In this document: in pieces, positions 1 to 64,000 of the stretch
Position numbering within the stretch: the stretch's first letter is position 1
Layout of the letters: the number at the start of each line of letters is the position of its first letter
Origin: a virus
Reading direction: 5' to 3' (one strand)
Length of the DNA: 64,000 bases
IMG/VR virus record: IMGVR_UViG_3300027881_000008
Location: 1 to 64,000 of that record
The notes under the pieces: model-generated
Databases searched by the model: none
Seen by the model: the letters and a program-made list of their open reading frames with translations, nothing else
What the model was told of the DNA's origin: nothing
Made by a program: the position numbers and the translations under genes

Positions 1-762
1 CTTGGTGATCGTCGGCGGAGGGATGTAAGTGGTCGGGGGGTACCACGGGTACCAGGGCGTGGTGGTGCCTGGGGGGATCCCCGGGAGCTGGCCCGCGCCT
101 CCTCCGCCGCCCGAAGGCCAGGAGGGGGAGAGTGCGGCGGGCGGTGGGCCGTCGGCCTTGCCCAGGAGCGCGTCGGCGCTCCAATCGGCGGGTCCGCAGG
201 GCGTGAGGTCCACGTAGGTCTGGTCGCGTGGGGTAGGACGAGCCGGTTCCAGGCCAGGAGGCGGCGGAGGAAAGTCGGGGCAAGCGGGGCCGAGGAGCTT
301 CCCGCGAGCTTCGACGTACGCCATGCCGCCGCCCGGGACGTGGACGATGGAAGCGTCGTCAGTCAGGTCGGTAACGTCGTTGGCGGTCACGAACGGGATC
401 GCGCGGGCGTCGTAGCCTGGGAGCGAGTAGTGGCTCGTGAAGACACCCATGTTCGTGTTGGCAGTTCCGGGCCGGTGGTAGGGATCGAAGACGCCGCTGC
501 CGAGGACATCGTCCTGCTGCTCAAGGTCGTAGATTTCTGCGTGCTCATCGCGCTCGATCACTTGTTCGGATTTCATGGGTGCCGCTCCTAAACCGGGAAG
601 ATACCGCCCGTTCTGGGCGGCGTACTGGTGCGCGAACTCGGGGTTGAGCTGGCCCGTGAGAGCCAAGCGCGAACTCACCGGCGACGAGTCGTACGCGGGC
701 CCGTAGTGCAGTTGGTTAGACGGCGCTTGCAGGTCGTCGTACTCGTTGGATGTCCTAGACAT
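1..762 (-). CDS. Partial low-complexity Pro/Gly-rich protein (runs off window start), probably virion-associated
   Basis: Not in the ORF track. My translation from the minus-strand ATG at 762 (MSRTSNEYDDLQAPSNQLHYG...YLPGLGAAP...GSGVFDP...) is open to position 1. It carries the PGLG and GVF motifs shared with neighbours. Confidence 0.7.
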   Translation of the reverse strand, partial: MSRTSNEYDDLQAPSNQLHYGPAYDSSPVSSRLALTGQLNPEFAHQYAAQNGRYLPGLGAAPMKSEQVIERDEHAEIYDLEQQDDVLGSGVFDPYHRPGTANTNMGVFTSHYSLPGYDARAIPFVTANDVTDLTDDASIVHVPGGGMAYVEARGKLLGPACPDFPPPPPGLEPARPTPRDQTYVDLTPCGPADWSADALLGKADGPPPAALSPSWPSGGGGGAGQLPGIPPGTTTPWYPWYPPTTYIPPPTITK

Positions 763-798
763 GCGTTAGTAGCCCCCGCCCGGGAGGCCCCCAAAGGG

Positions 799-1827
799 TC
801 ATTGCCCTAGCCCGTCCGGACCGCTTCCGAAGCCCGAGGCAGCTGTGAGCGCCGCGTATTGGTTTGTGGCGGGAACCGGGTCGGAGGATGGGTTTATCGT
901 CATCTGAGCGGGCACGTTTCCGGGCCGGAACTCGTAGACCGGGGTGGAGAAGATGCTCTTAGCCAGGCGGCGGTTTCCCGGAACGGACCCTCCGAAGATG
1001 GACGACGCTACGCCGCGCCGTTGGATGACCCGGGACTGGCGCTCGGGGTACGGGCGCGGCGAAATGGGGCGCGGCGCCCTGGCAGGGCCGCCTCTCGGTG
1101 TGTACTCGCCCATGCCGCTCATCGGCTGGGGGATCCCCCAACCGACCTGGGGGATAGGCTCCATGTTAGTCGGGTTGGGGAGCACGTTGATTTGCGTCGG
1201 CGGGAGCATGACGTGAGGACTCGCGCCGTGGTAATAGGCGCTCGTGGGGCTCTGGCCTCGGATGTTTAGCGAGTTGCCGTCGAGCACGCCGCCGCGGGGG
1301 GTGCTCGAACCGGGCCAGTCCTCTTGCGCCGTGAGGGGGCCCGTCCAAACCGCTTGGGTGCGGTTGTCGATGAGGCGCATGGGGTCCATGAGCTGCATCC
1401 CCGGGTTCACTCCGGGCGCGGAGATGTTACCCAAGCCGGCAGCAGCGATGGCCGCGTTCGCCCGCTCCCATTGCTGAGTCTCGGCTCGGGTGGGGTAGCC
1501 GAGGGCGATGTCACGCGGCTGAAAGCCTACCCGCTGCTCGTGCGGCCAGCCGGGCACCGCGCTTACCTCAGCTCCGGTGGGCACGCCGTTGCGCGCTACC
1601 AAGGGCCAGGTGCGCATCGGTACCGTCCCGGTGTAGTCGGTGAAGTAGCCGCACTGGGACCCGGACGAGGCCATCTGCGGACCCTCGAACACGCCGCCGC
1701 GACCCGCGTAGTGACCCTCGGGGAAGCCGGCCCCGGGACCGCACGGCGCTCCGATGGGATGAGAGGAAATCGGCTGCTGAAGAGGAAGCCGGGGGACGGT
1801 GTTGTAGGACTGCAGTCGAGTGGTCAT
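799..1827 (-). CDS. Low-complexity P/G/Q-rich protein with G-phi-G and GxF motifs, putative minor virion/cement protein
   Basis: 342-aa ORF with AGLGN, SGMGEY, SGFGS, terminal DGLGQ, plus GGVFEG, GGVLDG and SSIFGG. Confidence 0.6.
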   Translation of the reverse strand: MTTRLQSYNTVPRLPLQQPISSHPIGAPCGPGAGFPEGHYAGRGGVFEGPQMASSGSQCGYFTDYTGTVPMRTWPLVARNGVPTGAEVSAVPGWPHEQRVGFQPRDIALGYPTRAETQQWERANAAIAAAGLGNISAPGVNPGMQLMDPMRLIDNRTQAVWTGPLTAQEDWPGSSTPRGGVLDGNSLNIRGQSPTSAYYHGASPHVMLPPTQINVLPNPTNMEPIPQVGWGIPQPMSGMGEYTPRGGPARAPRPISPRPYPERQSRVIQRRGVASSIFGGSVPGNRRLAKSIFSTPVYEFRPGNVPAQMTINPSSDPVPATNQYAALTAASGFGSGPDGLGQ

Positions 1828-1844
1828 AATCGAATCGATTCCTT

Positions 1845-2255
1845 TTAGACGCGGTGGCCTGAGCGAGTGAATACCTCTGTGTGGTAGCAGCCCCCGTAAC
1901 GCGAACCTTGAAAGCCAGGGTGAGTATCAAGGTCGATGAGCTGGGCCGTCTTGGCCCCCATATAAAAATACCCCAAGAACGCCTTGTCGACGGGCCCGAA
2001 GAGATGGAACCACCCGCGAGGGCCCTCGTAGGTTGGGCTGCCGGGGAGCCACGCCTTGTCCCAAAGGCTCTTCGCGGGCGACGTTTCAAAGAGGCGGTAA
2101 GGTGCCGGGTTGTTGAGCCCGCAGTTGTAATTGAACCGGTGGGCCATTGCGTCGCTCACCCACGCCCACCCAACGAAGCGCCATTTGAGAGAGCCGAACG
2201 GGTCCCACGAGCGCATCCCGGGGTCGTTTTGCCAAAGCTTGTACCATTTCGTCAT
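1845..2255 (-). CDS. Hypothetical aromatic-rich protein
   Basis: ATG at 2255 overlaps the upstream stop (TGATG coupling); W/Y/F-rich. Confidence 0.55.
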   Translation of the reverse strand: MTKWYKLWQNDPGMRSWDPFGSLKWRFVGWAWVSDAMAHRFNYNCGLNNPAPYRLFETSPAKSLWDKAWLPGSPTYEGPRGWFHLFGPVDKAFLGYFYMGAKTAQLIDLDTHPGFQGSRYGGCYHTEVFTRSGHRV

Positions 2256-2881
2256 CAGTCGAGGCTCCAAACTAGGATCTTCTTGGCCTTCCGCGCGGCC
2301 TCGCGCTCGCGTGGTCCAGCGACGCTGTCCATCAAGATCCACGCATTACTCTTTGGCTCTTTCACCCGCACCGCCACATGGGTGAGAGCGTCGCCCCCGA
2401 ACCCCATCGCGATGAACTCGACCTCGCGCCCGATGGCGAGCGCCATGGTGGCGGCCATCATCGCGCTCTCGTCACAGTCGACGGCGGTGGTGCCCGCCTG
2501 CATGATTTCTTCGACCTGGCGCAGGGGGTCCTTGACAAACTCCACATGGCGGGGGTCGTTGGTGTAGCGAAATAGGGGAGTCCCCGGACGCATCGGGCTA
2601 GACTGCACGAACACGTTACGGATGGCTAGGATCTCCCCCAGGTAGTCTTTGGGCCAAACGTCGGCCAAAACCCAGGTGGTGAAGGCGCGCACTACCGGGC
2701 TCTGTTCGCCCCGAGGGCCCAGCGCGAGCCTCGTCATCACGCGCAGGGTGTCGCGCGCTCCCCGAAAGGGAGCGAGTTCGGCGGACGGAAGCTTGCCCAG
2801 AAACGAGGCACGCGAGTCGCCCGTGACAGTGGGGGCGCCGCGGGTCGAAGGGCGAAATGGGGGTGCGAAATGGTGCATCAC
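2255..2881 (-). CDS. Transglutaminase-like (papain-fold) cysteine enzyme, candidate maturation protease
   Basis: Triad motifs DCDESAMM (Cys), THVAVRV (His) and WILMDS (Asp), plus RYTNDP..VEFVKDP. Confidence 0.8.
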   Translation of the reverse strand: MMHHFAPPFRPSTRGAPTVTGDSRASFLGKLPSAELAPFRGARDTLRVMTRLALGPRGEQSPVVRAFTTWVLADVWPKDYLGEILAIRNVFVQSSPMRPGTPLFRYTNDPRHVEFVKDPLRQVEEIMQAGTTAVDCDESAMMAATMALAIGREVEFIAMGFGGDALTHVAVRVKEPKSNAWILMDSVAGPREREAARKAKKILVWSLD

Positions 2882-2974
2882 AAACGCAGGTCTACGTCAT
2901 GGACCCTGCGCTCGCCACTCTCCCACTGGTCCGCCCGCTAGGCTACCGCAGGCGCGGGCGCTGCACAACCCACA

Positions 2975-5362
2975 TCACGACGCAGGAGTGGCGCCGACCT
3001 TGGAGGCAGCCACCGCCCAGAGCGCCCGGACGTACCGCCGCCCGTGGCGCGTGACGATGGCGCTGTCGGCGCTGATCTGTCGCGCCGTCTCCACAACGTC
3101 GGACATGGCGAACTTCTCAAGCAGCTCGCGGGTAGCCTCGGCGCCGATCCGGCCGACGATCCCGTCGGCGAAAAGCTCGGGGGTTATCGTCTTTCCTGCG
3201 ATAGCCGAGTCAAGCTCAGTGAAGAAGAGCGTAACCGACTCGCCGTCTAGCGGGGTAGGGGCGTCCGGGGTCCCCTCTGCGTGGGGCTCGGCGGCAGCCT
3301 CCTGTTCCGCGGGCGGCGGGAGGGCCTCCTGCTCCACGGGCTCCTGCGCGCCTTCTTGGATGGGAAGACCTTCGACGGCCGGCTGGAGGGGCGAGCTAAC
3401 CATGGGCGGGTGCGCCCCCAGGGGCGGGGGAGTCACGGCGCCGAAAGAGGCGGCGCCAATCGGAAGCGGCGAGTATTGGGGGGGCGCCCCGAAAGGCGCG
3501 GCGCCGGCGCCCTCTTGGTAGGCGGCGGGCGACGGGGCCGCGGGCGGCGCCGCGGCCAGCTGGCGGGTGGGTGCCTGGCGCTCCTGCTGTTGCCGTTGAA
3601 TCTGTTGCTGCCGAAACTGCTGCTGCTGAGCGAGGTGGGCGCGTGCGCGCTCCGCCTGCTCCTGGTTCTGGACGCGGTTGTGGGCGACCTTCTCCAAAAT
3701 CTCGGGGACCTTTTCCACTACGCCCCTGGCTAGCCCCACGAGCTGGTCGGCGAGCGAAGAAGGAGGAGCCTCCCCGCCGCCAGTATCGACCTCGCTCGGG
3801 TGGACCATCCCCGACCAGCGCGACATCTCTTGGGCCTCTTGCAATGCTTGCAGCGGCTCCTTGTGGGTCTGTTGGAGGAGGTCGGAGTTGTGGGTCCGCG
3901 CTTCAGATAGCCGCTTTTCCATCTCGGCGACGCGGCGCTCCGCGTCCGCGCGCGCCCTGTCGGAGTCGCGCTGGGCGAGATCGATCTTCCCTCCCGCCAT
4001 CTCTTTGACCAAGGTCGACTGCACCCGTTCCGACTCCCGGACGCTCGCCACCTCCCGCGCGGTCTGCTCGCGTATGGCGGTGAGCTCGCGCTCAGAAGCA
4101 CGTCGCAGATCTTCGAGCCGCGACTCTTGGGTCTCGCGCAACTGGCGGACCTCGATCTCTTTGGCGCGCTCGACTTGGTCGATGCGATGGCGCGCATCTT
4201 CGCGTTGCCGCTCCCGCTCCAGGTTCTGGCCGGACTCGTACCCGCGCCGTTCCTCTTGGTAGCGGCGGGTCATCTCGTCCACCTGGCTGCGGTGGTCCTC
4301 GACGGTCTGCTCGTTCTTGCGTTGGTTCTCCTCAAGGACGCGCCGACGGTCCTCCTCGTATCGCTCTTTGAGTTCGGCAGTGGACCGGCTGTGGGACTCT
4401 CGCAGGTCGTTGTGCCGCTCGTCGAAGCGCTCGCGCATCTCGCGCATGCCCGACGTTTCGATCTGCCGGCTGGTGTTGGCCGCTTCGGTCTCTGCCCGCA
4501 TAAGGCGCTCGCGCAGGCTTCGGATCTCCTCGAGCTGCGCGGCCTCGGTCGCGCGAAGTCTCTCGACCTCTTGTTGCCAGAACGCGAGCTGCGCGTGGTT
4601 CTGTTCTTTGACGTCGCCCCAGGCTCGTTGGACGGTTTGGTTGTAGTGGTCGAGAGCCTCGAAGGAAGGCTGGCTTCCCCCGTTACTGCTCCCGCGTTGG
4701 TCGCGTTCGGCTTGCAAGCGTTCCTCCATCCGGCGCCTGTCCTCGGCTAGTTCTCGCTCGCGCTCTCGCGCAATTTGAAGGCGCGTCACCTCCACCTTTT
4801 CGCTGGGCATCCCGAAATTTCGTGGGTCAAATCTCACCGCTTCGTCCTCGTTGCTCGTAGTAGCTATTCCTTCTAATGTGGGGTCACCCGGGACGCGGAA
4901 CTTGACGTCCTTGACCTGCTTGTAGTCGCTCTGGGTCGCCCCCGTAGCAGAGGAGACGGGACGCATGACCGCGACGATGTACCGCCCCCCGCCGAACTTC
5001 TGAGCGAACTCGTCCATGCTCATTCGCTCGAAGAACTCGCCGAGATAGCCTGCTGTGGCACAGCCGCGAAAACTCGGAGGACTCGTTCGGGTAACTCGGA
5101 TCTTCCAGTCCCCTCGGCCTACCTGGGGGCAAGACGCGTAGAGGTCTTCGAGGGCCTTGGGGCTGGGCGCCGACTCTTCCCGGTGGCGCGGCCTCTGCTC
5201 GTCGATGATCCCGAAAGGCGAGGTGGGCAGCGACGCGAAGGGGACCGGGGCATCCGCCTTTGGGGCTCCGACCTCGGGCAACTCGAAGTCCTGTGCCTGT
5301 TGCTGTCGGGTGATTTCTGCCGCGCCGTCCGAGACTGGGCCACGCTGCTCAGGCACCGTCAC
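2975..5362 (-). CDS. Long coiled-coil protein (scaffold/tape-measure-like, inferred)
   Basis: 795 aa. N-terminal globular region (FGGGRYIV), about 330 aa of E/R/Q-rich heptad-like sequence, a Q/P-rich linker and a small C-terminal helical domain. Confidence 0.65.
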   Translation of the reverse strand: MTVPEQRGPVSDGAAEITRQQQAQDFELPEVGAPKADAPVPFASLPTSPFGIIDEQRPRHREESAPSPKALEDLYASCPQVGRGDWKIRVTRTSPPSFRGCATAGYLGEFFERMSMDEFAQKFGGGRYIVAVMRPVSSATGATQSDYKQVKDVKFRVPGDPTLEGIATTSNEDEAVRFDPRNFGMPSEKVEVTRLQIARERERELAEDRRRMEERLQAERDQRGSSNGGSQPSFEALDHYNQTVQRAWGDVKEQNHAQLAFWQQEVERLRATEAAQLEEIRSLRERLMRAETEAANTSRQIETSGMREMRERFDERHNDLRESHSRSTAELKERYEEDRRRVLEENQRKNEQTVEDHRSQVDEMTRRYQEERRGYESGQNLERERQREDARHRIDQVERAKEIEVRQLRETQESRLEDLRRASERELTAIREQTAREVASVRESERVQSTLVKEMAGGKIDLAQRDSDRARADAERRVAEMEKRLSEARTHNSDLLQQTHKEPLQALQEAQEMSRWSGMVHPSEVDTGGGEAPPSSLADQLVGLARGVVEKVPEILEKVAHNRVQNQEQAERARAHLAQQQQFRQQQIQRQQQERQAPTRQLAAAPPAAPSPAAYQEGAGAAPFGAPPQYSPLPIGAASFGAVTPPPLGAHPPMVSSPLQPAVEGLPIQEGAQEPVEQEALPPPAEQEAAAEPHAEGTPDAPTPLDGESVTLFFTELDSAIAGKTITPELFADGIVGRIGAEATRELLEKFAMSDVVETARQISADSAIVTRHGRRYVRALWAVAASKVGATPAS

Positions 5363-6003
5363 GCGTTCTCCGGCGCGCCGTTCGCGCCTGCCGCGGGGGT
5401 CGCCGGCTCGTCGTCCTCGCCGGCCTCGTCTTCCTCCTCGAAGTCGGGCTCGGCGTCGGCTACCCGGTCAACGAGTAGGTCGCACTTGGCGGCGGCCTCC
5501 ACCAGTTCCTGTTTGGCCCCCTCGTCCAGTCCCGGGTTGCCGGCTAGGTCGGCCTCACAGCGCGCCTTGAGCATCCCGGCGACTTCCAAGATCAGAAGCG
5601 CCGTCTCCTCGTCCCACGGGGACTCTGGGTCGGACTGCTCCAATTCGAGAAGGCGCTCGTTCAGTTCAGCAATATGGGCATCCCGGGCGGGGAATCCCTG
5701 CTGTAACACCCAGTCCCGAAAATGGTGGGCGTTCCCTCGCTCGGTGAGCGCCTCACCGATAAAATCCTGCAAAAGGGGGAGCACCGTGTCGGCGATCTCT
5801 CTGGCAAGCTTGCGGGTTGAAGGATCCTCAAGGGCGCCTAAACGGTCCCGCTCGCGGGGCAGCTCCATGAACAGCGACAAAAGGCCGTCCTCGGCGCTCG
5901 GTGCCGCCTGCTGGGGAGCCGAAGGGGGAGCAGCTGGAGCTGCGGGAGCCTCTGGCGGAGGGGGAACAACCTCGGCTGGTGTAACGTGGGCAGTCTCGGT
6001 CAT
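5359..6003 (-). CDS. Hypothetical acidic helical protein
   Basis: 214-aa ORF with an AGGAG RBS upstream; GTGA overlap with the next gene. Confidence 0.65.
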   Translation of the reverse strand: MTETAHVTPAEVVPPPPEAPAAPAAPPSAPQQAAPSAEDGLLSLFMELPRERDRLGALEDPSTRKLAREIADTVLPLLQDFIGEALTERGNAHHFRDWVLQQGFPARDAHIAELNERLLELEQSDPESPWDEETALLILEVAGMLKARCEADLAGNPGLDEGAKQELVEAAAKCDLLVDRVADAEPDFEEEDEAGEDDEPATPAAGANGAPENA

Positions 6004-6022
6004 GATCTCGTTTTCTCCTCGG

Positions 6023-6883
6023 TCACCCCTTCAAACCGAAGGGGCGTATCAGCTCCAGGTGGCGGCGCCCGTCGAGATGCTCGTCGTCTCGGCGGTCCAA
6101 CTCTTTTGCGACCGACGCCTCGTCATAGGGCTGCCGGTAGTCGCAGGCGTAGACCGCCTCGTTGCTGACGGTCATGAACGCACCGCCGACGCTCCTGCGC
6201 TTTGTGCAGTTGCGGTAGAAGATGAGGTGCCCGAACTCGTCAGGGTCGGGATAGTCGTCGTTGGCCATGAGCTGCCGCTTGTAAAATCGGCACCGTTCTC
6301 GGAGCTGGCGCACAGGGGTGAAGGGTGAGAACCCCTGGAGTCCTTCGTCGGCGTCGCCAGCGGGAACGAGGGGGACACCCCAAAGAAAGACGACTTCCTG
6401 CGGCTTGAAGCGATTCCTCTCCTGGGGCGCGCCATCCTCGTCGTACCGGGGACGGCCAAAAAGAGACATGTCGCCGTCCTGGGCGCCGGGGGCGTCCCAC
6501 GCCCTGGCCTCAGCCGCCTGGCTTTCGTGGTCGCGCGAGCGCCACCCCCGCCCCTCCAGTTCGTCGGCGAACAACTCGACGTACTCGCTGGGGTCCTCGA
6601 CGCACACGCACGTCGCGCGAGTGAACGGATGGGCGAGACTTAGCTTGTCTGTCTCGTCTCTCGGGACCGGCATCCCGTCGGCGGGATGGGGCACCATGAC
6701 GTCGTACCGAGGCTTGAAGGTCTCGAGAATCTCCTCGCGGTGGTCGTACTCCGACTCCGCCGCCGTGCCGTCTCGCTCCGCGGGCGCCACCGCGCACTTC
6801 GCTGGATCAGCATCGCACTCCGACGCATCGGCGTCCGCAAGTGGTTCGTCTTCCAGGTCCTTCCCAGGTTCTTCCTCAGCCAC
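6023..6883 (-). CDS. Hypothetical acidic protein with Cys cluster
   Basis: 286-aa ORF, first gene of the leftward operon. TAGCTT -10-like box 6 nt before the GTG. Confidence 0.6.
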   Translation of the reverse strand: MAEEEPGKDLEDEPLADADASECDADPAKCAVAPAERDGTAAESEYDHREEILETFKPRYDVMVPHPADGMPVPRDETDKLSLAHPFTRATCVCVEDPSEYVELFADELEGRGWRSRDHESQAAEARAWDAPGAQDGDMSLFGRPRYDEDGAPQERNRFKPQEVVFLWGVPLVPAGDADEGLQGFSPFTPVRQLRERCRFYKRQLMANDDYPDPDEFGHLIFYRNCTKRRSVGGAFMTVSNEAVYACDYRQPYDEASVAKELDRRDDEHLDGRRHLELIRPFGLKG

Positions 6884-7301
6884 GGTGCCAAGCTAACCTC
6901 ACAGGCAAAGGAAAGCAACCGCGCCGGCGTCGAATCTATTCCCTAAGCCACCGCGTCACCTATCCGCTCACAACGCCGCGTCACCCTTGGATTTTATCTC
7001 TAAAACCGGCAAGTTGTGGACAACTTGTGCAGATTTTTTGCCCTTGATCTCAACAACGTGGCTCCTTTAGGGTGTCCACTGGCTGAGACCGGCCAAAATA
7101 CGTACCACAAAATGACCTGAAGCGCCCTCAGACTGCAAGGGGCGCTTCAGTTACAACGCGACGACGATGATAGGAGGCGCGGTTGCTAACGACGATCACT
7201 AAAACGAATGACTCCGTGAAGAAACCGGAGACACCCGGACAATACCAACAAGACCCGGGTGTGTCAAAGCCATACGTGGCGTTACCATACGTGGGCGCCT
7301 G
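6884..7301. promoter_or_regulatory. Divergent control region with palindromes
   Basis: AT-richer strand-switch gap. Palindrome CAAGTTGT-GG-ACAACTTG (7010-7027) and hairpin CTGAAGCGCCC-N12-GGGCGCTTCAG (7117-7150). Confidence 0.55.
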
Positions 7302-8375
7302 ATGGCCACATACGCTAAGAGCAAGGCTCGTCGCCGGAGAAAAGGCGAGAGCGAGGCTGCCTTCGCCAAACGCATCACGCGCCTCGACCGCGTGAAACAG
7401 AGGCGCCAGGGGAAAAAGGACCACGACGCGGACCTACAGATCGACGAAGCTTCCGCGTGCGCCGAACTCGTGCTCACCAAGCAGCACGCTATCCAGTCAG
7501 ACGTTTCCGTCCTCGACGCCCGTGAGCTTCCATCTCCTCAAGAAAAAGGAGCGCAGTGGCGCCGGGCTCAGGCTGCGCACTTGGAGCGGGTCGCTGAGAT
7601 CGAGGAGTCGCTCCGTGCCCTGGATGGCGTGTCCCCGAGAGACCCTGCGCCAAGGGTGGTGGTGCCCTCCGCTAGTGCCGAAGTGGTAGTGCCGGCGGCG
7701 GGGAAGAACGGAGTGGTAAAAAAGGAGGGGGGGGACGGAGTACCATCCCCCCTCCTTATACCCCCAAATGATCCCCCTCCCACAGGGTCCAACAGCCCGA
7801 TAATAAAAGAAAAAGAAGAAGAGAAAAAGACCCCTTCTGAAAAAGCCTCTGAAATGAGGGATCATTTGGTGCCAAATGATCCCCCATTTGGCGCCGAAAT
7901 GATCCCCCAAATGATCCCCGCCGATCCGGGAGACGAGAGGGGCCCGCCCGAGGGGGACTCGGTCCTCTCTCGGTTTGACTTCGCGGCAATGTCCCTGCTG
8001 AGCGGTTGGCTCTCTCAGGCCCGCGTCTCTGTCCTCTGTCCCCACCCTCTCTCGCTCACCTTCGGCGCGTTCGAGAAGGAGGCGCTCCGAAGCGCCGTGT
8101 TGAGTATAGCTGGCCCGACCTACGACCTGGGAGAGAGAGCGCAACCAGCAGACTCTGCTCTTCGCGAGTTCGTGGGCCGGCTCTCCGTGGGCTTACGGGA
8201 GATGGGTGGGCGCGTTTGGTCCGTCCCCAGGTTGCTCCAAGCGTGCGAGCGGGCCACCGCGGTGCTGAGGGTTCCTGGGGCCGCTGACCCAGAGCTGGTG
8301 CGGCGGCGCTTTGAGCGACAAGTCGTCGGGGAGTTGAGAACGGGAACTTTTGCGATTCTAGGGAACGGGCGATGA
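7302..8375 (+). CDS. Putative replication initiator (lambda O-like position)
   Basis: Directly upstream of and coupled to the helicase; contains internal iterons and an A-rich tract. No recognisable catalytic motif. Confidence 0.5.
   Translation: MATYAKSKARRRRKGESEAAFAKRITRLDRVKQRRQGKKDHDADLQIDEASACAELVLTKQHAIQSDVSVLDARELPSPQEKGAQWRRAQAAHLERVAEIEESLRALDGVSPRDPAPRVVVPSASAEVVVPAAGKNGVVKKEGGDGVPSPLLIPPNDPPPTGSNSPIIKEKEEEKKTPSEKASEMRDHLVPNDPPFGAEMIPQMIPADPGDERGPPEGDSVLSRFDFAAMSLLSGWLSQARVSVLCPHPLSLTFGAFEKEALRSAVLSIAGPTYDLGERAQPADSALREFVGRLSVGLREMGGRVWSVPRLLQACERATAVLRVPGAADPELVRRRFERQVVGELRTGTFAILGNGR
7764..7919 (+). repeat. Putative replication origin: AAATGATCCCC iterons plus A-rich tract
   Basis: Direct copies at 7766, 7874, 7897 and 7909; inverted copy GGGATCATTT at 7858; purine/A tract 7801-7830. 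Confidence 0.6.
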
Positions 8376-9805
8376 GCGAAGAAGAAGAGAAACTACCGAA
8401 GACGAGCTACCGCGACCTCCTGCTGTGGAGGGCCAACGGCCACGAGGTGGACGAGGTGGAACTCGGACGCTGGCGGCGGGAGGAGGAACTCATTCGGTGC
8501 GCCATAGCCTACTCCTCTCATTTCAGGGGTGTAGCGGTCATACCTAAACACTTCCTTGCGCCTCTGCATGCGCTGGCTTGGGAAGCGATCATGCAGCTCG
8601 TGGAAGACGACCCCTACCGAGGACCGGCCCAAGAGGCGGACGACGCCCGTCTGGACACGGCGGTCATGTTGAGTCTCATGCGGGAGCAGAGCGACGAGCT
8701 TGCCGGCGGGCACCGCGGCGCTGGGTGGATTTTCGCCATCGCTCAAGAGAACCCGGTGAACCCTCGTTACGCCCTCCAACACCTGGTGGTGGAAGTGCGG
8801 CGCCACCATCGCATCAGGTTGTGGGAGGTGCAGGGGTCGGCCCTTCGCCGTAGGGTCTCCACGGACAAAGACCTGGCGTCACTCGAGTTCGACTTTGCTC
8901 ATTTTGGCATGGAGATGGCCTTGGCGTCCCAGGGCGAAGGGAGGGTAGACGTCCCGCTAGAGGAGTTTGACTGGGATCCTCACTCCGACGTGGCAGCGTC
9001 GCTGGTTCCGACGGGGATCAAGATCATCGACAGAAGCGCGGGGGGCGGCCACGGGCGGGGAGAGATGCTCGTCTGGGGAGGCGGCACCGGCCACGGCAAA
9101 AGCTACGCCGCGCGCTCGCTTCTCAAGGCGCAGACCGAACTCGGACAGCGAGCGCTCTACATTAGCTGCGAGGACGCTAAGGAGCTGATGTTTTGCCGAA
9201 CCGTCGCCGACTACTCGGAGCCTAAGCTGGCGCCCCAGGCCGTTCGTCAGAAGACTGCCGATCCCGAGGTAGTGGGACGCGCAATCACCGCCATGAAGGT
9301 CGCGCAGGCCGGCCGCATTCACGTCATCGTGCGGAAGAAGCCAACCATCTCGGAGGTCATGAGCGCAATACACACCTACCGTTACGTGGAAGGAGTCGAC
9401 CTCGTCATCGTGGACTACCTACAGGCGATCCGCGAGGACGAGCCCATGACGAACAAAGTTCAGGAGATGGCCTCTATCACTAGCAAACTCAAGCGCTGCT
9501 TTACCGACGCGGACGTCGCCGGCGTGGTGTTCAGCCAGTACTCGCGGGAGAGTTACAAGGACGGAACGGAGCCTGGGCTCAACGCGTGCAAGTACTGCGG
9601 CGACATTGAAAACGAAAGCGAGATCATGGTGATGATGTGGCGGACGCCGAGCGGTGAACTGATGGTCAAGTTGCCCAAGGCAAAGTGGTCCGCCACGCGG
9701 GACGTGGTTTACGCGATAGACGTGGACCCGACGACGGGCTGCCACCGGGGATGGCTCCCGGCGGAGAGAAGAGAAGAACCCGAAAAGAAACGGAGCAGAA
9801 GATGA
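8372..9805 (+). CDS. dnaB: DnaB-like (SF4) replicative helicase
   Basis: Walker A GGTGHGKS, YISCED, Walker B VIVDYLQ, FSQYSRE and GDIENESE. Confidence 0.9.
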   Translation: MSEEEEKLPKTSYRDLLLWRANGHEVDEVELGRWRREEELIRCAIAYSSHFRGVAVIPKHFLAPLHALAWEAIMQLVEDDPYRGPAQEADDARLDTAVMLSLMREQSDELAGGHRGAGWIFAIAQENPVNPRYALQHLVVEVRRHHRIRLWEVQGSALRRRVSTDKDLASLEFDFAHFGMEMALASQGEGRVDVPLEEFDWDPHSDVAASLVPTGIKIIDRSAGGGHGRGEMLVWGGGTGHGKSYAARSLLKAQTELGQRALYISCEDAKELMFCRTVADYSEPKLAPQAVRQKTADPEVVGRAITAMKVAQAGRIHVIVRKKPTISEVMSAIHTYRYVEGVDLVIVDYLQAIREDEPMTNKVQEMASITSKLKRCFTDADVAGVVFSQYSRESYKDGTEPGLNACKYCGDIENESEIMVMMWRTPSGELMVKLPKAKWSATRDVVYAIDVDPTTGCHRGWLPAERREEPEKKRSRR

Positions 9806-9981
9806 GCGAAGAGACTGGGACAACTGGCCGAGACGACGGCCCCCACCTGACAGACCCGCCTCTCGCGGAGCGCTTGGCTAAGTGCACCGAACTGGGCCTT
9901 CACGACTTCATCAGCCTAGAGGGGTGCGTGCCCCGTTGCCTCTTCTGCGGCGCTCTAAAGGATCAGCGTGCCAGTTCCTGA
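9802..9981 (+). CDS. Small Cys/His-containing hypothetical protein
   Basis: ATGA coupling with the helicase stop; C..H...CLFC. Confidence 0.4.
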   Translation: MSEETGTTGRDDGPHLTDPPLAERLAKCTELGLHDFISLEGCVPRCLFCGALKDQRASS

Positions 9982-10246
9982 GCAAGACGAAAGAGGGCCC
10001 GACGGGGTCATGGAGTGCGGCTCCTGCTTGACCGTTTTTATCGTCGAGCTTGAGGGGGACGACCTCCACCCGTTGTCGGCCGCAGCCGACCGTTTGTGCG
10101 GCGGGTGGCACGGGTCTCCAGTGATCTGCGCCAGGTGTTCGTTCCCCGTATGTCGAGGGTGCAGCACGGAACCTGGGAGGCGGTCCAACATCCACCTTTC
10201 CTGCGCTGGAGGCCAGCCGGGCGTCACGGGGCGCTCATGGAACTGA
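9968..10246 (+). CDS. Small zinc-finger protein
   Basis: CGSC, CARC, CRGC and HLSC motifs. Confidence 0.45.
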   Translation: MPVPEQDERGPDGVMECGSCLTVFIVELEGDDLHPLSAAADRLCGGWHGSPVICARCSFPVCRGCSTEPGRRSNIHLSCAGGQPGVTGRSWN

Positions 10247-11256
10247 CGCTCTGGTCCGTAGGCCGCCTGTTCGGGAAAAGCCTTCCTCCCCTCGGGAAGC
10301 GGAGCTGGTGCCCCATACGGAAACACCGGAAGTCGGCCAAGTCGTTCACCGTCTTCCGCGCCAGGAGCGGAGCGGTGCTCTACAAGTGTCACTCCTGCGA
10401 CCCCCCGGTTGACGTCGGAGACGCGGTCGCCCTGTACGCGGCGCTCGACAACACCGACCGGCGCTCTGCCTGGGCTACTCTCAAGGAACAGGGCTACGCG
10501 GTGCCGGGCCTGAGAGAAAAGGGCGCGCCTTTCCGGCCCGCGCGGCCAGCGCCAGTTCGTCGGCCCGTTGTTCCGACGCGCGGCGAGGAACCGTCGGCTA
10601 CTATTCCCCTGGACCCGCAGCGGTGGGAGGAACACCTGGCGCGGCGCGTGGGGGCGGTGGAGAAGCTCGCGGCGACGCGGCTGCTCGACCCCTCCGTCCT
10701 CCGGGAACTCGACGTAGTGGACATCGACGCCACCCATGTGGGGTTCGGGTACCGAGAGCCCACGCGCGGCGTCGCCTGCCGCGTGAAGGTGCGGGGATTG
10801 GAGAGGAAGTCCTTTTGGGTCGAGCCGCGCGGCGATAGGGGCAAGGCGCTCGCGCCGCTTTATCTCGCCCATGCTCTTGACCAGTCGCTGCGTTTCGCCG
10901 TGGTTCACGAGGGCGAGCTCGACGCCCTCACGCTGGCCCAGGCCCGTCTTCCGAACTCGGTGTCGCTGCCAGATGGCGCCCGCTCGGCGGCGACCGTGGA
11001 CCTGCGACCGCTGAGAAACTACCCGCTTTGGCTGCTAGCGACCGACGCCGACGAGGCGGGGAGACGCGGCGCCGAGGTTCTCGAACGACGAGCCGCGCGC
11101 CTTGGATGCCAGGCGGTTCGCGTCCGCTGGAAGGCGGGAGGCAGCCTTTTCAAGGATGCCAGTGAGGCGTGGGTCGCAGGCGCCCGCCGGGCGACCATGG
11201 CCGCCTGCCTTAGTGACGCCTGCCACGCCGCGCTGGGCTACCGGGTCGAGATATGA
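10237..11256 (+). CDS. DNA primase (CHC2-type Zn finger plus TOPRIM)
   Basis: WCPIRKH...YKCHSC, HEGELDALTL, DADEAG and KDASE. Confidence 0.88.
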   Translation: MELTLWSVGRLFGKSLPPLGKRSWCPIRKHRKSAKSFTVFRARSGAVLYKCHSCDPPVDVGDAVALYAALDNTDRRSAWATLKEQGYAVPGLREKGAPFRPARPAPVRRPVVPTRGEEPSATIPLDPQRWEEHLARRVGAVEKLAATRLLDPSVLRELDVVDIDATHVGFGYREPTRGVACRVKVRGLERKSFWVEPRGDRGKALAPLYLAHALDQSLRFAVVHEGELDALTLAQARLPNSVSLPDGARSAATVDLRPLRNYPLWLLATDADEAGRRGAEVLERRAARLGCQAVRVRWKAGGSLFKDASEAWVAGARRATMAACLSDACHAALGYRVEI

Positions 11257-11825
11257 GGCCGACGACGCCGGCCCCGCCGCCAGACCCGCCGCTTTCCGTC
11301 GAGCAGGAGGACGCCATCAGGCGCGAGCGCCAGCTCGCCGACGACGCTCGGGCTTTGGCGCCAGCTCGGCGGGCGCGCCTTCGGGACCGCCTGAGCATGC
11401 GCCCCAAGGAGCAGTTCGTTCGCGACTTCCTCGCTGCGTCGCGAGTGGGGGCCTACCCTGTCGTCGCAGACGAGGTCGCCGATGCCAACGAGGTGGACTA
11501 CGCGGCTCACTATCCGGGGGAGTCGCTGGTCACGGTCGTGGAGCGCGAGGTAAGGCGCTGTTACGAGCGCCACCAGTTCCCCGGTCAGTCGGCGCGCTCG
11601 GTAGCCTGCGACATCCTAAACAGTTCGTGCGGGTCGTTCCTCTTCTCGTTGCGTGGCTCTCCCGAGACCTCTCTCTCTACGGAGTTGGTCCTGGCCCACC
11701 TCGAGACGCTAGGGTTCGGCCTTCCCCCCGCGGTCGCCTTTTCGGTTGCTGTTAGGGTCACACTCGCGCTGCTCAACCGCGACCTGATCAGCGAGGCGAA
11801 CGGAGAGGACGCGACGCCGTTTTGA
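11253..11825 (+). CDS. Hypothetical protein
   Basis: ATGA- and GTG-coupled within the replication operon. Confidence 0.5.
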   Translation: MRPTTPAPPPDPPLSVEQEDAIRRERQLADDARALAPARRARLRDRLSMRPKEQFVRDFLAASRVGAYPVVADEVADANEVDYAAHYPGESLVTVVEREVRRCYERHQFPGQSARSVACDILNSSCGSFLFSLRGSPETSLSTELVLAHLETLGFGLPPAVAFSVAVRVTLALLNRDLISEANGEDATPF

Positions 11826-12298
11826 AGTGGGGGGACCCCAGGGATTTCTTCGCCGAACGCTGTGCTGACACCGAGGACGAGCGGGAGTGGATGAGCGGCG
11901 GTACGCTTTACGCGCACTACCGCCGGCGCTGCTTCCGGTGTGGCGTTCGAGCCCTGGGACTGGGGCGCTTCCGCGCCGCGTTGGAGAGGCGCACCGAGGG
12001 CGTCGTGGAAGAGGTCCACGGCCACATCATCTACCCGTTGGAGATTTTGGACGAGGAGCACTGGGAACTCGCCGAGGGACCCCCTACGACGCAGGAGCCC
12101 GCTCGCGCACGCGCCTCGTTGAGGGTGTTGGTCACTCAGGCGTACCGCGACGTTCCCATGCCAGCGGGGGAGGTGGTGCGGTGGCTTGAGCCCACCTGGG
12201 GGGAGAAACAACGCTTGGAGCCTGACGACCTGGTGGTGGAGTGGCGGGGTGCTCGGCGCTACATTAAGAGTCGAGCGGCTGAGGTGGTAGACTCGTAG
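11822..12298 (+). CDS. Protein with D5/P4-primase C-terminal-like winged helix
   Basis: FFAERC...SGGTLYAHYRRRC...ALGLGRFRAAL pattern. Confidence 0.55.
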   Translation: MKWGDPRDFFAERCADTEDEREWMSGGTLYAHYRRRCFRCGVRALGLGRFRAALERRTEGVVEEVHGHIIYPLEILDEEHWELAEGPPTTQEPARARASLRVLVTQAYRDVPMPAGEVVRWLEPTWGEKQRLEPDDLVVEWRGARRYIKSRAAEVVDS

Positions 12299-12334
12299 CG
12301 CCGCGCCGTGGTACCGCCGTGGTATAGCCACACC

Positions 12335-12826
12335 ATGGGCCAGCTCGTCGACATAGCAAAACGGATTCTTAGCGAGGCGTTCTACCCCGAGGTGGGAGAC
12401 CTACCTCCCGCAGACGCATCGCTCGGGGGCGACGTGGCTGACCAGGCCGCCGCCATTTGGGAGCACAAGCGCCTCTCCCGCATCAACGCCGAGTACTTCG
12501 TGGTCATTGAGCGCATGGAGGCAGAGCGCGACGAGTGGAAAGAGATGTTTTTCGAGCAGAGCCGCCAGCACCTTGCGGCCCAGGCTATGTTGTCTCGCCA
12601 GCTCGGGGAATCGCGCCAGCAACTCCGCGCGGCGGTCCAACAACTCAACTTCTACCGAAAATGTGCGGACCACGAGCCGATTAAAGAGCCGGCCGGACTG
12701 GATGCGAGCCCCTCGGCGATCCCCGACGGGTACAAGGCTAAGATGGACGCCCTGGTGGCTGGCGCCCCGGAGCCCACGGACGGGAAAGCTGCGCGCGCCC
12801 GCATCGCGAGCGCTCAAAAGTCTTGA
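12335..12826 (+). CDS. Coiled-coil hypothetical protein
   Basis: In-frame ATG at 12335; heptad-like centre. Confidence 0.55.
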   Translation: MGQLVDIAKRILSEAFYPEVGDLPPADASLGGDVADQAAAIWEHKRLSRINAEYFVVIERMEAERDEWKEMFFEQSRQHLAAQAMLSRQLGESRQQLRAAVQQLNFYRKCADHEPIKEPAGLDASPSAIPDGYKAKMDALVAGAPEPTDGKAARARIASAQKS

Positions 12827-12850
12827 CGGCTGGAGGGAGCCCGGTATGCT
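12823..12850 (+). promoter_or_regulatory. Sigma70-like promoter for the structural operon
   Basis: TTGACG-N16-TATGCT about 80 nt upstream of the 12932 start. Confidence 0.5.
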
Positions 12851-12931
12851 CGTCACGGATCTACAGTTGTTGGCTGCACCTTCGGGTTAAGCGGGGCCAA
12901 CGCGCTGTGCCAAGAAAGCACAGGTGCGTTT

Positions 12932-15343
12932 GTGTCTCGCCGAAGAGCGTTAGCAAAGAAAATTACGCGTAAACAGGCTCGCGCCTACGACCGCACCGTT
13001 CCCAATCCGATGGGCGTCACCGCCATCGCCGCGGTGAACGGCCCGGGTAGCTATGCCCGCCGCTACGAGGCCACTCGCCAGCTTCTTGAGCGCGAGCCCT
13101 CCAGCCGACGTCGCCCGGTTCGCCCCAACAAGGCCACGCGCCGGCGCATCAAGACTTGGGCCGAGTTCCAAAAGCTGGCGGCCGTGGCCAACGCTCCCCC
13201 CAAGAAGCGCCGGGCGATGTACAGGTCGTACCACCAGAAGCATACCGGCAGGCTCCCGCCCGCCTCGGCTTGGACAGAAGCGAAGCCCAAGGCGAAGCCC
13301 AAGGCGAAGCCCAAGGCCAAGGCCAAGGCCAAGCCCCGGGCGAAAGCGAAGCCCAAGCCTCGCGCAAAGGCTCCCTTGAAGCGAGCCAAGAAGCGCCAGA
13401 CGAAGGCCGATTGGGTGCGCATGAAGCGCCGCGAGAAGCCTGGCGCCAGCGACGAGCAACTGAACGCTTGGTGGAACAGCAAAAAAAGAGGAGACGAGCG
13501 TCAGCGGGCTATCAGGGCGTCCAAACAGGGGCGAGCAGCGGTTGCCCGCACTCCCGCTGGCCGTGAGGCCGCGCGTAGGAAGCGGATGCTGGGGGCGCAG
13601 AAGAAGACCGGCAAGAAGACCGGCAAGAAGACCGGCAAGAAGCGCCAAACGAAGGCCGACTGGGAGCGCGCACAACGGCGCAAACACCCCGGGGTGAGCG
13701 ACAAGCAGCTCGCCGCCCGGTGGAAGTTGGGGCAGGCGTCCAAGAAGCGCTACGCAGCTTCAAAGCGCCAGCGAGCCGAGGCCAAGCGAAAGAAGCAGGT
13801 CCGGCGCTACGGCAAAGGAAAGTTCAAGGCCGCGCGAGCTCGCGTCGGCAGCGGGGTGCCCACCGACTACTGGACCTACATGTACCGGGACAAGGGCGGT
13901 CGTATGCGGAAGATCCCCGTGTGGGCGCTCGCTGGCTACAGCAGTAGCCGCGCCGCGCAGAAGGTACGAGACGAGGGAAGCCCACGCCGCCAAAGGGCGC
14001 TGGAGAAGCGTCTCGAAGCAATCCGAGTACGGCGGGACAAAGCGGTCGCCGTGGCGAAGAGACAGATCGAAAGAGGCACTGGCCGTTACGCCATGTTCTC
14101 ACCTAACCAAGAACGCACAATTACCTACGAGGAGTGGGAAGAAGACATGAGAGCAAACAGCCGGCGTCGCCGCCGTAAAAAGTCCACGAAGAAACGGCGC
14201 ACCCGTCGCGTTCGCCGCAATCCTGTCCACGCGAGCGCCCGCAAGGCTGCCCCCAAGCGCCGTCGCCGCCGTAAGGCGTCGACCCGCAAGGGAATGGTCC
14301 GCACCACGGCACGTCGAGCTTTCGAGTCGAATCGCCCGAAGCGTAAGCGCAAGCGCAAGAGCACCCGCAAGGGCATGGTGCGCCGCACCTCGCGTCGTGC
14401 GTATCGAAAGAACCAGGCCGCCACGTTCGGTGGGCGCTTCGTAGAGGTGCTTCAGATCGGTGGCGTGGTCGCAGTGGGCTTTGTTGTCCAGAAAGCTGCG
14501 ACCACCGGCATCGTGAAGGCAATCGGAGACAAGTTCCCCGAGAGCGTCTTGAAGTTCAAGGGCTCGCTCGTCGGTCTCGGCGTAGCTGCCGCCGGCGTGC
14601 TTATTGGGAGCGGGATGAAGTCCGCGGCGATGCAGAACTTCGCCGCTGGTATGGGCGCCGGCCTCGTGCACACGGTCGCGAAGGAGGCTCTGGCCGCTTT
14701 CGCCCCTGACTATGCCGACTACCTCGGTGCGCTTCCATCTCAGTACACGAACGCCGAAGGAAACCCGCAGTACAGCGGTTACGGCTCGTATTACGAGTTC
14801 AGCCCCCATCAGGTTTTTGATGGGGTCGGCGAGTACTACGAGACGGCTCCCGCGGCCGTTCCGACGAGCGGCTTCGGCCAGCTTCCCCAGCTCTACCAGG
14901 CTGCGGCGGCATACGGCCAGGCGCCTCCGGGAATCCCGCAGCTCACGCAACAGGCGGCCGGCTACGGCAACCTGGACGTGAACCAGCTCACGCAGGCGGC
15001 AGCTGGACTCGGCGCACCGATGCTCACCCAGGCCGCCGCAGGCGCCATGGGCGAGTATGTGGTGAGCGGAGGCAAAGGGATCGGCGAGTACGAGGAGGTC
15101 ACTCCTGAATACCAGAAGCCGACCACCACGGACGAGGGGATCCACCCCGACCTGACGAGCGCCGAATACGCGCTGTCGATTGCGGAAGCGGCGGCTGGCG
15201 TCGGCGCGTTCGGCGACAGCAACGTACCGCTGCAGAGCATCGTCAATCCAACCGGCCACCCCGAGGCCATCCCAGACATGCCAGGCGGCAGCCGAGCTGG
15301 CACCTTCGCTGGCCCCAACGGAGTCTTCGGACCCGGACACTGA
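12932..15343 (+). CDS. Very basic, membrane-anchored putative DNA-condensing core protein
   Basis: About 490 aa of K/R-rich sequence (AKPK and KKTG repeats, duplicated KKRQTKADW..PG.SD.QL.A.W, poly-Arg), then 2-3 hydrophobic helices, then an acidic G/A/Q tail with many G-phi-G motifs. Possible internal ATG at 14147. Confidence 0.7.
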   Translation: MSRRRALAKKITRKQARAYDRTVPNPMGVTAIAAVNGPGSYARRYEATRQLLEREPSSRRRPVRPNKATRRRIKTWAEFQKLAAVANAPPKKRRAMYRSYHQKHTGRLPPASAWTEAKPKAKPKAKPKAKAKAKPRAKAKPKPRAKAPLKRAKKRQTKADWVRMKRREKPGASDEQLNAWWNSKKRGDERQRAIRASKQGRAAVARTPAGREAARRKRMLGAQKKTGKKTGKKTGKKRQTKADWERAQRRKHPGVSDKQLAARWKLGQASKKRYAASKRQRAEAKRKKQVRRYGKGKFKAARARVGSGVPTDYWTYMYRDKGGRMRKIPVWALAGYSSSRAAQKVRDEGSPRRQRALEKRLEAIRVRRDKAVAVAKRQIERGTGRYAMFSPNQERTITYEEWEEDMRANSRRRRRKKSTKKRRTRRVRRNPVHASARKAAPKRRRRRKASTRKGMVRTTARRAFESNRPKRKRKRKSTRKGMVRRTSRRAYRKNQAATFGGRFVEVLQIGGVVAVGFVVQKAATTGIVKAIGDKFPESVLKFKGSLVGLGVAAAGVLIGSGMKSAAMQNFAAGMGAGLVHTVAKEALAAFAPDYADYLGALPSQYTNAEGNPQYSGYGSYYEFSPHQVFDGVGEYYETAPAAVPTSGFGQLPQLYQAAAAYGQAPPGIPQLTQQAAGYGNLDVNQLTQAAAGLGAPMLTQAAAGAMGEYVVSGGKGIGEYEEVTPEYQKPTTTDEGIHPDLTSAEYALSIAEAAAGVGAFGDSNVPLQSIVNPTGHPEAIPDMPGGSRAGTFAGPNGVFGPGH

Positions 15344-15483
15344 AACCACTGCGTCCGACGGGGAGCGAGCTGGCCTTACGCTCCTCGTCACATGGCGCAA
15401 ACAAAAACTAGGCCAGGGCCGTAGCGGAACCAGGCCGCTTTATCAACGGAAGCCCAGAGAGAACAGAGAACACCATCCCTAAA

Positions 15484-16278
15484 TTGACAAATGTGCGAGA
15501 GCGCGTCCATCAGCCCTTTCGCGATACCCTAGTGCGGACGGCCGGTACACAGACCGGTAACGTCAGTGACAACACCAAGCTGTTTACCGTTGCGGGTAAA
15601 CCAGAAGGTGCAACGAACTTGCCCAACGGATCGACGCTTCCAAGCGATCAGTCGTTCGTCGTGCTGGCTCTGCGCGTCTTCACATGGTTCCGCAACAGCA
15701 TCCAGCGTCCCATGCAGCAGGGCGCGGCCCCAGGCCGGCTCGTCATCCCGCTCCCCGACGGAACCACCATCTTCGCCGGCAACGGCGACTTCAACCTTCC
15801 CTTCGGCGGTGGCCCGGTCACCGGCGCTGCCTTCGCAGCCGTGCTGAACGGGCAGGGAATCGGAGACGTCAACGACGTTCACCGATTGAACTGGCAAGCT
15901 GAAGAGCAGCTCCTATGGAGCTACGGTGCGGGCGATAAATTCTCCCTCACATCCATGCCGTCAGCGTACTTCCCATATGGCGGCGGGCTTCACGGCCAAT
16001 TGCCCTGTTCGACGGATTTGATTCTGTGGAACAACGGCATGCCGTCCCAAGAGGGCATCTTGCGTCTGGCAAGAGCAATCTTGATTCCCCCGCGACAGAA
16101 TATCAAGGCGGAAGCCAACATTGCGCGCCTCGATACCGGCCCCAATGCGGCGACCCTCGCCACCACCCAGGGAGCGCGTGATATGTTCTCCCTTCGCGAC
16201 AACCTCAATGCCCCGGACCTCATCAACAAGGTTATTAGTCTGACCTTTGACGGCTTGTTCAGCCGCGACGTGCAGTGA
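15484..16278 (+). CDS. Candidate major capsid protein (single jelly-roll-like)
   Basis: Beta-strand-like segments (TNLPNGSTLPSDQSFVVLALRV, ILIPPRQNIKAE, ISLTFDG). Follows the core protein, has a long structured leader and a downstream terminator. Start may be ATC at 15475. The fold is inferred. Confidence 0.55.
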   Translation: MTNVRERVHQPFRDTLVRTAGTQTGNVSDNTKLFTVAGKPEGATNLPNGSTLPSDQSFVVLALRVFTWFRNSIQRPMQQGAAPGRLVIPLPDGTTIFAGNGDFNLPFGGGPVTGAAFAAVLNGQGIGDVNDVHRLNWQAEEQLLWSYGAGDKFSLTSMPSAYFPYGGGLHGQLPCSTDLILWNNGMPSQEGILRLARAILIPPRQNIKAEANIARLDTGPNAATLATTQGARDMFSLRDNLNAPDLINKVISLTFDGLFSRDVQ

Positions 16279-16392
16279 GCCGTTAGCAGCGCGCCCGTTT
16301 TATATGCAGCAGAAAAAAAGTAGCAGAACATAACGGCGCGTTGCGCCACACCAAGTCGCCCGGCCTGGCAAGCGCGGGGCCTATTTTCGGGT

Positions 16393-16429
16393 CCCGACCA
16401 AAACCGGGTCGGGCGCCTCGGTTTTTTTC
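16393..16429 (+). terminator. Intrinsic terminator with an overlapping alternative hairpin
   Basis: AAAACCGGG-N8-CTCGGTTTTTTT overlaps CCCGACC-N7-GGTCGGG. Confidence 0.5.
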
Positions 16430-16490
16430 TCCGCCTCTTTTGGCGGTGTCGCCCCAGGCAAGACGCGGTCGTGGGGAATGAAGGAGCGTC

Positions 16491-17522
16491 ATGTACGGAA
16501 ACCAATACGACCCAGGCTTCGCCCAAGCAGTGCAGCAGCTGCGCGCAGAGATCAATCGCAACGCGGGCGGCCTTCGCAAGTACACCGACGAGCAGATGGC
16601 CAAGATGGTCGGACGCCTGGACGAGCTGAGCCGCGTGACCAGCGCCATGAGCGCCATCCGCTCGGGGGCCACCAAGGACCCGGGAGTGCGCCTCATCGAG
16701 GACATACCAGGGCGACGGGTGCCCTACGTCATGCTCGTAGATATACCCCTAGGTGCCGACACGACGAGCATTCGAGAAGGGTCCGTCACCATCTCTCAGG
16801 AGGGACCGTTCGTCGCCGTGCGTCGCATGGCCACCTTCCAGTCGGCCTACGAGTTCCAAGTCACCGACCCGGTGAGCAGCCAAGTGGCGCGTTTCGCAGG
16901 CCGGTCGTTCGGGCGCTACCGCCCCATTCACTCTGTCTGTGACACCAACGACAGTCAGCATAATGCGTGGTCCGACGCGAGCCGTTGGTACCTAGCGGCG
17001 CTCACCAACCCCGACGCGGTGCCAGGCCCCGCGGCCGAACTTCCCTCGGCTGCGCTCAGTCTTCCGAGCAACATGTCGAGCTTCCGCACCATGGAGTTCG
17101 ATGGGCGTATCAGCGTCATCAACGCTGGCTCGAGCTACCCCCGCCAGAACATCAGCGTGCCGTCTAGCTTCTGGGCCAGCGAGTGCAACAGTCCCGTCAC
17201 CCTAGGCGCTTTGGACTTCTTCGAGCGCGGTGAAGTGCTGACCGTTCGGGTTCAGCCCAACCATGTGTCGAATCCGCCAGCCGGAAACGTCGATGGCGAC
17301 TGCATCTTCCCTAACGCGGCGGCCCCAGGTTGGCCCTTTGTCGAGGGCCAGTACGACTCGCACGAAGGGATTTGTACTCCCGACGCAAGCACCCTCGCTA
17401 CCATCCGACCGTTTGAGCCAGCCCTCATCGCCAACGACCCCGTGGCCCGGCTTCCTGACGGTATCCTCACTATCGCATGGGAAGGCTACCGAATCATTCA
17501 GCCTGTTGGGCCGGTTGGATGA
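16491..17522 (+). CDS. Candidate second capsid/penton protein (N-terminal coil plus beta-rich domain)
   Basis: AAGGAG RBS; GSVTISQEGPFVAV, FFERGEVLTVRVQP and LTIAWEGYR beta-type segments. Confidence 0.5.
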   Translation: MYGNQYDPGFAQAVQQLRAEINRNAGGLRKYTDEQMAKMVGRLDELSRVTSAMSAIRSGATKDPGVRLIEDIPGRRVPYVMLVDIPLGADTTSIREGSVTISQEGPFVAVRRMATFQSAYEFQVTDPVSSQVARFAGRSFGRYRPIHSVCDTNDSQHNAWSDASRWYLAALTNPDAVPGPAAELPSAALSLPSNMSSFRTMEFDGRISVINAGSSYPRQNISVPSSFWASECNSPVTLGALDFFERGEVLTVRVQPNHVSNPPAGNVDGDCIFPNAAAPGWPFVEGQYDSHEGICTPDASTLATIRPFEPALIANDPVARLPDGILTIAWEGYRIIQPVGPVG

Positions 17523-18304
17523 GCCATATCCTCGACCGCCGTGCGCCGGAGCAGTTCATCCGTGAGCTGTCCCAAGAGGCGCGCCTCGTCCGTCAGGGCG
17601 CGGCAGGACAGGAGGCCGGCCCCCCAGGGCTCGGTCCCGAGCCTGCGGTGGTCCATCAGCCGGGGGGCGAGCTCCTCAACAAAATCCAAGACCCGGCGTT
17701 CGATACGGTCGAGCATCTTTTTCGGGCGCTCCCCGAGGACAGTTGGTTCTCCCCTACCACCTCGACCAAGCGCCCCATCAAGTTCGAGTTCGGCGTCTTC
17801 ACCGTTCCCCAGAGCCAGTATTTTCTGGTGACCGACTACGAGTTCGTGGCGCTTCGGCAGAGCGGCATCGACCCCTTCGACTTCATGCAGGCGGCGCCGT
17901 ACCGCTTCAGCGGCTTCATGGGGTTCGACATCACGCTCGATGGCCGGCGCGTGAGTAACCTCATGTACCAGCTCGACCCCGCCCCAGTGCAGTTCTTCCG
18001 TCAGGCGTTCGCGTCGCCCTTCGATCCTCGCGCGCCCGCCGCGAGCTTCAACCAAGCTGCGGCCAACAGCTTCGGCGCCGTGGCCGGCGAGGGCACGTCG
18101 CTCTTGCCCGTCCGCCCCAACGTACAGGGAAGCCGGAACATGCCCTTCACCATGATCGCCGAGCCTGGCACCAAGGTTGCGCTCTCGTGCGTCATCTTCC
18201 GCCGCGTGACTGCCGCTCTCGCGGGCCTCCAGGCGAGCGTGTCTGGCTACTCGATCCACGCCAACACTATGAGCGCACTGCTCAACCGAATGAGGCCCAG
18301 ATGA
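17519..18304 (+). CDS. Candidate third jelly-roll-like structural protein
   Basis: FEFGVFTVPQSQYFLVTDYEF, IAEPGTKVALSC and ASVSGY; ATGA-coupled. Confidence 0.5.
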   Translation: MSHILDRRAPEQFIRELSQEARLVRQGAAGQEAGPPGLGPEPAVVHQPGGELLNKIQDPAFDTVEHLFRALPEDSWFSPTTSTKRPIKFEFGVFTVPQSQYFLVTDYEFVALRQSGIDPFDFMQAAPYRFSGFMGFDITLDGRRVSNLMYQLDPAPVQFFRQAFASPFDPRAPAASFNQAAANSFGAVAGEGTSLLPVRPNVQGSRNMPFTMIAEPGTKVALSCVIFRRVTAALAGLQASVSGYSIHANTMSALLNRMRPR

Positions 18305-18528
18305 TGCAAGTAGGACCGCCGCCGCGAGGGTTTTATGGGATGGGAACCGACCCGCTTCTGCCGGGAGTCGTCCTCCCTGACTTGCCCGGTTACGTGACCG
18401 AGGAAAAATGTTCTGCGGCCCAGTTGTCGGCTGAAGAAAAAGCCAAGGGCAGCGTGCTTCCCTGGGCGATTGGCGCCGGAGTCGGCGCCCTGGTTCTAGG
18501 ACTCGCCATAGGAAGGATGAGCAAGTGA
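18301..18528 (+). CDS. Small tail-anchored membrane protein
   Basis: FYGMG motif; C-terminal TM helix followed by RMSK; paralog of the next gene (PGYVT). Confidence 0.7.
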   Translation: MMQVGPPPRGFYGMGTDPLLPGVVLPDLPGYVTEEKCSAAQLSAEEKAKGSVLPWAIGAGVGALVLGLAIGRMSK

Positions 18529-18965
18529 TGTACGGACTTGGAGAAAATGGAGCGCCTCCGGGCGGACCACCACCGCCCCCCACCCCCGGTGCCCCACCGG
18601 CCATACCCACGCCGATCCCCGGGGCCACGGACCAGGCGAGCTGCGCGCAGCACGGCGGAACCTGGCAGGGACTCCCCCCGCCTGCGCCGCCGGGAATGGG
18701 CGTGTGTCTATCGGGCGCGTTGCCCCCCATTCCTGGGGCTCCCCCCGTACCAGGTGGCCTTCCGGCTCTTCCTCCGGGAGTCCAGAAGCCGGAGATCCCG
18801 GGATACGTGACGAAGGAGCACTTAGCCGCGTCGCTTCAGGGCGCCGCCACGCAGTGCAACACCGCGCGCGCCGAATCCAGGCGCATGTCCATCTACGTGG
18901 CCGTTGGTGTCGGCTTGGCGGGCGTGCTCATCGGTGCCGTCGTCGGAAAGAACATGAAGAAGTGA
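18525..18965 (+). CDS. Pro-rich tail-anchored membrane protein
   Basis: MYGLG, Cys pair, PGYVT, TM helix followed by KNMKK. Confidence 0.75.
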   Translation: MMYGLGENGAPPGGPPPPPTPGAPPAIPTPIPGATDQASCAQHGGTWQGLPPPAPPGMGVCLSGALPPIPGAPPVPGGLPALPPGVQKPEIPGYVTKEHLAASLQGAATQCNTARAESRRMSIYVAVGVGLAGVLIGAVVGKNMKK

Positions 18966-19098
18966 GATTGACGAGCCGCAAGAGCCGGGCCCTCGGTTTG
19001 GTGTTCCGGGGGCTGTCCGCAAAAGTGATGGCCTTCCTCAGCCGCTCCGGCCGGGAGCTCGACTCTTGCGGCTCGTCGAAACACGCGGGGGAGGCGTA

Positions 19099-20037
19099 AT
19101 GTACCGCGGCATAGGCCGGCCGCTGGGCGCGACCACGCGGGGCCTCGGTGCCCGAGAGTGGGACGACGTCCAGGAGTGGTGTCCTGGGGTGTTTGTGGAG
19201 TCCGAGAAGGACTTCTGTCCTTTTTCGCGCGCGCTTTGGTCGACCGACGAGGTCTACGTCATGCGCTTCCATGTTACTGGACTCGACGGAGGCATTCAGA
19301 CGGCCTCCCAGGGGCTCAGGTGGGCGAACGCTTACGGCAACACGCTCATGACGGCGTGCCTGCCCTTCGGCTGTCCTTCCATCGAACGCCAAGACGTCAA
19401 GGGGATCGTGTTTGACAGTCAGGGCGGACCGGGCGTCTACGGCGTCGACCTCGTCGTGACCACGCAGGAGGGCGGTGCGCCCGTCTTTGGTCAGCGGGGG
19501 GTGGAAGCTACCGTTAAGATGCTCAACAAGGACCCGGACCTGCTCAGCGTCTGGCCGAATTTGCACGTAAACGACTTCCAGCCTCTTCTGATGCTCGACG
19601 AGACGGCAGCGCAGAAGGCTAGGATCACCGACTGGCGCGCAGCGCCGACGGTTTGGAGCTGGGAGCTTTGGGAACAGAACGAGGACGCGCCCGAGAGGAC
19701 CAGGGGAAAGACCGACGCCTACGGAAAAGGCGAAGGGGTCTGGCTCGGTGGGACGGCGGCGCACCCCCAGGCGCGGCTCAAGCCCAAGGCGCCCACCCCC
19801 GTCGGTCCTCCCACGCCCAAACCTCCCACGCCCAAACCTCCCACGCCCAAGCCTCCCACGCCCAAGCCTCCCGAGCCGGGACCGTTGCCTTCCAAGGCCG
19901 GCCTCAACGCGGGCACCGTTGCGGGGGTCGCCCTGGTCGCCGGGGTTGGATGGTTCGCTTTCGGCACACGTATTCGAGACCACCTGAGTGGCAAGAAGCA
20001 AAAGGAAAAACAGCATGTCCTACAAAAGCCTTGGTAA
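19099..20037 (+). CDS. Tail-anchored protein with globular head and (PTPKP)n stalk
   Basis: MYRGIG..RGLG; 15-nt repeats at 19807-19872; TM helix and basic tail. Confidence 0.75.
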   Translation: MYRGIGRPLGATTRGLGAREWDDVQEWCPGVFVESEKDFCPFSRALWSTDEVYVMRFHVTGLDGGIQTASQGLRWANAYGNTLMTACLPFGCPSIERQDVKGIVFDSQGGPGVYGVDLVVTTQEGGAPVFGQRGVEATVKMLNKDPDLLSVWPNLHVNDFQPLLMLDETAAQKARITDWRAAPTVWSWELWEQNEDAPERTRGKTDAYGKGEGVWLGGTAAHPQARLKPKAPTPVGPPTPKPPTPKPPTPKPPTPKPPEPGPLPSKAGLNAGTVAGVALVAGVGWFAFGTRIRDHLSGKKQKEKQHVLQKPW

Positions 20038-20689
20038 CCCGCTCGGGTCTTACTACGAGTTCAGCCCCCACCAGGTTTTCGACGGGGTGGGCGAGTATTA
20101 CGAAACAGCGCCCATGAGCGGGCTGGGGTCTTACTACGAGTTCAGCCCCCACCAGGTCTTCGGCGCCTTCGGGGCCGAGACGACCTTCAACGCCCAACAG
20201 GTCTGGGCCGACGCCCAGCTCGGTGGGAGCTGCTTCACGCCGGGAAACCCGAACTGGAAGAACGAGGCGATGCTGGGCACCTGCAACGCCGCTGGCGGGC
20301 GCGCCACCCGCGAAATCCAAGCGGCACTGAACACTCTCGGCTACTCCACTCCGCTCGACGGAAGGTTCCAGGGGGCCACGAGGGCGAACTGGAACAAGTT
20401 TATGGCCCAGCACGGGCTCTCGAGCGCAATCGGAGAGGTGCAGGAGCAGGGTCTCTTGCTTATCGAAGACCAGCTGCGCCAGGGCATCACCCCGGGGCCG
20501 GACGAGCCTAGGAAGACCAAGAAGGTCAACGGCAAGTACATCCCCGTCAACGGCGACTCCAAGGCCGGACTGGGGGCGGTGGCGGCCGTCGCGCTCGTGG
20601 GGCTCGCTGCCTTTGGCGGGTACATGGTCTACAAGAAAAAGAAAGGCGGCGCTAAGTCGCGCCGCCCGTTGGTGAGACTGAAGCCGTGA
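20015..20689 (+). CDS. Tail-anchored protein with peptidoglycan-binding domain
   Basis: TREIQAALNTLGY..LDGRFQGATRA; duplicated GSYYEFSPHQVF leader; TM helix followed by KKKK. Confidence 0.72.
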   Translation: MSYKSLGNPLGSYYEFSPHQVFDGVGEYYETAPMSGLGSYYEFSPHQVFGAFGAETTFNAQQVWADAQLGGSCFTPGNPNWKNEAMLGTCNAAGGRATREIQAALNTLGYSTPLDGRFQGATRANWNKFMAQHGLSSAIGEVQEQGLLLIEDQLRQGITPGPDEPRKTKKVNGKYIPVNGDSKAGLGAVAAVALVGLAAFGGYMVYKKKKGGAKSRRPLVRLKP

Positions 20690-20695
20690 GAAAGA

Positions 20696-20923
20696 ATGGA
20701 AACGAAACACATCATCCAGGTTTTGGAAGCAGCCAACCAGGGCTCGCCTCAGATCCTGCATGCTGCGGGCCGCGTGTTCGGATTGGGCGAGGCGGAGCGG
20801 GATGCGCTGGCGAAGCGGACGTTTCCGGCTTGGGCGGCGGGACTGCTTGGGATCTCGGTGGGGATCCTAGCGGGCGCAGCCATACAGCGGCGTTGGCCGG
20901 GGAAGATCCTTCCGGGGGCCTGA
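20696..20923 (+). CDS. Small membrane protein
   Basis: FGLG motif; single TM helix followed by QRRW. Confidence 0.6.
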   Translation: METKHIIQVLEAANQGSPQILHAAGRVFGLGEAERDALAKRTFPAWAAGLLGISVGILAGAAIQRRWPGKILPGA

Positions 20924-20924
20924 T

Positions 20925-21467
20925 ATGAGCTACGTAGGACTAGGAAACGCTTTCGGGTCGACTGTCTCGTTACCAGCAGGGTTCGACGCGGGTAAACTCC
21001 CCTATTGCGGCACTGTGCGGGCCCTTCAAACCACGTTGGGCGGCATCGGCTACGACGTCGGCAAGGTAGACGGTAAGTGGGGGACGAATACGGCCAAGGG
21101 GGCCACCGCCTTCGCGCAGGCTAAGGGTCTGAACGTGAGCGGAGGCATTACCAAGAACTTCTGTCAGGCGCTGCAGAGCGAGTGGGTGGCCTCGATGGCT
21201 CCCCCGACTCCCTCTGTCCCAGCGCCCCCGGCTCCAGTGCCGGGAGCAAAGGAACCGCCACCGGCGGGAAGGCACCCGGCTCCCCCCGCCGAAAAGGGGG
21301 CGGGGCCCGATCGACTTGACGCCTCGGGTGGCGCGCCCCCACCCCCCGTCAAGGCTGGGCTCTCGACGGGCGCTAAGGTCGCAATTGGCGGCGCGGCGCT
21401 CGTGGTCGTCTTCGGTGTCGTGGCAATCGCCAGCGGCTACGCCGACAAAGGGAGAACATCGCGGTGA
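20925..21467 (+). CDS. Tail-anchored protein with peptidoglycan-binding domain
   Basis: MSYVGLG; VRALQTTLGGIGYDVGKVDGKWGTNT; Pro stalk; TM helix. Confidence 0.8.
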   Translation: MSYVGLGNAFGSTVSLPAGFDAGKLPYCGTVRALQTTLGGIGYDVGKVDGKWGTNTAKGATAFAQAKGLNVSGGITKNFCQALQSEWVASMAPPTPSVPAPPAPVPGAKEPPPAGRHPAPPAEKGAGPDRLDASGGAPPPPVKAGLSTGAKVAIGGAALVVVFGVVAIASGYADKGRTSR

Positions 21468-22687
21468 ATTACACAGGAATAGGAATGCCCTTCGGCGCCT
21501 TCGGGCGCGTGCCCGAGGACCAGCCGTGTTGCGAACCGACCTGCGAGCAGCCGTGTCCTTTGGGCACCGGAACGCATTGCGGCAGCGTCTACGCCATGCA
21601 GACCATGCTTGGGGTCTTGGGCTTTCTCCATCCCCTCGACGAGACGAGCATCGACGGAAGGAACGGCCCGAAGACACGCGGGGCCGTGGCGGCCTACGCG
21701 CTGGCAAAAGGGATCCCCGTGGACCCGAACAAGCCGTCGGGCCTCTTCTGCGTGGCCCTGATCGCTGACTACAACGCCTATGTGGATCCTGGTCCCGGTG
21801 CGACCGACCCCAACGAATGCGCCCCGGGCCAGTGGGGCGCCCCGCCCTTCTGCTTCGGCCAACCGTCGTCGGTGCCGCCCCCCCCCAAGGAGGCTGGCGC
21901 CTGCCCCCCTCCCACCGTGGGGCTCCCGCCTTACTGCGTGACGTTGCCCGGCGGAGGGGCTCCCCCCGTGCCACCGGGCGCCTCGGCGTGTCCACCCGGC
22001 ACCCTCGGACTACCCCCGCATTGTTTCGGCGTGCCTGGTGGCGTCCCTCCCACCACGCCTCCCGGGACTCCGCCAAAGCCCCCCCCAGGGCCAAAGCCCC
22101 CAGGGCCAAAGCCCCCGGGACCCAAGCCCCCGGGACCCAAGCCCCCGGGACCCAAGCCTCCCGCAGGACCCCCGCCCCCGACCCCAGGTCCCGTGCCCGC
22201 AAACGGGTTCTGGGAAAGCCGGAGCGACGGAGAGAAGGCGCTACTGCTAGGCGGCGGCGCTGCTGTCGGCTTGCTCTTGGTGGCTGCTCTGATGTCAGGC
22301 AGGCGCCGAAAGCCCAGCTCTAAGAAGCTCCCCGCGCTGACCTCCAACCCTAGAGGGCGCCGAAAGACGAAGCGCCGCCGGGCAAAGCTGCGCAAGGCTT
22401 CCAAGCGCCGCACCAAACGCCGCACCAAGCGCGTCCGCCGCAAGAAGAAGTGGGCCCAGGCAGTCGACCGGAGCATGCAAGAGCGCGGCACCGTCGGGTC
22501 TTTCACCAAACAGGCCCGCAACGCCGGCTACTCGGACACCATGGAGTTCGCGCGCAAGGTGATGGCCGGCTGGAGAGACGGAAGCAAGACCGTCTACAAC
22601 AAACGGACGCGCCGCAACATGCGGATCACCAAGCGCACCATGTACCGCGCCAACTTCGCTATCAACATCCAGAAGCGTCGGCGTTAG
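21464..22687 (+). CDS. Membrane protein: PG-binding domain, Cys-Pro repeats, (PGPKP)n stalk, TM helix and long basic tail
   Basis: MNYTGIG; MQTMLGVLGF..IDGRNGPKTRGAV; three CxPGxxGxPPxC-like repeats; 15-nt repeats at 22082-22156. Confidence 0.78.
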   Translation: MNYTGIGMPFGAFGRVPEDQPCCEPTCEQPCPLGTGTHCGSVYAMQTMLGVLGFLHPLDETSIDGRNGPKTRGAVAAYALAKGIPVDPNKPSGLFCVALIADYNAYVDPGPGATDPNECAPGQWGAPPFCFGQPSSVPPPPKEAGACPPPTVGLPPYCVTLPGGGAPPVPPGASACPPGTLGLPPHCFGVPGGVPPTTPPGTPPKPPPGPKPPGPKPPGPKPPGPKPPGPKPPAGPPPPTPGPVPANGFWESRSDGEKALLLGGGAAVGLLLVAALMSGRRRKPSSKKLPALTSNPRGRRKTKRRRAKLRKASKRRTKRRTKRVRRKKKWAQAVDRSMQERGTVGSFTKQARNAGYSDTMEFARKVMAGWRDGSKTVYNKRTRRNMRITKRTMYRANFAINIQKRRR

Positions 22688-22696
22688 GAGACCCTC

Positions 22697-23386
22697 ATGA
22701 CCGTACCCGCATACACCAACATCGCCCACTTTCGAGCCCCTTACAAAAACTCCTACGTCTACACAGGGGTGGGTCAGGACGACGTGCCCGTGGGACCCCC
22801 AGGCGGTCCGCCCCCGCCAGACGATACGGACCCAGCTCAAAAGGAACTGATGAAGCACATCACCGTCGGTAAGAGCGGCGAGCTGAGCTGGAACACCGAC
22901 ACGGCCAACCTCATCCGAAAGGCCCTGAAGGGGTACGGAACGGTCCACCTGTCCAACGAGGCGGTCGAGGTTATCCCGTTCACCCCGGTAGAGATCAACG
23001 CTGCGATGACGGACCCGAAACTGGCCGCCCTCCTCAAGGCCCGTAGCGGGGCCACCTGGGTGGACCAACGCGCCGCAGAAGGGAAGGTGGTCTTCGCCTC
23101 CGTGGGGATGTTCGTACCAGGCGCAGGGGCCAAGAACCTAGCGGCCCTGGACCCCGGTGACCGCGAGCGAGTGGACGCCACGTCGCGGGTGATGCCCATC
23201 GTCGCCCTGCCTGGCGCCGTCACTCCCCCCACTCCTACGCCAGGAAAGGTTACCCCCACCTCGAAGGCTTCGATCTTCGACAGTCCGACGGCGTTGGCCG
23301 TGGGAGTCGTGGTGGTGGGCACCGTTTCTTTCGTCGTTTACAAGGGCTTCCAGAGTAAGAAGAAGCTCCCCCCCCTCAAGGTTTGA
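22697..23386 (+). CDS. Tail-anchored membrane protein
   Basis: YTGVG motif; Pro/Thr stalk; TM helix followed by KKK. Confidence 0.7.
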   Translation: MTVPAYTNIAHFRAPYKNSYVYTGVGQDDVPVGPPGGPPPPDDTDPAQKELMKHITVGKSGELSWNTDTANLIRKALKGYGTVHLSNEAVEVIPFTPVEINAAMTDPKLAALLKARSGATWVDQRAAEGKVVFASVGMFVPGAGAKNLAALDPGDRERVDATSRVMPIVALPGAVTPPTPTPGKVTPTSKASIFDSPTALAVGVVVVGTVSFVVYKGFQSKKKLPPLKV

Positions 23387-23389
23387 GCC

Positions 23390-24604
23390 ATGGCGTCCCT
23401 ATCCTCCACATCTCGCGCGTCGGACTCCGCTAAGGACGCGGCTGCCCTAGTCGGCCAACTCGTTCAGGTGCGGGCGGAGGGGGCGGCTACGGGGAGCCAA
23501 GACGCTGCGGTCGACGCGGCCATCGGGACCGACTCGAGCCATTGGAGGAAGAATGTGCGCGCCACGTTGGGCCAAACCGTGGCCCAGTCGGGGCGCCAGC
23601 AAGCGGCCGTGACTGCCGGGTACGTGGCGGATACTCTCCGAGGGTCGACGAACATTCCTCAACCCACCGTGGTCGCTATTTTGCGCGCGGACCTAGAGCG
23701 AGCCGAGAGAGAGGTCACCGACGCGGCGGCCGGTGCTTCGCGCTACCAACTGCCGCGCGACTTTGCGAGGGTAAAAATGAAAAACGAAATGACCTCAGAA
23801 TCAATAGCTCCAAGCCAGACGGTCGCCACGGCGCGCCTCATCACCCGGCCGTCCACGGTCGCGCTCACCTATCCGGCCACCACCTCAGTACCTTATCCAG
23901 GCCCCACATCAGACCCCATCGTGGGCGCCAACGGGGGGCTAATCCCCAACGGCAATGGGGGGAGCGACGTCGCTGGGCCCGACCTCAATGGGTTCGAGAC
24001 CCTCTTCCCCGGGGGCTTCGCCGCTGGCGTCGTCGAGCCGGCGACGTGCAACGGATTATCCTACATGCGCATCGCTCCAGGTCACGCCGCGGCGGTCGCG
24101 CAGACGCTGAGCCAAGCGATGGCGACCCCCGACTTCTGCTCGGTCGTGCAGTGCCCCCCGGGCAAAGACGGCAAGATCAGCTCGGTGTTCTGTATGGCGG
24201 ACGCCGAAGCCATAGCGGCCAACGAGGCGCAGCCGGTCGGACCTCTGCTAGCGAAGCTCCGGGCCGAAGGTCGCGCCTGCGTGCTCATCGCAGCTGAGCC
24301 CTTTGGCACCTGCCTCGCCGGCGTTCCCCCTACGGGCCTCCCTGACATCGCGGGGAAAGGGTTCCACGCCGTGGTGCTGAGCGAGCCGACGGGGGGCTGG
24401 CAGCCGCCGTGCGGCGGTGCGCCGGTTCCCAAGCCTCCCGCTCCACCGACCCCCACCGCCACAGCGGGGATGAGCACGGGCACGAAGCTCCTCTTGGGGG
24501 GGATCGGCCTGGGCCTGGTGGGCACCGTGGTCTACCTAGCCACCCGCGACATGAAGAAGAAGTCGCCCTCCCTCACCTCCAACCGCCGCCGCCGACGTAG
24601 CTGA
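23390..24604 (+). CDS. Tail-anchored membrane protein with Cys-containing head
   Basis: Pro stalk, TM helix, tail KKKSPSLTSNRRRRRS. Confidence 0.7.
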   Translation: MASLSSTSRASDSAKDAAALVGQLVQVRAEGAATGSQDAAVDAAIGTDSSHWRKNVRATLGQTVAQSGRQQAAVTAGYVADTLRGSTNIPQPTVVAILRADLERAEREVTDAAAGASRYQLPRDFARVKMKNEMTSESIAPSQTVATARLITRPSTVALTYPATTSVPYPGPTSDPIVGANGGLIPNGNGGSDVAGPDLNGFETLFPGGFAAGVVEPATCNGLSYMRIAPGHAAAVAQTLSQAMATPDFCSVVQCPPGKDGKISSVFCMADAEAIAANEAQPVGPLLAKLRAEGRACVLIAAEPFGTCLAGVPPTGLPDIAGKGFHAVVLSEPTGGWQPPCGGAPVPKPPAPPTPTATAGMSTGTKLLLGGIGLGLVGTVVYLATRDMKKKSPSLTSNRRRRRS

Positions 24605-24616
24605 TGAAGGAGTGAG

Positions 24617-25243
24617 GTGAATGTGCATGGGATTGCTGGCATCCAGGGGCTCGGCCAAACGGCGGACCCGAACGCGCGCTTGGGCGCTGCCATGCATTCC
24701 GTGGAGCTTCTCGGACACCAACGCTTTGCCATAAGGCCGAAAGACCGCGACGCGGTCGTCGAGTCCCTGCGGGGGTGGACCCTGGTTAAGACGCTCGACC
24801 ACGCGGGGATAGCGTTCGCGGCTGCCAAACGTGAGGCCCCAGGCGCGTCCCTCTACGAGTGGGCCAGCGGCCAGAACGATACCGGCCGGGGGATCCTTCT
24901 GCGGGGAAACCCCTTCGCCACGGCACCCAACTCGGAGCTGATGGCGTACGCCACCCGGTACTGGGACCTGGGCTTCGCGGGGCCCGCCGTACCCTACATC
25001 CTGCTAGACCCTCCCCGGGGGTGGCGCCATAGCAACCTGCCGGACGCCAACGACGACCCTCGGCCGCCCACGTCCCAGGCGGGTGTTGCCTCGGGGCCTA
25101 GGTTGGTCTTCGCGGTGCTCGCCTTCGCCACTGTTGGCTTTTTCGTCTGGGCCTTGGGAAGAACAAAGGGCGCCACCCGAAGCACCTCAGTCAGCACAGG
25201 CTCCCGCGGGGCGCCTCGTTTGAGCCTGACCTGGCCGGCTTGA
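24617..25243 (+). CDS. Tail-anchored membrane protein
   Basis: QGLG motif; RBS AAGGAG; C-terminal TM helix. Confidence 0.65.
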   Translation: MNVHGIAGIQGLGQTADPNARLGAAMHSVELLGHQRFAIRPKDRDAVVESLRGWTLVKTLDHAGIAFAAAKREAPGASLYEWASGQNDTGRGILLRGNPFATAPNSELMAYATRYWDLGFAGPAVPYILLDPPRGWRHSNLPDANDDPRPPTSQAGVASGPRLVFAVLAFATVGFFVWALGRTKGATRSTSVSTGSRGAPRLSLTWPA

Positions 25244-25273
25244 GCATATCCAGGTAGAAAGAGAAGACTACAA

Positions 25274-25990
25274 ATGCACATCATCGACCGACAACCCGAG
25301 CGACACTGGGGCTCCTACCAGTCCGTTGACCACGGCTACGACAACCGCGTACGCGAGGTGGCCATGGGGACGCCCCCAAGTTTGCCCCCACTGCCGGGGT
25401 CGACGCCCGACCTTAGCGCCCTTGTATCCCCAGAGGTGCGGGGTCAACTCCAGTTCGTCCGCGCCGACCTCCAGCCCCACCTGGTGGCCGCGCTGAACAT
25501 GACCGACTTCGTGCCTACGAGCGGGCCCCATGTGACCCAGGGGACGATCCAGCTCACGACTAGCGTGGTGGGCCAGAATTGGCTCCAAGCCGAAGTGGGA
25601 GCCGGCGGGGCCGTCATGGTGGACATCCTCAGCGTCACTCAGGGCCCCGTTACGCCCTCGGGCGGCGCCGCGGGTCCGATGTTCGTGTTGAGCAAGGACC
25701 CCCAGGAGATCGCCCGCTTCGCGCGGCCAGGTGGTCCTCTCTTGATCGTAGCCATCGCGCCAGGGATGGAGGCCGCTGCCCAGCAGGCGGTTCCCCCCAC
25801 GCCAGTTCCCGTGGTCCCGCCGCCCCCGGGCCGGCCCGTGCCCCCTCCGCCAGGGCCGCGCCCCGGTGGACCTCCGGCCCCTCCGCCGCCGTCGGAACTC
25901 CCTCCAGCAGCTATGGTGGGGGGCGGCGTTCTCATCTTGGGCCTCGTCGGCCTCGCCACCTATATGGTCTACACGAGCCGAAGGAAGTAG
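25274..25990 (+). CDS. Tail-anchored membrane protein with poly-Pro stalk
   Basis: VAMG variant motif; TM helix followed by SRRK. Confidence 0.7.
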   Translation: MHIIDRQPERHWGSYQSVDHGYDNRVREVAMGTPPSLPPLPGSTPDLSALVSPEVRGQLQFVRADLQPHLVAALNMTDFVPTSGPHVTQGTIQLTTSVVGQNWLQAEVGAGGAVMVDILSVTQGPVTPSGGAAGPMFVLSKDPQEIARFARPGGPLLIVAIAPGMEAAAQQAVPPTPVPVVPPPPGRPVPPPPGPRPGGPPAPPPPSELPPAAMVGGGVLILGLVGLATYMVYTSRRK

Positions 25991-25996
25991 CCACCC

Positions 25997-26620
25997 GTGA
26001 TCCAACAGTTTCTCGGTCAGTTGTTTGGGCAAGCGGCCCAACACGCGGCGCGCCACGGCGGTCTGGAGGACCCCGAGGTACGTCGCGGGTTGCAGGTATT
26101 GGGGAATATCCAGCAGCACCTCTACGGCCGCTGGCTTCAGGCTCGGTCTACGCGGGTGGCCTGTTCGATCCGCCTCAACCACCCTCAGCACGGGGTGCTC
26201 CGCTGCGCAGAGTCGATGGCTGGCCTGTGCACCGCGTGCGACAATCCCGTGTGCATCGAACACGCTGCCGTCGTGGTGGCGACGGGCGACCCGGTGTGCT
26301 TCGCGTGCATCGACCTGGCGCGCGCTGCGGTCACCGAGCGCGGACACGCTGTGCCGCCCGGCTCGTCGACCGGCGCGGCTGACGAGATAGACGCCAAGCA
26401 ACGGACGAAGCTGCGGCGCAAGTACCTTCGGCGCCTCGGACTGAAAGCCAACGCCGACCAGGCTCAGATAAACGCGGCCTTCAAGAAGAAAGCCGCAGCG
26501 GCTCACCCGGATAAGGCGGCTCCTGGTCCGGCCAGGGACCGAGCGCATGAGCGCTTCGTCGAGCTCGGGCGTGCCCGCGAGTGGCTGCTCGAGGACTTGG
26601 AAAAGAGGGAGGCAGCGTGA
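25997..26620 (+). CDS. Zn-finger plus C-terminal J-domain (DnaJ-like co-chaperone)
   Basis: CTAC..VCIEH..CFAC; LGLKANADQAQINAAFKKKAAAAHPDK with an intact HPD. Confidence 0.85.
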   Translation: MIQQFLGQLFGQAAQHAARHGGLEDPEVRRGLQVLGNIQQHLYGRWLQARSTRVACSIRLNHPQHGVLRCAESMAGLCTACDNPVCIEHAAVVVATGDPVCFACIDLARAAVTERGHAVPPGSSTGAADEIDAKQRTKLRRKYLRRLGLKANADQAQINAAFKKKAAAAHPDKAAPGPARDRAHERFVELGRAREWLLEDLEKREAA

Positions 26621-27003
26621 CGAAACGCCGTGCCGAGCTAAAGGATAGTCTGCGCGCAGCGGCCATGTTCCGCGTGTTCCAGCCACTGGACGCGGCGGGG
26701 ATCGCGCCGGTTCCCGCACCCATAGGCGTCACCAACTGGGCGGTCTTCGACATCGAGGGATATACGCCCTCGGACGCCGTTGTGACACGCCTCGACGAGC
26801 TGGGAATAGCGACTCTCGATTACGAGCCCCAGCGCGACGACGCCGAGGCGCCTGACGACTTCGACGACTCAGACGCGGCGATTGAAGCGCTTTTGGACGG
26901 TTGGTGGCTGTGCGTCGTGCCCGATACTCTGCGGTCTCCCTATTCCCGCCTCCTGGTGGTGGAGCGGGTGACCCCACCTTCCCGCATAGGAGCGAAACCG
27001 TGA
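26617..27003 (+). CDS. Hypothetical acidic protein
   Basis: GTGA coupling on both sides. Confidence 0.55.
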   Translation: MTKRRAELKDSLRAAAMFRVFQPLDAAGIAPVPAPIGVTNWAVFDIEGYTPSDAVVTRLDELGIATLDYEPQRDDAEAPDDFDDSDAAIEALLDGWWLCVVPDTLRSPYSRLLVVERVTPPSRIGAKP

Positions 27004-27527
27004 AGTACGAATTGTTTTACGCGACCGGCGGCCATGGCGGTCCCTACGAGGGAAAGGCCGCGGCCTTGGAGGCAGCACGCAGACTCGTCGGCGGTGCTAA
27101 CGGCAGCTACATCGACGTCGTCCCCTACTCCCAGCCCTGGGAAGCGACCCCGGTGCGTGACCTGCACCTCCTGCGGGGTGTCGAGCGCGTGTACGCTGCA
27201 CCTGACGGCTGGTATTCTGAGGAGTACGAGACTCTAGCCGACAAGATGTTCGCGGAGCGGAACCCAGGCGCGAGAGCGGCGGAGTCCATCTACGTCATGA
27301 AGGCCGGGGAGGGCAACTACTACGCTCGCCGCACCACCAAGCCTCCGAAGTACCTGCGCTGGGAGTTGCAGCTACCCGACCCGCGCTCGTGGGGAGGCGG
27401 GATGAAAAGGGCGCACTACCGCCCGGCCGGCGGAAAGCTCTACTCACGCTCCGGTCTCAGCGCGCGCTTCGAGACCCTCAAAGAGATTAAGAAAGCCTAC
27501 CCCGGCGACTGGCGGAAGGTCCAATGA
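27000..27527 (+). CDS. Hypothetical two-part protein (RNP linker)
   Basis: AGGAG RBS, GTG at 27000. Confidence 0.55.
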   Translation: MKYELFYATGGHGGPYEGKAAALEAARRLVGGANGSYIDVVPYSQPWEATPVRDLHLLRGVERVYAAPDGWYSEEYETLADKMFAERNPGARAAESIYVMKAGEGNYYARRTTKPPKYLRWELQLPDPRSWGGGMKRAHYRPAGGKLYSRSGLSARFETLKEIKKAYPGDWRKVQ

Positions 27528-27802
27528 CCTACTCCCACCAGCAGCAGCAGCAGCACCAGCCCTACGGCCAAATCCCTGGTCTCCCCGTCCCCGGCGCTCC
27601 GGTGGGGGACGAGGTCTTGAAGGACGTCTCGGTGCGAGCGTTCGAGCATATCTGGCCGCTAATGGAGACGCGCCTCGACGAGAAGCTCGCGCGGGAGCGG
27701 TACGTGACGTTTGCGATGAGCGGGCTCGCCATGGCGGGATATTTTGCACTGCTGTGGGCGGTGGGCGTCAAGCTCCCGTGGCAGCGGAAATGGCGACGAT
27801 AG
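27524..27802 (+). CDS. Small membrane protein
   Basis: Q-rich N-terminus (PYG); TM helix followed by RKWRR. Confidence 0.6.
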   Translation: MTYSHQQQQQHQPYGQIPGLPVPGAPVGDEVLKDVSVRAFEHIWPLMETRLDEKLARERYVTFAMSGLAMAGYFALLWAVGVKLPWQRKWRR

Positions 27803-28192
27803 ATGGCATCGTACCGACCCAACTACTGGAACAACTACCCCGAGCCTTTCTACGCGGACTGGCAGCAGGAACCGATCCCCGGGTGGGGCGCCCGCCCGGT
27901 CATGGCGGGCCCAGCTCGCGTGGGGGTGGGCGCCATGATCAGCTTGGCCAAAGAGCAGAAGCTTTCGTCGCACCTTACGTTGGCCAGGATAAAGCCCCAC
28001 ACGTTGGCCAGGATAAATCCCCACGCGATTGTGCGGCTGCCCGGATTCGTGGGAAAGCCGCCGGCCGACGAGGGAGGAGGCGGAACCACCCCTTCAGAGC
28101 CGTCGTCCGGTCTGCGCTGGTTTATCGCGGGTGCGCTCGTCTTGTCGGTCGGCGGCATCGGCTTCTACCGTGGATGGAAGGGAAAGCGATGA
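27803..28192 (+). CDS. Small tail-anchored protein
   Basis: RVGVG motif; TLARIxPH duplication; TM helix followed by KGKR. Confidence 0.65.
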   Translation: MASYRPNYWNNYPEPFYADWQQEPIPGWGARPVMAGPARVGVGAMISLAKEQKLSSHLTLARIKPHTLARINPHAIVRLPGFVGKPPADEGGGGTTPSEPSSGLRWFIAGALVLSVGGIGFYRGWKGKR

Positions 28193-29550
28193 GCTACCAG
28201 GGGATAGGCGCGCCGCCGGGGATGACACTGCTAGGCGGCGGCGCTGGCGCAGTAGGGCGCCGTGACCTCGGCGCAGTCGATGACCGGCCGGGGATGGCAC
28301 TGCTAGGCGGCGGCGCTGGCGCAGGCTGTTCGCTCGGGTACGAGCTGTCGGGGATGGACCCGCAGAGCGCTTCGTGCCCCGGGGGCGGTTGCGACTCGGA
28401 TTATTGCTGCTCTCCCCGAGACTGGCGCGACTCGGTTTATTGGAAGCTCAAGGGCGCGGTAAACTACGCGTACTTTCAAGAGGCATCTATCCGCAAATCT
28501 CTCTACCAGCTCCTCGACGTCCCTACCCCCACCGGGTTTCCGAGTCGTCTGGACGAGTACGCCTACGACGCCTGCGGGGACGAAGAGGGCCCAGCCTTTA
28601 CGCAGAGTCTCGAGGCGCTGCGGGCGCGCCTCAAGCGCGCCGGGTTTAACCTGTGGAATATCTTGCCCCCCGACCGCTGGTCCCGCGAAAAGAAAGGGGT
28701 GCGCTCGGAGTGCCAGAGCGACGGCTGGCTCAGCCAGATGCGTGCTCCCTATCCCTACAAGATCAGCGGCGGGGGCTTCATGGCGCGGTTGGCCTACTGG
28801 CGCGACGGCCCCATCGAGGGAGAGCGGGCGAAGTCCGTCTACAACGTTACGGGCGGCCATCCTGGCGCCTTCAAGGACTGGCTGGCCGACAAGGCGATTC
28901 CCCTGATCGCGACTTCGCCGACGAGCACTCGTATCGAGAACTCGTCCTTCAACCCGGATGGATACGACTCTGGCGGCGACCCTAGGTGGAAGGCCAAGGC
29001 GCCGTGGGCGCTGGTGGACCGTTGGATAGGCACCACCGCGCCGGCAGAGATAGCCCCGCTCATGCTCACCTGCGGTCCCAACTCCCGCCTGGGGGGCTGC
29101 TCCGGGTGCGAGGCCCCACCCGACCGTTGGGCGGCGCAGCACGGCGGCGACCCAGGCAACCGAGTCACGATGCGCGATATGGGGAAAGCCCCCTCGATGC
29201 GCTGGTGGGCTCGCTTCTTGGACGTGTTCGCCCCTTTGCCCGACGTGGGCTGGGAGCCTGCGACGAAGGCCGGTCGCGCTGCCCAACAAAGCCGCTTCGT
29301 TCTCGCTAAAACGCCGGGGCGGGTGGCGGCCCACAGCGCTTCTCTTCCTTCGCTGATGGCGGTTAGGAAGCCAGCCCCTAGGTTCGTGGCTTCGGACGAA
29401 GGGATCGAGCGGCGCGTCGGGGGCGGCACCCCGCCGGCACCGCCGGGCAAAAGCGCCACACAAGGAGCTGTCCCATGGGTCCTGGCGGGACTTGTTGGGG
29501 CGGGCTTGGTTGGCGGCGGCGTGTGGTATTGGAGGAGCAGGGATGTATAG
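28189..29550 (+). CDS. Cys-rich tail-anchored protein, paralog A (spike/receptor-binding candidate)
   Basis: MSYQGIG; shares two near-identical blocks with the next gene; TM helix followed by WYWRSRDV. Confidence 0.75.
   Translation: MSYQGIGAPPGMTLLGGGAGAVGRRDLGAVDDRPGMALLGGGAGAGCSLGYELSGMDPQSASCPGGGCDSDYCCSPRDWRDSVYWKLKGAVNYAYFQEASIRKSLYQLLDVPTPTGFPSRLDEYAYDACGDEEGPAFTQSLEALRARLKRAGFNLWNILPPDRWSREKKGVRSECQSDGWLSQMRAPYPYKISGGGFMARLAYWRDGPIEGERAKSVYNVTGGHPGAFKDWLADKAIPLIATSPTSTRIENSSFNPDGYDSGGDPRWKAKAPWALVDRWIGTTAPAEIAPLMLTCGPNSRLGGCSGCEAPPDRWAAQHGGDPGNRVTMRDMGKAPSMRWWARFLDVFAPLPDVGWEPATKAGRAAQQSRFVLAKTPGRVAAHSASLPSLMAVRKPAPRFVASDEGIERRVGGGTPPAPPGKSATQGAVPWVLAGLVGAGLVGGGVWYWRSRDV
28513..28654 (+). 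repeat. 142-bp direct repeat (second copy at 29822-29963)
   Basis: Two mismatches by eye. A second, less identical block pairs about 29058-29250 with about 30608-30800. Confidence 0.9.
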
Positions 29551-31105
29551 AGCAGTGGGAAAGCCGCCAGGGGTCGGTTTGGGATCGTTTGGTCCCGGCA
29601 CCGCAGGCGCAGGCCCCGGCTGCAGCTTGGGCTACGAGAGGGGGGGGATGGAGCCCGAGAGCAAGGACTGCCCTACCGGGGGGTGCGACAGCGAGTTCGG
29701 CGACGCGAGGGACTGTTGCGGCGTCTCACATTGGCGAGATTCTGTCTACCACAGGATCAAGGGGGGGCAAGCCTATCAGTACTTCCAAGAGGCGGCCATT
29801 CGGAGGGCCCTTTACGACCTGCTCGACGTCCCTACCCCCACCGGGTTTCCGAGTCGTCTGGACGAGTACGCCTACGACGCTTGCGGGGACGAAGAGGGCC
29901 CAGCCTTTACGCAGAGTCTCGAGGCGCTGCGCGCGCGCCTCAAGCGCGCCGGGTTTAACCTGTTCTCGATCCTTCCCCATAGCCGATGGTTCGTGGACGC
30001 CACCGGGACCAAGAGTCCCAAAGCCATCGACGTCGTGCACTTGGCCCCGTGTAGCGACTCTCAAGAAGACGGCTGGTACAGCAAGCGTCGCGTGTACCCC
30101 TACCTGAACGACGACTTCGTTCGGGTCAAGGTGAAAGGAAACGACGGCAAGTACCGGTGGGTCGTGAAGCCTCGCGGCACGACGACGGAAAACAAGAAGT
30201 ATCCGTGGGACACGGGAGAAAGGGAAGGGGGGGAGCCCGTTTGCGCCCGGCAGGACGGGGGTTGGACCGCGCACCCCGCCATGTCCACCATACCCGGTGG
30301 GAGTAATCTGTTCGGCCCTGAAAACTCGGAACTCAAAAAGGGCTTCAAGAACCCCTGCATCGGGGGCGCGCCGACCGTCAACAAAGAGATGGCGATATTT
30401 AACGTCACGGGCGGCAAGCCGGCCAAGTTCTGGGACTGGTGGGAGGACTTCGGAAAACCCCTCATTCGTTTCTCCCCCATCAGCAGCAGGGAACACCACT
30501 ATGGGGGACACCGAGACGCCTCTGCGACGCCGCGCTGGAAAGCGTGGAACCCCGAGCAAACGGAGAAACGGTTCACGGGCACCGTAGGTCCGGCTGAGGT
30601 GGCCCACCTCATGCTCACCTGCGGGCCCAGTTCGCGCTATGGAGCCTGCTCCGGGTGCGAGGCGCCAGCCGACCGTTGGGCGGCGCAGCACGGCGGAGAC
30701 CCAGGCAACCGAGTCACGATGCGCGACATGGGGAAAGACATCTCGATGCGCTGGTGGTCGAGGTTCTTGGACGTTTTCGCCCCTATGCCTGACGTGGGCG
30801 GCGGCGCCCCGAAAATCGACACGAGCAAGCTGAAGGCCGGGCTGAAGTTGTTCACCGCGCCGAAGAAGGGAGCGACTGGGATTTCTATCCACGGGCAGAT
30901 CGCTCCAGGTGCATTAAAAGCTGCGAGCATGGCTGTTTCGAGGCGGCCTGCCCCGGTGTTAGTGGCCCACGACGAGGGCTCCGTAGACGCCCCTCCACTG
31001 CCCCCAGCGCCTGCTCCCAAAAGCAACGTCCCCTACATTCTGGGTGGCATCACGGCGGTCGGCCTGGTCAGCGTAGGGGTCTGGTATTGGAGGAAGGATG
31101 TATAA
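29543..31105 (+). CDS. Cys-rich tail-anchored protein, paralog B
   Basis: MYRAVG..GVGLG; same conserved blocks with a longer variable centre; TM helix followed by WYWRKDV. Confidence 0.75.
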   Translation: MYRAVGKPPGVGLGSFGPGTAGAGPGCSLGYERGGMEPESKDCPTGGCDSEFGDARDCCGVSHWRDSVYHRIKGGQAYQYFQEAAIRRALYDLLDVPTPTGFPSRLDEYAYDACGDEEGPAFTQSLEALRARLKRAGFNLFSILPHSRWFVDATGTKSPKAIDVVHLAPCSDSQEDGWYSKRRVYPYLNDDFVRVKVKGNDGKYRWVVKPRGTTTENKKYPWDTGEREGGEPVCARQDGGWTAHPAMSTIPGGSNLFGPENSELKKGFKNPCIGGAPTVNKEMAIFNVTGGKPAKFWDWWEDFGKPLIRFSPISSREHHYGGHRDASATPRWKAWNPEQTEKRFTGTVGPAEVAHLMLTCGPSSRYGACSGCEAPADRWAAQHGGDPGNRVTMRDMGKDISMRWWSRFLDVFAPMPDVGGGAPKIDTSKLKAGLKLFTAPKKGATGISIHGQIAPGALKAASMAVSRRPAPVLVAHDEGSVDAPPLPPAPAPKSNVPYILGGITAVGLVSVGVWYWRKDV

Positions 31106-32795
31106 AGGTATCTGGGTGCCGCCGGGGATGGGCGCGTACGACGACTCTCCCGACGAGGCGGACTGGGGACATCGCAAGGTGCCCTCGCCAGCCTACCCTT
31201 GGGACGGGTGGGACAAAACTGGCAAGCACCCTGACGCGGCGGACTTCGGCTACGACACCGCCTCGGCCTATAGCCTTCTTGACGACGGCTTCCTCAACGA
31301 ACAGACGAAGATCGCGCTACCCGGGATGCCAAACACCGGCGAGTTGATACAGCTGGTGGGACCACCTTCCCAGTCTGCGGTTCTCGGCGTCAGGTCGGCT
31401 CTCGAAGGGGCGACGGGGCTGCCCGTGGACAAGATCGCTTCTACCATGGGGGTCGACCTCGGCCTCATGGGGTCGATGGTGGGCAATCTGGTAAGAGGAG
31501 AGACCGAGGTCGCCCAACAACAGGCGCTCCAAATGGGAAAGGGGATCCTGAAGGCGGGGCTAGACCTCGCCTTTGGAAACATCCCAATCGTCGGGCAGAT
31601 CGTAGGGATCGCCGCCGACGTCGTGTTCGCTTTGCTGGGAAACGCGGCGAAGTTCCAAGCGGAAAAAATTCACAAGGCGACGCTCGATCAGGTGAGGAAA
31701 GAGCTGCAGAGCCGCTGCGACACGCTTTACTCGATAGGCCAAAATCCCGTGAAGACGGGGATCTCACTAGGGGACGGTTCCCTGATGGCCACGCCCTCCG
31801 ACTTGTTCCGCCCGGTGAGGGAAGCCTACGAATCTGGGAGCGGCGTATTGCCGATGACACCCGCGTCTGTCTACGTGCTCCTGTGCGGCGCGGAGAGCCA
31901 AGGGTTTGGCTTCTCCCGCCAGGAATGGGAACAAAAGAACGCGGGCTACGGCATCACAATACCGCCCCCGGTCCAGCGGCGGATGTGGAAGTGCATCAAA
32001 GCGATCTTCTCAGCGGTCCAACATCCCAGTGCGCAGTACGTTCCGGGCGACGGCGGCAAGTCGTCTTACATGGTCGTCCAAGAACTGGTGCGTACGCAGA
32101 GGGAGTCAAACAACTTCTCCGAAAGATCGATCTGGATGCTCGCCACCGAGCTCGCCGCCCGCGTCACCTATTGGCACCCTGACCCCAAGAAGGAAGAATG
32201 GGGCCCTTCAGGAGCCGGCGAGTACAACCGATACTACGGGGGAAACTGCTCCGGCACCGTGATGTGGCACGGCGCGGGCGGTCAGGGGGAGGAGTGCTTC
32301 AAGCGTGGCGGCTGCCAGACCCCCCAGGTGGTCTTCAAGAAGACGCGCGGGCGCTACATGGAGTGGGAGAAGGCCGAGAAAATCTCGGGCCCGACCGATT
32401 TCGCAGTAGCTCCTCTCGTGCGCGCCATAGCATCTCCTCAGACGGGCACCTTCTGGGTCGGTCAGGGCAAGTGGGCCGCGCTCATGCGCGAAGCTTACAG
32501 GGACCCCAAAAGCGGGCGCTTGGGCCTTTACCCGAACGAGAAGTTCGTGGCCGCACAGGGTCTCGACCAGCCCCGGGAGGCCAACAGCAAGCTGACTTTG
32601 AGCCTCGCGGGCACCCAACACCTCGTCATGAACCTGAAGAAGTCCATCGACGTTCAGGACGAGGGAGCCGAGGGGGAAGAGGAAGGCCCCAGCTTGGTTC
32701 CGTGGGTGTTGGGCACCGCCGTTCTTGGCACCGGAGCCTACTTCGGGGCCCGACAGCTGGGGCGGATGGGACGGAAAAAGGGCTGGGGGAGATAA
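31098..32795 (+). CDS. Large tail-anchored protein with an internal hydrophobic/amphipathic segment
   Basis: MYKGI..PPGMG; IPIVGQIVGIAADVVFALLG; C-terminal TM helix followed by RKK. Confidence 0.7.
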   Translation: MYKGIWVPPGMGAYDDSPDEADWGHRKVPSPAYPWDGWDKTGKHPDAADFGYDTASAYSLLDDGFLNEQTKIALPGMPNTGELIQLVGPPSQSAVLGVRSALEGATGLPVDKIASTMGVDLGLMGSMVGNLVRGETEVAQQQALQMGKGILKAGLDLAFGNIPIVGQIVGIAADVVFALLGNAAKFQAEKIHKATLDQVRKELQSRCDTLYSIGQNPVKTGISLGDGSLMATPSDLFRPVREAYESGSGVLPMTPASVYVLLCGAESQGFGFSRQEWEQKNAGYGITIPPPVQRRMWKCIKAIFSAVQHPSAQYVPGDGGKSSYMVVQELVRTQRESNNFSERSIWMLATELAARVTYWHPDPKKEEWGPSGAGEYNRYYGGNCSGTVMWHGAGGQGEECFKRGGCQTPQVVFKKTRGRYMEWEKAEKISGPTDFAVAPLVRAIASPQTGTFWVGQGKWAALMREAYRDPKSGRLGLYPNEKFVAAQGLDQPREANSKLTLSLAGTQHLVMNLKKSIDVQDEGAEGEEEGPSLVPWVLGTAVLGTGAYFGARQLGRMGRKKGWGR

Positions 32796-32819
32796 CCAAC
32801 CACCTGTAAGGAGCGAACA

Positions 32820-33062
32820 ATGAGCGAAAAAATGAACTGGATACAAAAGCTGTCACATAGGAAAGACCCGGGGCGAGACGCCTTCGACGCGGCCCAGAAG
32901 GCGGCCCAGGAGGCGGCCGGTAAGGCGCCTGTCCAAGAGGCCGAGGCTGACCCTGTCGTGGTAGCCGAGCCCGATCCGGCTCCCGAGCCCGAACCCCCAG
33001 TTGAGGTGGCGCCCGAGCCCGAGCCCGAAAAGCCCAAGCGCGGCAGGTCGCGAAGGCGGTGA
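32820..33062 (+). CDS. Small P/E-rich protein with basic tail
   Basis: AAGGAG RBS. Confidence 0.6.
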   Translation: MSEKMNWIQKLSHRKDPGRDAFDAAQKAAQEAAGKAPVQEAEADPVVVAEPDPAPEPEPPVEVAPEPEPEKPKRGRSRRR

Positions 33063-33598
33063 GTTACGTCGGAGTGGGCAAGCCCCCCGGCGGCGGTGGC
33101 CGTGGCGGCGGTGGCCGTGGCGGCGGTGGCCGTGGCGGTGGAGGGCACGCGGGTATGGGTCCCGGTCCTGGTCCTGGGCCGCATCCTGGGCCCCATCCTC
33201 ACCCTCACCCTCATCCCGGGCCCGGCCCCCATCCTCACCCGGGCCCTCACCACCGGCCTGGCTGGGGTAGGCGCCGTCGGCGGCTACGGTGGGGCGGCTA
33301 TGCGCCGCCTGGCTACTACGACACCACGCCGTGGTACTTCACAACCGGCGACCAGTGCAGCTACTACGGAGGCCGGAAACAATGCGTATTGGCGGGTCCC
33401 AACGACTACGGGGGCGACCCCTTCTGCGACCCTGGTTGGGTGAGGCGGTGCATCGTACCGCTCGGCAGTTGCGCCAGTCTGGGCGGGTACAAGCAGTGCA
33501 TCCCTCTCCTTGCCGGCGACCCGCCTGATCCTCTATGTCCAACCGGGAACTCACGCCAGTGCGTGCTCCCTCCGCTTCGAGGCGGCTACACATGGTAG
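33059..33598 (+). CDS. Gly/Arg- and Pro/His-repeat protein with two Cys-rich repeats
   Basis: MSYVGVG; (GGGGR)3; (PH)n; two C.S.GG.KQC...DP.C...R.C repeats. Confidence 0.65.
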   Translation: MSYVGVGKPPGGGGRGGGGRGGGGRGGGGHAGMGPGPGPGPHPGPHPHPHPHPGPGPHPHPGPHHRPGWGRRRRRLRWGGYAPPGYYDTTPWYFTTGDQCSYYGGRKQCVLAGPNDYGGDPFCDPGWVRRCIVPLGSCASLGGYKQCIPLLAGDPPDPLCPTGNSRQCVLPPLRGGYTW

Positions 33599-33611
33599 GA
33601 AGGCCGAAAAG

Positions 33612-34226
33612 ATGAAACCAGCCGGTCCCACCGCCTCCTACCGGGCCTACATCCGAGGGCTCCAGAAGCAGGCCGCACAGCTGGAGGCGTCCCTGGTGGA
33701 CCTCGGCGCTCGCCGCCCCCGCCCCCCGCCGGGACTGGGGGTGCCTTGGTTGGGGGAGGCATACCAAAAAGTGAGGGAAGCAGGGGCGTACCTGGAACTG
33801 GAAGCGACGATGGGCCAGCCCGGCGACTACGACGAGGACACGCCTGCTCGGGAAGAGTACTGGGACCAGGTCGGAGAAGCCGAGCGCGCAGAGGAGGCGG
33901 TTCGCGCGGCCATGATACGCCTGCGCCCCAAAAACCCGAAGAGCCGCACGGTCCATCCCATCAAGCCGGCCACTATTCGGTCCCAGGTATTCTCCTCTTG
34001 GCTATTCCCGTACCGTGGGCACGGCGCCGTCGAGCCCACGCCGCTTGTCGTCTACGTGTTCACGGAGTCGGGGAACCTCCGCGACCCCTACAGCTACGGC
34101 CTAGCGCCCTACTTCGGCCGGGTAGCGGAGGCCCTCCGAAAGGACCCTCTCTATGGAGACGCTGGGTGGGACAGCGTCAACGCCGCCATCAGCTACTTCT
34201 GGCTTGAGCCGGAGGCGCTCGCGTGA
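33612..34226 (+). CDS. Hypothetical protein
   Basis: ATG at 33612; coupled to the next ORF. Confidence 0.5.
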   Translation: MKPAGPTASYRAYIRGLQKQAAQLEASLVDLGARRPRPPPGLGVPWLGEAYQKVREAGAYLELEATMGQPGDYDEDTPAREEYWDQVGEAERAEEAVRAAMIRLRPKNPKSRTVHPIKPATIRSQVFSSWLFPYRGHGAVEPTPLVVYVFTESGNLRDPYSYGLAPYFGRVAEALRKDPLYGDAGWDSVNAAISYFWLEPEALA

Positions 34227-34411
34227 CCAAGAAGGAGCTGAAAGAGATTGCGATCACCGCCGCCATCACGGCCGCCGCCTCGAGCGTGGCCTCGATCATA
34301 GCTAGCGGCGCAGTGGCCTACTTCATAACGCGGGCCAGCGCGAAAAAGGAGGAGGCGCGCGCGGCCCAGATGACCACCGAAGGAATGTGGCCTGAATGGC
34401 CGCCGGGCTGA
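34223..34411 (+). CDS. Small membrane protein
   Basis: Single hydrophobic helix. Confidence 0.5.
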   Translation: MTKKELKEIAITAAITAAASSVASIIASGAVAYFITRASAKKEEARAAQMTTEGMWPEWPPG

Positions 34412-35076
34412 TCGCGCGCGCCCTGGTGCGCAACGACGCGGGCCTGGTACTAGCCGTGGCCCCGCACCGCCGGCCAGGGCGCCTTACGCTACCCGGAGGG
34501 TTCGTGGACCCCGGCGAGTCGGTAGCTGAGGCCGCAGCGCGTGAGCTTCACGAGGAAACGGGGCTTGTCGCTGAGTCGATGGAGCCGCTGCTAGTGGTCG
34601 AGACCGCCCGGCGCCACACCGTGTTTTTCGCGGTAGCCGCTCGGGGGCGGTTACGCGGGAGCCCAGAAGGGCGCCCGGTCTGGGTGGAGCCAGCCAAGCT
34701 TCTGGGCACCAACCGTTACGCTGCATCGCACCGCGCGGTCTTCGACGCAGCTGGCATGCGCCCCAACCCGGGACGCGTGCGCGGCTACAAGGTTATGGCG
34801 CTGGCGGGCGACCGCCTGGTGTCGGGGGCGAACGCGCGTCTTTCCTTCCCAGCGCGAGAGGGGGCGGTCTTGAGAATGCCGGGCAACGGAATCTACCTCA
34901 GCCCCAACAGGGACTACGTGCTCGATTACTACAGCGGCTTGGCGGAGGACGAGGTGCTGCTCACCCTCGGCTTCCGAACGGCCGACATAAAGTGGGGGAA
35001 CCTCTCGGACCGAGAGTCCGAAGTGGGAGTTAGCCCCGTCACCGTTATCTCCATCGAGCGCATAGACCCAGGCTAA
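34396..35076 (+). CDS. Nudix hydrolase fused to an unknown C-terminal domain
   Basis: Nudix box GGFVDPGESVAEAAARELHEETGL. Confidence 0.88.
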   Translation: MAAGLIARALVRNDAGLVLAVAPHRRPGRLTLPGGFVDPGESVAEAAARELHEETGLVAESMEPLLVVETARRHTVFFAVAARGRLRGSPEGRPVWVEPAKLLGTNRYAASHRAVFDAAGMRPNPGRVRGYKVMALAGDRLVSGANARLSFPAREGAVLRMPGNGIYLSPNRDYVLDYYSGLAEDEVLLTLGFRTADIKWGNLSDRESEVGVSPVTVISIERIDPG

Positions 35077-35081
35077 GCGGG

Positions 35082-35112
35082 GTTGACTTGGTGGCAACTG
35101 CTGAGGCATTCT
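35082..35112 (+). promoter_or_regulatory. Promoter overlapped by a 17-bp operator
   Basis: GTTGAC-TTGGT-GGCAAC covers the TTGACT -35; CATTCT -10 lies 7 nt before the ATG at 35120. Confidence 0.55.
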
Positions 35113-35119
35113 GCGGGCC

Positions 35120-35851
35120 ATGGCTGAACACCTCACGGATACGGCGCCCGACGCCGCTGACACCGAGCCCTCTTTGCGGGAGCCCGACTTTGACATACCC
35201 GAAGGTGAGCACCCGGATTTGGCCCTCACGCCCGGCGAGCTCGCTGCAGCGACGGCGCATCTGAGCGGCGACACCTCCACTCCCATCCCTGACGCGAAGC
35301 GCGGGCCCGACGTGTTCGTCAAGTTCGCGTCAGCCACCACCAGCGCACACGACGACATGATGTCCGCTGCTGTCGAAGACGGCGACCGCCGGCGGGCTGA
35401 AGCCGACGCCGAGCGCGCCACCGCACGCGCGAAGGGGTTGGGCAACGACCCGAACGAAGTCGCGAGCCAACACACCAGCCTCTTCACTGATCATCCCGAG
35501 GTCGAGGAAGGGAAGGTGCATCTGTTTTACATCTCCCGCTTCGGCACCGAGGTGGAGTTCGAGGGGGTCGGCGACATCGTCATCCCCGACGAGCCGGCGT
35601 TCGAGGGCGAGCGGATGCTCATGCTCTTCTGTCCGCGCTGCCTAGAGAGGTACCCGGCAGCTCACTGCATCATCCAGGTGCGGCAGAGCAACAGGTTCTG
35701 GGCCCTAGACGAGAAGACCACGGGCGACCCTTTCGTGTTTGAGGACGAGCACTACGTGAGCGCGGGCATGATCATGGAATCGGAGGAGTTCACCTGCGGT
35801 CGGTGCTCGTGGGCAGCGAATATCGACAAAAACCGAGTGAGGCCGCGATGA
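35120..35851 (+). CDS. Acidic protein with Zn ribbon
   Basis: CPRC ... CGRC. Confidence 0.65.
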   Translation: MAEHLTDTAPDAADTEPSLREPDFDIPEGEHPDLALTPGELAAATAHLSGDTSTPIPDAKRGPDVFVKFASATTSAHDDMMSAAVEDGDRRRAEADAERATARAKGLGNDPNEVASQHTSLFTDHPEVEEGKVHLFYISRFGTEVEFEGVGDIVIPDEPAFEGERMLMLFCPRCLERYPAAHCIIQVRQSNRFWALDEKTTGDPFVFEDEHYVSAGMIMESEEFTCGRCSWAANIDKNRVRPR

Positions 35852-37152
35852 CTGACCCGCAGGCCGCCGATGTTGGCGTCGTCGAACAGATGGCTCCCTA
35901 CGCCCAGGCAGAGGCAAACGTGGGTTTCATCATGAAAGAGGGCACCCCCGCTACGCACGACCGCGGCGTCCTCTTCTTGGGTCCGTGGCAGAAGGCAGGC
36001 GACGGCTTTTCCGAGCACGTCCGTCGGCAAGCTCGGGCGCTCTCTTTGGCCGACGTGCCCGTCCACCTGCGCGCCCCAGCCGCCCGGGTGCAGGAGACGA
36101 CGAAGGATGAGCGGGCGCTGATGGCCGCTTACCAGGACTTGGCGATGAAAAGCGTAGGCACCTACGGCGCACAGGTGAACATGGTGGTGCCCCACAGCGA
36201 CTACCTGACCAAGCTGGTGCGCGGCTCGCTGCGCCACTACTCCGTCGACCAGCAGGCCCACATCAACGCCCACCGAGCGGTCTATACGGTTTGGGAGCGC
36301 CAAGCCGGGATGTCCCCCGGCGACGTCGCCGCGTTCAACGCTTGCGGTCAGGCGTGGGTAGCTAGCAACCAGGCTAAGGCGCTGCTGGCCAGTTCGGGCG
36401 TTGAAACCGACACTCGGGTCTTCCCGTGCCCCTTCTTTCCTGACGACCCACATCTCGCATTCAACGAGAGGGAGCGTTCTCGGGGCCCAGTGACCTTCTA
36501 CCACGTCGGCAAGTGGGAGCCGCGTAAGGCTCAACACCAGATGCTCGGGAGCTTCTTGAGGGCTGTGAAGCCCGGCGAGGCGCTGTTTGTGCTCAAGACC
36601 TCCTCCCGCTTCCCCGTTACCGACGGCGAGTACCCTGACAGCCCCGCCGATAGCCTCGCTCATTGGCTCGATAACGACGCGGCGGTGAGAGCGAACGGCT
36701 GGTCCCGAGAGAGCATCAATAGGGGGGTCATCCTGATCGCCAGTTTCATCTCCGAGGAGAAGATGCTCGCACTTCACCGCACTGGCGACGTCTACCTCAC
36801 GTTGAGTCGCGGCGAGGGGTTCGACATGCCGGCCTTCGACGCCAAGCTCTCGGGCAACCTCATGGTTTACACGCCGAGCGGTGGCCCACAAGACTTCGCG
36901 GGCGAACTGGACCAGCGGGTAGAGTCCACCGGAACGGTGCCGGCCGACCCTTTTTACGACTGGCCCGAAGACGCTACCTACCTCGACTACGACATGGACG
37001 CGGCTGCCGCAGCGATCCAGGCAGCCATGAAAGAGGTGCGTGACGGGCGCCGGATCCGGGGCGTCTCGCTAGCCGGTTTCGAGGCGCACTCGGTAGGGGC
37101 CGCGATGGCGCGCGCCTTGGACGAGATAGGGTGGCGAGGGGATCCAGGGTGA
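35848..37152 (+). CDS. GT-B (GT4-like) glycosyltransferase
   Basis: VGKWEPRK; SRGEGFDMPAFDA. Confidence 0.85.
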   Translation: MTDPQAADVGVVEQMAPYAQAEANVGFIMKEGTPATHDRGVLFLGPWQKAGDGFSEHVRRQARALSLADVPVHLRAPAARVQETTKDERALMAAYQDLAMKSVGTYGAQVNMVVPHSDYLTKLVRGSLRHYSVDQQAHINAHRAVYTVWERQAGMSPGDVAAFNACGQAWVASNQAKALLASSGVETDTRVFPCPFFPDDPHLAFNERERSRGPVTFYHVGKWEPRKAQHQMLGSFLRAVKPGEALFVLKTSSRFPVTDGEYPDSPADSLAHWLDNDAAVRANGWSRESINRGVILIASFISEEKMLALHRTGDVYLTLSRGEGFDMPAFDAKLSGNLMVYTPSGGPQDFAGELDQRVESTGTVPADPFYDWPEDATYLDYDMDAAAAAIQAAMKEVRDGRRIRGVSLAGFEAHSVGAAMARALDEIGWRGDPG

Positions 37153-38918
37153 CAGGCGATCACGTTCCCGTGCGTGTGGCGATGATGGCGTGCGACCGTG
37201 AGGGGGCGTACGTGGCCGAGAGCCTGCGGGGAATTTTTGCGGCCGAGCCGTCCCTCCGGCAGGTGGACATAGTCATCGACGGCGCGGACGCCGCCTTTCT
37301 GGGGCGCTGGGCCACGGACAAGCGCGTGGTGCTCCACCTCCTCGACGACCTTCCACGCGACGATGAGGGAACAGAGTGGAGGACCGTACGCACCTTTCGC
37401 CGCTGTTTGGAGCTTCACCAATCCAAGCAGGACGCGGCGCACCCCGCCTGGCGAGGCCACCACCTGGTGGTGGTCCAAGACGACGTCGAGTTCGCGCCGG
37501 GATGGTTAACGAAGACGCGCGCTGGCCTGTCCTGGTGCGAGAACAACGCACCTAACGCTGCCCCTTGGGTTCTCCAGGTCTACACGCCCTTTGGCCTGCA
37601 CGACCTCCCTGTTCACCAGCTCGACGTCGACCTTTATTATGCCAACGTCGGCTTAGCGATCCCCTGTGGGATTGTAGGCTCCCTGATGGAGCATGTCGGC
37701 GCCCCGGGCGTCCCCCGCGCTGACGACATGGCGGTGGCCCATTACCTGAAGGTGAAGGGCGGCGCGTACCTGGCCCTTAATCCGAGCGTGGTCCAGCATA
37801 CAGGCGACGTGAGCGCCCAGGTGGGGAGAGAAGAAGAGGACTTCGGGCCCCGCCGGAGCCCGACATTTGGGCCTCTACCCAGCCGGCCTTCGTTCCGCGT
37901 TTACGGGTTGACCAAGGGGCACGGAAGCTTCCGGCGTCTCACCGACGGGGTCGTTGGCGCGCTCGGGAAGCTCGAACGGGGCGGCGAGCTTTTTGCCTAC
38001 GACGACCTCGACGGTAACGCCTCCGAGGGGGCCGCCCACCCTTGCGGTATCTTAGTGGGACCAGCGGGTTGCGTGGGCGCCATGACGAGCCGAGGGCGGC
38101 ACCGTCGCCAGTTTGCCGTGGTCGCCCCCAACAGCGAGTGGCTCCCCCGCAAGCTCATGGAGAGCGTGGACTCCCATGCCCAGCTCGTAGCGCCCAGCGA
38201 ATGGGGCGCGCAGGTGTTGGCGCGGTACGTTAGCGGCGGGCGCCAAGTCCCCCCGTTCCGTCACGGAGTAGACGGCGCCTTCAGGCCGGACCCGGACGCT
38301 GTCAGGGACCCGGAGTCCTTCCGGGTGCTTCATCTGTCGTCCACCGACCGCGAGCGCAAGAGCACGCGCGAGCTTCTGGAGGCGTGGGTGCAGCTCGTCG
38401 ACAGCGGGGCGTTGGTGTCCCCGCGCCCGCTCCTCACTGCGGTTGTCGACGCGGCCACCGGCACCTACGGGGCCCTGGGTGAGCACCCGGCCGTGAACCT
38501 TGTCTACCGGCATCTCAACCTAGACCACGAGGGCATGGCCGCCCTGTATCGGAGCGTGGACGTGGTGTGCCAGCCTAGCCGGGCCGAGGGTTTCGGCTTG
38601 TGTCCCCTTGAGGCGCGGGCGTGCGGGACCGTTGTGGTGGCTACGGCCTGCACGGGTCACGCCGACCACATCGCTCCTGGCGACCCGGGCGTGGTGGTCG
38701 TGCCCCACGGCCCTCACGCCCCCATCGACGACGCGCCGAGCCGGGCGGCCACCGCTCCGACCGTGCGGGTGGACGACATTGCCTCGGCGTTGCTACAGGC
38801 GCACGAGCGCTTCGCCGAACTCGACGTCGAAGCCAAAGCCGCCGCCGCCGCCATAGGAGAAAAGTGGGCGTGGCCGGTAGTGACCAGGCAGTGGCTTCAA
38901 GAGATGGATCTCTGGTGA
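37149..38918 (+). CDS. Bifunctional glycosyltransferase (GT-A domain plus GT4-like domain)
   Basis: VVVQDDVEF and PSVVQHTG in the N-terminal domain; SRAEGFGLCPLEARACG in the C-terminal domain. Confidence 0.85.
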   Translation: MTGDHVPVRVAMMACDREGAYVAESLRGIFAAEPSLRQVDIVIDGADAAFLGRWATDKRVVLHLLDDLPRDDEGTEWRTVRTFRRCLELHQSKQDAAHPAWRGHHLVVVQDDVEFAPGWLTKTRAGLSWCENNAPNAAPWVLQVYTPFGLHDLPVHQLDVDLYYANVGLAIPCGIVGSLMEHVGAPGVPRADDMAVAHYLKVKGGAYLALNPSVVQHTGDVSAQVGREEEDFGPRRSPTFGPLPSRPSFRVYGLTKGHGSFRRLTDGVVGALGKLERGGELFAYDDLDGNASEGAAHPCGILVGPAGCVGAMTSRGRHRRQFAVVAPNSEWLPRKLMESVDSHAQLVAPSEWGAQVLARYVSGGRQVPPFRHGVDGAFRPDPDAVRDPESFRVLHLSSTDRERKSTRELLEAWVQLVDSGALVSPRPLLTAVVDAATGTYGALGEHPAVNLVYRHLNLDHEGMAALYRSVDVVCQPSRAEGFGLCPLEARACGTVVVATACTGHADHIAPGDPGVVVVPHGPHAPIDDAPSRAATAPTVRVDDIASALLQAHERFAELDVEAKAAAAAIGEKWAWPVVTRQWLQEMDLW

Positions 38919-39370
38919 GAGACAACCGGCTGACCAGGAGCGCCAGCGTGGTAGCGCCACGGCTCCTTCAAGGAGGGCGTGCCCCCACGGGCGGGTCCAT
39001 CGCAGAAGCGGGGGTGGACCTTTTGGTCCTCGCTGCCCGTGAGCACCAGCCCCCCGCCTCGAGCTTCCCCGGAGTGGACGTCATCCACGTCCCGCTCGAC
39101 GACGTGAACCGTCCCCTTACGCAGCGCCAGCGGCTGGCGGTCAGGCGGGCCAGTCACGAGGTCGCCGAGCGCCTCAAGGCCGGCGAGCGAGTGCTCGTTA
39201 CCTGCCAGATGGGGCTGAACCGCAGCGGGCTTATCGCCGCCGCCGCGTTGACCGAAGCCTACGAACTTCCCCCGTGCGTGGTAGTCGCCCAGATCCGGTC
39301 TAGGCGCAGTTCTTTTGCGCTCAGCAACCGCGCCTTCGTCCGCGAGCTCACCGGCGGGCGCGACTGTTAG
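38915..39370 (+). CDS. Dual-specificity/Cys-based phosphatase
   Basis: VLVTCQMGLNRS (CX5R); PLDD acid loop. Confidence 0.85.
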   Translation: MRDNRLTRSASVVAPRLLQGGRAPTGGSIAEAGVDLLVLAAREHQPPASSFPGVDVIHVPLDDVNRPLTQRQRLAVRRASHEVAERLKAGERVLVTCQMGLNRSGLIAAAALTEAYELPPCVVVAQIRSRRSSFALSNRAFVRELTGGRDC

Positions 39371-39401
39371 TCCCAACTCCAGCGAACCTCGGAGTTGACT
39401 T

Positions 39402-39938
39402 TCAGTCCACCCAGGCGATGCCCGTATGAGGGACGGAAAACGAGTTGTGGCCTTGCCAGAGGTGGGGAGACGGGGCGACTGGCCAGCGGTGGGAGGGAGC
39501 GGGTGAAATCTTCCGCCACATGGGCGGACTATGGGGAGCAAGGTTGCGCTTTGCCCATGCCTCCACGAGGCGGGGCGGCTCGTAGGAGGTGTCGAAAATG
39601 GCGAAGGTGGTGCCGCTCGACGCGAACGTCGAGTAGCTCGAGTAGAGGTCGCTCTTACCAGGTACAAACGGGTAGGGGTTCTTGGCGTTTCCGCTGGCAG
39701 GATTGAGCCACGCTTCGACGTCCTTGGCAGGCGGTGGCGCGTGGAAAAACCACACGGCTCCCCGTCCCTTTGGTCGCCCGAGACCATTGAGCCAGGTGGG
39801 CTCCTCGAAGACCGCCATGTAACGCGCAGGGGGACGGCGCCGGAGCGACGGTTTTCCCCAACGCGACATAACGCTGAAGGGGACGCCGCGTCGGCGCGGC
39901 TTGCGGGGAAGGTGCGAAAAGCGAAAAGGGAACGGCAT
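39402..39938 (-). CDS. Hypothetical aromatic/Pro-rich protein
   Basis: ORF just downstream of the SLT gene. Confidence 0.4.
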   Translation of the reverse strand: MPFPFRFSHLPRKPRRRGVPFSVMSRWGKPSLRRRPPARYMAVFEEPTWLNGLGRPKGRGAVWFFHAPPPAKDVEAWLNPASGNAKNPYPFVPGKSDLYSSYSTFASSGTTFAIFDTSYEPPRLVEAWAKRNLAPHSPPMWRKISPAPSHRWPVAPSPHLWQGHNSFSVPHTGIAWVD

Positions 39939-39947
39939 GGGGAGGTC

Positions 39948-40853
39948 CTATTGGGTAGACGCGCGTCCGGGCGCGCCGGATGCGAGTGAGTCCCACAGTT
40001 CGGCCGCTGCGTAGCCCAGCAGAGCGGCTGCGGCGACGACTGCGACGTCGCGGCCAAGGTCGGCCACCGGGATGGGGGGCGCCGCGGGAGGAGGTAGCGG
40101 GGGCGGCTTGGGTTCGGGTGGTTTAGGGAGGGGCGCGCCGATGAAATTGGTCACCGCGGAGTTGTTCATCTTCATCGCGTTGAGAGGATAGTTGACCGCG
40201 CAGTTGAACTTTCCCGGTACCGCCGCGCTGGGCGCGCAGACGAGGCTCTTGGCAGGCGTGTTGCGCCTGACGCACCCTTGAACCACCCCGAACTGGTCAC
40301 GCGGGCACGGCTCTTTGGGGGCGCTGAAGGTGGTGCTTCCCCCGCACCGGATACTACCCGCGTTGTAGGCCACCGCCCCGTGGACGAAGTCGCCGCCGTA
40401 ACGGTCCATTTGGTGGCGTAGGTACTTCGCTCCGAGGTCGACGTTGAGGTCGTTGTTGTTGCGCAGCTCGTGTTCCGTCAGCCCCTGGCCGTCGTTCATG
40501 AACTTGGCCGTCGTGAGCGTGACGGCCATGAGGCCCATCCCCTCGCGGTGGTTGCACTGGCCGCCGTGGTTGCAGCCTGCCACTCCTTCGCGGTTCTTTG
40601 GGCATTTGAGGCAGAGTCCAGGTCGACCCCCGCTTTCGATCCCCATCACTGCCGCGAGCTGGTGGGGCTGAAGCCCGTGTTTCGCGGCCTTTTCGTTGAT
40701 GAGGTCGCGCCACTGGTTGATCTCGGGCGGCCAGCTTCGGTCGGGGAAAGAACCGTCGAGCTCGACGCGCCCGTCGTTGGTGTAGCGCCAGCGGCCATCC
40801 CCGCACTTTTGGCCCTTGTCGTTGGCGAAACTGACGAAGTCTGTGGCTGCCAT
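39948..40853 (-). CDS. Lytic transglycosylase (SLT/GH23) with Pro stalk and C-terminal hydrophobic anchor
   Basis: AVMGIESGG, GLMAV, NVDLGAKYL and AYNAG. Confidence 0.88.
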   Translation of the reverse strand: MAATDFVSFANDKGQKCGDGRWRYTNDGRVELDGSFPDRSWPPEINQWRDLINEKAAKHGLQPHQLAAVMGIESGGRPGLCLKCPKNREGVAGCNHGGQCNHREGMGLMAVTLTTAKFMNDGQGLTEHELRNNNDLNVDLGAKYLRHQMDRYGGDFVHGAVAYNAGSIRCGGSTTFSAPKEPCPRDQFGVVQGCVRRNTPAKSLVCAPSAAVPGKFNCAVNYPLNAMKMNNSAVTNFIGAPLPKPPEPKPPPLPPPAAPPIPVADLGRDVAVVAAAALLGYAAAELWDSLASGAPGRASTQ

Positions 40854-40878
40854 GGTGCCATGGTAGGCTACCACGGCT

Positions 40879-41406
40879 TTGGAGCCGCAGAAACGAAACT
40901 GGATCTACGGCGGCCTGGCGCACCCTCCGAGCGTGGCTCTGGCCCACCCTCGCACGCGCCGAAGGCTGCCGCCGGGGAGCACCCTGCTCGTGGCGGGCGA
41001 CGACCATGCGTGGGGTCTTGCTCCTTTTCTCAAGCGGCTGGGGGACGACTCGAAGGTGACCACCGTGGTGGACGTCCAGCCCCAGGGGGCCGAACTGCGC
41101 GCCTGGACCAAGTCGGGCCGCCTGGGGGCGGTGGCTACGCGCACGCAGCCTACCATCATCTTGTTGAGCCTCCCTTTTGCTGCTTCTTGCGAGGCGGACC
41201 TGGCCGAGCTTCGGCGCCAAGCGGGTGCGGCCACTCTGGTCTGGGTACGGCCGCCAGGGAGCGAGCCGGGGCTCCGCCGGGCGCTCGACCGGGCGAAGGT
41301 CCCTTCTTTCCATTCCGAGGCCCTTCCCATCCCCACCGCAGGCAGCGCCGTCACTGCTCGTGGGTACGCGGGATGGGCCGGCGCCCTTTGGCGTTGGATC
41401 GGGTAA
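40879..41406 (+). CDS. Degenerate SGNH/GDSL-fold protein
   Basis: LLVAGDDHAWGL (GDS replaced by GDD); C-terminal GYAGWA helix. Confidence 0.45.
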   Translation: MEPQKRNWIYGGLAHPPSVALAHPRTRRRLPPGSTLLVAGDDHAWGLAPFLKRLGDDSKVTTVVDVQPQGAELRAWTKSGRLGAVATRTQPTIILLSLPFAASCEADLAELRRQAGAATLVWVRPPGSEPGLRRALDRAKVPSFHSEALPIPTAGSAVTARGYAGWAGALWRWIG

Positions 41407-41438
41407 TCCCCCTGCGACCTCTCGGCAACGCCACCGGA

Positions 41439-41753
41439 ATGCGCTACGATGCGGCTCGCATGGACAATTGTGGGCCAGACGGGCGCTACCGGCCCGGAGA
41501 CAGCCAGGCCCCGGTCGACATATGGACTGGTTGGCACGCGGCCATCGGGGTGGCGTACGGAGCCGTAGGGGTGCCGTGGGAGTACGCGTTGGGCGCTTCG
41601 GTCCTGTGGGAGGTGGTGGAAAACCCCCTGAAGGACCGGCTGCCGGAGGTCTTCCCCGACGCTTGCCACGACACGCTCGGCAACGCGGTAGCCGATGTGG
41701 CGGCCGTGATGGTAGGATACGCTCTGGGGCGGTATTGGAGAAAAGGACGCTGA
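41439..41753 (+). CDS. Small polytopic membrane protein (H..WE..N..D metal-hydrolase-like)
   Basis: WTGWHAAIG, LWEVVEN and NAVADV. Confidence 0.55.
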   Translation: MRYDAARMDNCGPDGRYRPGDSQAPVDIWTGWHAAIGVAYGAVGVPWEYALGASVLWEVVENPLKDRLPEVFPDACHDTLGNAVADVAAVMVGYALGRYWRKGR

Positions 41754-41995
41754 TGGCAACGATAGGCACTGTGACGCGGACGATGGGCGACACCTACGCC
41801 AGTTCTACGCAGACATTCCAGGGCAACAGGGGCGCCTTTGTCGCGCGCAACGCCGCCGGAGTGACTATCGGGTTCTTTCGATCTGCTGCGGGGGCTCAGG
41901 CGGCGGTTTCAGCCGGACACGGGATCCTCCTGCGATGGACGCGCAAGGACCTGCGTGGCGACATCGAACAGTACATCGCCGACGACGGTTCATGA
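41753..41995 (+). CDS. Hypothetical protein
   Basis: TGATG coupling. Confidence 0.55.
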   Translation: MATIGTVTRTMGDTYASSTQTFQGNRGAFVARNAAGVTIGFFRSAAGAQAAVSAGHGILLRWTRKDLRGDIEQYIADDGS

Positions 41996-42552
41996 CGGCG
42001 CAGCGGCTCATCGTGCCCGACGGCACCGACGTCTTCTTCAAGGAGGGAATGATCTACCTGGCGGCTATCGACAGCCCCCCTTCGATCATCGCGTCCGAAG
42101 AGGACATCGTCGAGGAACTCGAGAAGCGCCGCTTTCAGGTCATCAATTTCTGGGAGTGCGAAGGCCAGGGAGCCCCCTTCAGGGCGCCCGGAAAATGCGG
42201 CGATGAGTACGACTACCTCGGACTGGCGCGCAAGCTCGCGCCGTCGGAGATGCTCCCTGTGCCCGACCTCGGGGTAGCGGGTGGCGTGGCCTGGATCATG
42301 GAGATGGATCCCGCGCCTCCTCCTCAGCCGCCAGGCCCTCAGCCGCCAGGCCCTCAGCCGCCAGGCCCTCAGCCGCCAGGCCCTCAGCCGCCAGGCCCCC
42401 AGCCCTCAGGCCCTCAGCCCTCAGGCCCTCAGCCGACGGCCCCGGTCCGCGTATCCCTTGCGGGGCCCGCGAGCGCTCGGATCCTTGTGTTCGGAGTTGG
42501 AGCGGCCGTCGCCTACGGCGCGCTAGGGATGCGGCAGCGGAGGTCGCGCTGA
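41992..42552 (+). CDS. Tail-anchored protein with (PQPPG)n stalk
   Basis: About seven 15-nt repeats at 42322-42435; TM helix followed by RQRRSR. Confidence 0.7.
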   Translation: MTAQRLIVPDGTDVFFKEGMIYLAAIDSPPSIIASEEDIVEELEKRRFQVINFWECEGQGAPFRAPGKCGDEYDYLGLARKLAPSEMLPVPDLGVAGGVAWIMEMDPAPPPQPPGPQPPGPQPPGPQPPGPQPPGPQPSGPQPSGPQPTAPVRVSLAGPASARILVFGVGAAVAYGALGMRQRRSR

Positions 42553-43042
42553 TGTGGCTGTTGCCGGTCCTCGGGTTCGTGTTGGTGGTGTGGGGTACGT
42601 GGGCGGTGTTCCGCTACGAAGGGAGCGATGGATGAATTTCGAGATGCCAAAATACGACCTGGGGCGTTTTCACCCCTTTCTCAAGGGCACGGATGCCGTC
42701 AATTTGGCGGTGATCGCTCTGACCAGCGTGTTTGGGGTAATGATCATCACCGGGGACTTCCCCTGGGACCAAAAGGGCTACTAGCGTGAACGGAAAAGGT
42801 TCAAAACAGCGCCCCCGAGCGGTGTGCCGTAACCAGTGGGAGCGAAACTGGAACGCGGCCTTCGGCCAACTGACGTGCGCCGCGTGCAAAGGAACGGGCA
42901 CGGTAAGCGCTGGCGGGTGGCGTGGCGCTCGCGCTGGGTGTCAAGAGTGCCGCCAAGCGGGCGCGGGCGAGAAGCGCGGACACGGCGGCGACGCCTCCTG
43001 AGCTACGCCGTTCTTGGCCAGCTATGACCTGGTCTGTCATAC

Positions 43043-43735
43043 CTAGCAGAGGCCGTAAACGGCGCACGCATCGCCGTACCATGCGGCGAAGTCGTCGAGA
43101 GAGTCGCTCACCACGACGCCGTCCTCAAGCTGGCGGTGGTGCGCGACGCCCCAGGCGTTGTCGGCCTCCGAGAGGCCCCCTGTTTGGTACGCGCAGAACA
43201 AGAGCAGCGGGTCGCCGCGGAGGTCCAGGCGAGCGCTGGCGTCCCGCGCCCACGCGGCAGCGAGCGCGAGCGCGGTTGTGGGGTCGCGGAGGATCCCTCG
43301 CCACACCTCTGGAGCCCCTCCGGCGGGCACCGGTTCCGGCGTTACAGTGGGGAACTCGTGCGGGCGGCTCCGGGCGGTCTTGCGCGCCGTGGCTGTCCGC
43401 ATTTTGGCCAGGCCGATCCCCCAGTCTTTGGCTCTTTCGTCGAGCTTCTCTGCGCGCTCGTCACCTCGGCTCTGGGTAGCGACCAGAGCGGCCAGGAACT
43501 GTTCGCTGACGGCGAAACGGTCGGCGCAGGCCAGGATGATGTCGGCGTGGGCCTCGACGACCTTGCGCATCAGGAGCGGCTCTCCCGGGCTGCGCCTCAC
43601 GTCGCCCTCGCCGAACACCAGGATCCCCTCGTCGAGGACGCGCCAATGGTTCCAATCCTCGTCCTCGGCCGCGAGCTCGCGGCCATGGAAGCGGCTTGGC
43701 TCCCAATCGTCACTGTCGGCCAGCTCGATCCTCAC
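43043..43735 (-). CDS. Degenerate (probably inactive) lytic transglycosylase homolog
   Basis: AALVATQSRG (ES replaced by QS), GLAKM and AYQTG. Confidence 0.6.
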   Translation of the reverse strand: MRIELADSDDWEPSRFHGRELAAEDEDWNHWRVLDEGILVFGEGDVRRSPGEPLLMRKVVEAHADIILACADRFAVSEQFLAALVATQSRGDERAEKLDERAKDWGIGLAKMRTATARKTARSRPHEFPTVTPEPVPAGGAPEVWRGILRDPTTALALAAAWARDASARLDLRGDPLLLFCAYQTGGLSEADNAWGVAHHRQLEDGVVVSDSLDDFAAWYGDACAVYGLC

Positions 43736-43759
43736 GCGGCCGTGTTAGCACGGCCCGGC

Positions 43760-44014
43760 TTAGTCGTCGCCTAACACGCCCGGGTAGCGCTCCTTGAGCA
43801 CGGCGATCATCGCCGCGTGGCCGTTGTCCTCGGCCGACCCCAAGGCCGCCTGCATCCGTGCGACGGTGTCCTGGGCGTACGCGGCGCGTGCGGCCTGGAG
43901 GGCCTCCTCGCGCCTCTCCTCTTCGGAGGTTGGCTGGGGGGTTGAGCGGTTCCAGCAGCCGCTCGTACGGCAACACTCGTGCAGCCCAACCCCGAAGCAG
44001 AAGCCGCAGGTCAT
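43760..44014 (-). CDS. Small Cys-rich protein
   Basis: ATGA-coupled; CGFC...ECC....C. Confidence 0.45.
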   Translation of the reverse strand: MTCGFCFGVGLHECCRTSGCWNRSTPQPTSEEERREEALQAARAAYAQDTVARMQAALGSAEDNGHAAMIAVLKERYPGVLGDD

Positions 44015-44622
44015 GGGGCCTCTCCCGGCTCATCGGCGACCACGGCCCACTCCGCCCAATAGGCGTCTACGCCTTGAGCCCGTGAGCGGATCTCGTCCGC
44101 GCTCCACTCCAACGCCTCGCGGTTGCCGCCGGCGAGGTTGGACACGAACCGCTCAGAAGAGAGCGGGGACGGGGGGCCCGACGAGGCGAGCACGGCGACG
44201 ACGACGTGGGTGACGCCATCCTCTACGTGCTCAACGAACTCCTCGCCCTCCGCGTCGACATCCGGGTCGGCCCCGTAGGCGTCCAGGCTGTAGACGACAA
44301 CGGCCAAGCTGTCCGTCTGGGCGGCGTGGGCCCGGCGGAGGAAGGCGTCCGTCCGCCCCCGGTGCTCCCGCACCACGAAGTCGGCCGGGTCGCGCCCGAC
44401 GCGGCTCCCAACGCCGGCCGAAACCGCTCGGTGCGCGCGCTCTGGGAGTGGCAGGAAGTGCTGGCCCGGGACGCGGTCCTCGCTCGGGTCGTGCGCCTCC
44501 AGCGCGAGCGCCAACTCGCCAAAAAAAGCGGCCCGGTCGACGACCCGACTCCCGACGACGCTCGCGTCGAAAGCTGAGCAAACGGAACTGACTCCGAAGC
44601 TGAAACGGTGCTGGTCGGTCAC
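44011..44622 (-). CDS. Conserved-looking phage hypothetical protein (possibly DUF3228-like)
   Basis: VSAGVG, VVREHRG and RFVSNLAGGN..YWAEWAVV; family assignment tentative. Confidence 0.45.
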   Translation of the reverse strand: MTDQHRFSFGVSSVCSAFDASVVGSRVVDRAAFFGELALALEAHDPSEDRVPGQHFLPLPERAHRAVSAGVGSRVGRDPADFVVREHRGRTDAFLRRAHAAQTDSLAVVVYSLDAYGADPDVDAEGEEFVEHVEDGVTHVVVAVLASSGPPSPLSSERFVSNLAGGNREALEWSADEIRSRAQGVDAYWAEWAVVADEPGEAP

Positions 44623-45793
44623 GACGCCACCTCCTGTGGGAGCAGCGAAGAGCCGGGGAAAGCGCGGCGCAGGCGCCGCTGCTGGGGCGCGCTCAACTCC
44701 CCCCACTGCCGCCAGCGTCGGCCAGCGCAGTAGAGCGAGTGCCCGTCCGAATTGGTGTTCACCGCGACCGCGACGAACTGCGCCCGCGGCCCGTAGCGCT
44801 GCCACCGAGGCAGGCGCGCGCCGCAGTCCATGGGCCGCCCCAGGCCCCCGTAGAAGACGTCGTAGAGCATCAGGACCCCTCCTGGGGAGGGAAGCCGTGA
44901 AGTAGGCCCTCCAAGGCCGACTCGGACAGGACGCTGTTGCGCTCGACGAGAGCCTCCCACTCGTCGTCGCTGAGCCCAGCGCCAGCGTCGGGGGCGCCCC
45001 CGAAGGGGTGGTCCTGTTGGGCCGCTCCTGGGAGCGGCACCTCGCCGTGCAGGTCCACCCGGAGGCCGGCAGCCAGGAGCGGCCGGAGCATGTCGCCCAG
45101 GTCGCGCGCGTTGAAGCGCGCGTACTCGGCGGTTAGGTCTTCTTCAGTCATTCGTTCGTGGTCTCCTGCCTACTAGACGTCGCGTCGGCCGCTTTCTGAC
45201 ACCCTAACGTGATTTTTTTGTAGAGCCGCTCGATGCCGCAGTCGTTGCACTGCGAGCGGGGCAGCTGGTGGTCGATGCGCCGCCCGGCGGCGTCGGTCAG
45301 GGTGTAGCCGGTGCGCTTGCCGGGGTAGTAGTTGCCGCGCCGGTAGCGCGAGGGCTGCTCGGCGTAGCGCTCGCGGGCCTCGATGGGGAGACCCAGCGAG
45401 CCGCAACGAGGGCATTGACGGCGCACCGTCACCAGGCGGTCGATCTCAGTGGGCACAGTAGTGCTCCTCGGCCACCTCGGCCACCTCGGCCACCTCGGCC
45501 TCGTCGTCGTGCCAGTCCGTCGGGGCGGTCGCCCCAGCAGCTGGCGGCGCGGTCGTTGGCAGGGGCAGAACGGTGGGCAGATGGGCTGCAGCCCGCGCCT
45601 TGGGAGCGGGGGGCGGCGACGCCATGAGCAGGGCTCCCACGGCCCCTAGCGCCAGCGCTAGGACGGCTAGCGGGCGCGCTAGCACTGTCCCCCCTCCAGC
45701 TCGGCGCGTCGCGGCAGACCGCGCGCGAGAGCCTCGTCTGTGTCCGCCTCTACGCATGCGTGCAGGCCAGAATGATAGCGCGGCTCCTGGCAA
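44619..45793 (-). CDS. Run of small coupled hypothetical genes (44619-44870, 44870-45151, 45148-45456 Zn ribbon, ~45446-45680 with TM)
   Basis: Overlapping stop/start codons with GGAG RBSs; CPRC..CNDC in 45148-45456. Confidence 0.45.
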
Positions 45794-46038
45794 GCCTCAA
45801 AGCGGAGGCGGTCGGTTACGGCCAGCAGCCGCCAGGCGGCGCACTCGTCCTCGGCGCGCGCCACGGTGGCCACGTACGAGTAGTCGTACGCTTCCGGGGC
45901 CGTAGTCCACCACCAGCTGAGTTCGGGCCCCAGCTCGGGCTGCAGCTCGCGCACGCTCACGAGAGCACCTCTTCCACCCGCACGGCGTTCGATGGCGACG
46001 GCCGCGTCGAAATCGGGGTGGTGGTAGAGGCGGCTCAT
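45679..46038 (-). CDS. Hypothetical protein
   Basis: GAGGAGG RBS; its 5' end is duplicated at 47412-47463. Confidence 0.55.
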   Translation of the reverse strand: MSRLYHHPDFDAAVAIERRAGGRGALVSVRELQPELGPELSWWWTTAPEAYDYSYVATVARAEDECAAWRLLAVTDRLRFEACQEPRYHSGLHACVEADTDEALARGLPRRAELEGGQC

Positions 46039-46071
46039 GGCGCCTCCTCGTGAGCCCCGGGCACCTCGGGC
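45988..46071. repeat. 84-bp direct repeat (second copy at 47412-47495)
   Basis: One mismatch; spans the stop, RBS and start of a gene junction. Confidence 0.92.
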
Positions 46072-46487
46072 ACGTCGCGCACCACCTCCATCTCAAGTGG
46101 AAGCAGCGCTTGCGCGAGCGCCGCGTAAAAGTGCTCGCTGGCGTCGTCCGCGCGTTTCGCGGCTACGAGGCGCCACGCGCCCGCCTTGAGCTGCAGATCG
46201 AACAGGGCGTAGTGGGCGCCGCTTGTCCACCATTCGACGGTCGCGTGCCCCGCCACTGGGGGGCCCTCGGTGCAGAGCCGCACACGCATGCTCGCGGGGC
46301 GACCGAACGCGCACTCTGCTGTAATGACGGCGCTCACCTCGGCCCCGTAGGGGGACTTCCCCACTTCAAGGAGTCGCGTCACGGTCTCCCAGTCGGTCAA
46401 CCGGCAGCACCACGGCAGCTGGAACTCCTCGCTGAGGAGTCCTGCCGCCTCTTCCCAGGCGGGGTGGTTTCGGTGCGTGTTATCCAT
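46035..46487 (-). CDS. Hypothetical protein
   Basis: GGAG RBS; ends in PEVPGAHEEAP, as does 47459-47731. Confidence 0.55.
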   Translation of the reverse strand: MDNTHRNHPAWEEAAGLLSEEFQLPWCCRLTDWETVTRLLEVGKSPYGAEVSAVITAECAFGRPASMRVRLCTEGPPVAGHATVEWWTSGAHYALFDLQLKAGAWRLVAAKRADDASEHFYAALAQALLPLEMEVVRDVPEVPGAHEEAP

Positions 46488-46512
46488 ATCTTTGCTCCGG
46501 TGAGTTGTGGTC

Positions 46513-46541
46513 GGGGCGCGGCCCGCGGTGAGCCGCGCCCC
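46513..46541. terminator. GC-rich hairpin between genes
   Basis: GGGGCGCGGC-N9-GCCGCGCCCC; no U-tract. Confidence 0.35.
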
Positions 46542-46551
46542 TAGGGGGTGG

Positions 46552-47400
46552 TCAGGCGTTGAGCAGCGCGGGCGAGCCCCACGCGAGCAGGATGCCCGCC
46601 TCCTGCACGTCGGTGACCTTGCTCTTGCCCGCTGCGATTAGTCTTGCAGCGAGGTCGCGCGCGGCCGTCAGGGGCCTCGGTCGCGGCTTTCGGCCGACCG
46701 AGGCGAGGATCTTGTTGCTGTCGCAGCTGAGCACCAAGCCGGGCGCCAGCTCGGCGACGAGCGCTTGGATGCGGGGCAGGCGCCGGTTGCGCTCGCCCAG
46801 GCCCAGGAGGTGCAGGGCTCGGGGCGGTCGCTCGGTGAGCAGCTCGCGCACCTCAGCGTCCGTCGTAGCGCCCTTCTTGCAGGGCAGGGCGCGGACGAAA
46901 TCGAAGCCAAGCTCCGCTTCGCAGCACCGGTCCATCTCGCTCAGACTGAGCAGGCCGCGCTGCAGGGCGACGAGGACGTGCGCTCCCAGTTCGTGCAGCT
47001 CGCGCACCTCGTCGGCGTAGTCGTGCAGGCGCACCAGCGTGGACGCTTGGCAGCCGACGAGGTCGGGTGCGACGACGTGGAGCTGGCTGCCCAGAGCCAC
47101 CGCGAGGCGGCGGTAGAGGGCGAGCGTACGGACCCAGCGTTCGTGGGTGTAGGGCTTCACGACGACGAGCCGGCCCGCGTGGGGGCAGAACTGCACCTCG
47201 CCGAACGCGCCGCTGTCCACGAACACGGGGACGCCCGTGCCGGCCAACGCGACGAGCGCGGCCTCGGCGCTGGGTCCGACCTCGGTCGCGGCCACGCCGA
47301 TGGGCTGGCCGAGGCGCGAGAAGGCGCGGATTTCGCAGGCCCGGTTGGAGCCGGACGCGAAGTAGAGTGGTGGAGCAGGGTGGTTTCGGTGCTGGTTCAT
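46552..47400 (-). CDS. TGT/DpdA-like guanine transglycosylase-fold protein
   Basis: VFVDSGAF, VVAPDLVG, VALQ, LHLLGLG and SCDS. Confidence 0.7.
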   Translation of the reverse strand: MNQHRNHPAPPLYFASGSNRACEIRAFSRLGQPIGVAATEVGPSAEAALVALAGTGVPVFVDSGAFGEVQFCPHAGRLVVVKPYTHERWVRTLALYRRLAVALGSQLHVVAPDLVGCQASTLVRLHDYADEVRELHELGAHVLVALQRGLLSLSEMDRCCEAELGFDFVRALPCKKGATTDAEVRELLTERPPRALHLLGLGERNRRLPRIQALVAELAPGLVLSCDSNKILASVGRKPRPRPLTAARDLAARLIAAGKSKVTDVQEAGILLAWGSPALLNA

Positions 47401-47458
47401 CGGTCGGTCCCTTCGATGGCGACCGCCGCGTCGAAATCGGGGTGGTGGTAGAGGCGGC

Positions 47459-47731
47459 TCATGGCGCCTCCTCGTGAGCCCCGGGCACCTCGGGCTGCAG
47501 CGCTGCCAAGGCGTGGCCGACAAGATCGACGAAGTTCCTGTCGAGCACGCTTCCTTCTTTCATGACCTCAAGAGCGTCATCCTCTGTGTCGCAGATTGCG
47601 ATCACGGGAGCAGCCTGTAAGACTTCCCATGACCAATTCTTGTTGTAGGCCCGGACAATCCAAGCCTGATTAATGGGTGAGTACTGAGCTATCTGCCCGC
47701 TCAAGTACAGGCTGCGTCGTTTGCGTGTCAT
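47459..47731 (-). CDS. Hypothetical protein (lower GC)
   Basis: AAGGA RBS; first gene of the leftward accessory operon. Confidence 0.55.
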   Translation of the reverse strand: MTRKRRSLYLSGQIAQYSPINQAWIVRAYNKNWSWEVLQAAPVIAICDTEDDALEVMKEGSVLDRNFVDLVGHALAALQPEVPGAHEEAP

Positions 47732-47831
47732 GTTGTGTCCTTCTGCCCCTCCCTCGTTCGCCGAGGGGGGTGTCGAGCCAGCCTCGAGTTGAGGTGGCTC
47801 TACCTATTGGTCATTCGCGTAGGGGGACCAT

Positions 47832-47907
47832 TTAGCGTACGGATAATTAAAAAATATCCGTACGCTAAGAATAGGTGCGTACGGATAATAGGGTATTATC
47901 CGTACGC
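47832..47907. promoter_or_regulatory. Twin palindromes GCGTACGGATA-N9-TATCCGTACGC
   Basis: 14-bp perfect arms at 47832-47845/47855-47868 and 47877-47890/47894-47907, in the AT-rich strand-switch gap. Confidence 0.8.
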
Positions 47908-48268
47908 TGCTAGAGGGTCGCCGCGAGCCAACACTGGTTGAGGCCGCTGCCACGATGCAGCCGCCCACCGAGCTCCTCTCAATTCGGAGGCGAGCCGGTC
48001 CCAGACACCCCACAGGAGGTGGAGCAGAGTCGCTGTGCCGCACCGGGCCCCATGGCCACGGTAACCCGGCGCAAGCTAGCCAACGAGGAGACCTCTCCGG
48101 GCCATCGTTGTCGACCGAACGCCTAGCCGCCAGCTCCCGGGAGCTGGCCCCGCCAAGGCACAACCGACGACGGCGCCGAGAGCCCCCACGGCTACCGGGC
48201 ACAGCGACTCTGCTCCGCACCCTGACCAGACCCCCACCGCGAACCACCACCAGGCAGGAGACCCCGCC

Positions 48269-48658
48269 ATGAACAGCGACAGACACGACAAGACGCGCCC
48301 CCTTCGATGGGGCCTGCAGCCCCCGACCCAGGCCCCCGCCCCGGGCGACCCCCAACCGACCAACCAGCTCAGCGCGGTCGGCCTGGTCCGCCGCGTCGCC
48401 GCCTTGCTCCGCGAGGCCGCCGCCACCCACCGCGACCCCTTCTTTCTGGTGGGCGAGGTGGCTAGCCTGGGTCGCCAGGCACGCCGCCGCGCCGAGTACC
48501 GCGGCAGCGCGGACTTCGCGGACGCCGCCGACGCTGCGGCCGACGCATGTCGCGCGCTGCTGGAGTGCGCCTCGCACTCGGCTCCGCTGGCTGCCCACGC
48601 CCGGGTGGGGTGCGGCCTTCTCGCCGCCTCCTTCGACCGGCTTTGGGGGGCGTCATGA
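48269..48658 (+). CDS. Ala-rich hypothetical protein
   Basis: AGGAG RBS; ATGA-coupled to the methyltransferase. Confidence 0.5.
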   Translation: MNSDRHDKTRPLRWGLQPPTQAPAPGDPQPTNQLSAVGLVRRVAALLREAAATHRDPFFLVGEVASLGRQARRRAEYRGSADFADAADAAADACRALLECASHSAPLAAHARVGCGLLAASFDRLWGAS

Positions 48659-49593
48659 TGCGCACGGCGGATCTCTTCGCCGGGGCCGGCGGCTTCACCG
48701 CTGGGGCCGCGCTGGCGGGCGCCACCCCTGTGTACGCGGCCAACCACCTGCCGTTTGCCGTGGCCACACACAGCCTCAATCACCCCGGCGAGCACGTCTG
48801 CCAAGACCTGCGCCAGGCGGACTGGGCGGCGCTACCGGAGTACGACGTGCTGCTCGCCAGCCCGGCGTGCCAAGGCCACAGCAACGCGAGCCAGCCCAAC
48901 AGGCGGCGGCGTCACTCGCAGGACCGGGCGACCGCTTGGGCGGTCATCGACTGCGCCGAGGTCACGGCGCCCTACGCCATCCTGATCGAGAACGTGCCGC
49001 AGTTTGCCGACTGGAAGCTGTACCCGCGCTGGCGGGCGTGCCTCGAAGACATCGGCTATCACGTCGAGACGCACGTCCTCGACGCGGCCAACTTCGGCGT
49101 CCCTCAGCGAAGGCGGCGCCTGTTCGTAGCGGCTACGCTCGACCGCTTCGGTCCCCTCAGCTACGCCCCACCAACGGGAGTGGAGCAGCCGTTTGGCCCC
49201 TGCATCGACTGGGACGCGGACGCCCGCTGGCTGCGTGTCGCCGACGCGACTGACGGTATCCAGGCCCGCATCGCAAAGGGCAGGCGCAACCACGGCGCCG
49301 TCTTCCTTTCTCAGCATGTCACCGGCCACCCCGGCGTCAGCCTGGATCAGAGCATCCGAACGGTGACGACAAAGGCGCAGTGGAACGTGGTGCGCGGGTC
49401 GGTGTACCGTCCGCTCACCGTGCTCGAACACGCCCGAGCCATGGGCTTCGCCGACGACTACCGCTGGCCGCGGGGCGCCAGCAAGACGGACTGCATCAAG
49501 GGACTGGGCAACGCAGTTTGCCCCCCCGTCGCCGCGTCGCTGGTCGGCGCGCTCGCCGACCACCTGCAACTGAACCTGGCCGCTGCGGCCTGA
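48655..49593 (+). CDS. DNA (cytosine-5) methyltransferase
   Basis: Motif I DLFAGAGG, IV SPACQGHS, VI ENV, VIII QRRRRLF and X GNAV. Confidence 0.92.
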   Translation: MMRTADLFAGAGGFTAGAALAGATPVYAANHLPFAVATHSLNHPGEHVCQDLRQADWAALPEYDVLLASPACQGHSNASQPNRRRRHSQDRATAWAVIDCAEVTAPYAILIENVPQFADWKLYPRWRACLEDIGYHVETHVLDAANFGVPQRRRRLFVAATLDRFGPLSYAPPTGVEQPFGPCIDWDADARWLRVADATDGIQARIAKGRRNHGAVFLSQHVTGHPGVSLDQSIRTVTTKAQWNVVRGSVYRPLTVLEHARAMGFADDYRWPRGASKTDCIKGLGNAVCPPVAASLVGALADHLQLNLAAAA

Positions 49594-49608
49594 AAGGACA
49601 CACGATGA
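49585..49608 (+). repeat. 24-bp junction repeat GCGGCCTGAAAGGACACAC(G/C)ATGA (second copy at 50579-50602)
   Basis: Contains stop, RBS and start; one mismatch. Confidence 0.85.
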
Positions 49609-49778
49609 TAGGGAAGACAAAGGCCGTCGCGGTTCCGTGCGACGAGGAGGACGAGGCTGGTGGCCCCGTCCGCACCTGGGACGTCGTCTACCGCGACCGC
49701 GTCGTTGAGCAGGGCTACCGCACCCGTCGCCAGGCGCGGGCGGCAGCAGCGGCTTTCGCCAGGGGGGCGAGGCCGTGA
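49605..49778 (+). CDS. Small hypothetical protein
   Basis: ATG lies within the junction repeat; GTGA-coupled to the next gene. Confidence 0.5.
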   Translation: MIGKTKAVAVPCDEEDEAGGPVRTWDVVYRDRVVEQGYRTRRQARAAAAAFARGARP

Positions 49779-50587
49779 TCACCAACGTCAACCAGCGCTG
49801 GCGCGAGCGCCGCGCGAGCTACCGCCCGGCGGGCGAGCCCATCGATACCTCGCGCTTCGAGGTGGGGCCCCTGCAGGCCGACCTGGCCGAGGCTCGCGCC
49901 TTCGTCGGGCGCCATCACTACCAGCGGACGTGGCCAGCTGCGCGTGAGAGCTTCGGGCTCTACCGCTCCGACCAACTCGTGGGCGTGGCCGTCTTTGGTG
50001 TGCCCATGCAGTCAAAAGTGATCACCGGGTGCCTGCCTGGCGACCCCCTCGACCACGTCGAGCTGAGCCGCTTCGTGCTGCTCGACGAAGTGCCGGGCAA
50101 CGGCGAGAGCTGGTTCCTCGCGCGTTGCTTCGCCCTACTCCGCCTCCACGGGTACCGGGGCGTCGTCAGCTTCTCCGACCCGCTGCCCCGCAGCGACAGC
50201 GCAGGCCGGGTCACGACGCCTGGGCACGTCGGGTGCATCTATCAGGCGCACAACGCCGTCTACCTCGGGCAGCGAGCGCGCAAGACGATCTACGTGCTCC
50301 CCGACGGACGCACGTTCAACGGCCGAACGATGAGCAAGCTCCGGGGAGGCGAACAGGGGTGGCGCGGAGCCGCCCGGCAGCTCCAAGCCTACGGCGCCCC
50401 CGAACTGGGGCGCAGGCCCAGCGACAGCGCGCGACGCGCCTGGGCAACGCGCTGGCTCGGCCAGCTCACGACCCGGGTGCGTCACCCCGGTAACCACAAA
50501 TACGCCTGGGGCCTCGACCGCGTCACCAAGCGCCACCTCCCCCAGTCCCTCCCCTACCCAAAGCGGCACGCTTCTCTAGCGGCCTGA
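49775..50587 (+). CDS. mom: Mom-family (GNAT-fold) DNA adenine modification enzyme
   Basis: FVGRHHY, LVGVAVFG, ELSRFVL, NGESWF, VVSFSDP and GHVGCIYQA.N..YLG. Confidence 0.85.
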   Translation: MITNVNQRWRERRASYRPAGEPIDTSRFEVGPLQADLAEARAFVGRHHYQRTWPAARESFGLYRSDQLVGVAVFGVPMQSKVITGCLPGDPLDHVELSRFVLLDEVPGNGESWFLARCFALLRLHGYRGVVSFSDPLPRSDSAGRVTTPGHVGCIYQAHNAVYLGQRARKTIYVLPDGRTFNGRTMSKLRGGEQGWRGAARQLQAYGAPELGRRPSDSARRAWATRWLGQLTTRVRHPGNHKYAWGLDRVTKRHLPQSLPYPKRHASLAA

Positions 50588-50598
50588 AAGGACACACC

Positions 50599-50826
50599 AT
50601 GACGTTTTATCTCATCTACGCGGCGGACGGCGCCCCCGTGCGCCTTTGTCGTCCGCTCGCCCTCACCTTCGCGTCGGCCGACGAGGCCAACGCTGCCTGC
50701 GAGCGCGTCTTCGGCGCTGCAGCCGTCAACAACACCGTGCTCGTGGCGGCCTTCGGCGACGACGAGGACGAGGCCCCGAGCCCGAGCCGCGAGCAGTGGC
50801 TTGCCCTGGCGGGAGGTGCGTCATGA
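50599..50826 (+). CDS. Small hypothetical protein
   Basis: ATG lies within the junction repeat. Confidence 0.5.
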   Translation: MTFYLIYAADGAPVRLCRPLALTFASADEANAACERVFGAAAVNNTVLVAAFGDDEDEAPSPSREQWLALAGGAS

Positions 50827-51641
50827 GCCTCCACGAATGGGAGGTGGGGGAACGCCCGCGCCGGGTGCGCCGCCGCCTCGAACGGGGCGACCAGCCGCTT
50901 ACTGTGCTGCTCGCCGAGGGCGCCCACCGCGCCAACATCAAGCGGCACGTGCGCGACCAGGCGCTACGCCTCCTGGCCTGCGAGCGCGTCCCGCGCGGTC
51001 TGCTGCCGCGTCTGCACGCAGCCCGCGAACTGTGGCTGCAGCGCGAGGCCGTCCGCCACGCGCGCCGAGACCCCCTAGCCGAGCCGGCCGCAACGCGGCT
51101 CCCGCGTCTGCTGCTCGCGGTGCTCACCGGCGAGGTGGAGCGGCGCGGCGGTGAGACCACCATCGACGAGGAGCGCCGCACGGTGCATCTGGCCGTCGTG
51201 GGCTCTCCACAGCTCACGCCGACGGGGCGCGCGTACTTGCTCCGGTGCGAGGGGTGGCGCCACTACAGCGGTCGCTTCGGCGCGCGCCGAGCCACGCTGG
51301 CCTACCTCGCGGGCCGCGACGACGGAGGCCGCTGGGCCGCCCGCGTGCCCGGGACGATGGGGTCGGCAGCCGAGGCCCTCGCTTGGTTGGAGCCCGCCGC
51401 CGTCCGCAAGGCCCGCCAGGCGGGGCGCCGGGTCGTGCGCCAGGGGGACGTCTACGCCGTCGAGACCACCTCGGCGCACGACGGCAAGGGCGAGCTGCCC
51501 GAGGACCACCATTGGGACGCCGAGCGGCGCACCCTGACTCACCACACCCACCACCACCTGCGCATCGAACACCCGGTGCGTTTTTTCGCCCAGTCCGTAC
51601 TGGCCATGGGCCGCACTGGCGGCCGACAACGAGGAGACTGA
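50823..51641 (+). CDS. Hypothetical protein with RQGDV and His cluster
   Basis: GGAGG RBS; RQGDVY...HHTHHH. Confidence 0.55.
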   Translation: MSLHEWEVGERPRRVRRRLERGDQPLTVLLAEGAHRANIKRHVRDQALRLLACERVPRGLLPRLHAARELWLQREAVRHARRDPLAEPAATRLPRLLLAVLTGEVERRGGETTIDEERRTVHLAVVGSPQLTPTGRAYLLRCEGWRHYSGRFGARRATLAYLAGRDDGGRWAARVPGTMGSAAEALAWLEPAAVRKARQAGRRVVRQGDVYAVETTSAHDGKGELPEDHHWDAERRTLTHHTHHHLRIEHPVRFFAQSVLAMGRTGGRQRGD

Positions 51642-51642
51642 A

Positions 51643-52074
51643 ATGAATCTCACCACGCTCATCCGAATGCTGCAGGCCCATCGCGACAAGGGCCACGGAG
51701 ACGTCCCCGTCGCCGTTCACGTCTCGGCCGAGGCCGGCTGGGGGCTGGTTCCGCTGCTCGACCAAGTCGGCGCGCTGGGTAGCCTCGACGAGCCCGACGC
51801 CATCCTGCTGGCGGCGCAGGCCGACCAGCTCAACCCCTACGACGACGCCGACCCGCCGTCGGGCACCGCGCGGCTCATCCGCGACGCCCTCGCGCGCTGC
51901 GAGTCCTGCAGTCTCGACGACCCCGCCGACCTGGAGCGCGTCGCGCAGGTCGTCGAGAACATCTTCGCCGAGCTGGTGGACGCCCAGGCCAAGGAGCGCG
52001 TCGCGGAGCTGCGCGCTATCGAGTGCGCGTTGCCCGAGCCGCACGGGCACTGGTGCTGCGGGGGGAGGGCGTGA
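51643..52074 (+). CDS. Hypothetical acidic protein
   Basis: GAGGAG RBS. Confidence 0.55.
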   Translation: MNLTTLIRMLQAHRDKGHGDVPVAVHVSAEAGWGLVPLLDQVGALGSLDEPDAILLAAQADQLNPYDDADPPSGTARLIRDALARCESCSLDDPADLERVAQVVENIFAELVDAQAKERVAELRAIECALPEPHGHWCCGGRA

Positions 52075-52231
52075 GCGCCTCCCGGGGGCTCGACTGGGCC
52101 CAGGCCGTGGACGGCGCGCTAGCCGTGGCCGCCGCCGAGCTGGCGGCGCTAGGGCCCCAGGGGTGGGTGCAGCTTGGCTGCATCGCCGTCGTGTCGTGGC
52201 TGGGCACTCGCGCGATCACGGGGAGCGCCCG

Positions 52232-52486
52232 ATGACCGAGCGCCGCTACCGCGGTCGCGTCTACGTCCAGATCGACCCCGGCGAGCTGGTCGAGGGCGAC
52301 GTGGTCGAGTACCAGGACCGCGGCTTCCGCGTCGGCCGCGTCGAGGCCGTCCACCACGGCCGGAAGCGCCACTGGGTCCGGGTGGCGGCCATCACCTACA
52401 ACGGCGCGGTGGTGCGCCCCCGGCGCAAGTTAGAGCTGCGCGAGGTGCAGACCGCCTGGCGGCGCCGGACGGAGGCGGGGTCGTGA
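52232..52486 (+). CDS. Small SH3/KOW-like protein
   Basis: LVEGDVVEY...GRVEAV. Confidence 0.4.
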   Translation: MTERRYRGRVYVQIDPGELVEGDVVEYQDRGFRVGRVEAVHHGRKRHWVRVAAITYNGAVVRPRRKLELREVQTAWRRRTEAGS

Positions 52487-53247
52487 GCATCGTCGACAAA
52501 GTGGCTGCCCTCCTGCGTCTCGCCGAGGGGCGCGGGACCACCGCAGCGGAAGCAGCGACGGCCGCGAGCGTCGCCCAGCTGCTCATGGCGCGGCACCGCA
52601 TCACGCGGGCCGAACTTCACAGCGGTGACCCGGACCCGATCCGCCACCACCTCGAGCCCCTGCACGAAGGCGCGCGGCTGGTGAGCTGGCGCCGCCGGCT
52701 GATCGCAGGGATAGCTCGAATAAACGGATGCCGCGTCGTCATACGCCAGCGTGGCAGCTGGCGCTCGCTCGAACTCGTGGGGCGCGACGGCGACGCCAAG
52801 GTCGCTCGGTATCTGGTGGAATACGTCGCCCGCGAAATCGACCGCCTCGCCCGTCGAGCTGTCGCCGAGCGGCGCGAACTGGGGGCGGCGGGAGGCGCAC
52901 GCGCCTTTGGCAGCAGCTTCCGCCTTGCCGCTGTCGCCGAAGTGGTGGGGCGGCTGGAGCGCGACACCCGCGCAGCGCCGGCGGGCACGTGCGTAGCGAT
53001 CATAAACGTCGCGAGGGACGGAGAGGCGCTCGACAAGTTCGTCGCGTCGGTGGCGACCGGCACCGAGGCGCGATGGTCCCCCAGCGGCGAACAGGACCGG
53101 GGCGGACGCGCCGCTGGCCGCAGAGCAGGCCGTTCGCTCCCGCTTCGCCGCGGGGTCCCCGGCGGCGACGACGCACCGCCACGGCCGCTTCTTCCGCAGA
53201 AGTGTTGCCCCCCTGGCAACACTTGCGATACAAGGGGTGAGTCATGA
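52483..53247 (+). CDS. DUF2786-family protein
   Basis: IVDKVAALLRLA..T.AEAATA..AQLLMARHRI. Confidence 0.75.
   Translation: MSIVDKVAALLRLAEGRGTTAAEAATAASVAQLLMARHRITRAELHSGDPDPIRHHLEPLHEGARLVSWRRRLIAGIARINGCRVVIRQRGSWRSLELVGRDGDAKVARYLVEYVAREIDRLARRAVAERRELGAAGGARAFGSSFRLAAVAEVVGRLERDTRAAPAGTCVAIINVARDGEALDKFVASVATGTEARWSPSGEQDRGGRAAGRRAGRSLPLRRGVPGGDDAPPRPLLPQKCCPPGNTCDTRGES
53200..53224. promoter_or_regulatory. Operator palindrome
   Basis: AAGTGTTGCC-N5-GGCAACACTT just upstream of the 53244 start. Confidence 0.6.
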
Positions 53248-54375
53248 GCTACTCCGAATGCCCCAGCTGCCAGCGCAAGGGCTGGCACCGCCCGTCCGCA
53301 GCAAAGGCCCAGCGCGCATGGGGCGCCGTAAGCGGGGCCCCGCAGTTCAGGCGTTGCCGCTACTGCGGGCACGACAACCGCCTGCTGCTCGCCGAGCGAG
53401 CGCTCCAGGCCACTTTCGATGCCGCGCATCGAAAGCTCGCCCGGACGTTAGACAAGAATAAGGAGAACGGAAAATGAGAAAACCAAGAACATTCCACTTG
53501 CGTTACGTCACGGCCGTCGACCCCGGAGAGGTGGTGGAACAGACCGTCACGGCCGTCGACCCCGCATGCGCTCTCGGCCTGTTGCTCGACGAGTCCGACG
53601 AGGACGACCTGCAGCTGAAGTGGGTCGCGATCAGCCGAGAGCCCTTCAGGCACTGGCCAGAGGAGACATTATGAGCGACATGGAACAAGTAGCACGGCGA
53701 GCAGTGGACTGTGAGGGCTGGCGCTGTATGCGAGGTATGCTGTGTCTCACCGACGAGGACGGATACGCAGCGCGAATACTTCACGTCAGCCGTTTCAGCT
53801 ACCACGCTGCTCTGCCCGACCTCGCCGACCCTGCAACGCTCGGGTGCCTTCTCCATTTGGTTAGAGAGGCGTGGAAGGATGAAGGGCTCACCGCCGTGGT
53901 TGCCAACTACGATCACGAGAATGGGTATCAATGGCGGGTTGTCGGTGGTCATCACCATGGCTCAACCTTCATGGCAATGGGCCAAAAAAGGTATTCGACC
54001 GAAGCAGAGGCCTTGGTCACAGCGCTGGAGGCAGCAGTTGCGCTCGACGCAAGAGAACGGGTTGAATCCGCATGAATGGCTGGTCTGTCCCCGCCAAACG
54101 CACCCAGGCCCCCTCTCGGCGCCGTTCCGCCGCGAGCGACGATTGGATCTAGCCCGAGATTGGGTTAGGGATGTACCGTGAAACGGTTTGTCGTGCGCGG
54201 TAAAGTGACGCTCGACGTCTCTACGATGGTGGAGGCGGACGACCAGGAGCGGGCCGTGGACGAGGCTGTTTGCGCGTTGGTGGCAGAGCGCGTCCGCGGG
54301 ATGGGGTATCCTACCGACATGGTCGTCGAAGCTACCGCGATGCGAGCGCGCGAAATCCCGCCGCGCCCCAGGTGA
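53244..54375 (+). CDS. Run of small genes (53244-53477 Zn ribbon, 53474-53674, 53671-54075, 54178-54375)
   Basis: ATGA couplings; CPSC..CRYC; PDLADPATLGCLL motif in 53671-54075. Confidence 0.55.
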
Positions 54376-56069
54376 GCAGTGTCGCCCGGGTGACCGGGCG
54401 CGTCGTGCTCGTTCGGCCCGACCAGCTTGGCTCGAGTTTCTCGGTCACCGTTGGTCCGCCGCCCGATCTGTTCTGGTTCCGCTGTTCGCGCAAGCCCCCC
54501 AAGCTGGGGCAGAAGGTGCGGGTAACCGGCGAGCTGGGCGACAAGAGGGACATCGGCACCAGCTCCGTGCCCGCGTCGATCACGACTCTCCACCATGCGC
54601 GCCACGAGGTGCTGCCCGACGCGCACGACACGCGCGTCGTTCCCCCGGCGTGGCTCAAGCGCGTACAGGATGTGATGGCGCGCCCGCTCTATCCTTACCA
54701 AGCCGAGGGCGCCGGCTGGATCTGCTCTCGCCTGTCGAGCGGCGGAGCTATCCTTGGCGACGACCCCGGCCTCGGAAAGAGCGCGCAGACCGTGGCGGCC
54801 ATCTGCGCCATGCGCTCGTTCCCCGTCGTCGTCTGCTGCCCCAGCTCGCTCAAGCCGCACTGGGCACGCGAGTTCGGGTTCGCCAATGACGTGCCCCAGA
54901 TCCAGGTCGTACACGGGAAAAAGGGGCCCCTGTACCAGGCGGACGTTTACGTCATCAACTACGAGCTGCTCCGCTCCCGCGAGGCCGAGCTCAAAGCCTT
55001 GAGGCCGCGCTTGTACGTCTTCGACGAGGCCCAGGCCCTCAAGTCCCCGCTCGCGCGCGGCAAACATCGAGCGGCAGTCGCGACCCGGCTCGTGCGTGAG
55101 ACGCGCGGAGCGGTGCTGCTCTCGGGCACTCCCGTGGTCAACAGGCCCAACGAACTGTGGAGGCTGCTTCACCTCTGCGACCCCAAGGAGTGGCCGTCGT
55201 TCGCCGACTACAAACACCGGTACCTGGAGGGGCGCAAAGGCAAAGAGGTGGGGCGTTCGGTGAGGACCGCAGCGGGCAAGGTCGAGCGCCTCGACGAGCT
55301 GCACGCCAAGGTCGGCCCCTTCCTCTTGCGGCGCCTCAAGAGCCAGGTGCTCACCGACCTGCCGCCCAAGAGTCGCCGGAGCGCGCTGGTGCGGCTGGCG
55401 GAGGCGGATATGGCTCACTACCGGCGCGCGGAGAAGGACGTCGTAGGTTGGCTTCGGTCCATAGGGCACCTGCGCCGGGCGGCCAACGCTCAACGCGCCG
55501 AGAGCATCGTGCGGCTGACGATGCTGCGGCGCATAGCCGCCATGGGCAAGCTCCGCACCGCCATCCCCAATTACCTGCGCACCTGGTTCGCGCGCAGCGA
55601 GGCGGCTCCGCTCGTCCTCTTCGGCTATCACCGCGAGGTGATCAAGGGCCTTTGGCGCATCTGTCAGTCGATGGGACTCCGCGTCACGGGGATCGGAGGA
55701 GCGGAGGGGCCTGACAAGCGCCAGCGCCAGGTTGACGCGTTCATGGACGGACTGGCCGACGTGTTCATCGCCCCGATTGCAACGGCCGGAGTTGGACTCA
55801 ATCTGCAGCGCGCGGCCGACGCTCTCTTCGTGGAGCGAATTTGGACCCCGAGCGGGATGATCCAAGCGGAGGACCGCATCTGGCGCCTGGGGCAGCGTCG
55901 CCCGGTTACAATCACCTACCTGGACGCTGCCGGCACGGTAGACGAACACGTCGCCCAGGTGATCGATGCAAAGCAGCGTTTGATCAACGCCATCGTCGAA
56001 GACGCAGGGGGCGCGGAGTCCATGAAAACGGTCGCGGAGGTCGCTCAGAGGCTCCAAGAGGCGAGCTGA
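54372..56069 (+). CDS. SNF2-family (HARP/SMARCAL1-like) ATPase/helicase
   Basis: GDDPGLGKS, DEAQ, LSGTPVVN, GVGLNL and QAEDRIWRLGQ. Confidence 0.92.
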   Translation: MSSVARVTGRVVLVRPDQLGSSFSVTVGPPPDLFWFRCSRKPPKLGQKVRVTGELGDKRDIGTSSVPASITTLHHARHEVLPDAHDTRVVPPAWLKRVQDVMARPLYPYQAEGAGWICSRLSSGGAILGDDPGLGKSAQTVAAICAMRSFPVVVCCPSSLKPHWAREFGFANDVPQIQVVHGKKGPLYQADVYVINYELLRSREAELKALRPRLYVFDEAQALKSPLARGKHRAAVATRLVRETRGAVLLSGTPVVNRPNELWRLLHLCDPKEWPSFADYKHRYLEGRKGKEVGRSVRTAAGKVERLDELHAKVGPFLLRRLKSQVLTDLPPKSRRSALVRLAEADMAHYRRAEKDVVGWLRSIGHLRRAANAQRAESIVRLTMLRRIAAMGKLRTAIPNYLRTWFARSEAAPLVLFGYHREVIKGLWRICQSMGLRVTGIGGAEGPDKRQRQVDAFMDGLADVFIAPIATAGVGLNLQRAADALFVERIWTPSGMIQAEDRIWRLGQRRPVTITYLDAAGTVDEHVAQVIDAKQRLINAIVEDAGGAESMKTVAEVAQRLQEAS

Positions 56070-56170
56070 GCTTACGTCGCTTAGGTCGCTTACGTCGCTT
56101 AGGTCGCTTAGGTCGCTTCCGTCGCTTACGTCGCTTACGTCGCTTAGGGGCTCCAAGAGGCGAGCTGAGC
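56040..56170 (+). repeat. 9-bp tandem repeat GCTT(A/C)(C/G)GTC, eight copies plus a partial, between 32-bp direct repeats
   Basis: Units at 56070-56148; flanks at 56040-56071 and 56139-56170 (two mismatches). Confidence 0.9.
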
Positions 56171-56186
56171 GTGGTAAGCTTCGCCC

Positions 56187-56849
56187 ATGGCCGAACTAGT
56201 CCTTTACGCGAACCCGTACGAATACGGCGCGAGCGGGTTCTACTTTCGCTCCGCTGAGGAGTACGAGAAGGCGTTCGACAAGCACCGCCCCGTCGAGGAG
56301 TATTCGCTGGAGTTCATCAACGGGTCGAGCGAAGACGTGGACCTGTTCAAGGTGCTCGAGGTGGACGCCTCCAACCTCGAACAGTTCTTCACGTTCGCCG
56401 AGGACATGGACGACAGCCAAAAGGCCGCCCTGTTTTACCTGATCGCCCACCGCGGGAAGGGTCCTGGGGAGACGGTGGACGACCTCATCGAGAAGTCGGA
56501 AGACGTGAGTGTACACCCCGGAGACGTGGGCGACTGGGCCGAGAGCTTCATCGAAGACCAGGGAGGAGTTGCGGAGTTCCCGCGCGAGTTCATCGAGCAA
56601 CACTTCGACTACGCGGCCTACGGAAAGCTCATCAAAGAGGACATGGAAGAGGGCGACTACCGCGCGGATATGAGCGACGAGGATGCGGGGTACGAGTTCG
56701 TGGACGACGTTGGGATCAAAAACATCCCCAAAGCGGACCTCGAATACCACTTCGACGTCGACTCGTGGGTGAGGGACCTCGCTGCGGGCAGCGACGTAAC
56801 CGCGTTCGAGTTCGGCGGGGCGCAATACGCCACCGACTACTCCGGCTGA
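56187..56849 (+). CDS. ardA: ArdA-like antirestriction DNA-mimic protein
   Basis: Extremely acidic; YANPY..GFYF N-terminus; twin FDYAAYG and FDVDSWVRDL motifs. Confidence 0.75.
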   Translation: MAELVLYANPYEYGASGFYFRSAEEYEKAFDKHRPVEEYSLEFINGSSEDVDLFKVLEVDASNLEQFFTFAEDMDDSQKAALFYLIAHRGKGPGETVDDLIEKSEDVSVHPGDVGDWAESFIEDQGGVAEFPREFIEQHFDYAAYGKLIKEDMEEGDYRADMSDEDAGYEFVDDVGIKNIPKADLEYHFDVDSWVRDLAAGSDVTAFEFGGAQYATDYSG

Positions 56850-57751
56850 GGCACCGTCCACGCCAGCCGCACGATGCCCCCATCAAGACCGATTTGGGCC
56901 TCGCCGACCAAAATCCTCTGACCGAAATTAAATCGGACACCGCCCGTGCTTGTCCTTTCAGCCCAACGTGGCGAAACGCAGGCGCGCCAGCGGCGACGGC
57001 CTCGTTCGCGAGCAGCCCTATTACGTCTATCACGAGCGTCCCTTAGGCGTGCCTTCATCGTAGCCGCGAAACGCGCGGACGAGCGACCCAACGGCCCGCT
57101 ACGCGCCAGCGAGCACTTTTCGGCATTCCAGGCATTCCATTCGGCGTCGCTACGGCGACGGCCGTGGTATCCCTCTTCCACGCACCTGGGACAAGGGCGC
57201 TTGCGCGTGAGACGTGACGTGGGTTCCCAGTTGAAAGGGTCGTCCACCGCAGCGCTCGCTCGGATCTCAGCTAAGGGAACCCCTTCAAGTGCGCGAGCCT
57301 TCCCGTCGTCCACCGGGTGGGTGTGGTAAATCTCCACGGCTGCCTGGATGTGGCCGCCCTTTAGAACGGCGACATCTACGACCCTTGCGTTTGGAAGCCG
57401 GTGCTCCACCGCGACCACGCTTGAAGCGGCGGGTCGAAAATCCGAGGTCCAACTGCCTCCGCACCCGTGTTCGGAGCAGCTGCGGCGGACGCGGATGGCT
57501 TCGCCCCCGTCTCGGGCCACCTCAAGCGCCCAGGCCACCCGCATCTTCGCAACCCGGTGGACGATGCTCTCGTGCGAGCAACCCGAGCCGAGGTGAGCGA
57601 AGTGTCGACACACCTGCGTATCCGGGCCCCCTCGTACCATGAGCTTGCAGCGGCAAGCAGGACATACCAGCTCCTCGGTGTCGCGACTGTCCCCAGGAGG
57701 GACAAGGGTTCCGAGAGAGTCGAGCCCAAATGGAACCTTTAGCTCCTTCAT
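56837..57751 (-). CDS. CoiA-like Zn-finger plus PD-(D/E)xK nuclease
   Basis: CPAC..HFAH..C.HES..H..AK; EHRL...VDVAV...AVEIYHTH. Confidence 0.75.
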   Translation of the reverse strand: MKELKVPFGLDSLGTLVPPGDSRDTEELVCPACRCKLMVRGGPDTQVCRHFAHLGSGCSHESIVHRVAKMRVAWALEVARDGGEAIRVRRSCSEHGCGGSWTSDFRPAASSVVAVEHRLPNARVVDVAVLKGGHIQAAVEIYHTHPVDDGKARALEGVPLAEIRASAAVDDPFNWEPTSRLTRKRPCPRCVEEGYHGRRRSDAEWNAWNAEKCSLARSGPLGRSSARFAATMKARLRDARDRRNRAARERGRRRWRACVSPRWAERTSTGGVRFNFGQRILVGEAQIGLDGGIVRLAWTVPQPE

Positions 57752-57755
57752 TTTC

Positions 57756-58920
57756 TTATGACGACCCCCTCTGGGCGAACCCCTGGGGCCGGAGCCTGCG
57801 CACTACGCAGGGGGGCATCGCGCGAACTACCTCCTCGAACGCTTCGGCCTCCGCCTGCTCGCGCGGAGTCCCGCTCTCCTGCTTTATCGCGGCGCGCTCC
57901 TCCAGCAGGTACGCGAGCTCGGCCTCGTCGTGGGACCGGACCACGTCCGGCGAAAGCTGGCGCGTCACCAGAGCGACTCCTGGCTACCGGGCGCCGGGGT
58001 TCCGCTTTCTAGGGCCGACACGACGGCTTCGTGAGCGTCGCGAGCGGCGGAGCCCTTGCAACAAGTCTTGAACGACGCGGCTGCACCTAGGAGGGCGCCG
58101 CGCAGGTCGTCCTCCGAGGCATCCGGGTCAAGAGCGAGCATGGCCCACGCATCGACGTCGGTCCGCGCCGGCAGTTCGGGGCACGCGGCAGCGAAATAGA
58201 CGGACGCCTGTGGGCCGCGCTCCCACGAGCCGAGACGTTGGCAGAAAGGGCTCATCCTCTCCCCGCACTTCGGGCACGCGACGACGACGCCCAGGGCTAT
58301 CTTTACTACTGCTGGGGGCGCGGGCGGCGCGGGCGCTACGGGCGGCGGCGGCGGCTTCGCAAACGCTGGCGCTCGCCTTATCTGCTCGCTGCAGCCATCG
58401 GCCGCCCGCGCCGCGCTTCGGCGCGCTGCGCTGGGCGCGGGCGCTGCGGTGGACGGCCACTCGTGGGGCGCCTCCATCCGGCGGCGCGGGCGACCGCCCC
58501 TGTTGGAAAAAGCGGTCATGTGACGTTTCTTCACTTCCGGTCCCCGCACACCACGCCGAAAAAGGTGCCCGGCACGGCAGGAGGGAACGGTGAAACCGAG
58601 CACATTACCGCAGCGACCGGCGCCGCAATAAGGACGTGGCCGCCGGTAGGTGGGCGTTTTACGACGTCGCCCTCTCGCCGTCGGCCTCTTCCAGCCTGCA
58701 CCTGAGAGACTGAGCGCACAGTGGGAGGGACACCGGCGAGGTGCCGGAGACGGCTTTTGTAATACCACTTCTCCTCGCGTGGAGCGCAGTCGATGCACCC
58801 GCCGCCCGCGTCCCCGCAGCTGAAGCAAAGAGGCTCCTCGTCGCGAAAAGCGAACGGCTCTTCGCGCAGAAAGGCCGCCGCGCGTTCGACGCAGTCCTTG
58901 GGTACCTCGCTCAAATCCAC
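57756..58920 (-). CDS. Three small genes (57756-57968 EERAAI-type, 57965-58519, 58531-58920 Cys-rich)
   Basis: Co-oriented downstream of the HTH gene; CxxC pairs. Confidence 0.45.
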
Positions 58921-59120
58921 ACCTCGGAACTGACCTGCAACAGGCTGCGCAGGCTCCCCATGTGCTGGCGATCAGGAACGCGGGTGCCCGCCAGCCACCG
59001 GGTGACGGTGGAGGGGGACACCTCAAGCCGGCGGGCCAGCTCGCGCTGACTCCACCCTTTTTGTTGTAGAGCCAGCGCGAGCGCCTTAGCCCCGGCGTTG
59101 GTGTTTTCTGGTTCAGCCAC
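58911..59120 (-). CDS. XRE/Cro-C1 helix-turn-helix regulator
   Basis: GWSQRELARRLEVSPSTVTRWLAG.RVP. Confidence 0.9.
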   Translation of the reverse strand: MAEPENTNAGAKALALALQQKGWSQRELARRLEVSPSTVTRWLAGTRVPDRQHMGSLRSLLQVSSEVWI

Positions 59121-59125
59121 GCCCC

Positions 59126-59205
59126 ATGGTGCCCAGTTGTTGCCTTCAGGTCAACAACCTTGACCTCGGCGATCTCTAGGTCCATGATGTTGCCTTGGTG
59201 GCAAC
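59126..59205. promoter_or_regulatory. Back-to-back promoters with two 17-bp operators
   Basis: Leftward TTGACC-N17-CACCAT; rightward TTGACC(59160)-N17-CATGAT(59183); operators at 59139-59155 and 59189-59205. Confidence 0.7.
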
Positions 59206-59251
59206 GCCGGTCGCGAGCCGCCCACACAACCGCAAAGAATGGAGCCTGAAA

Positions 59252-59842
59252 ATGAAAATGGAATTGATGTTCCCCTCGAAATATCTGCGCGCTGTCGACC
59301 TCGACGGCGAGCGCCTGGTAACAATCGCCGACGTCGTCATGGATGAACTCGTCATGCGAGGAGGTCGGCGGGAGGAAAAGCCGGTCATCCACCTGAAGGG
59401 GGACGACAAGATGCTCGTCCTCAACAAGACGAACGCAGAGACCATCGCCGGCTTGTACGGAGGCGAGAGCGACGAGTGGCGAGGGAAGGAACTCGTTCTT
59501 TTCCCGACCGACGTCACGTTTGGTCGCGAGCGGGTGCTCGCGATCCGGGTGCGCGCTCCTGGGGGCGCAAAGCAGGCCGAGAGCGGCGCTCCTTTTGGCG
59601 CCGACGAGGACGACTGGGCGGCTGCCGACGCCGAGGGGGCGCCTGACTGGTTCGGAGAGGTGGCCGCGTCCCTTTGGCTGCCGTTGGCCGCCGCCTTCGA
59701 CGCAGACGAACTCGCGCGCACGGGGAGCGCCGTGAAAGAGGCTTGGGGGCGCAAGCGGATCAACCAGAACGAGCGCGACGCGCTCAAGAAGAAGTTCGTG
59801 GAGGTGCGCCGCGCTCTCCACAATGAGAGAAACTCCGCGTAG
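59252..59842 (+). CDS. Phage SSB-like/OB-fold protein (tentative)
   Basis: FPSKYLRAVDL, LVLNKTN and W.GK...L...V.F...AIRVR. Confidence 0.6.
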   Translation: MKMELMFPSKYLRAVDLDGERLVTIADVVMDELVMRGGRREEKPVIHLKGDDKMLVLNKTNAETIAGLYGGESDEWRGKELVLFPTDVTFGRERVLAIRVRAPGGAKQAESGAPFGADEDDWAAADAEGAPDWFGEVAASLWLPLAAAFDADELARTGSAVKEAWGRKRINQNERDALKKKFVEVRRALHNERNSA

Positions 59843-59862
59843 GAGGTGGTAGGCTGGCTTTC

Positions 59863-62800
59863 GTGAGCCAAGCCGCTATCGACATCCACCGCCCCGAGGC
59901 GCAGTTAAGCCGCACGGTGTTGGAGCTAAAGCAGCTCGCGACCGTGTGGGGGAGGAGCGCCAAGGGGCGGAGCTATGTGGAGGCACTTCTCACGTTCCTC
60001 AACCGAAAGCAGAACCACAACACTCAGCGGGCGTACGCTTTTGGTCTTCTTGAGTTCTTCGGCTGGTACGAGCTGAAAAAGGGACGGACGCCCCTGCCCG
60101 AAGAGGTACGGCGCGTAGACGCGTATGCGTTCAGCGATTACCTGCAGAAGCGAGACATTGGGCTCGACGAGCAGCGCCTTGCCCAGGACCCGGACCACGC
60201 GCTTGACCTCGCCATCTACCGTTACGTCAAGGGTCACCCGTCGGCGCGGATTAGCGCCATCCGCAAGAAGCTCGTCGCGGACCACCGGTTCACCCAGACT
60301 GTCGAGTTCGAGGCTGGGGGCCGCAAACAGAGCCTGCGGGTGCTCAGCATCGAGGCCGATGACCTTCGTGGCGACGCCTTGGCGGCCTACGTTGCGAAGC
60401 ACGGCTTCGCTCCGCCGGACCCCCTCGACGAGCGCCTCGCGTGCATGGTCGACCACAACCTCTTGCGCAGGACCCCGACGATACGCCGCGTACGAAGCGG
60501 CGACGCCGGACTCGGCCTGGAGCACCCGAGCCGCGCCCAGCTCGACTTCCGTGTCGACCCCGAGGTTTTCTCGTATTTTGTGGACGTCCACACCACCGCG
60601 TCTGGCGCCGAGCGCGCCAATAGCGTAGTGACCCGGCTCAGTGCGTTAGCGAGCTTCTGGACCTACCTGATCACCGAATCAGCGGAGAACGCCGCGGGGA
60701 GCGAGCCCCTCCTCAAACACAACATTTGGACCGAGCCCCGCGCGCAGCTCATGGGCGCAGCCAAGAGCCGCAGCCGTGCCTCGCGCGAGCTGAAGACGCC
60801 GTCTCGTGAGCTGTTTTTAAGGGTCTTGGCGACGACGTTCGTGCGCAGTCACGAGGGCCAGGAGCTGCAGGCGGCCAGCGCGTTTCTCGAAGGCGCCGAC
60901 GTCAGCGGGTCTTCCAGCGGGGAGGCCGGCATTTACGACCTGCGTGACCGGGCGCTGATGGTTTTCGCCTATTGGACCGGCGCGCGCGCCGAGGAGATGC
61001 GGTCGCTGTCTCGCGACGCGGTGCAGCCTGACGGCCTCGTAACGGTGCTGGGGAAAGGAGACAAAACCCGTTCTTTTGCCGTGCCCCCTCCGGCTCTGCG
61101 CGCGATCTCCGACTTCCAGGCAGAGCTTGACGCAAGGTCCGAGGGTTCGTCCGACCCCAATGCCCTGGTCCACAAGCTCACCGCGTCCGCGGCGCCGCTG
61201 TTCCCGCCCCTGAAGCTTTGGGGCCACAACCGAGGAGCCCAGTTGGTGGGACTCTCCGCCGACTCTTTCTCGAAGATGATGCGGCACCGGGGCCTCCGCG
61301 CAGGGGTGGGGCGACAGAGCGCCGAGTGGAAGAAGCTCCACGCCCATGGGGTGCGACACCTGGCCGCGCTCGAAGCCCGGCAAAGGGGGGTCGACCTCGC
61401 CACCATCCAGGGCACCCTCGGTCACTCCAGCCTGTCCACCACGGGGATCTACATCGAGGTGCGCGACCCCCTGAAACGGTCTCTCATGCCTGCGCGCTCC
61501 GCCCCCGGCGGCGCTCCCCCCTTCCAGCGGCGCGCCCCAGGGCACGAGCACCCCGAGGCGGAGGAGGTGATCGAGGAGATAGAGATCGACGAAGAGCCGG
61601 GGCTGGTCGGGGTGGGCGGCCAACCCGAGGTCCCACCTGGCCTCTACGAGGAGGACGAGGAAGCTGGCGACGAGCCTTTCCCACTTGATGAAGAGGAAGA
61701 GGAGGCGCCCGAAGAGGACGCCCTGACGCTCGTCCACCGGGACGCCGAAGAACTCGTGGCGGAGACCGATGCGGTCGAGAAGCTTCTCCAGGTCTACCGG
61801 AGCAACTGGGGCGAAACGGGGAAGCGGGCCAAGCTGGTGGATGCGAAGGGCCTGTTGGGGAGCACGTACGCGGGGCGACCTACGGGGCTTCCGTGGTGGC
61901 AGGGCGCGGCGGGCGCTATGAACGCCTCCTACTCCTACGTTCCCAACGAGGCAGAGACGACGAAGTTCCCGGCCATGCCAGTGATAGGGCCCCAGCAATT
62001 CGTGATGGAAGCCGGGTGGGGCGAAGAAGACTGCGACGAGCCTCTCTGCCAGGCGCTCGGCGAGCTTTATTCGCAGTGGCTCCAGGACCCCGAGCGCGGG
62101 CCCACAGCCGCGGCGGCGTTGACAGAATGGATCTTCACCTCAGCGATGGTGACGCTCGAAGTGGATGCGGTGGTGCGCGAGCGGTCAGGCCACTGGGTGG
62201 CGTTCGACTCCCCGCTCGAAGACACAAAGAGCGGCCAGGGAAAGCCTCGGGTGTTGCGCGAGCACCTCAACGACGCTGTGGTGAGCTGGTTCGAGCGGAC
62301 GGCATGGCAGTTCCGCCGCAGCGCCGACAGCGCCACCGCTCGCGGCTCCGAGCTCACCGTCCCTGCCTGGTACTCAAAGAAAGACCCGCTGCTCGACATC
62401 CCCGCTCCTGAGCGCGCCGAACTCATCGACTGGCTGCAGGTTTTCGTGGGCCTTCCCCCACTCGACAAGACGCCGCGCTTCGACCACGGCGCCTCGCGGG
62501 CCAAGGTGGGAAAGCTGCTGGGCACCCTGTGCGCGTACGACACTCTGGCGACCGACCCCGACCGCACCCGCAAGCGCGAGCAAAAAGAGATCCTCAGCGC
62601 CGTGGAAGATCAGATCACCGCCGACGTGAAGCGAGCAACCAAGGGGCGCGTCGCGGATTTCCGCTACGGCGACACCAAGAAGCGCCGCAAGATCGAAACC
62701 GTCCAGGCCGAAATGGCGCGCGAAAAATCCAAGAGAGAGGGCAGCGAAGAAGCCGCCGAGGCTTCTACCAAATACTCGAAATACCTTGCGACCCACCTCA

Positions 62801-63459
62801 TGGAGGTCGTGGGAGAGGTCTTCGGAAAGAAGGCAGCTGAAGACCCAATCCTCAGCCTATACGCTCTATGCACGGCCGGAGCGCCGCTCAAGTCGCGCGC
62901 CGACAAGTACAAACCACTGTTCCGGGCGGGGGGCGGAACCATCGAGCACACTCCCGAGTTCGCCGAGCAGTTCGCCCAGGAGACGGGCACTCACTCCGAA
63001 TGCGTGGCGCGCCGTCTGGCGCGGCACATCTACGAGGAGGGACGCGCCCCCAAATGGTACAAGCTCCGCAACTGGCCGCGTGACGTTATCCCTTACCTCG
63101 AGTCGCTTTCCGCCTACCGCGTTCCGTGCCCGTCGAGCCAAGAACACGAACTCCGAAAGCGACTCAAAAGCGAAGAGCCACTTCCCGTCTACAGGCGGTG
63201 GCGCGAGGCTAGCCAGCGACTTCTGGGGACATCGGTTCCAGAGTCCACCGAGGTGGAAGAGATGTTCGCGGAGGAGGCGGGGCGGGGAGCGCCCATCCAG
63301 GCTTTCCGCCCGAGGGACGCAGAGGACTACGAGACGCGTCAGGTCTCCTCCGAAGAGAGCGCCGGGGGCCCAGGCGTGGTGGTTCGCCGCCGCCTCGCGA
63401 CCCCCAACGGGATGCAGCTGCTCCCGCTCTTGTTCGCGATGAAAAGGGCACGAGGATGA
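59863..63459 (+). CDS. Giant tyrosine recombinase (Xer/Int catalytic domain, insertion, long C-terminal extension)
   Basis: RDRALM..TGARAEE (R), GKGDKTR (K), HGVRH (HxxR) and LGHSSLSTTGIY (H, Y). Confidence 0.9.
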   Translation: MSQAAIDIHRPEAQLSRTVLELKQLATVWGRSAKGRSYVEALLTFLNRKQNHNTQRAYAFGLLEFFGWYELKKGRTPLPEEVRRVDAYAFSDYLQKRDIGLDEQRLAQDPDHALDLAIYRYVKGHPSARISAIRKKLVADHRFTQTVEFEAGGRKQSLRVLSIEADDLRGDALAAYVAKHGFAPPDPLDERLACMVDHNLLRRTPTIRRVRSGDAGLGLEHPSRAQLDFRVDPEVFSYFVDVHTTASGAERANSVVTRLSALASFWTYLITESAENAAGSEPLLKHNIWTEPRAQLMGAAKSRSRASRELKTPSRELFLRVLATTFVRSHEGQELQAASAFLEGADVSGSSSGEAGIYDLRDRALMVFAYWTGARAEEMRSLSRDAVQPDGLVTVLGKGDKTRSFAVPPPALRAISDFQAELDARSEGSSDPNALVHKLTASAAPLFPPLKLWGHNRGAQLVGLSADSFSKMMRHRGLRAGVGRQSAEWKKLHAHGVRHLAALEARQRGVDLATIQGTLGHSSLSTTGIYIEVRDPLKRSLMPARSAPGGAPPFQRRAPGHEHPEAEEVIEEIEIDEEPGLVGVGGQPEVPPGLYEEDEEAGDEPFPLDEEEEEAPEEDALTLVHRDAEELVAETDAVEKLLQVYRSNWGETGKRAKLVDAKGLLGSTYAGRPTGLPWWQGAAGAMNASYSYVPNEAETTKFPAMPVIGPQQFVMEAGWGEEDCDEPLCQALGELYSQWLQDPERGPTAAAALTEWIFTSAMVTLEVDAVVRERSGHWVAFDSPLEDTKSGQGKPRVLREHLNDAVVSWFERTAWQFRRSADSATARGSELTVPAWYSKKDPLLDIPAPERAELIDWLQVFVGLPPLDKTPRFDHGASRAKVGKLLGTLCAYDTLATDPDRTRKREQKEILSAVEDQITADVKRATKGRVADFRYGDTKKRRKIETVQAEMAREKSKREGSEEAAEASTKYSKYLATHLMEVVGEVFGKKAAEDPILSLYALCTAGAPLKSRADKYKPLFRAGGGTIEHTPEFAEQFAQETGTHSECVARRLARHIYEEGRAPKWYKLRNWPRDVIPYLESLSAYRVPCPSSQEHELRKRLKSEEPLPVYRRWREASQRLLGTSVPESTEVEEMFAEEAGRGAPIQAFRPRDAEDYETRQVSSEESAGGPGVVVRRRLATPNGMQLLPLLFAMKRARG

Positions 63460-63932
63460 GACGCGGGTACCTGCGCCTCTACGTCTACGCCAAGAACGGC
63501 GAGCGCATCGTCGCCAGCCCGATTTTGTCGGCGGCGCTTCTTCCCTCTACCACCATCCCTGGGCTTCCCGGCGAAGCTTGGGAGCTGGCCGATAGGAACG
63601 AGGAGGGCCTCCGGCGCGCGGCCGTCGAGCTGCTCGTCCACCGCCGCAAGCGCTCCAACAGCCGCGTGTACGGGATAGCCTTGGTAAAAGGCCCCGCAAG
63701 AAGGAACTCCGCCTACCTCTCGCGGGCCGCGGGCCGCCCGGTGAGCCTCACTGCAACGAACAGTTACATTGCCGCGTTCGCGGCTGTCGGCGACAGCAAC
63801 ACCGTGTGGGCCGGGGATGCGCAACGAGAGACGCTTAGCGACCTGGTGACCCACCTGGGGCGCTGCGTCCGGCACGTACGTACCGAAGAGACCCAGGAGC
63901 CCGGGATGTTCGCGCCTGCTCTGGAGAGATGA
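63456..63932 (+). CDS. Hypothetical protein
   Basis: ATGA-coupled to the recombinase. Confidence 0.5.
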   Translation: MRRGYLRLYVYAKNGERIVASPILSAALLPSTTIPGLPGEAWELADRNEEGLRRAAVELLVHRRKRSNSRVYGIALVKGPARRNSAYLSRAAGRPVSLTATNSYIAAFAAVGDSNTVWAGDAQRETLSDLVTHLGRCVRHVRTEETQEPGMFAPALER

Positions 63933-64000
63933 AGGTGGAGCCCTGGACGCGAGGCAATCGGACAGGCTTTTGAGCGCGCTCCGAGAGCACTCACGGGAGT

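Follow-up and report, generated by a model that had tools for sequence, protein, structure and literature searches.

A short N-terminal Gly-hydrophobic-Gly tag on C-terminally anchored late proteins of uncultured bacterial viruses that also encode a transglutaminase-fold enzyme

The window analysed here is a 64-kb stretch out of a 75-kb viral contig whose completeness is estimated at about half. A candidate cysteine enzyme is encoded near its left end, and further along lies a late/structural block in which the genes for an ultrabasic core protein and for capsid-like proteins are directly followed, in an order conserved in relatives, by a run of genes whose products begin with a short common peptide, referred to as the tag (phi denotes a hydrophobic residue). 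The features are as follows.

1-762, minus strand: conserved neighbour of the enzyme gene, truncated by the contig end, with a P-G-L-G motif.
799-1827, minus strand: 342 aa, Gly/Pro-rich, with four G-phi-G motifs, among them AAAGLG and, at the C-terminus, GFGSGPDGLG.
2255-2881, minus strand: cysteine enzyme, 208 aa, with Cys136-His168-Asp185, no transmembrane (TM) helix and a disordered N-terminus.
12932-15343, plus strand: core protein, 803 aa; an ultrabasic N-terminal region of ~500 aa followed by hydrophobic helices and, last, an acidic tail.
15484-18304, plus strand: three consecutive capsid-like genes (15484-16278, 16491-17522 and 17519-18304), syntenic in the related genomes G001 and G004.
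18301-18528, plus strand: 75 aa, C-terminally anchored; Y-G-M-G at residues 12-15, a weak case.
18528-18965, plus strand: tag protein starting M-Y-G-L-G; Pro-rich, with a C-terminal TM helix and basic tail.
19099-20037, plus strand: tag protein, M-Y-R-G-I-G; PKPPT-repeat linker, C-terminal TM helix and basic tail.
20015-20689, plus strand: tag protein, M-S-Y-K-S-L-G; repeats in common with the core-protein tail, a weak PG_binding match, C-terminal TM helix and basic tail.
20925-21467, plus strand: tag protein, M-S-Y-V-G-L-G; PG_binding_1 domain, C-terminal TM helix and basic tail.
21464-22687, plus strand: tag protein, GTG start, N-Y-T-G-I-G; PG_binding_1 match just under the Pfam cut-off, TM helix at 260-276 and a 131-aa tail with 50 Lys/Arg.
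22697-23386, plus strand: C-terminally anchored; Y-T-G-V-G at residues 22-26, a weak case.
23390-24604, plus strand: C-terminally anchored, without the tag, as are 25274-25990 and 27524-27802.
24617-25243, plus strand: C-terminally anchored; Q-G-L-G at residues 10-13, a weak case.
25997-26620: J-domain protein inside the tag block, kept in relatives.
27803-28192, plus strand: C-terminally anchored; V-G-V-G at residues 40-43, a weak case.
28189-29550, plus strand: tag protein, M-S-Y-Q-G-I-G-A-P-P-G; Cys-rich ectodomain and C-terminal TM helix; paralogue of 29543.
29543-31105, plus strand: tag protein, M-Y-R-A-V-G-K-P-P-G; C-terminal TM helix.
31098-32795, plus strand: tag variant, M-Y-K-G-I-W-V-P-P-G-M-G; C-terminal TM helix and basic tail.
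33059-33598, plus strand: tag protein, GTG start, S-Y-V-G-V-G-K-P-P-G; Gly/His/Pro-rich then Cys-rich, no TM helix.
35848-38918: two GT4-type glycosyltransferase genes, just downstream of the tag block.

The window virus belongs to an undescribed and widespread group of large bacterial viruses, and homologue searches across this uncultured lineage place the capsid-like protein in more than 645 clusters and the enzyme in more than 250. Literature searches returned no published description of the clade or the tag, and tblastn of GenBank phages with the capsid-like protein and the enzyme as queries gave no match and no cultured clade member. The middle capsid-like protein (16491-17522) has more than 645 unnamed homologues and matched only unnamed viral clusters in the protein atlas; its AF2 model, a long helix and a beta sandwich, is poor (pLDDT 56.6), and the comparison made with it to jelly rolls, the capsid fold of internal-membrane icosahedral viruses (Varidnaviria), gave weak Z scores, 6.2 with a capsid chain of PBCV-1 and 5.7 with the capsid protein of SPV1. 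The model-based assignment of the three-gene block to the capsid is a weak one. The tag carriers are probably virion proteins, a status that rests on gene order, because neither a packaging ATPase nor a terminase was found: the PF01580 (FtsK_SpoIIIE) model had no match in five records, the structural block contained no small P-loop protein, Terminase_6N was absent from five records, two of them complete, and the 25 Pfam families listed, out of 47, for G001 included no terminase, portal or HK97-fold capsid family.

Nine proteins carry the tag in firm form, with the pattern M-(S/N)-Y-x(0-2)-[GAS]-phi-G(W) at the exact protein start (18528, 19099, 20015, 20925, 21464, 28189, 29543, 31098 and 33059). 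The core form is Met-Ser-Tyr-x-Gly-phi-Gly, in which phi is Leu, Val or Ile, and it often continues x-x-P-G. An earlier note on this DNA had proposed a G-phi-G leader on about 18 otherwise unrelated proteins; all 13 of its listed examples lie where it placed them, whilst the total was overstated, with nine firm cases, some four plausible ones and the core-protein tail as a further case. The motifs in the 18301, 22697, 24617 and 27803 proteins stand at a distance of 11-43 residues from the start, none of them significant on its own, and the strict tag is missing from seven anchored proteins of the block. That the carriers are unrelated is mostly right: BLAST among them joins only 28189 with 29543, 20925 with 21464, and 20015 with the core-protein tail.

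A start-codon-anchored six-frame scan recovered eight tag ORFs and the 31098 variant ending in W, and none in the reversed genome. The same scan also yields a doubtful 67-aa frame at 41550. Six of the nine tag starts overlap the stop of an accepted upstream gene by 4-23 bases; at 20925 the upstream frame, ending at 20928, is a doubtful ORF. The Tyr is residue 2 or 3 and the tag occupies residues 2-7 in this clade, with no conserved Cys, Gln or Lys, and it is confined to the late/structural block.

In related contigs, where co-occurrence had been suggested as a check, the tag recurs, and the enzyme accompanies it in every relative tested for it. Tag and C-terminal anchor are found together in ten of them, which brings the total to 38 instances from 11 sources (genomes or loci, comprising the window, G001, G004 and other related viral contigs), with 32 of the 38 sharing one Tyr-to-phi spacing; reversed-sequence nulls gave 0, 0 and 2 for three genomes and 0 for seven further loci. 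The enzyme is present in four of four relatives tested, its gene adjoining tag-bearing genes. A search for relatives without the tag, to see whether they lack the enzyme too, started from the tag-less branch of the 565-aa family (the product of 31098) and returned no viral contig; the one 20-kb metagenome contig that it gave has neither tags nor enzyme and is too short to be informative. The only outside homologue of the 29543 protein, P0122, starts M-S-Y-Q-G-I-G in an independent gene call.

Tag codons vary between copies, and conservation is therefore at the protein level; a nucleotide-level element is ruled out. It is highly improbable that the tag has no common function and is either the remnant of an ancestral N-terminal module, spread by duplication or recombination, or a by-product of translation initiation. 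Some carriers are paralogous, and the tag codons end in A/T unusually often for a genome of 66% GC, a bias to be expected close to starts; yet the peptide is kept while its codons change, across genomes whose capsid-like proteins share only 40-57% identity, the remaining sequence of the carriers has otherwise diverged past BLAST detection, and non-structural genes do not have the tag.

Within the family of the 565-aa protein, which has ~100 representative homologues, a strict N-terminal tag occurs in only 2 of 84 full-length members, and [S/A/G]-phi-G lies a few residues upstream of a conserved box in 29 of 58, the others having none; the tag is therefore neither universal nor always terminal. 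In distant members a variable leader, 5-35 residues long, comes before the motif, a range shared with the cultured phage SSIP-1, in full Salisaeta icosahedral phage 1.

Enrichment over background holds for the anchored tag and for the core-protein tail, and is only modest for G-phi-G genome-wide (75 observed versus 51 expected). The acidic core tail (nt 14612-15343), for which about eight motifs had been reported, holds 8 versus 1.35 expected, a count reached in none of 2000 shuffles, and tandem QAAAG-phi-G and G-phi-G-E-Y units persist in the core-protein orthologues, of 761 and 835 aa. These motifs are internal, C-terminal to the TM helices, and G-phi-G is the sole part common to the S-Y-x-G-phi-G of the tags and the Q-A-A-A-G-phi-G of the core tails. 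The recurrence also claimed for the left-end ORFs is weakly upheld for 799-1827 (4 versus 1.4 expected, P ~0.04) and does not extend to 1-762, where the single copy is no enrichment by count; the position of this copy is kept in the G001 and G004 orthologues, which adjoin the enzyme gene and end in a TM helix.

One TM helix with a basic tail is found at the C-terminus of eight of the nine tag proteins, the exception being 33059, which is also the only one of 16 cluster proteins without a single TM helix near the C-terminus, all such calls coming from a simple hydropathy scan rather than a dedicated predictor. The tag is statistically linked to this anchor in G001 (6/7 versus 23/206, P = 2.5e-5) and in G004 (P = 0.003), and in seven further loci the anchor is present in all 17 tag matches. 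Consistent with the earlier note, no N-terminal signal was seen in the 16 cluster proteins (maximum hydropathy over the N-terminal 15 residues at most 1.2 in 16/16), and in the hydropathy scan tag and basic tail fall on opposite sides of the TM helix. The predicted topology is at odds with simple rules: the basic tail would lie opposite a large N-terminal domain that has no signal peptide. Type IV pilin-like and lipoprotein signals are unlikely, as no hydrophobic stretch follows the tag and no Cys is conserved, and so is sortase/exosortase-type C-terminal sorting, the carriers having no N-terminal signal peptides.

The tight tie between the tag, a single C-terminal TM helix and the missing signal peptide is what would be seen if the tag were a membrane-targeting or topology signal, read co-translationally by a host or viral chaperone or insertase that delivers C-terminal-TM proteins. 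The exact N-terminal position would suit such a reader, and a conserved J-domain protein is encoded in the same block. This role is nevertheless quite unlikely, given a tag protein (33059) that has no TM helix, the internal motifs of the core tail beyond its TM helices and the related motif borne by the soluble enzyme, and we know of no N-terminal targeting system of this kind.

The 2255-2881 product, described earlier as a transglutaminase-like Cys-His-Asp protein, has that fold in its AF2 model (pLDDT 87). A helix (136-149) begins at Cys136, a strand (168-174) begins at His168 and Asp185 follows the strand 181-184, and this triad of C136, H168 and D185 is invariant in 32 homologues out of more than 250. 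Foldseek/VIA matches are transglutaminase-fold proteases and transglutaminases, with Z of 12.8 to 3kd4, 11-12 to TG2 and factor XIII and 8.8-8.9 to LapG/BTLCP; LapG, CPR-C4 and putative proteases are among the best structural matches, and transglutaminases, PNGase and pseudomurein endoisopeptidases have this fold just as well. Pfam and PHROG searches gave no match, the enzyme falls below cut-off for Transglut_core (PF01841) and related Pfam models (one of 32 homologues reaches E = 0.006), and its profile has no meaningful match among PDB sequences. The enzyme constitutes a new sequence family within the transglutaminase-like superfamily. Its disordered, non-hydrophobic N-terminus carries a nearly invariant F-L-G..P motif. 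When the enzyme was co-folded with residues 1-32 of the 28189 protein, the score was 0.25, below the mark, which speaks neither for nor against binding.

The similarity to true transglutaminases, the two glycosyltransferase genes just downstream of the block and the conserved Tyr, a possible acceptor, would suit a modification site, cross-linked by the transglutaminase-fold enzyme or glycosylated by the GT4-type enzymes. Such a function is very unlikely: the tag has no conserved Gln or Lys, which a transglutaminase needs, DNA or the host envelope could just as well be the target of the glycosyltransferases, and to our knowledge no sequon resembles the tag.

A remote homologue of the enzyme, found by profile only (hmmsearch E 1.7e-10, hhalign probability 94%), is gp34 of SSIP-1, an icosahedral internal-membrane phage, with D-C-D, His and Asp lining up in the alignment. 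Gp34 is annotated as a structural protein and its catalytic domain is N-terminal to a C-terminal TM helix, an order from which the domain would therefore lie on the tag side of the membrane. SSIP-1 resembles the window virus in having G-phi-G near the N-termini of anchored proteins; it differs in that the motifs are 17-35 residues from the start instead of at residues 2-7, in that gp34 is 304 aa long and membrane-anchored, and in its genome size (44 kb versus roughly 140 kb). Profiles of the three capsid-like proteins detected no similarity to any SSIP-1 protein.

These data also bear on whether the tag is solely a maturation-cleavage code, G-phi-G being the cut site of a cysteine protease, as for adenain, with no docking role. 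The protease-type fold, invariant triad and structural matches to LapG and CPR-C4 argue for cutting, as do the structural annotation of the SSIP-1 homologue and the variable 5-35-residue leader of SSIP-1 and the distant 565-aa relatives, which resembles a propeptide boundary; LapG, of the same fold, cuts PAAG/AAAG near the N-terminus of an anchored adhesin (PMC6890996), and the core tails contain tandem QAAAG-phi-G. This explanation is unlikely, however: the fold is equally that of enzymes other than proteases, tag and core-tail contexts share G-phi-G only, and a cut site alone leaves the strict position and the conserved Tyr unaccounted for. A recognition tag fits the placement at residue 2-3 better than a cleavage site does, because a cut would remove only 6-7 residues. 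Similarly doubtful is a fuller version in which the enzyme is packaged, recognises G-phi-G on membrane and core proteins and trims them, in a maturation system shared, in diverged form, with SSIP-1; if true, adenovirus, ASFV and poxvirus maturation would have a prokaryotic counterpart that uses another protease fold.

The explanation tentatively preferred, at somewhat short of an even chance, is that the tag is an assembly recognition signal on virion-membrane proteins that is read by a common partner and possibly trimmed by the enzyme. The tag would then be a short linear signal carried on the free N-terminus of late proteins that cross the membrane once and are anchored C-terminally, and one common viral partner would read it during particle building, bringing in or positioning many unrelated proteins, including those that bear peptidoglycan-binding domains. 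The basic C-tails, together with the core protein's ultrabasic half, may face the DNA, with the tagged N-termini and the G-phi-G-rich acidic core tail facing the other side of the membrane. The transglutaminase-fold enzyme may trim the tag afterwards, in the manner of the removal of the T4 capsid targeting sequence (CTS) by the prohead protease.

Membrane-containing tailless phages are thought to be abundant and are poorly understood, and the assembly recognition signal proposed here bears on the selection of their many small membrane proteins for the particle and on the placement of these proteins in it. A shared tag would allow the virion-membrane proteome to be predicted across an uncultured lineage, and could be used to load foreign proteins into particles, a use that the T4 targeting sequence also has. 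SSIP-1, an available phage, could reveal whether prokaryotic membrane viruses have a maturation protease, and the window enzyme and its homologues would form a new transglutaminase-fold family with a viral role.

Several known systems offer partial parallels. C39 double-glycine leaders span 15-30 residues, terminate in GG, GA or GS and are tied to export through ABC exporters. As in a cleavage reading of the tag, a papain-type cysteine peptidase takes off an N-terminal leader ending in small residues; in contrast, the tag has a hydrophobic residue between its glycines, and no ABC exporter is among the Pfam matches listed. Packaged cysteine proteases of adenovirus (adenain), ASFV (pS273R) and poxvirus (I7) mature many particle proteins at short Gly motifs, the adenain sites being (M/I/L)XGX-G and (M/I/L)XGG-X, and Y-x-G-phi-G fits X-X-G-X-G. 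However, these viruses have eukaryotic hosts, their sites are not at residues 2-7, and their proteases belong to a different clan (CE for the adenain type) with the order His-Glu/Asp-Cys, as opposed to Cys-His-Asp on a transglutaminase fold.

LapG, which cuts an anchored adhesin near its N-terminus at the small-residue motifs PAAG and AAAG (PMC6890996), and the bacterial transglutaminase-like cysteine proteinases (BTLCP) acting on LapA-type adhesins have the same fold as the viral enzyme, and the core-protein tails hold tandem copies of the AAAG string. The LapG site is a di-alanine one, (P/T/A)-A-A-G, whereas the N-terminal tags contain no di-alanine; LapG is also periplasmic, calcium-dependent and regulated by LapD and c-di-GMP, whereas the viral enzyme has no signal peptide.

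In T4, the CTS, a conserved N-terminal leader of ~10 residues, steers diverse proteins into the assembling particle (PMC3012670). Like the tag, it is a short conserved leader on otherwise unrelated proteins; its cargo is soluble and goes to the scaffolding core of a tailed phage, whereas the carriers here are membrane-anchored and the window virus has no tailed-phage hallmark genes among the models tried. The prohead protease gp21, which takes off the T4 leader, is of the serine type and cleaves after L/I-x-E, whereas the candidate enzyme here is of the transglutaminase fold and would be a putative cutter only.

Nine proteins start with M-(S/N)-Y-x-[G/A/S]-φ-G (φ, a hydrophobic residue), a peptide referred to here as the tag, with W replacing the final G in the protein at 31098. 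The genes central to the analysis are as follows.

18528, 19099, 20015, 20925, 21464, 28189, 29543, 31098, 33059: starts of the nine tag proteins
31098-32795: 565-aa protein
12932-15343 (+): 803-aa basic protein, referred to as the core protein
15484-16278, 16491-17522, 17519-18304 (+): capsid-like genes
2255-2881 (-): transglutaminase-like enzyme, 208 aa, Cys136-His168-Asp185

All of the peptides listed by the earlier note are present where it placed them, but its count of about 18 tagged proteins is overstated; nine are firm, and the motifs in 18301, 22697, 24617 and 27803 lie 11-43 residues from the start, none being individually significant. Six of the nine tag-gene starts overlap the stop of an accepted upstream gene by 4-23 bases, which supports their assignment; the upstream frame ending at 20928, before the 20925 start, is a doubtful ORF. 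A scan blind to the motif (every start codon in six frames, with at least 50 open codons after it) recovers the nine and almost nothing else, and none in the reversed genome. The generic G-φ-G core motif is in mild excess genome-wide (75 observed, 51 expected). That the tags have no common function is the least probable of the readings weighed here.

The complete related genomes G001 and G004 encode about eight and six tag proteins (reversed nulls 0 and 2), and seven further related loci give 17 matches versus 0 in the nulls. In all, 38 instances from 11 sources define the consensus M-(S)-Y-x-G-[V/L/I/M/F]-G-x-x-P-G, in which the tyrosine is residue 2 or 3 and its spacing to φ is constant in 32 of the 38. 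Tag codons vary freely between copies, and conservation therefore acts on the peptide; the 29543 product has a single outside homolog, a database protein whose gene was called independently, and this too begins with the tag. The first codons of the tag genes (18528-33100) are unusually often A/T-ending (GGA, ATA, CTA, CTT, AAA, TAT) in a genome of 66% GC, in line with the weak mRNA structure expected close to start codons.

One transmembrane (TM) helix followed by a short Lys/Arg tail is found at the C-terminus of 8 of the 9 tag proteins and of all 17 in the extra loci, and the tag-anchor association is significant in the complete relatives (P = 2.5e-5 in G001, 0.003 in G004). The absence of classical signal peptides stands, since an N-terminal hydrophobic segment is found in 0 of 16 block proteins; that the tag is itself a membrane-targeting signal we consider improbable. 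The carriers, otherwise unrelated according to the earlier note, form about six unrelated groups, as BLAST finds only three links: 28189 with 29543, 20925 with 21464, and 20015 with the tail of the core protein. Their recurrent layout consists of the tag, a variable domain, often a Pro-rich spacer, the TM helix and a basic tail, with peptidoglycan-binding matches in the variable domains of three carriers, one above Pfam's cut-off. Exact tandem Pro-rich repeats directly precede the TM helix in two genes (PKPPT four times in 19099-20037, PKPPG five times in 21464-22687) and resemble stiff spacers of fixed length.

The core protein reverses this layout: about 500 ultrabasic residues come first, then hydrophobic helices and an acidic tail rich in G-φ-G. 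The eight G-φ-G repeats reported for this tail are borne out against 1.35 expected, and in orthologs the tail contains QAAAG-φ-G and G-φ-G-E-Y repeated in tandem; the C-tail is a real second case of the motif. The tail shares with the 20015 protein a stretch of 79% identity over 33 aa (BLAST); the common peptide of about 23-33 aa, G-S-Y-Y-E-F-S-P-H-Q-V-F..G-V-G-E-Y-Y-E-T, is encoded at 14783-14851 in the former and at the N-terminus of the latter (20045-20113), and the G001 ortholog has related S-Y-Y-T-L-P-G-M-G repeats.

The 565-aa protein belongs to a much wider family (about 100 representatives), nearly all of whose members retain the C-terminal anchor. The strict tag opens just 2 of the 84 full-length members and is thus characteristic of this sub-clade; in about half, [S/A/G]-φ-G precedes a conserved box by a few residues, after variable-length leaders, and the remainder have none.

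We tentatively favour the tag as a particle-assembly signal, with or without later trimming, at somewhat less than an even chance. The basic parts of the carriers and of the core protein would face DNA and the G-φ-G parts the opposite side, and one common partner would read the tag at free, membrane-distal protein ends during assembly. A signal present on the free ends of many unrelated proteins and repeated on the DNA-holding protein is what would be expected of a tag read by one partner.

The enzyme has over 250 homologs (56-87% identity), none of them named or with a Pfam domain; by sequence the family lies outside all Pfam models, the best Transglut_core match being to one homolog at E = 0.006. 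Its identification as a transglutaminase-like Cys-His-Asp protein is upheld by fold matches and an invariant triad: Asp135-Cys136-Asp137, His168 and Asp185 are invariant across 32 aligned homologs, and a confident model (pLDDT 87) places Cys136 at a helix start and His168 and Asp185 on the next strands. Foldseek returns transglutaminase-fold proteins only (putative protease 3kd4, LapG, TgpA, PNGase, CPR-C4, PeiP and animal transglutaminases), and a second aligner scores 3kd4 at Z 12.8, and TG2 and factor XIII at Z 11-12. For the tag as a modification site we see only a slim chance.

The gene was found in each of the four relatives tested (49-62% identity), and the enzyme is as conserved as the capsid-like protein (43-57% in the same relatives). 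In relatives it adjoins the ortholog of ORF 1-762, whose own motif keeps its position in orthologs but is a single copy, not enriched in count; in G001 and G004 it is located among tag-bearing genes. The enzyme's disordered N-terminus has a nearly invariant [G/S]-F-L-G-x-x-P at residues 25-35, behind a variable leader of 0-40 residues, which may serve for self-processing or docking. Adjoining the enzyme gene, 2975-5362 (-) encodes a 795-aa Glu/Arg/Gln-rich coiled-coil protein, which could be a scaffold or tape-measure candidate and is followed by two very acidic proteins (5359-6883).

A remote homolog of the enzyme is found in the cultured Salisaeta phage SSIP-1, described as an icosahedral phage that has an internal membrane and two major capsid proteins (PMC6356626; PMC4958249).

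L032 21296-22210: SSIP-1 gp34, profile match to the enzyme

The enzyme profile finds gp34 among the phage's 57 proteins (hmmsearch E 1.7e-10; hhalign probability 94%, E 1.4e-7), with the D-C-D, His and Asp positions aligned. Annotated in GenBank as a structural protein, its only label until now, gp34 is a predicted membrane-anchored protein of the transglutaminase fold whose Cys-His-Asp triad is intact; it ends in a TM helix, placing the catalytic domain on the same membrane side as the N-terminal domains of other anchored proteins. G-M-G or G-L-G occurs 17-35 residues from the start in SSIP-1 ORF36, gp37, ORF52 and gp53, among which ORF36, ORF52 and gp53 are C-terminally anchored and gp37 and gp53 are 'structural' in GenBank. 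The motif occupies residues 34-36 of gp37 and 31-33 of gp53.

These variable-length leaders ahead of the motif, in SSIP-1 and in distant relatives, argue for cutting of the tag, as does the modelled enzyme fold, which is of a protease type. LapG, which cuts PAAG and AAAG motifs (PMC6890996), shares this fold, and its AAAG motif recurs in core-protein tails. However, cutting would remove only 6-7 residues and leave the fixed position and conserved tyrosine unexplained, and the same fold occurs in cross-linking enzymes, amidases and cell-wall isopeptidases; we regard a pure cleavage code as unlikely, if the most credible alternative to an assembly signal.

The window covers the first 64 kb of one 75,008-base viral record, which has no terminal repeats and a CheckV completeness of about 52%. 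Its named Pfam matches are accessory and replication genes only.

DnaB-type helicase, Toprim primase
NUDIX hydrolase, GT4 glycosyltransferases
SLT transglycosylase; amidase with peptidoglycan-binding domain
C5 DNA methylase, Mom-like protein
Two SNF2 helicases, very long tyrosine recombinase

The methylase adjoins the Mom-like protein at 48547-50587 (+), probably as an anti-restriction DNA-modification module, and in the 1198-aa protein at 59863-63459 (+) the Phage_integrase domain spans only residues 359-534, leaving roughly 1000 residues unassigned. Among the Pfam matches none is to terminase, portal, an HK97-type capsid protein or tail proteins, and Terminase_6N and FtsK_SpoIIIE were not found in it or in four relatives. 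Two of the four, at 136 and 144 kb, are complete and carry direct terminal repeats, and in these terminase, FtsK-type ATPase and portal were not found among the Pfam matches listed; G001 codes for an OrfB_IS605/Cas12f-like TnpB, a MoxR-type AAA ATPase and a histidine-kinase-like ATPase.

The 12.9-33.6 kb block runs from the 803-aa ultrabasic protein through the three capsid-like genes to a run of single-C-terminal-TM proteins, an order kept in relatives. The middle capsid-like protein has over 645 homologous metagenome clusters, every one unnamed; its poor model (pLDDT 56.6) shows a beta sandwich after a long N-terminal helix and resembles viral jelly rolls only weakly (Z about 6), and the capsid-like proteins have no detectable similarity to any SSIP-1 protein. 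Given the block content and this model, it is reasonable, though unproven, to read the source as a large bacterial virus that contains a membrane and has no tail. The few labelled homologs trace to a Deltaproteobacteria MAG and an unclassified bacterial MAG; GC content in the clade's genomes is 60-67%, and the contigs that carry the protein hits reach 183 kb. The block also encodes a 207-aa protein (25997-26620, +), conserved in G001 and G004, whose middle is Cys-rich and whose C-terminal segment is J-domain-like and holds an H-P-D motif; it could recruit host DnaK during assembly.

Literature searches turned up no account of the clade, its tag or its enzyme family, and tblastn against GenBank phages gave no match. 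The closest precedent for an assembly tag is the T4 capsid targeting sequence (PMC3012670). The present finding would be a T4-like leader-tag system; unlike in T4, the tags are carried by membrane proteins, in a virus in which no tailed-phage hallmark genes were found, and are paired with a transglutaminase-fold enzyme.

What the first reader, a model, noticed from the sequence alone, without database searches (positions are those of the whole stretch)
12932..33598. Apparently a large tailless, internal-membrane phage with a triplet of jelly-roll-like capsid genes
Seen: a ~20-kb coupled operon with no recognisable terminase, portal, HK97 capsid or tail genes. It has three adjacent 260-340-aa beta-rich proteins (15484-18304), followed by many small membrane proteins. 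PG-binding domains and an SLT indicate a bacterial host. Known: PRD1-, PM2- and P23-77/SH1-like viruses have jelly-roll capsids, internal membranes and many small membrane proteins, with genomes of roughly 10-30 kb. Inference: this genome is at least 64 kb and pairs that virion type with caudovirus-like replication, a repressor switch and anti-defence genes, which would be an unusual lineage. No A32/FtsK-like packaging ATPase is visible here; it may lie outside the window.
Basis: inference. Interest (0 to 1): 0.85.

Follow-up and report, generated by a model that had tools for sequence, protein, structure and literature searches.

The report
Large tailless marine phage lineage
This 20-kb operon looks like the particle-building module of an undescribed group of large (136-298 kb) marine bacterial viruses. 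They appear to build a jelly-roll shell around a membrane and a protamine-like DNA core, and they have no recognisable tail, terminase, portal or packaging motor.

Summary
12932-33598 is a same-strand gene array with no Pfam or PHROG match except PG_binding_1 and one DnaJ domain. It opens with an 803-aa hyper-basic membrane protein. Three soluble proteins of 264, 343 and 261 aa follow, then about 19 genes, at least 14 of which encode proteins with a single C-terminal membrane anchor.

- **Genome.** The window is part of a 75-kb fragment. Five complete relatives (136-162 kb) and a 298-kb near-complete one keep the same four-gene core.
- **Missing hallmarks.** These genomes have no hit to the terminase and HK97-capsid profiles tried. 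The two closest complete relatives also lack portal, FtsK and A32 hits. No shared core gene has a Walker A motif.
- **Representation.** The 264-aa protein has no match in GenBank phages or plasmids, yet it and the 343-aa protein each have over 600 metagenomic homologues.

Best reading (about 0.6): an SPV1-like virion plan in a large bacterial virus. No particle, membrane or host is shown. First readers of this scan flagged the same gene trio on two other genomes.

The parts
12932..15343 (+). 803-aa tripartite protein. Residues 1-500 carry a net charge of about +140. Two hydrophobic helices follow at about 501-560, then an acidic or neutral tail with two G-x-Y-Y-E-[FT] motifs. Candidate DNA-condensing core protein anchored in a membrane.
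   Evidence: Charge and hydrophobicity profile, conserved in the G001 (761 aa) and G004 (835 aa) homologues. A hyper-basic 410-954-aa protein lies upstream of the trio in every related locus. A promoter-like site lies at 12823-12850. No Pfam or PHROG hit.
15484..16278 (+). 264-aa single jelly-roll protein, candidate major capsid protein 1. It is one of the two most conserved genes of the lineage.
16406..16424 (+). Terminator-like hairpin with a T-run, between the 264-aa and 343-aa genes.
   Evidence: Consensus scan. Region-wide, 10 sites were found against 6.0 +/- 2.8 expected, so this is a weak hint only.
16491..17522 (+). 343-aa protein: a long N-terminal helix (residues 8-54) followed by a single jelly roll. 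Candidate major capsid protein 2.
17519..18304 (+). 261-aa third conserved soluble protein, candidate third capsid, vertex or sub-capsomer protein. The probable start is the ATG at 17519, which overlaps the preceding stop codon.
   Evidence: Directly downstream of the 343-like gene in 20 of 25 related loci searched with a profile. Core gene in six genomes. 59 homologues. Not modelled here. The ESM Atlas's own model is weak (pTM 0.51), and the nearest named clusters carry PM2 P2_N/P2_C at 0.76, which is a lead only.
18301..20037 (+). Three C-terminally anchored membrane proteins: 18301-18528, 18525-18965 and 19099-20037. Two begin M-Y-x-G-[IL]-G (18525-18965 after a GTG start codon).
   Evidence: Translations and hydrophobicity.
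20015..22687 (+). Three membrane-anchored proteins with PG_binding_1 domains (20015-20689, 20925-21467, 21464-22687) and a small membrane protein (20696-20923). The first repeats the G-S-Y-Y-E-F...G-E-Y-Y-E-T peptide of the basic protein.
   Evidence: Pfam hits at E 9.8e-4, 6.6e-6 and 4.2e-4. Motif and TM positions.
22697..25990 (+). Four proteins of 208-404 aa, each with one C-terminal transmembrane helix and no known domain.
25997..26620 (+). 207-aa protein with a C-terminal DnaJ (J) domain. Conserved in G001 and G004. Candidate recruiter of host Hsp70 during assembly.
   Evidence: Pfam DnaJ, E 1.8e-9. Homologues in G001 and G004.
26581..28192 (+). Four small ORFs (26581-27003, 26901-27527, 27524-27802, 27803-28192). 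The last two are C-terminally anchored.
   Evidence: Gene calls are less certain here.
28192..31105 (+). Paralogous pair of Cys-rich, C-terminally anchored proteins. 28192-29550 begins M-S-Y-Q-G-I-G and 29543-31105 begins M-Y-R-A-V-G.
   Evidence: Long shared stretches are visible in the translations. No Pfam or PHROG hit.
31098..33598 (+). 565-aa protein (begins M-Y-K-G-I-W, with a C-terminal anchor), an 80-aa acidic/Pro-rich protein, and a 179-aa Gly/Pro/His- and Cys-rich protein (begins V-S-Y-V-G-V-G).
   Evidence: The 565-aa protein has a G001 homologue.
1..6883 (-). Second part of the same module, outside the finding. It holds four genes conserved in G001 and G004: 6023-6883 (286 aa), 2975-5362 (795 aa), 2255-2881 (208 aa, invariant Cys/His/Asp) and 1-762 (C-terminally anchored, cut by the window edge). 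In G004 this block lies directly upstream of the basic-protein gene on the same strand.
   Evidence: Synteny. The 795- and 208-aa genes are core in six genomes. Invariant residues. No Pfam, PHROG or PDB match.

Best explanation
The operon is the virion-morphogenesis module of an undescribed lineage of large tailless dsDNA viruses of marine bacteria. Related genomes are 136-162 kb when complete, and one near-complete relative is 298 kb.

Proposed working:
1. The 803-aa protein condenses the genome with its roughly 500-residue, +140-charge arm and is held in a membrane by two helices.
2. Its acidic tail, and the cytoplasm-facing domains of about 15 C-terminally anchored proteins, link that membrane to an outer shell.
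3. The shell is built from two single jelly-roll proteins (264 and 343 aa), probably with the 261-aa protein at vertices or under the capsomers.
4. Because no packaging ATPase exists, the particle would assemble around a pre-condensed nucleoprotein, as described for the archaeal virus SPV1, rather than pump DNA into a procapsid.
5. PG-binding domains on membrane-anchored proteins would act at entry or exit through the bacterial wall.
6. A core thiol enzyme may trim the shared N-terminal Y-x-G-[ILVM]-G motif.

Shown: the gene content, the conservation, the jelly-roll models and the absence of hits for the hallmark families searched. Inferred: the particle, the internal position of the membrane, the assembly order, protease cleavage and the host.
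For: - **Synteny.** The order basic protein, 264-like, 343-like is kept in all 25 related loci, and a 275-like gene follows in 20 of them. This includes relatives so distant that the 343-aa profile scores only E 1e-6 to 1e-25.
- **Conservation.** The trio belongs to a core of only about ten genes shared by six genomes. The 264- and 343-aa genes are among the best conserved (57-59% identity to G001, where most other shared genes are at 25-47%).
- **Missing hallmarks.** No TerL_ATPase, Terminase_6N, Phage_portal, Phage_capsid, FtsK or Pox_A32 hit in six-frame scans of G000-G004. No TerL_ATPase, Terminase_6N or Phage_capsid hit in G005-G008. Pfam scans of 113 of the 186 called G001 ORFs (nearly all those of 140 aa or more) found no morphogenesis family. 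No core gene has a Walker A motif.
- **Match to SPV1.** SPV1 has single jelly-roll VP4/VP10, an inner lipid layer, sub-capsomer membrane proteins, a basic-protein nucleoprotein core and no packaging ATPase (PMC8459092, PMC8812541).
- **Bacterial host signals.** PG_binding_1, an Amidase_2 endolysin, SLT and M15 peptidase domains, and enrichment of Shine-Dalgarno-like motifs (34 of 77 genes against 12.7 +/- 3.2 at random positions).
- **Candidate fibres.** G004 carries five collagen-repeat proteins.
- **Occurrence.** Near-identical DNA is held by seawater and marine metagenome runs of at least ten studies.
Against: - No particle, lipid or host has been observed. Everything rests on metagenomic sequence.
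- Jelly rolls are also common in non-viral carbohydrate-binding and TNF/C1q-like proteins, and such proteins appear in the same hit lists (TasA, C1q, PHM).
- The three proteins show no sequence relation to each other or to any solved structure.
- Absence of an ATPase or terminase rests on Pfam-level sensitivity and a Walker A pattern, so a very divergent motor could be missed.
- PG-binding domains N-terminal to a C-terminal anchor followed by basic residues would normally face the periplasm. That fits host-envelope proteins as well as virion-membrane proteins.
Confidence: 0.6

Rival explanations
1. It is a virus with a jelly-roll capsid, but the many anchored membrane proteins are not virion components. 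They would sit in the host cytoplasmic membrane, with PG-binding domains in the periplasm, and serve replication-factory anchoring, superinfection exclusion, envelope remodelling or egress. Alternatively they would form an outer envelope rather than an inner membrane.
For: The topology argument: a C-terminal helix followed by Lys/Arg-rich tails, with PG_binding_1 domains N-terminal to the anchor. The membrane proteins are poorly conserved between G000, G001 and G004, as is typical of host-interaction genes. No lipid evidence exists.
Against: These genes lie in one co-directional array directly behind the capsid-like trio in G000, G001 and G004. The hyper-basic protein itself has membrane helices in most loci, which ties the DNA-binding part to a membrane. 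Most of these proteins have no signal peptide that would export their large N-terminal domains.
Confidence: 0.17
2. It is not a virus but a large circular extrachromosomal element, a plasmid-like replicon that a classifier labelled viral. The jelly-roll proteins would be envelope, adhesin or compartment proteins, and the operon would build a cell-surface or vesicle-based apparatus.
For: No known virus hallmark gene is found. The replicons are circular or permuted, with a core tyrosine recombinase. G001 carries a histidine kinase, a response regulator, TnpB and methyltransferases. Jelly rolls occur in cellular proteins.
Against: No conjugation, partition or plasmid replication family appeared in the Pfam scans of G001. 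tblastn with the 264-aa protein found no match in 72,556 plasmids. A motif-based scan of one genome per species for the 343-aa family confirmed only three MAG contigs. An endolysin is present. A +140-charge protein next to the two most conserved jelly-roll genes is hard to explain outside DNA encapsidation.
Confidence: 0.13
3. It is a tailed phage whose terminase, portal and HK97 capsid genes are too divergent for the profiles used. The trio would then be accessory proteins such as decoration, cement or fibre proteins.
For: Jelly-roll cement and tail-fibre domains of tailed phages appear among the weaker structural matches (KHP40 cement, Pam1, phage 7-7-1 fibre). IMG/VR-derived taxon labels in the ESM Atlas say Uroviricota.
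Against: From general knowledge, TerL is among the most conserved phage genes and is normally detectable in jumbo phages. Here two TerL profiles and the capsid profile are silent in seven complete or near-complete genomes, and the portal profile is silent in the two complete ones it was run on. No Walker A protein is shared across genomes. No tail family was found among 113 G001 proteins. No PHROG matches any of 20 module or flanking proteins, apart from one glycosyltransferase.
Confidence: 0.05

Closest known systems
Portogloboviridae (Sulfolobus polyhedral virus 1, SPV1)
   Different: SPV1 infects hyperthermophilic archaea and has a 20-kb genome. This lineage has 136-298 kb, bacterial wall-directed domains and marine occurrence. 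There is no sequence similarity. The basic protein here is 410-954 aa and membrane-anchored, which is not reported for VP1 in the profile read (PMC8459092). Three conserved shell-candidate genes stand in place of VP4 and VP10.
Halopanivirales / Helvetiavirae (P23-77, IN93, SH1, HHIV-2, HCIV-1)
Double jelly-roll membrane phages (PRD1/Tectiviridae, PM2/Corticoviridae, Autolykiviridae)
   Different: Each protein here models as one barrel, not two. There is no A32-like ATPase. Genomes are about ten times larger. No sequence or Pfam relation to P3 or P2 was found; the PM2 P2 lead for the third protein scores only 0.76 in the Atlas.
Core-protein condensation and thiol-protease maturation in adenoviruses and nucleocytoviruses (functional analogy only, from general knowledge)
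   Same: Basic core proteins condense dsDNA inside a jelly-roll shell. A papain-type protease cuts virion precursors at Gly-containing motifs. Here the parallels are a core 208-aa protein with invariant Cys/His/Asp and a recurrent N-terminal Y-x-G-[ILVM]-G motif.
   Different: Those are eukaryotic viruses with double jelly-roll capsids and A32-type ATPases. No homology was tested or claimed, and cleavage here is untested.

Membership tests
Portogloboviridae-like (SPV1-type) virions | Shell protein with the VP4-type single jelly-roll fold | tested here: inconclusive
Portogloboviridae-like (SPV1-type) virions | No genome-packaging ATPase; genome condensed by a basic nucleocapsid protein | tested here: met
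   No FtsK_SpoIIIE or Pox_A32 hit in G000-G004. No Walker A motif in any core gene of six genomes. A hyper-basic protein is encoded upstream of the trio in all 25 loci. That it condenses DNA is inferred.
Portogloboviridae-like (SPV1-type) virions | Archaeal (Sulfolobales) host, about 20-kb circular genome | tested here: not met
   Genomes are 136-298 kb. They carry PG_binding_1, Amidase_2, SLT and M15 domains that act on bacterial peptidoglycan.
Halopanivirales / Helvetiavirae | Two adjacent genes for different vertical single jelly-roll major capsid proteins | tested here: inconclusive
Halopanivirales / Helvetiavirae | FtsK/HerA-superfamily packaging ATPase | tested here: not met
   PF01580 and PF04665 are silent in six-frame scans of G000-G004, two of them complete. 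No P-loop protein lies in or near the module or in the six-genome core. Caveat: sensitivity is at profile and motif level.
Bamfordvirae (PRD1, PM2 and other double jelly-roll viruses) | Major capsid protein with two jelly-roll barrels in one chain | tested here: not met
   Each model has a single beta-sandwich. Double jelly-roll capsid proteins align through one barrel only (for example PRD1 P3 residues 256-384). The third protein was not modelled.
Caudoviricetes (tailed phages) | Large terminase, portal and HK97-fold capsid protein | tested here: not met
   PF03354, PF03237 and PF05065 are silent in G000-G008. PF04860 is silent in G000-G004. Pfam on 113 G001 proteins found none. Only these profiles were used, and no fold test of all proteins was made.
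Membrane-containing virion (any family) | Lipid bilayer in the particle | not testable with these tools
   The only support is the abundance of single-pass membrane proteins in the module and the membrane helices in the basic protein.

The most novel reading that the evidence does not exclude
These genomes represent a family- to realm-level group of bacterial viruses that has no cultured or described member. It would combine jumbo-range genomes (136-298 kb) with an ATPase-free, SPV1-like build: jelly-roll shell, membrane, and a membrane-anchored protamine-like nucleoprotein core. It would be the first bacterial counterpart of portogloboviruses and by far the largest tailless prokaryotic virus. 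It would also show that genomes well above 100 kb can be encapsidated without a packaging motor.
Probability: 0.4. Interest if true: 0.92.

Novelty: new variant of a known kind. Interest (0 to 1): 0.82.

Why it matters
From general knowledge, known tailless prokaryotic dsDNA viruses have genomes below about 50 kb, and all known large phages are tailed and use a terminase-portal motor. If this lineage is what it seems, four things follow.

- It breaks that size limit.
- It extends the SPV1-type plan, a jelly-roll shell over a membrane-wrapped nucleoprotein with no motor, from hyperthermophilic archaea to marine bacteria.
- It offers a testable case of motor-free encapsidation of 140-300 kb of DNA.
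- It bears on the origin of jelly-roll capsids. PMC8812541 places SPV1 at the base of the single jelly-roll capsid branch.

The group is not rare. The 264- and 343-aa capsid-candidate proteins each have more than 600 metagenomic homologues, and near-identical DNA occurs in seawater data from at least ten studies. Yet tblastn with the 264-aa protein finds nothing in the 50,697 GenBank phage records searched, and PHROGs has no family for any of the 20 module and flanking proteins scanned apart from one glycosyltransferase. Marker-based surveys would therefore label it wrongly as a tailed phage or not name it at all.

Tried and rejected
- **Pfam and PHROGs on the operon and on flanking or core proteins.** The only hits were PG_binding_1, DnaJ, NUDIX, GT4, SLT, DnaB and Toprim.
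- **PDB sequence searches.** Searches with the 343-aa profile, the distant-homologue profile, the 795-, 449- and 208-aa proteins and the 208-aa profile gave nothing. The only strong rows were an artefact on designed Kelch repeats.
- **hhalign between the three families.** No relation was found. A shared P-R-Q-N-I pentapeptide between the 264- and 343-aa families scored probability 1.4%.
- **Foldseek against PDB and BFVD.** No match reached E<=0.001. The best BFVD row is an unnamed viral protein, I1ZBH9 (E 8.9e-3), which I could not identify.
- **Complex prediction, 343-aa (residues 60-343) with 264-aa.** The verdict was 'no answer', so it says nothing either way.
- **ESM Atlas on the 795-aa protein.** Only unnamed viral clusters came back.
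- **blastn of the trio against GenBank phages.** No match.
- **The search for related loci with P0363 alone** found nothing, and alignment A6 was too diverse to seed a scan.
- **Read laying.** Only Logan contigs were available. An RNA run holds short pieces on the 264- and 343-aa genes at 93-98% likeness, but DNA carry-over cannot be excluded and contigs cannot rank genes, so I do not count it as expression evidence.
- **Host.** The genome-contig scan found only three MAG contigs, binned under Gemmatimonadota, Methanomicrobiales and Pseudomonadota. These are mutually inconsistent, so no host is assigned. Three coded 'organism' labels hold near-identical DNA, but their names are hidden.
- **Literature.** Five full-text searches found no description of such a lineage. 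This does not prove that none exists.

Full report
**What is in the window**

The window is the first 64,000 bases of a 75,008-bp linear IMG/VR record that CheckV rates 52% complete. It has 66% G+C. From 12932 to 33598 every plausible gene lies on the + strand, with short gaps or overlapping stop/start codons.

Pfam finds only three PG_binding_1 domains, one above and two below the curated cut-off, and one DnaJ domain. PHROGs finds nothing for the ten largest products.

The array opens with an 803-aa protein. Its first 500 residues carry a net charge of about +140. Two hydrophobic helices and an acidic tail follow. Next come three soluble proteins of 264, 343 and 261/275 aa. After them come about 19 genes, at least 14 of whose products have a single hydrophobic helix near the C-terminus.

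At least 11 of those products begin with, or carry within their first 25 residues, a motif close to M-(S)-Y-x-G-[ILVM]-G. No protein outside the array has it near its start. Similar N-termini (MYGLG, MYTGVG, MSYRGVG) are seen in the equivalent genes of two distant relatives.

The one correction is that the SLT domain lies outside the stated range, at 39948-40874 on the - strand.

**The rest of the contig and complete relatives**

The remaining 11 kb of the record encodes an Amidase_2/PG_binding_1 endolysin, an SNF2 helicase with DUF6011 and a GP88-like protein. It has no morphogenesis hallmark.

The 343-aa protein led to four related IMG/VR records. Two of them, G001 (143,727 bp) and G004 (136,226 bp), have terminal overlaps of 123 bases and are rated complete. 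Overlaps of 123 or 127 bases in four records look like assembly overlaps of circular or permuted genomes.

Six-frame profile scans of the window's record and these relatives found no TerL_ATPase, Terminase_6N, Phage_portal, Phage_capsid, FtsK_SpoIIIE or Pox_A32. The same searches rang in control genomes.

I scanned 113 of the 186 ORFs I called in G001, nearly all those of 140 aa or more, against Pfam. The hits were helicases, a DnaG-type primase, methyltransferases, GT4 glycosyltransferases, PG_binding_1, M15 and SLT wall enzymes, DnaJ, MoxR, TnpB, a histidine kinase and response regulator, an integrase-family recombinase and a PD-(D/E)XK nuclease. No capsid, portal, terminase, tail or packaging family appeared.

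G004 carries a block of five collagen-repeat proteins and a GDSL-domain protein, which could be fibres.

**The three proteins**

The 264- and 343-aa proteins each have more than 630 homologues at E<=1e-3 in the 5.8-billion-protein collection. None is named and none has a Pfam domain. The third protein has 59. Profile-profile comparison finds no relation among the three, and the 343-aa profile has no relative of known structure by sequence.

AlphaFold2 with 48-sequence alignments gave two models:
- 264-aa protein: a confident single beta-sandwich (pLDDT 78, pTM 0.77).
- 343-aa protein: a weaker model with a long N-terminal helix followed by a beta-sandwich (pLDDT 62, pTM 0.54).

An exhaustive structural comparison with 48,161 PDB representatives put the same entry first for both models. 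That entry is the capsid of Sulfolobus polyhedral virus 1:

Re-alignment of Foldseek's candidates for the 343-aa model gave this order: SPV1 8.6, SH1 7.2, P23-77 VP16-VP17 7.1, HCIV-1 6.9, HHIV-2 6.8, P23-77 VP17 6.7. Single barrels of double jelly-roll capsid proteins came next.

The Atlas's own model is weak, and its nearest named clusters (PM2 P2) score 0.76, which is only a lead.

**How deep the module goes**

A profile search of 1.84 billion representatives found 128 clusters at 50% identity. Among them are proteins of 210-270 aa that keep the motifs I-E-D-I-P-G-[KR], S-Q-D-G-P-F and G-Y-K-I-L together with the N-terminal helix.

In IMG/VR these distant forms again sit on large records of 116-298 kb. 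Four of those are complete or 90% complete: 152,857, 159,872, 161,502 and 297,749 bp. They too lack TerL_ATPase, Terminase_6N and Phage_capsid hits.

Profiles of the three families, run on 25 loci, show the same order everywhere. The 264-like gene lies upstream, the 343-like gene next, and in 20 of the 25 a detectable 275-like gene follows directly. Every locus also has a 410-954-aa protein with net +72 to +135 per 300 residues upstream on the same strand, mostly with hydrophobic helices behind the basic part.

I clustered the proteins of six genomes: this fragment and five complete ones. The shared core is only about ten genes:
- the trio;
- a 795-aa protein;
- a 208-aa protein;
- a 449-aa glycosyltransferase (phrog_2170, E 9e-9);
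- a 175-aa protein whose G001 homologue is a GDSL hydrolase;
- a tyrosine recombinase;
- one further gene that lies outside this fragment.

The basic protein should be added to this list, although BLAST cannot align it. None of the core genes has a Walker A motif. The P-loop proteins that each genome does have are helicases or AAA+ proteins, and they are not shared across all genomes.

In G004 the block that corresponds to window 1-6883 lies directly upstream of the basic-protein gene on the same strand. That block holds the 286-, 795-, 208- and 254-aa genes. It therefore belongs to the same module.

**Reading**

The simplest account is a virion module built on the plan described for SPV1. That plan has single jelly-roll shell proteins, a lipid layer with sub-capsomer membrane proteins, a basic-protein nucleoprotein core and no packaging ATPase (PMC8459092; PMC8812541). 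Here it appears in viruses of bacteria with genomes seven to fifteen times larger.

Bacterial hosts are indicated by domains that act on peptidoglycan and by Shine-Dalgarno enrichment.

The basic protein's layout suggests a tether between DNA, membrane and shell: a DNA-binding arm, membrane helices and an acidic tail. The tail carries a peptide that is repeated in a PG-binding membrane protein.

The 208-aa core protein keeps an invariant D-C-D...H-V...D-x-V-A-G pattern. I read this as a Cys/His/Asp thiol enzyme. It could process the shared N-terminal Gly motif, in the way papain-type proteases mature adenovirus and poxvirus particles. This is my inference from general knowledge. Pfam and PDB searches are silent on this protein.

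A terminator-like hairpin after the 264-aa gene would fit higher expression of that gene, but the scan is not significant overall.

**What is not shown**

There is no particle, no lipid and no host. The internal position of the membrane, the assembly order, protease cleavage and the role of the third protein are inferences.

The rivals I consider are:
- a jelly-roll virus whose membrane proteins act in the host envelope or form an outer envelope (0.17);
- a non-viral replicon (0.13);
- a tailed phage with unrecognisable hallmarks (0.05).

**Occurrence and novelty**

Near-identical DNA is held by seawater and marine metagenome runs of at least ten studies, and by runs under three coded organism labels. 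One of those runs holds a relative about 97-98% identical over 12932-27933.

tblastn with the 264-aa protein finds nothing in 50,697 GenBank phage records or 72,556 plasmids. A motif-based scan of one genome per prokaryotic species for the 343-aa family confirmed only three MAG contigs, binned under mutually inconsistent phyla. Five literature searches found no description.

First readers of this scan noted the same trio on two other genomes and the motifs on this one. Those notes were unchecked leads. I tested the trio's synteny, the basic protein's architecture, the repeated peptide and the Gly motif myself.

Noticed in passing
window 2255-2881 (-): A 208-aa core protein present in all six genomes compared. 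It has invariant D-C-D, H-V and D-x-V-A-G positions, that is a Cys/His/Asp triad, and looks like a papain- or transglutaminase-type thiol enzyme. Pfam, PHROGs and PDB sequence searches are silent. It is a candidate maturation protease.
   Followed up: partly
window 18301-33598 (+), N-termini of at least 11 products: A recurrent N-terminal motif close to M-(S)-Y-x-G-[ILVM]-G on otherwise unrelated, mostly C-terminally anchored proteins. No protein outside the operon in this record has it near its start. Similar N-termini occur in the equivalent genes of G001 and G004. It may be a cleavage or sorting signal.
   Followed up: partly
window 14783-14860 and 20070-20160 (approx.): The peptide G-S-Y-Y-E-F-S-P-H-Q-V-F-D-G-V-G-E-Y-Y-E-T-A-P occurs in the tail of the 803-aa basic protein and, one and a half times, near the N-terminus of the PG-binding protein 20015-20689. 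The G001 basic protein keeps one G-S-Y-Y-E-F.
   Followed up: partly
window 15475-15486: Homologues of the 264-aa protein begin M-A-K-L-T-N-V. Here the equivalent codons read ATC CCT AAA TTG, so the conserved N-terminus has no canonical start codon at its first position. Either the TTG at 15484 or a non-standard ATC start is used.
   Followed up: no
L017:3027-14858 (G004 43-55 kb, - strand): Seven consecutive large genes. Five encode collagen triple-helix repeat proteins and one an 856-aa protein with a GDSL lipase/esterase domain. They are possible virion fibres. The neighbouring gene has homologues at the ends of the G001 record.
   Followed up: partly
window 35803-38918 (+): Two consecutive glycosyltransferase genes. 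The first (449 aa) is a core gene of all six genomes (phrog_2170). The second carries GT4 domains, including the 'GT4-conflict' family. They may glycosylate virion proteins or modify the host surface.
   Followed up: partly
window 59863-63459 (+): A 1198-aa protein with a tyrosine-recombinase domain at residues 359-534. It is a core gene. The homologues in G001 and G004 are equally long (1222 and 1249 aa), but those in G005, G006 and G008 are only about 350 aa, so the extra roughly 650 C-terminal residues are specific to one sub-lineage.
   Followed up: no
window 28192-31105 (+): Two adjacent paralogous Cys-rich membrane-anchored proteins (452 and 520 aa) that share long near-identical stretches. 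This looks like a recent tandem duplication within the module.
   Followed up: no
L005:7632-9792 (+): One relative (G003, a 38-kb fragment) has two tandem copies of the 264-like gene ahead of the 343-like gene.
   Followed up: no
L012 (G001 100-120 kb) and other G001 loci: The complete relative G001 carries a TnpB/IS605-type gene, a histidine kinase with a response regulator, a bpMoxR AAA+ protein and a deoxynucleotide monophosphate kinase. No DNA polymerase family appeared in the Pfam scans of G001.
   Followed up: no
window 12932-27933, run X6: A run filed under a coded organism name rather than a metagenome label holds contigs about 97-98% identical to the module at about 10-12x depth. Its longest record is 140,133 bases. 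Two further coded organisms in other studies also hold the stretch. If these are cultures or holobionts they could point to the host.
   Followed up: no

What the first reader, a model, noticed from the sequence alone, without database searches (positions are those of the whole stretch)
12932..15343. Tripartite histone/protamine-like protein that could tether DNA, membrane and capsid
Seen: an H1-like AKPK tract, two copies of a ~25-aa W-containing repeat, poly-Arg blocks with duplicated STRKGMVR, then hydrophobic helices, then an acidic motif-rich tail. An in-frame ATG at 14147 preceded by GAGGAG could give a shorter isoform starting at the poly-Arg block. The gene sits directly before the candidate MCP. 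Inference: a genome-condensing core protein, analogous in function to adenovirus pVII, but spanning the membrane. This would imply co-assembly around condensed DNA.
Basis: partly seen in the sequence, partly recalled or inferred. Interest (0 to 1): 0.72.

Follow-up and report, generated by a model that had tools for sequence, protein, structure and literature searches.

The report
Membrane-anchored hyperbasic phage core protein
This is a real 803-residue protein of an uncultured marine bacterial virus that joins a histone/protamine-like, extremely positively charged arm to a membrane-type segment and an acidic tail, and it most likely coats and condenses the viral DNA against an internal membrane, a job not described so far for any bacterial virus.

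Summary
ORF 12932-15343 encodes an intact 803-aa protein in three parts. A basic arm (1-497) has net charge about +140. A Gly/Ala-rich hydrophobic block spans 499-590. An acidic Tyr/Gly-rich tail spans 591-803.

It is not a chance ORF. All 86 database relatives keep the same three-part plan, and none matches Pfam, PHROGs, NCBIfam or any PDB chain.

The gene lies directly upstream of a conserved protein whose confident model (pLDDT 89) is a single jelly-roll. Its nearest solved structures are capsid proteins of internal-membrane viruses, with SPV1 first at Z 8.0. Downstream lie 12 tail-anchored membrane proteins whose post-membrane tails are all basic. Complete relatives of 140-180 kb show no terminase, portal, HK97 capsid or FtsK/A32 ATPase match.

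A 23-aa tail peptide recurs in the leader of a peptidoglycan-binding membrane protein. The two copies differ only at synonymous sites, and the peptide co-varies between the two proteins in two related viruses.

Best reading (about 0.5): a virion core protein that neutralises DNA and ties it to the internal membrane. The adenovirus pVII comparison is functional only; it is not a family member. The membrane-spanning topology and the 14147 isoform remain unproven.

Other agents in this scan noted the same lineage on other DNA.

The parts
12823..12850 (+). sigma-70-like promoter match (TTGACG-16-TATGCT) about 80 nt upstream of the start
   Evidence: It is the only such site in 12200-16600, against 0.4 expected from shuffles. 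This is a consensus match only.
12932..15343 (+). Whole gene: 803-aa tripartite protein (P0001), GTG start
   Evidence: There are 86 relatives with the same plan. The frame is intact in strain variants from other samples, where the indels seen (12 nt, 3 nt) are in frame.
12959..13066 (+). Conserved N-terminal motif (residues 10-45, ITRKQAxSYxRxxPNxxGVTAIAxVNGxGAY)
   Evidence: N25, T30 and N36 are at least 90% conserved in the 41-sequence alignment A2. The motif is recognisable even in the sister clade.
13280..13359 (+). H1-like AKPK simple repeat
   Evidence: TRF gives period 12 and 5.4 copies. Assemblies of other samples break here.
13370..13486 (+). W-containing repeat, copy 1 (KRQTKADWVRMKRREKPGASDEQLNAWW)
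   Evidence: 21/32 identical to copy 2, E 3e-13. Single or double copies of the K-x-D-[FYW]...Q-A-E-x-x-W unit occur in relatives.
13601..13642 (+). KKTG x3.5 perfect tandem repeat
   Evidence: One unit is lost in frame in a strain variant and in P0002.
13619..13735 (+). W-containing repeat, copy 2
13805..14161 (+). Conserved non-repetitive domain (residues 292-410: YGKGKFKA..RKIPxWALxGY ... FSPN ... YEEWxxxMxxN)
   Evidence: P329, R368, F389, P391 and N392 are at least 90% conserved. No Pfam or ESM-atlas lead was found. The fold was not predicted.
14129..14149 (+). GAGGAG (14129-14134) and in-frame ATG (14147-14149): proposed internal start
   Evidence: GAGGAG encodes the conserved EEW, and the comparative support is partial.
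14162..14413 (+). Arg-rich block (residues 411-494) with the duplicated STRKGMVR..RRA[FY]xxN unit, ending at invariant Asn494
   Evidence: N494 is invariant in 41/41 sequences. Asn context: Y/M/F at position -3 is enriched 5-6 fold.
14426..14701 (+). Hydrophobic Gly/Ala-rich block (residues 499-590): helix A 503-527 (charged, amphipathic), helix B 545-563, helix C 570-587
   Evidence: G510, G516, A552, G555 and G573 are conserved. The block is homologous to that of the sister-clade long and short paralogues.
14702..15340 (+). Acidic Tyr/Gly-rich tail (residues 591-803) with all 9 G-hydrophobic-G motifs, LTQAAAGxG repeats, GEY motifs and a GVFG C-terminus
14783..14851 (+). 23-aa peptide GSYYEFSPHQVFDGVGEYYETAP shared with the leader of ORF 19988-20689
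   Evidence: Identical peptide. There are 10 synonymous differences and no amino-acid change. It co-varies with the partner's leader in L011 and L015.
20045..20113 (+). Second copy of the 23-aa peptide, in the N-terminal leader of a PG-binding, tail-anchored membrane protein; a partial third copy lies at 20126-20161
   Evidence: Orthologue P0357 starts at MSYKSLG.
15484..16278 (+). Next gene: single jelly-roll capsid-like protein (context, not part of the protein)
   Evidence: AF2 pLDDT 89.2 and pTM 0.87. Best structural match is SPV1 capsid 6oj0_T, Z 8.0, then P23-77 VP17, Z 6.8. Foldseek top hit is SPV1, prob 0.95, E 0.065.

Best explanation
The gene encodes the main DNA-neutralising core protein of a tailless, internal-membrane, jelly-roll-capsid bacterial virus.

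Proposed mechanism:
- The roughly 500-residue arm (net +140, built of fast-evolving K/R simple repeats) binds viral DNA non-specifically by charge and condenses it.
- The Gly/Ala-rich helices that follow sit in the virion's inner membrane, on the same side as the basic tails of the other virion membrane proteins.
- The acidic Tyr/Gly-rich tail carries the same short peptide tags as the leaders of those membrane proteins. It engages a shared partner, either the capsid interior or an assembly or maturation factor.
- The genome would therefore be condensed on and wrapped by the membrane during assembly, rather than pumped into a preformed shell.

Shown: the architecture, its conservation, its gene position, the jelly-roll fold of the neighbouring gene, and the tag sharing.

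Inferred: DNA binding, presence in the virion, membrane insertion, topology and assembly mode.
For: 1. The plan is conserved. All 86 relatives have an arm of net +62 to +196 (27-42% K+R), then a hydrophobic block, then an acidic C part of 216-322 aa.
2. The plan persists in a sister clade whose capsid-like gene is only 30-34% identical (hhalign 98.4%, E 6e-15).
3. Arm sequences and lengths (about 180-840 aa) vary freely while charge is kept. Strain variants differ by in-frame repeat units. This is as expected for charge-driven binding.
4. The position is fixed, directly upstream of the jelly-roll capsid-like gene. That holds in 18 of 19 close IMG/VR loci found through the capsid gene rather than through this protein, and in more than 20 metagenome loci.
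5. The neighbour's confident model matches capsid proteins of internal-membrane viruses: SPV1 Z 8.0, P23-77 VP17 Z 6.8, HHIV-2 and HCIV-1 Z 6.
6. Twelve downstream proteins are tail-anchored, and every post-membrane tail is basic (net +1 to +45). This defines a DNA-facing side.
7. The tail's 23-aa peptide equals the leader peptide of a PG-binding membrane protein, with 10 synonymous and 0 amino-acid differences. It co-varies with that leader in two other viruses.
8. In some searches no FtsK_SpoIIIE, Pox_A32, Terminase_6N, Phage_capsid or Phage_portal match appeared in the window's contig, a 36%-complete relative or the complete 179-kb relative G001. FtsK_SpoIIIE and Terminase_6N were each tested in further complete 140-171 kb relatives, again with nothing over the cut-off. 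No Walker-A protein other than DnaB is on this contig.
9. Stoichiometry is plausible: about 1,000-2,200 copies would neutralise 50-100% of a 144-179 kb genome. That is of the order of adenovirus pVII copy numbers (500-800 for 36 kb, PMC7998265).
10. A precedent exists for shell plus lipid plus nucleoprotein core in SPV1 (PMC8459092).
Against: - No experiment or proteome shows the protein in virions or on DNA, and no RNA run was available.
- The hydrophobic helices are marginal. Helix A carries conserved K508, H520 and R521, helix B has only 16-19 uncharged residues, and helix C has a central H/Q. A soluble or peripheral helical bundle is not excluded.
- Arm charge does not clearly scale with genome size (r 0.35, p 0.43, n 7).
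- The absence of a packaging ATPase rests on Pfam-level searches that can miss divergent enzymes. One relative has a sub-threshold FtsK-like hit (16 bits).
- The window's contig is only about 52% complete.
- The basic arm could bind anionic lipids or RNA instead of DNA.
Confidence: 0.5

Rival explanations
1. Polyprotein precursor. The 803-aa chain is cut by a virion maturation protease after Asn in hydrophobic-x-x-Asn sites and/or at G-hydrophobic-G sites. This would release small protamine-like peptides onto the DNA (as adenovirus pMu gives Mu), free the arm from the membrane anchor at invariant Asn494, and remove the acidic tail tags. This is a refinement of the best explanation rather than its opposite.
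For: - The 1,241 Asn in the arms of 86 proteins have Y/M/F at position -3 enriched 5-6 fold (hydrophobic 51% against 18% background) and Pro at -1 enriched 5 fold.
- N25, N36 and N392 are at least 90% conserved, and N494 is invariant exactly at the junction of arm and hydrophobic block.
- Arm repeats are punctuated by Asn: the window's ...RRA[FY]xxN units and the sister-clade 14-aa SRRRRSRRTSxRRN units.
- G-hydrophobic-G lies within the first 45 residues of most module proteins and is rare elsewhere. All 9 copies in this protein are in the tail.
- Adenovirus core precursors pVII and pMu are processed in this way (PMC7998265).
Against: - No protease gene was identified. There is no Peptidase_C5 or C48 match at E 1, and no peptidase family among the 67 ORFs scanned.
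- The residue after Asn is not constant (P, G, K, A, Q, S, R).
- The motifs could equally be DNA- or protein-contact elements.
- No peptide data exist.
Confidence: 0.2
2. Genome-delivery (pilot or ejection) protein. The hydrophobic block forms or lines the membrane conduit through the host envelope, and the basic arm escorts the DNA end into the cell. This would resemble the phiX174 H protein or the membrane-tube proteins of PRD1, with few copies per virion.
For: - It combines membrane-type helices with a nucleic-acid-binding arm.
- It shares a peptide tag with a peptidoglycan-binding virion membrane protein that is plausibly part of an entry apparatus.
- Internal membranes act as delivery devices in PRD1-type viruses (PMC3782422 abstract).
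Against: - A net charge of +140 over roughly 500 low-complexity, length-variable residues is far more than escorting a DNA end needs.
- First place in the structural operon, directly before the capsid gene, suits an abundant component.
- A sister clade keeps both a long and an arm-less paralogue, which fits bulk roles better than a single channel.
Confidence: 0.12
3. Membrane-shaping or size-determining scaffold. The basic arm lies on the anionic lipid head groups or along the capsid edges, like the tape-measure protein P30 of PRD1, rather than on DNA. The tail links to the capsid.
For: - It combines a hydrophobic block with tags shared with membrane proteins.
Against: - Arm length varies from about 180 to 840 aa, and arm length showed no positive relation to genome size (r -0.28, n 7).
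- H1- and protamine-like repeats are typical of nucleic-acid binders.
- The basic tails of the 12 tail-anchored proteins indicate that the basic side faces the lumen.
Confidence: 0.1
4. Non-structural protein, for example one that compacts or shuts off the host nucleoid or organises viral replication. Under this reading it only happens to be encoded between the helicase-primase genes and the capsid genes.
For: It sits at the border between the replication genes (DnaB 8372-9805, primase 10096-11256) and the virion genes.
Against: - Its linkage is to the capsid gene, not to the replication genes, in loci found through the capsid gene.
- It shares tags with the virion membrane proteins.
Confidence: 0.05

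Closest known systems
Adenovirus core proteins pVII and pMu (with pVI)
   Same: - They are Arg-rich proteins that condense a dsDNA genome inside a jelly-roll-lineage capsid, in many copies (pVII 500-800 per virion).
- They are made as precursors with short Gly-containing peptides.
- The propeptides of pVII and of the membrane-lytic pVI compete for the same hexon site (PMC7998265). That parallels the peptide shared here between the core protein's tail and a membrane protein's leader.
- pMu has a hydrophobic-basic-C-terminal layout in miniature.
   Different: - No sequence relation: no Pfam hit even at E 10.
- This protein is 4 to 40 times larger.
- It has membrane-type helices and a long acidic tail, while adenovirus has no internal membrane.
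- No adenain-like protease was found.
- The host is a bacterium.
Sulfolobus polyhedral virus 1 (Portogloboviridae): VP1 nucleoprotein core inside a lipid layer and an SJR capsid (VP4/VP10)
   Same: - The inferred overall virion design is the same: single jelly-roll shell, inner lipid layer, protein-condensed DNA core, and no known packaging ATPase (PMC8459092).
- The neighbouring gene's model has SPV1 capsid protein as its best structural match (Z 8.0; Foldseek prob 0.95).
   Different: - SPV1 is a 20-kb archaeal virus, whereas relatives here are 110-180 kb and carry peptidoglycan-binding and lysin domains.
- As I recall it, VP1 is a small helical protein wrapping A-form DNA; it is not a low-complexity basic arm fused to a membrane anchor.
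- The A2 profile matched no PDB chain.
- The structural match is modest (Z 8, rmsd 3.6 A over 136 residues).
Ascovirus P64 family of large cationic DNA-condensing virion proteins
   Same: It is an unusually large (64 kDa, pI 12.2) virion protein whose basic repeat domain condenses a 100-200 kb viral genome (PMC6163548). That matches this protein in size class and in condensation by simple repeats.
   Different: - It is an insect virus protein, with no membrane helices or acidic tagged tail reported.
Linker histone H1 C-terminal domain / protamines
   Same: It has AKPK-type and poly-Arg low-complexity tracts and fast repeat turnover with conserved charge.
   Different: It has no winged-helix globular domain (no Pfam hit), it is viral, and it is fused to hydrophobic and acidic modules.
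Membrane-containing phages (PRD1, PM2, P23-77, SSIP-1)
   Same: They are tailless icosahedral bacterial viruses with jelly-roll capsid proteins over an internal membrane rich in small membrane proteins. P23-77 VP17 is the second-best structural match of the neighbouring gene (Z 6.8).
   Different: - A 2019 review of these phages never uses the words condens*, histone, nucleoprotein, DNA-binding or basic protein (PMC6356626).
- As I recall it, PRD1-type phages package DNA with an ATPase.
- tblastn against 50,697 GenBank phage records gave no match for the tail module or the neighbouring capsid-like gene.

Membership tests
Adenovirus core protein VII (Pfam Adeno_VII) | Sequence match to the family profile | tested here: not met
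   Pfam-A scans of the whole protein (E 0.01) and of four segments (E 10) returned no adenovirus family.
Adenovirus core protein VII (Pfam Adeno_VII) | N-terminal propeptide removed by adenain at (M/L)XGG-X; adenain encoded by the virus | tested here: not met
   No Peptidase_C5 or C48 match at E 1 in this contig or in a complete relative. The Gly motifs here are G-hydrophobic-G and lie in the C-terminal tail. Cleavage itself is not testable with these tools.
Linker histone H1/H5 | Winged-helix globular domain (Pfam Linker_histone) | tested here: not met
   No Pfam hit. Only the Lys/Ala/Pro-rich tract resembles the H1 tail.
Ascovirus P64 large cationic DNA-condensing proteins | Sequence or domain relation to P64 (N-terminal Cys-containing domain plus basic C-terminal repeats) | not tested
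   No P64 sequence was available from a tool. Only the abstract was read (PMC6163548). The resemblance lies in size, charge and proposed role.
SPV1 VP1-type nucleocapsid protein | Sequence or fold relation to a solved SPV1 chain | tested here: inconclusive
   The A2 profile matched no PDB chain at E 1. No structure of this protein was predicted, so fold was not compared.
New family defined here: tripartite basic-hydrophobic-acidic protein upstream of the SJR capsid gene | Hyperbasic low-complexity N-arm (at least 27% K+R, net at least +60) | tested here: met
   Net +140 with 35% K+R; all 86 members are in range.
New family defined here: tripartite basic-hydrophobic-acidic protein upstream of the SJR capsid gene | [YF]-[RK]-[RK]-N junction followed by the G/A-rich helix block (G510, G516, A552, G555, G573) | tested here: met
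   N494 and G573 are invariant and the others at least 90% conserved. hhalign to the sister-clade long and short forms gives 98.4% and 97.5%.
New family defined here: tripartite basic-hydrophobic-acidic protein upstream of the SJR capsid gene | Acidic tail with GSYYEF / LTQAAAGxG / GIGEYE motifs and a G-[IV]-F-G C-terminus | tested here: met
New family defined here: tripartite basic-hydrophobic-acidic protein upstream of the SJR capsid gene | Gene directly upstream of the conserved jelly-roll capsid-like gene | tested here: met
   The gap is 140 nt in the window. The same order holds in 18 of 19 close IMG/VR loci and in more than 20 metagenome loci.
Integral membrane protein (transmembrane helices) | At least one uncharged hydrophobic helix of 19 or more residues; defined topology | tested here: inconclusive
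   KD19 maxima of 1.68 and 1.67 fall within the range of the module's other predicted TM segments (1.61-2.52). However, helix A has conserved K/H/R, helix B has 16-19 uncharged residues, and helix C has a central H/Q. No dedicated topology predictor and no structure model were available.

The most novel reading that the evidence does not exclude
The protein is the organiser of a motor-less assembly route in a large (110-180 kb) bacterial virus.

- It is inserted in the virion membrane with its +140 arm in the lumen, where it condenses the genome as the vesicle and jelly-roll shell close around it.
- Its tail tags dock into the same capsid or assembly site as the leaders of the other membrane proteins, as pVI and pVII propeptides do in adenovirus.
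- A still unidentified protease with Asn specificity then cuts the arm at hydrophobic-x-x-Asn sites, including invariant Asn494. This releases protamine-like peptides and uncouples the core from the membrane for delivery.

That would be an adenovirus-like core and maturation logic in a phage, with a new cleavage specificity.
Probability: 0.15. Interest if true: 0.88.

Novelty: new variant of a known kind. Interest (0 to 1): 0.64.

Why it matters
Bacterial viruses are generally thought to hold naked DNA that an ATPase has forced into a preformed shell. Protein-condensed genomes are described for eukaryotic viruses (adenovirus, baculovirus, ascovirus) and a few archaeal viruses such as SPV1.

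A conserved and widespread family would change that picture. The jelly-roll partner alone has 633 database relatives, and relatives' genomes reach 180 kb. A membrane-anchored, histone/protamine-like protein in such a lineage would mean that a large phage group uses a nucleoprotein core. It would possibly also mean assembly without a packaging motor.

The finding gives a concrete, expressible handle for testing this:
- the arm can be tested for DNA condensation;
- the tail peptide can be tested for capsid docking;
- the Asn sites can be tested for processing.

It also gives a sequence marker, together with the jelly-roll gene, for finding these viruses in metagenomes. Current profile libraries miss them entirely.

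Tried and rejected
Genomic context came from the search for related loci instead.
- Family libraries: Pfam, PHROGs and NCBIfam scans of the protein and its segments found nothing, apart from a chance 14-residue Rv0078B match.
- PDB sequence searches with family profiles of this protein and of both downstream genes found nothing meaningful.
- ESM atlas: no usable hit for residues 285-412. For the neighbouring gene it gave only weak leads to PM2 P2 and PRD1 P3 (0.76-0.78).
- The GTDB genome scan with the family pattern found no relative, so no host or prophage copy was found.
- tblastn against GenBank phages found no match.
- AF2 of ORF 16491-17522 with 19 sequences was poor (pLDDT 52.9). Its fold search matched only the long N-terminal helix, so it is uninformative.
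- The ARAGORN tRNA-Gly call at 14963-15039 (-) inside the ORF is rejected, because Rfam gives no hit at E 1.
- Arm charge or arm length against genome size in 7 near-complete relatives: r 0.35 and -0.28, not significant.
- No RNA holder was listed among public runs, so expression and the 14147 start could not be examined.
- dN/dS against the nearest contig (L004) was abandoned. That contig is 99.75% identical and carries 4 gaps that shift the frame, probably an assembly error.
- No second copy of the tail module exists on this contig.
- The idea that the sister clade splits arm and anchor into two genes was rejected. The upstream gene there is itself a full tripartite protein and the downstream one an arm-less paralogue.
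- Literature searches for a described phage protein of this kind or for this lineage found none.
Full report
**1. The observation**

ORF 12932-15343 (+) is real: 803 codons with a GTG start. Its third-position GC is 0.77, like the other coding frames of this 65% GC contig.

- Residues 1-498 hold 73 K, 99 R and 32 D/E, a net charge of +140.
- Two hydropathy peaks lie at 499-531 and 538-567.
- The part from residue 499 on is net -14, and residues 601-803 hold only 3 K/R.

The named repeats are all present.
- The AKPK tract is a period-12 tandem repeat at 13280-13359.
- KKTG is repeated 3.5 times at 13601-13642.
- An AAGCGC repeat (KRKRKR) lies at 14339-14375.
- The two W-containing units are 21/32 identical, E 3e-13.
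- STRKGMVR..RRA[FY]xxN occurs twice.

The ATG at 14147 and GAGGAG at 14129-14134 exist, 12 nt apart. ARAGORN called a tRNA-Gly on the opposite strand inside the ORF. It has no Rfam support at E 1, so I treat it as a false positive.

**2. It is a conserved family, not a compositional accident**

A search with residues 495-803 found 85 proteins, with E values from 1e-191 to 1e-12. They are 444-1105 aa long, all unnamed, on contigs of up to 131 kb.

Every one has the same plan:
- an arm of net +62 to +196 (27-42% K+R);
- a hydrophobic block;
- an acidic C part of net -5 to -19.

A 41-sequence alignment (A2) shows these conserved islands:
- the N-terminus, ITRKQAxSYxRxxPNxxGVTAIAxVNGxGAY, which also validates the GTG start;
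- a non-repetitive domain at residues 292-410 (YGKGKFKA...RKIPxWALxGY...FTPN...YEEWxxxMxxN);
- an invariant Asn494 in [YF]-[RK]-[RK]-N immediately before the hydrophobic block;
- small residues G510, G516, A552, G555 and G573 in the helices;
- tail motifs GSYYEFxPHQ, repeated LTQAAAGxG, GEYxAxGxxGIGEYE and DEGIxPxLxSAExALxVAEAAAGVG, with a C-terminus ending at G-[IV]-F-G.

Between the islands the arms are unalignable simple repeats that differ from virus to virus: KKKVA, TTKRR, NRRRRR and AKPK types.

A strain variant in other samples lacks one KKTG unit in frame and keeps the frame open throughout.

Nothing in Pfam, PHROGs or NCBIfam matches, even at E 10 on separate segments. No PDB chain matches the family profile.

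**3. Context**

The contig is an IMG/VR virus record of 75,008 bp, estimated 52% complete.

Upstream lie a DnaB-type helicase and a Toprim primase.

The gene order g009, basic protein, g011 (15484-16278), g012 (16491-17522), g013 (17477-18304) recurs in more than 20 metagenome loci.

To avoid circularity I also searched IMG/VR with the g011 family alone.
- In 18 of 19 close loci, the ORF ending 116-286 nt upstream of g011 is a tripartite protein. Its arm is 326-649 aa with net +116 to +207.
- In a sister clade, where g011 is 30-34% identical, there are two paralogues upstream.
- One is a long tripartite protein of 850-950 aa (hhalign to A2 98.4%, E 6e-15).
- The other is a short form of about 250-280 aa. 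It begins with only 35-50 basic residues ending in RRN, then continues with the same hydrophobic block and tail (97.5%, E 5e-12).

**4. What kind of virus**

Across 67 ORFs, no terminase, portal, HK97 capsid or tail family reaches E 1e-3 in Pfam. None appears among the 25 PHROG families listed out of 44. Phage accessory genes are present instead: Mom, methylases, endolysins and PG-binding domains.

g011 has 633 database relatives. With a 103-sequence alignment it folds confidently (pLDDT 89.2, pTM 0.87).
- Foldseek gives no hit better than E 0.02, but the best-ranked rows are mostly jelly-roll capsid proteins.
- SPV1 comes first (prob 0.95), followed by HHIV-2, HCIV-1 and SH1, the double jelly-roll capsid proteins of iridoviruses, PBCV-1 and ASFV, and P23-77.
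- The Foldseek-independent aligner ranks SPV1 capsid 6oj0_T first (Z 8.0, 136 residues, rmsd 3.6). P23-77 VP17 follows (Z 6.8), then HHIV-2 and HCIV-1 (Z 6).
- Z 8 is borderline by the tool's own calibration. I therefore call g011 'single jelly-roll, capsid-like', not a proven major capsid protein.

Twelve proteins downstream are tail-anchored. Every one has a basic segment after its membrane helix, net +1 to +45. The largest, in ORF 21464-22687, is itself protamine-like.

Packaging and capsid families were searched as follows.
- FtsK_SpoIIIE, Pox_A32, Terminase_6N, Phage_capsid and Phage_portal were searched in this contig, in a 36%-complete relative and in the complete 179-kb relative G001. 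None matched at E 0.1.
- FtsK_SpoIIIE was also searched in nine further relatives and Terminase_6N in five.
- No match exceeded the cut-off. One relative gave a 16-bit FtsK-like hit.
- On this contig, DnaB is the only protein with a Walker A motif in a recognisable NTPase context. The regex also hit two other ORFs, which I did not follow up.

These absences are at Pfam sensitivity only.

Other agents of this scan reached the same picture on other DNA, with SPV1 or SSIP-1 as nearest. I treat that as a lead. My own fold result agrees with it.

**5. The tail carries the module's peptide tags**

The 23-aa peptide GSYYEFSPHQVFDGVGEYYETAP occurs in the tail (14783-14851). It also occurs in the N-terminal leader of ORF 19988-20689, a PG-binding, tail-anchored protein.

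The two DNA copies differ at 10 synonymous positions and at no amino acid. So the peptide itself is under selection.

The peptide co-varies within genomes.
- In L011, both proteins carry VGEFYEV[TA]P.
- In L015, both carry [PS]HEVYxAPxG.

G-hydrophobic-G lies within the first 45 residues of most proteins of the structural module (g014-g021, g027, g028). It is rare elsewhere. All nine copies in this protein lie in the tail.

The leaders sit at the non-basic end of tail-anchored proteins. The simplest consistent picture therefore puts basic segments on one face of a membrane, with the DNA. Leaders, ectodomains and this protein's tail would be on the other face, towards the shell.

That picture needs an odd number of spans in this protein. 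Family-wide hydropathy does not settle this.
- Helix B (545-563) and helix C (570-587) are plausible spans.
- Helix A (503-527) has conserved K508, H520 and R521, with only 11 uncharged residues between them.

**6. Asn punctuation**

Asn in the arms has a strongly non-random context across 1,241 sites.
- Y/M/F at position -3 is enriched 5-6 fold (hydrophobic 51% against 18% background).
- Pro at position -1 is enriched 5 fold.

The best-conserved arm residues are N25, N36, N392 and N494. Tandem units end in Asn both here and in the sister clade, for example SRRRRSRRTSxRRN.

This could mark protease sites, so that a polyprotein releases small basic peptides and the arm detaches at N494. It could equally mark DNA or protein contacts.

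No protease was found. I keep this as a variant hypothesis.

**7. Internal start**

GAGGAG encodes the conserved EEW, and Met406 is conserved as a residue.

A GGAG lies 6-12 nt upstream of that Met codon in about two thirds of the relatives that have this motif. This includes relatives with W-S or W-R instead of E-E-W. It is missing in L002 and L012.

The separate arm-less paralogue in the sister clade shows that a short form can be useful. It does not show that one is made here. I put the isoform at roughly 15-20%.

**8. Mechanism and comparison**

The best-supported reading is a charge-driven DNA-condensing core protein held at the virion's internal membrane.

About 1,000-2,200 copies would neutralise half to all of a 144-179 kb genome.

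It works like several known systems:
- adenovirus pVII and Mu, including the parallel that pVII and pVI propeptides share one hexon site (PMC7998265);
- the SPV1 design of shell, lipid and nucleoprotein core (PMC8459092);
- the large cationic P64 of ascoviruses (PMC6163548).

It belongs to none of these families by any test I could run.

A review of membrane-containing phages mentions no condensing or nucleoprotein component (PMC6356626). GenBank phage records hold no relative.

**9. Verdict**

The family is undescribed. The functional class (viral basic core protein) is known, but this bacterial-virus, membrane-anchored, tagged form is not.

Near-identical DNA recurs in seawater and marine metagenomes from at least 10 studies, so material for a direct test exists.

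Noticed in passing
window 14963-15039 (-): ARAGORN calls a tRNA-Gly(GCC) inside the ORF on the opposite strand. Rfam gives no hit at E 1, so it is a false positive in GC-rich repeat coding sequence.
   Followed up: yes
L060 1276-4068 and 4058-4798; L065 1275-4016 and 4031-4810; L066 1079-3943 and 3961-4824: In a sister clade, the long tripartite protein is followed by an arm-less paralogue of about 250-280 aa, before the jelly-roll gene. The paralogue has a short basic N-terminus ending in RRN, then the same hydrophobic block and tail. Long and short forms are therefore separate genes there.
   Followed up: partly
window 21464-22687 (+): This 407-aa membrane protein has a PG-binding match. After its membrane helix comes a 129-residue tail of net +45, with protamine-like KRRR runs and an LTSN-P motif. 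It is a second candidate DNA-facing basic segment.
   Followed up: partly
arms of all 86 family members; window N25, N36, N392, N409, N430, N467, N494: A hydrophobic-x-x-Asn punctuation runs through the basic arms. Y/M/F at position -3 is enriched 5-6 fold and Pro at -1 is enriched 5 fold. Tandem units end in Asn. It may be a cleavage or contact motif, and no enzyme was identified.
   Followed up: partly
window 19066-32795 (+): A run of 12 tail-anchored proteins, most starting with M-x-Y-x-G-hydrophobic-G leaders. Every one has a basic post-membrane tail.
   Followed up: partly
L004 (Ga0255053_10020398) 401-2808: This copy is 99.75% identical but has 4 gaps that shift the frame near residue 330. 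It is probably an assembly error rather than a broken gene.
   Followed up: partly
window 13283-13336: Assemblies of all four runs laid break at the AKPK tract. Summed contig depth jumps to 60-273 in the bin holding the tract (13284-13497), because unrelated contigs share AAGGCC-type repeats. Metagenome contigs of this gene will often be truncated there.
   Followed up: no
runs X6-X10, X12, X13, X15, X16 (coded organisms A, B, C): Runs labelled with single organisms rather than seawater hold 43-63% of the sampled words. The three that were laid (X6, X7, X10) carry a strain variant mostly 90-98% identical. This is a possible pointer to a host or holobiont, but the names are coded.
   Followed up: no
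window 16491-17522 (+): The second conserved beta-rich protein has a predicted 50-residue N-terminal helix before its beta part. The model was too poor (pLDDT 53) to assign a fold.
   Followed up: partly
G016:C1:11960-12175 (-), the 161,502-bp relative behind L072: This is the only FtsK_SpoIIIE-like signal in the lineage: 16 bits, E 4.7e-4, below the cut-off, inside a 956-aa ORF. It is worth a structure-based look as a candidate packaging ATPase.
   Followed up: no
window 12308-12826 (+): A 172-aa protein is conserved directly upstream of the basic protein in 16 loci (33-50% identity in the distinct loci). No family match was found.
   Followed up: no
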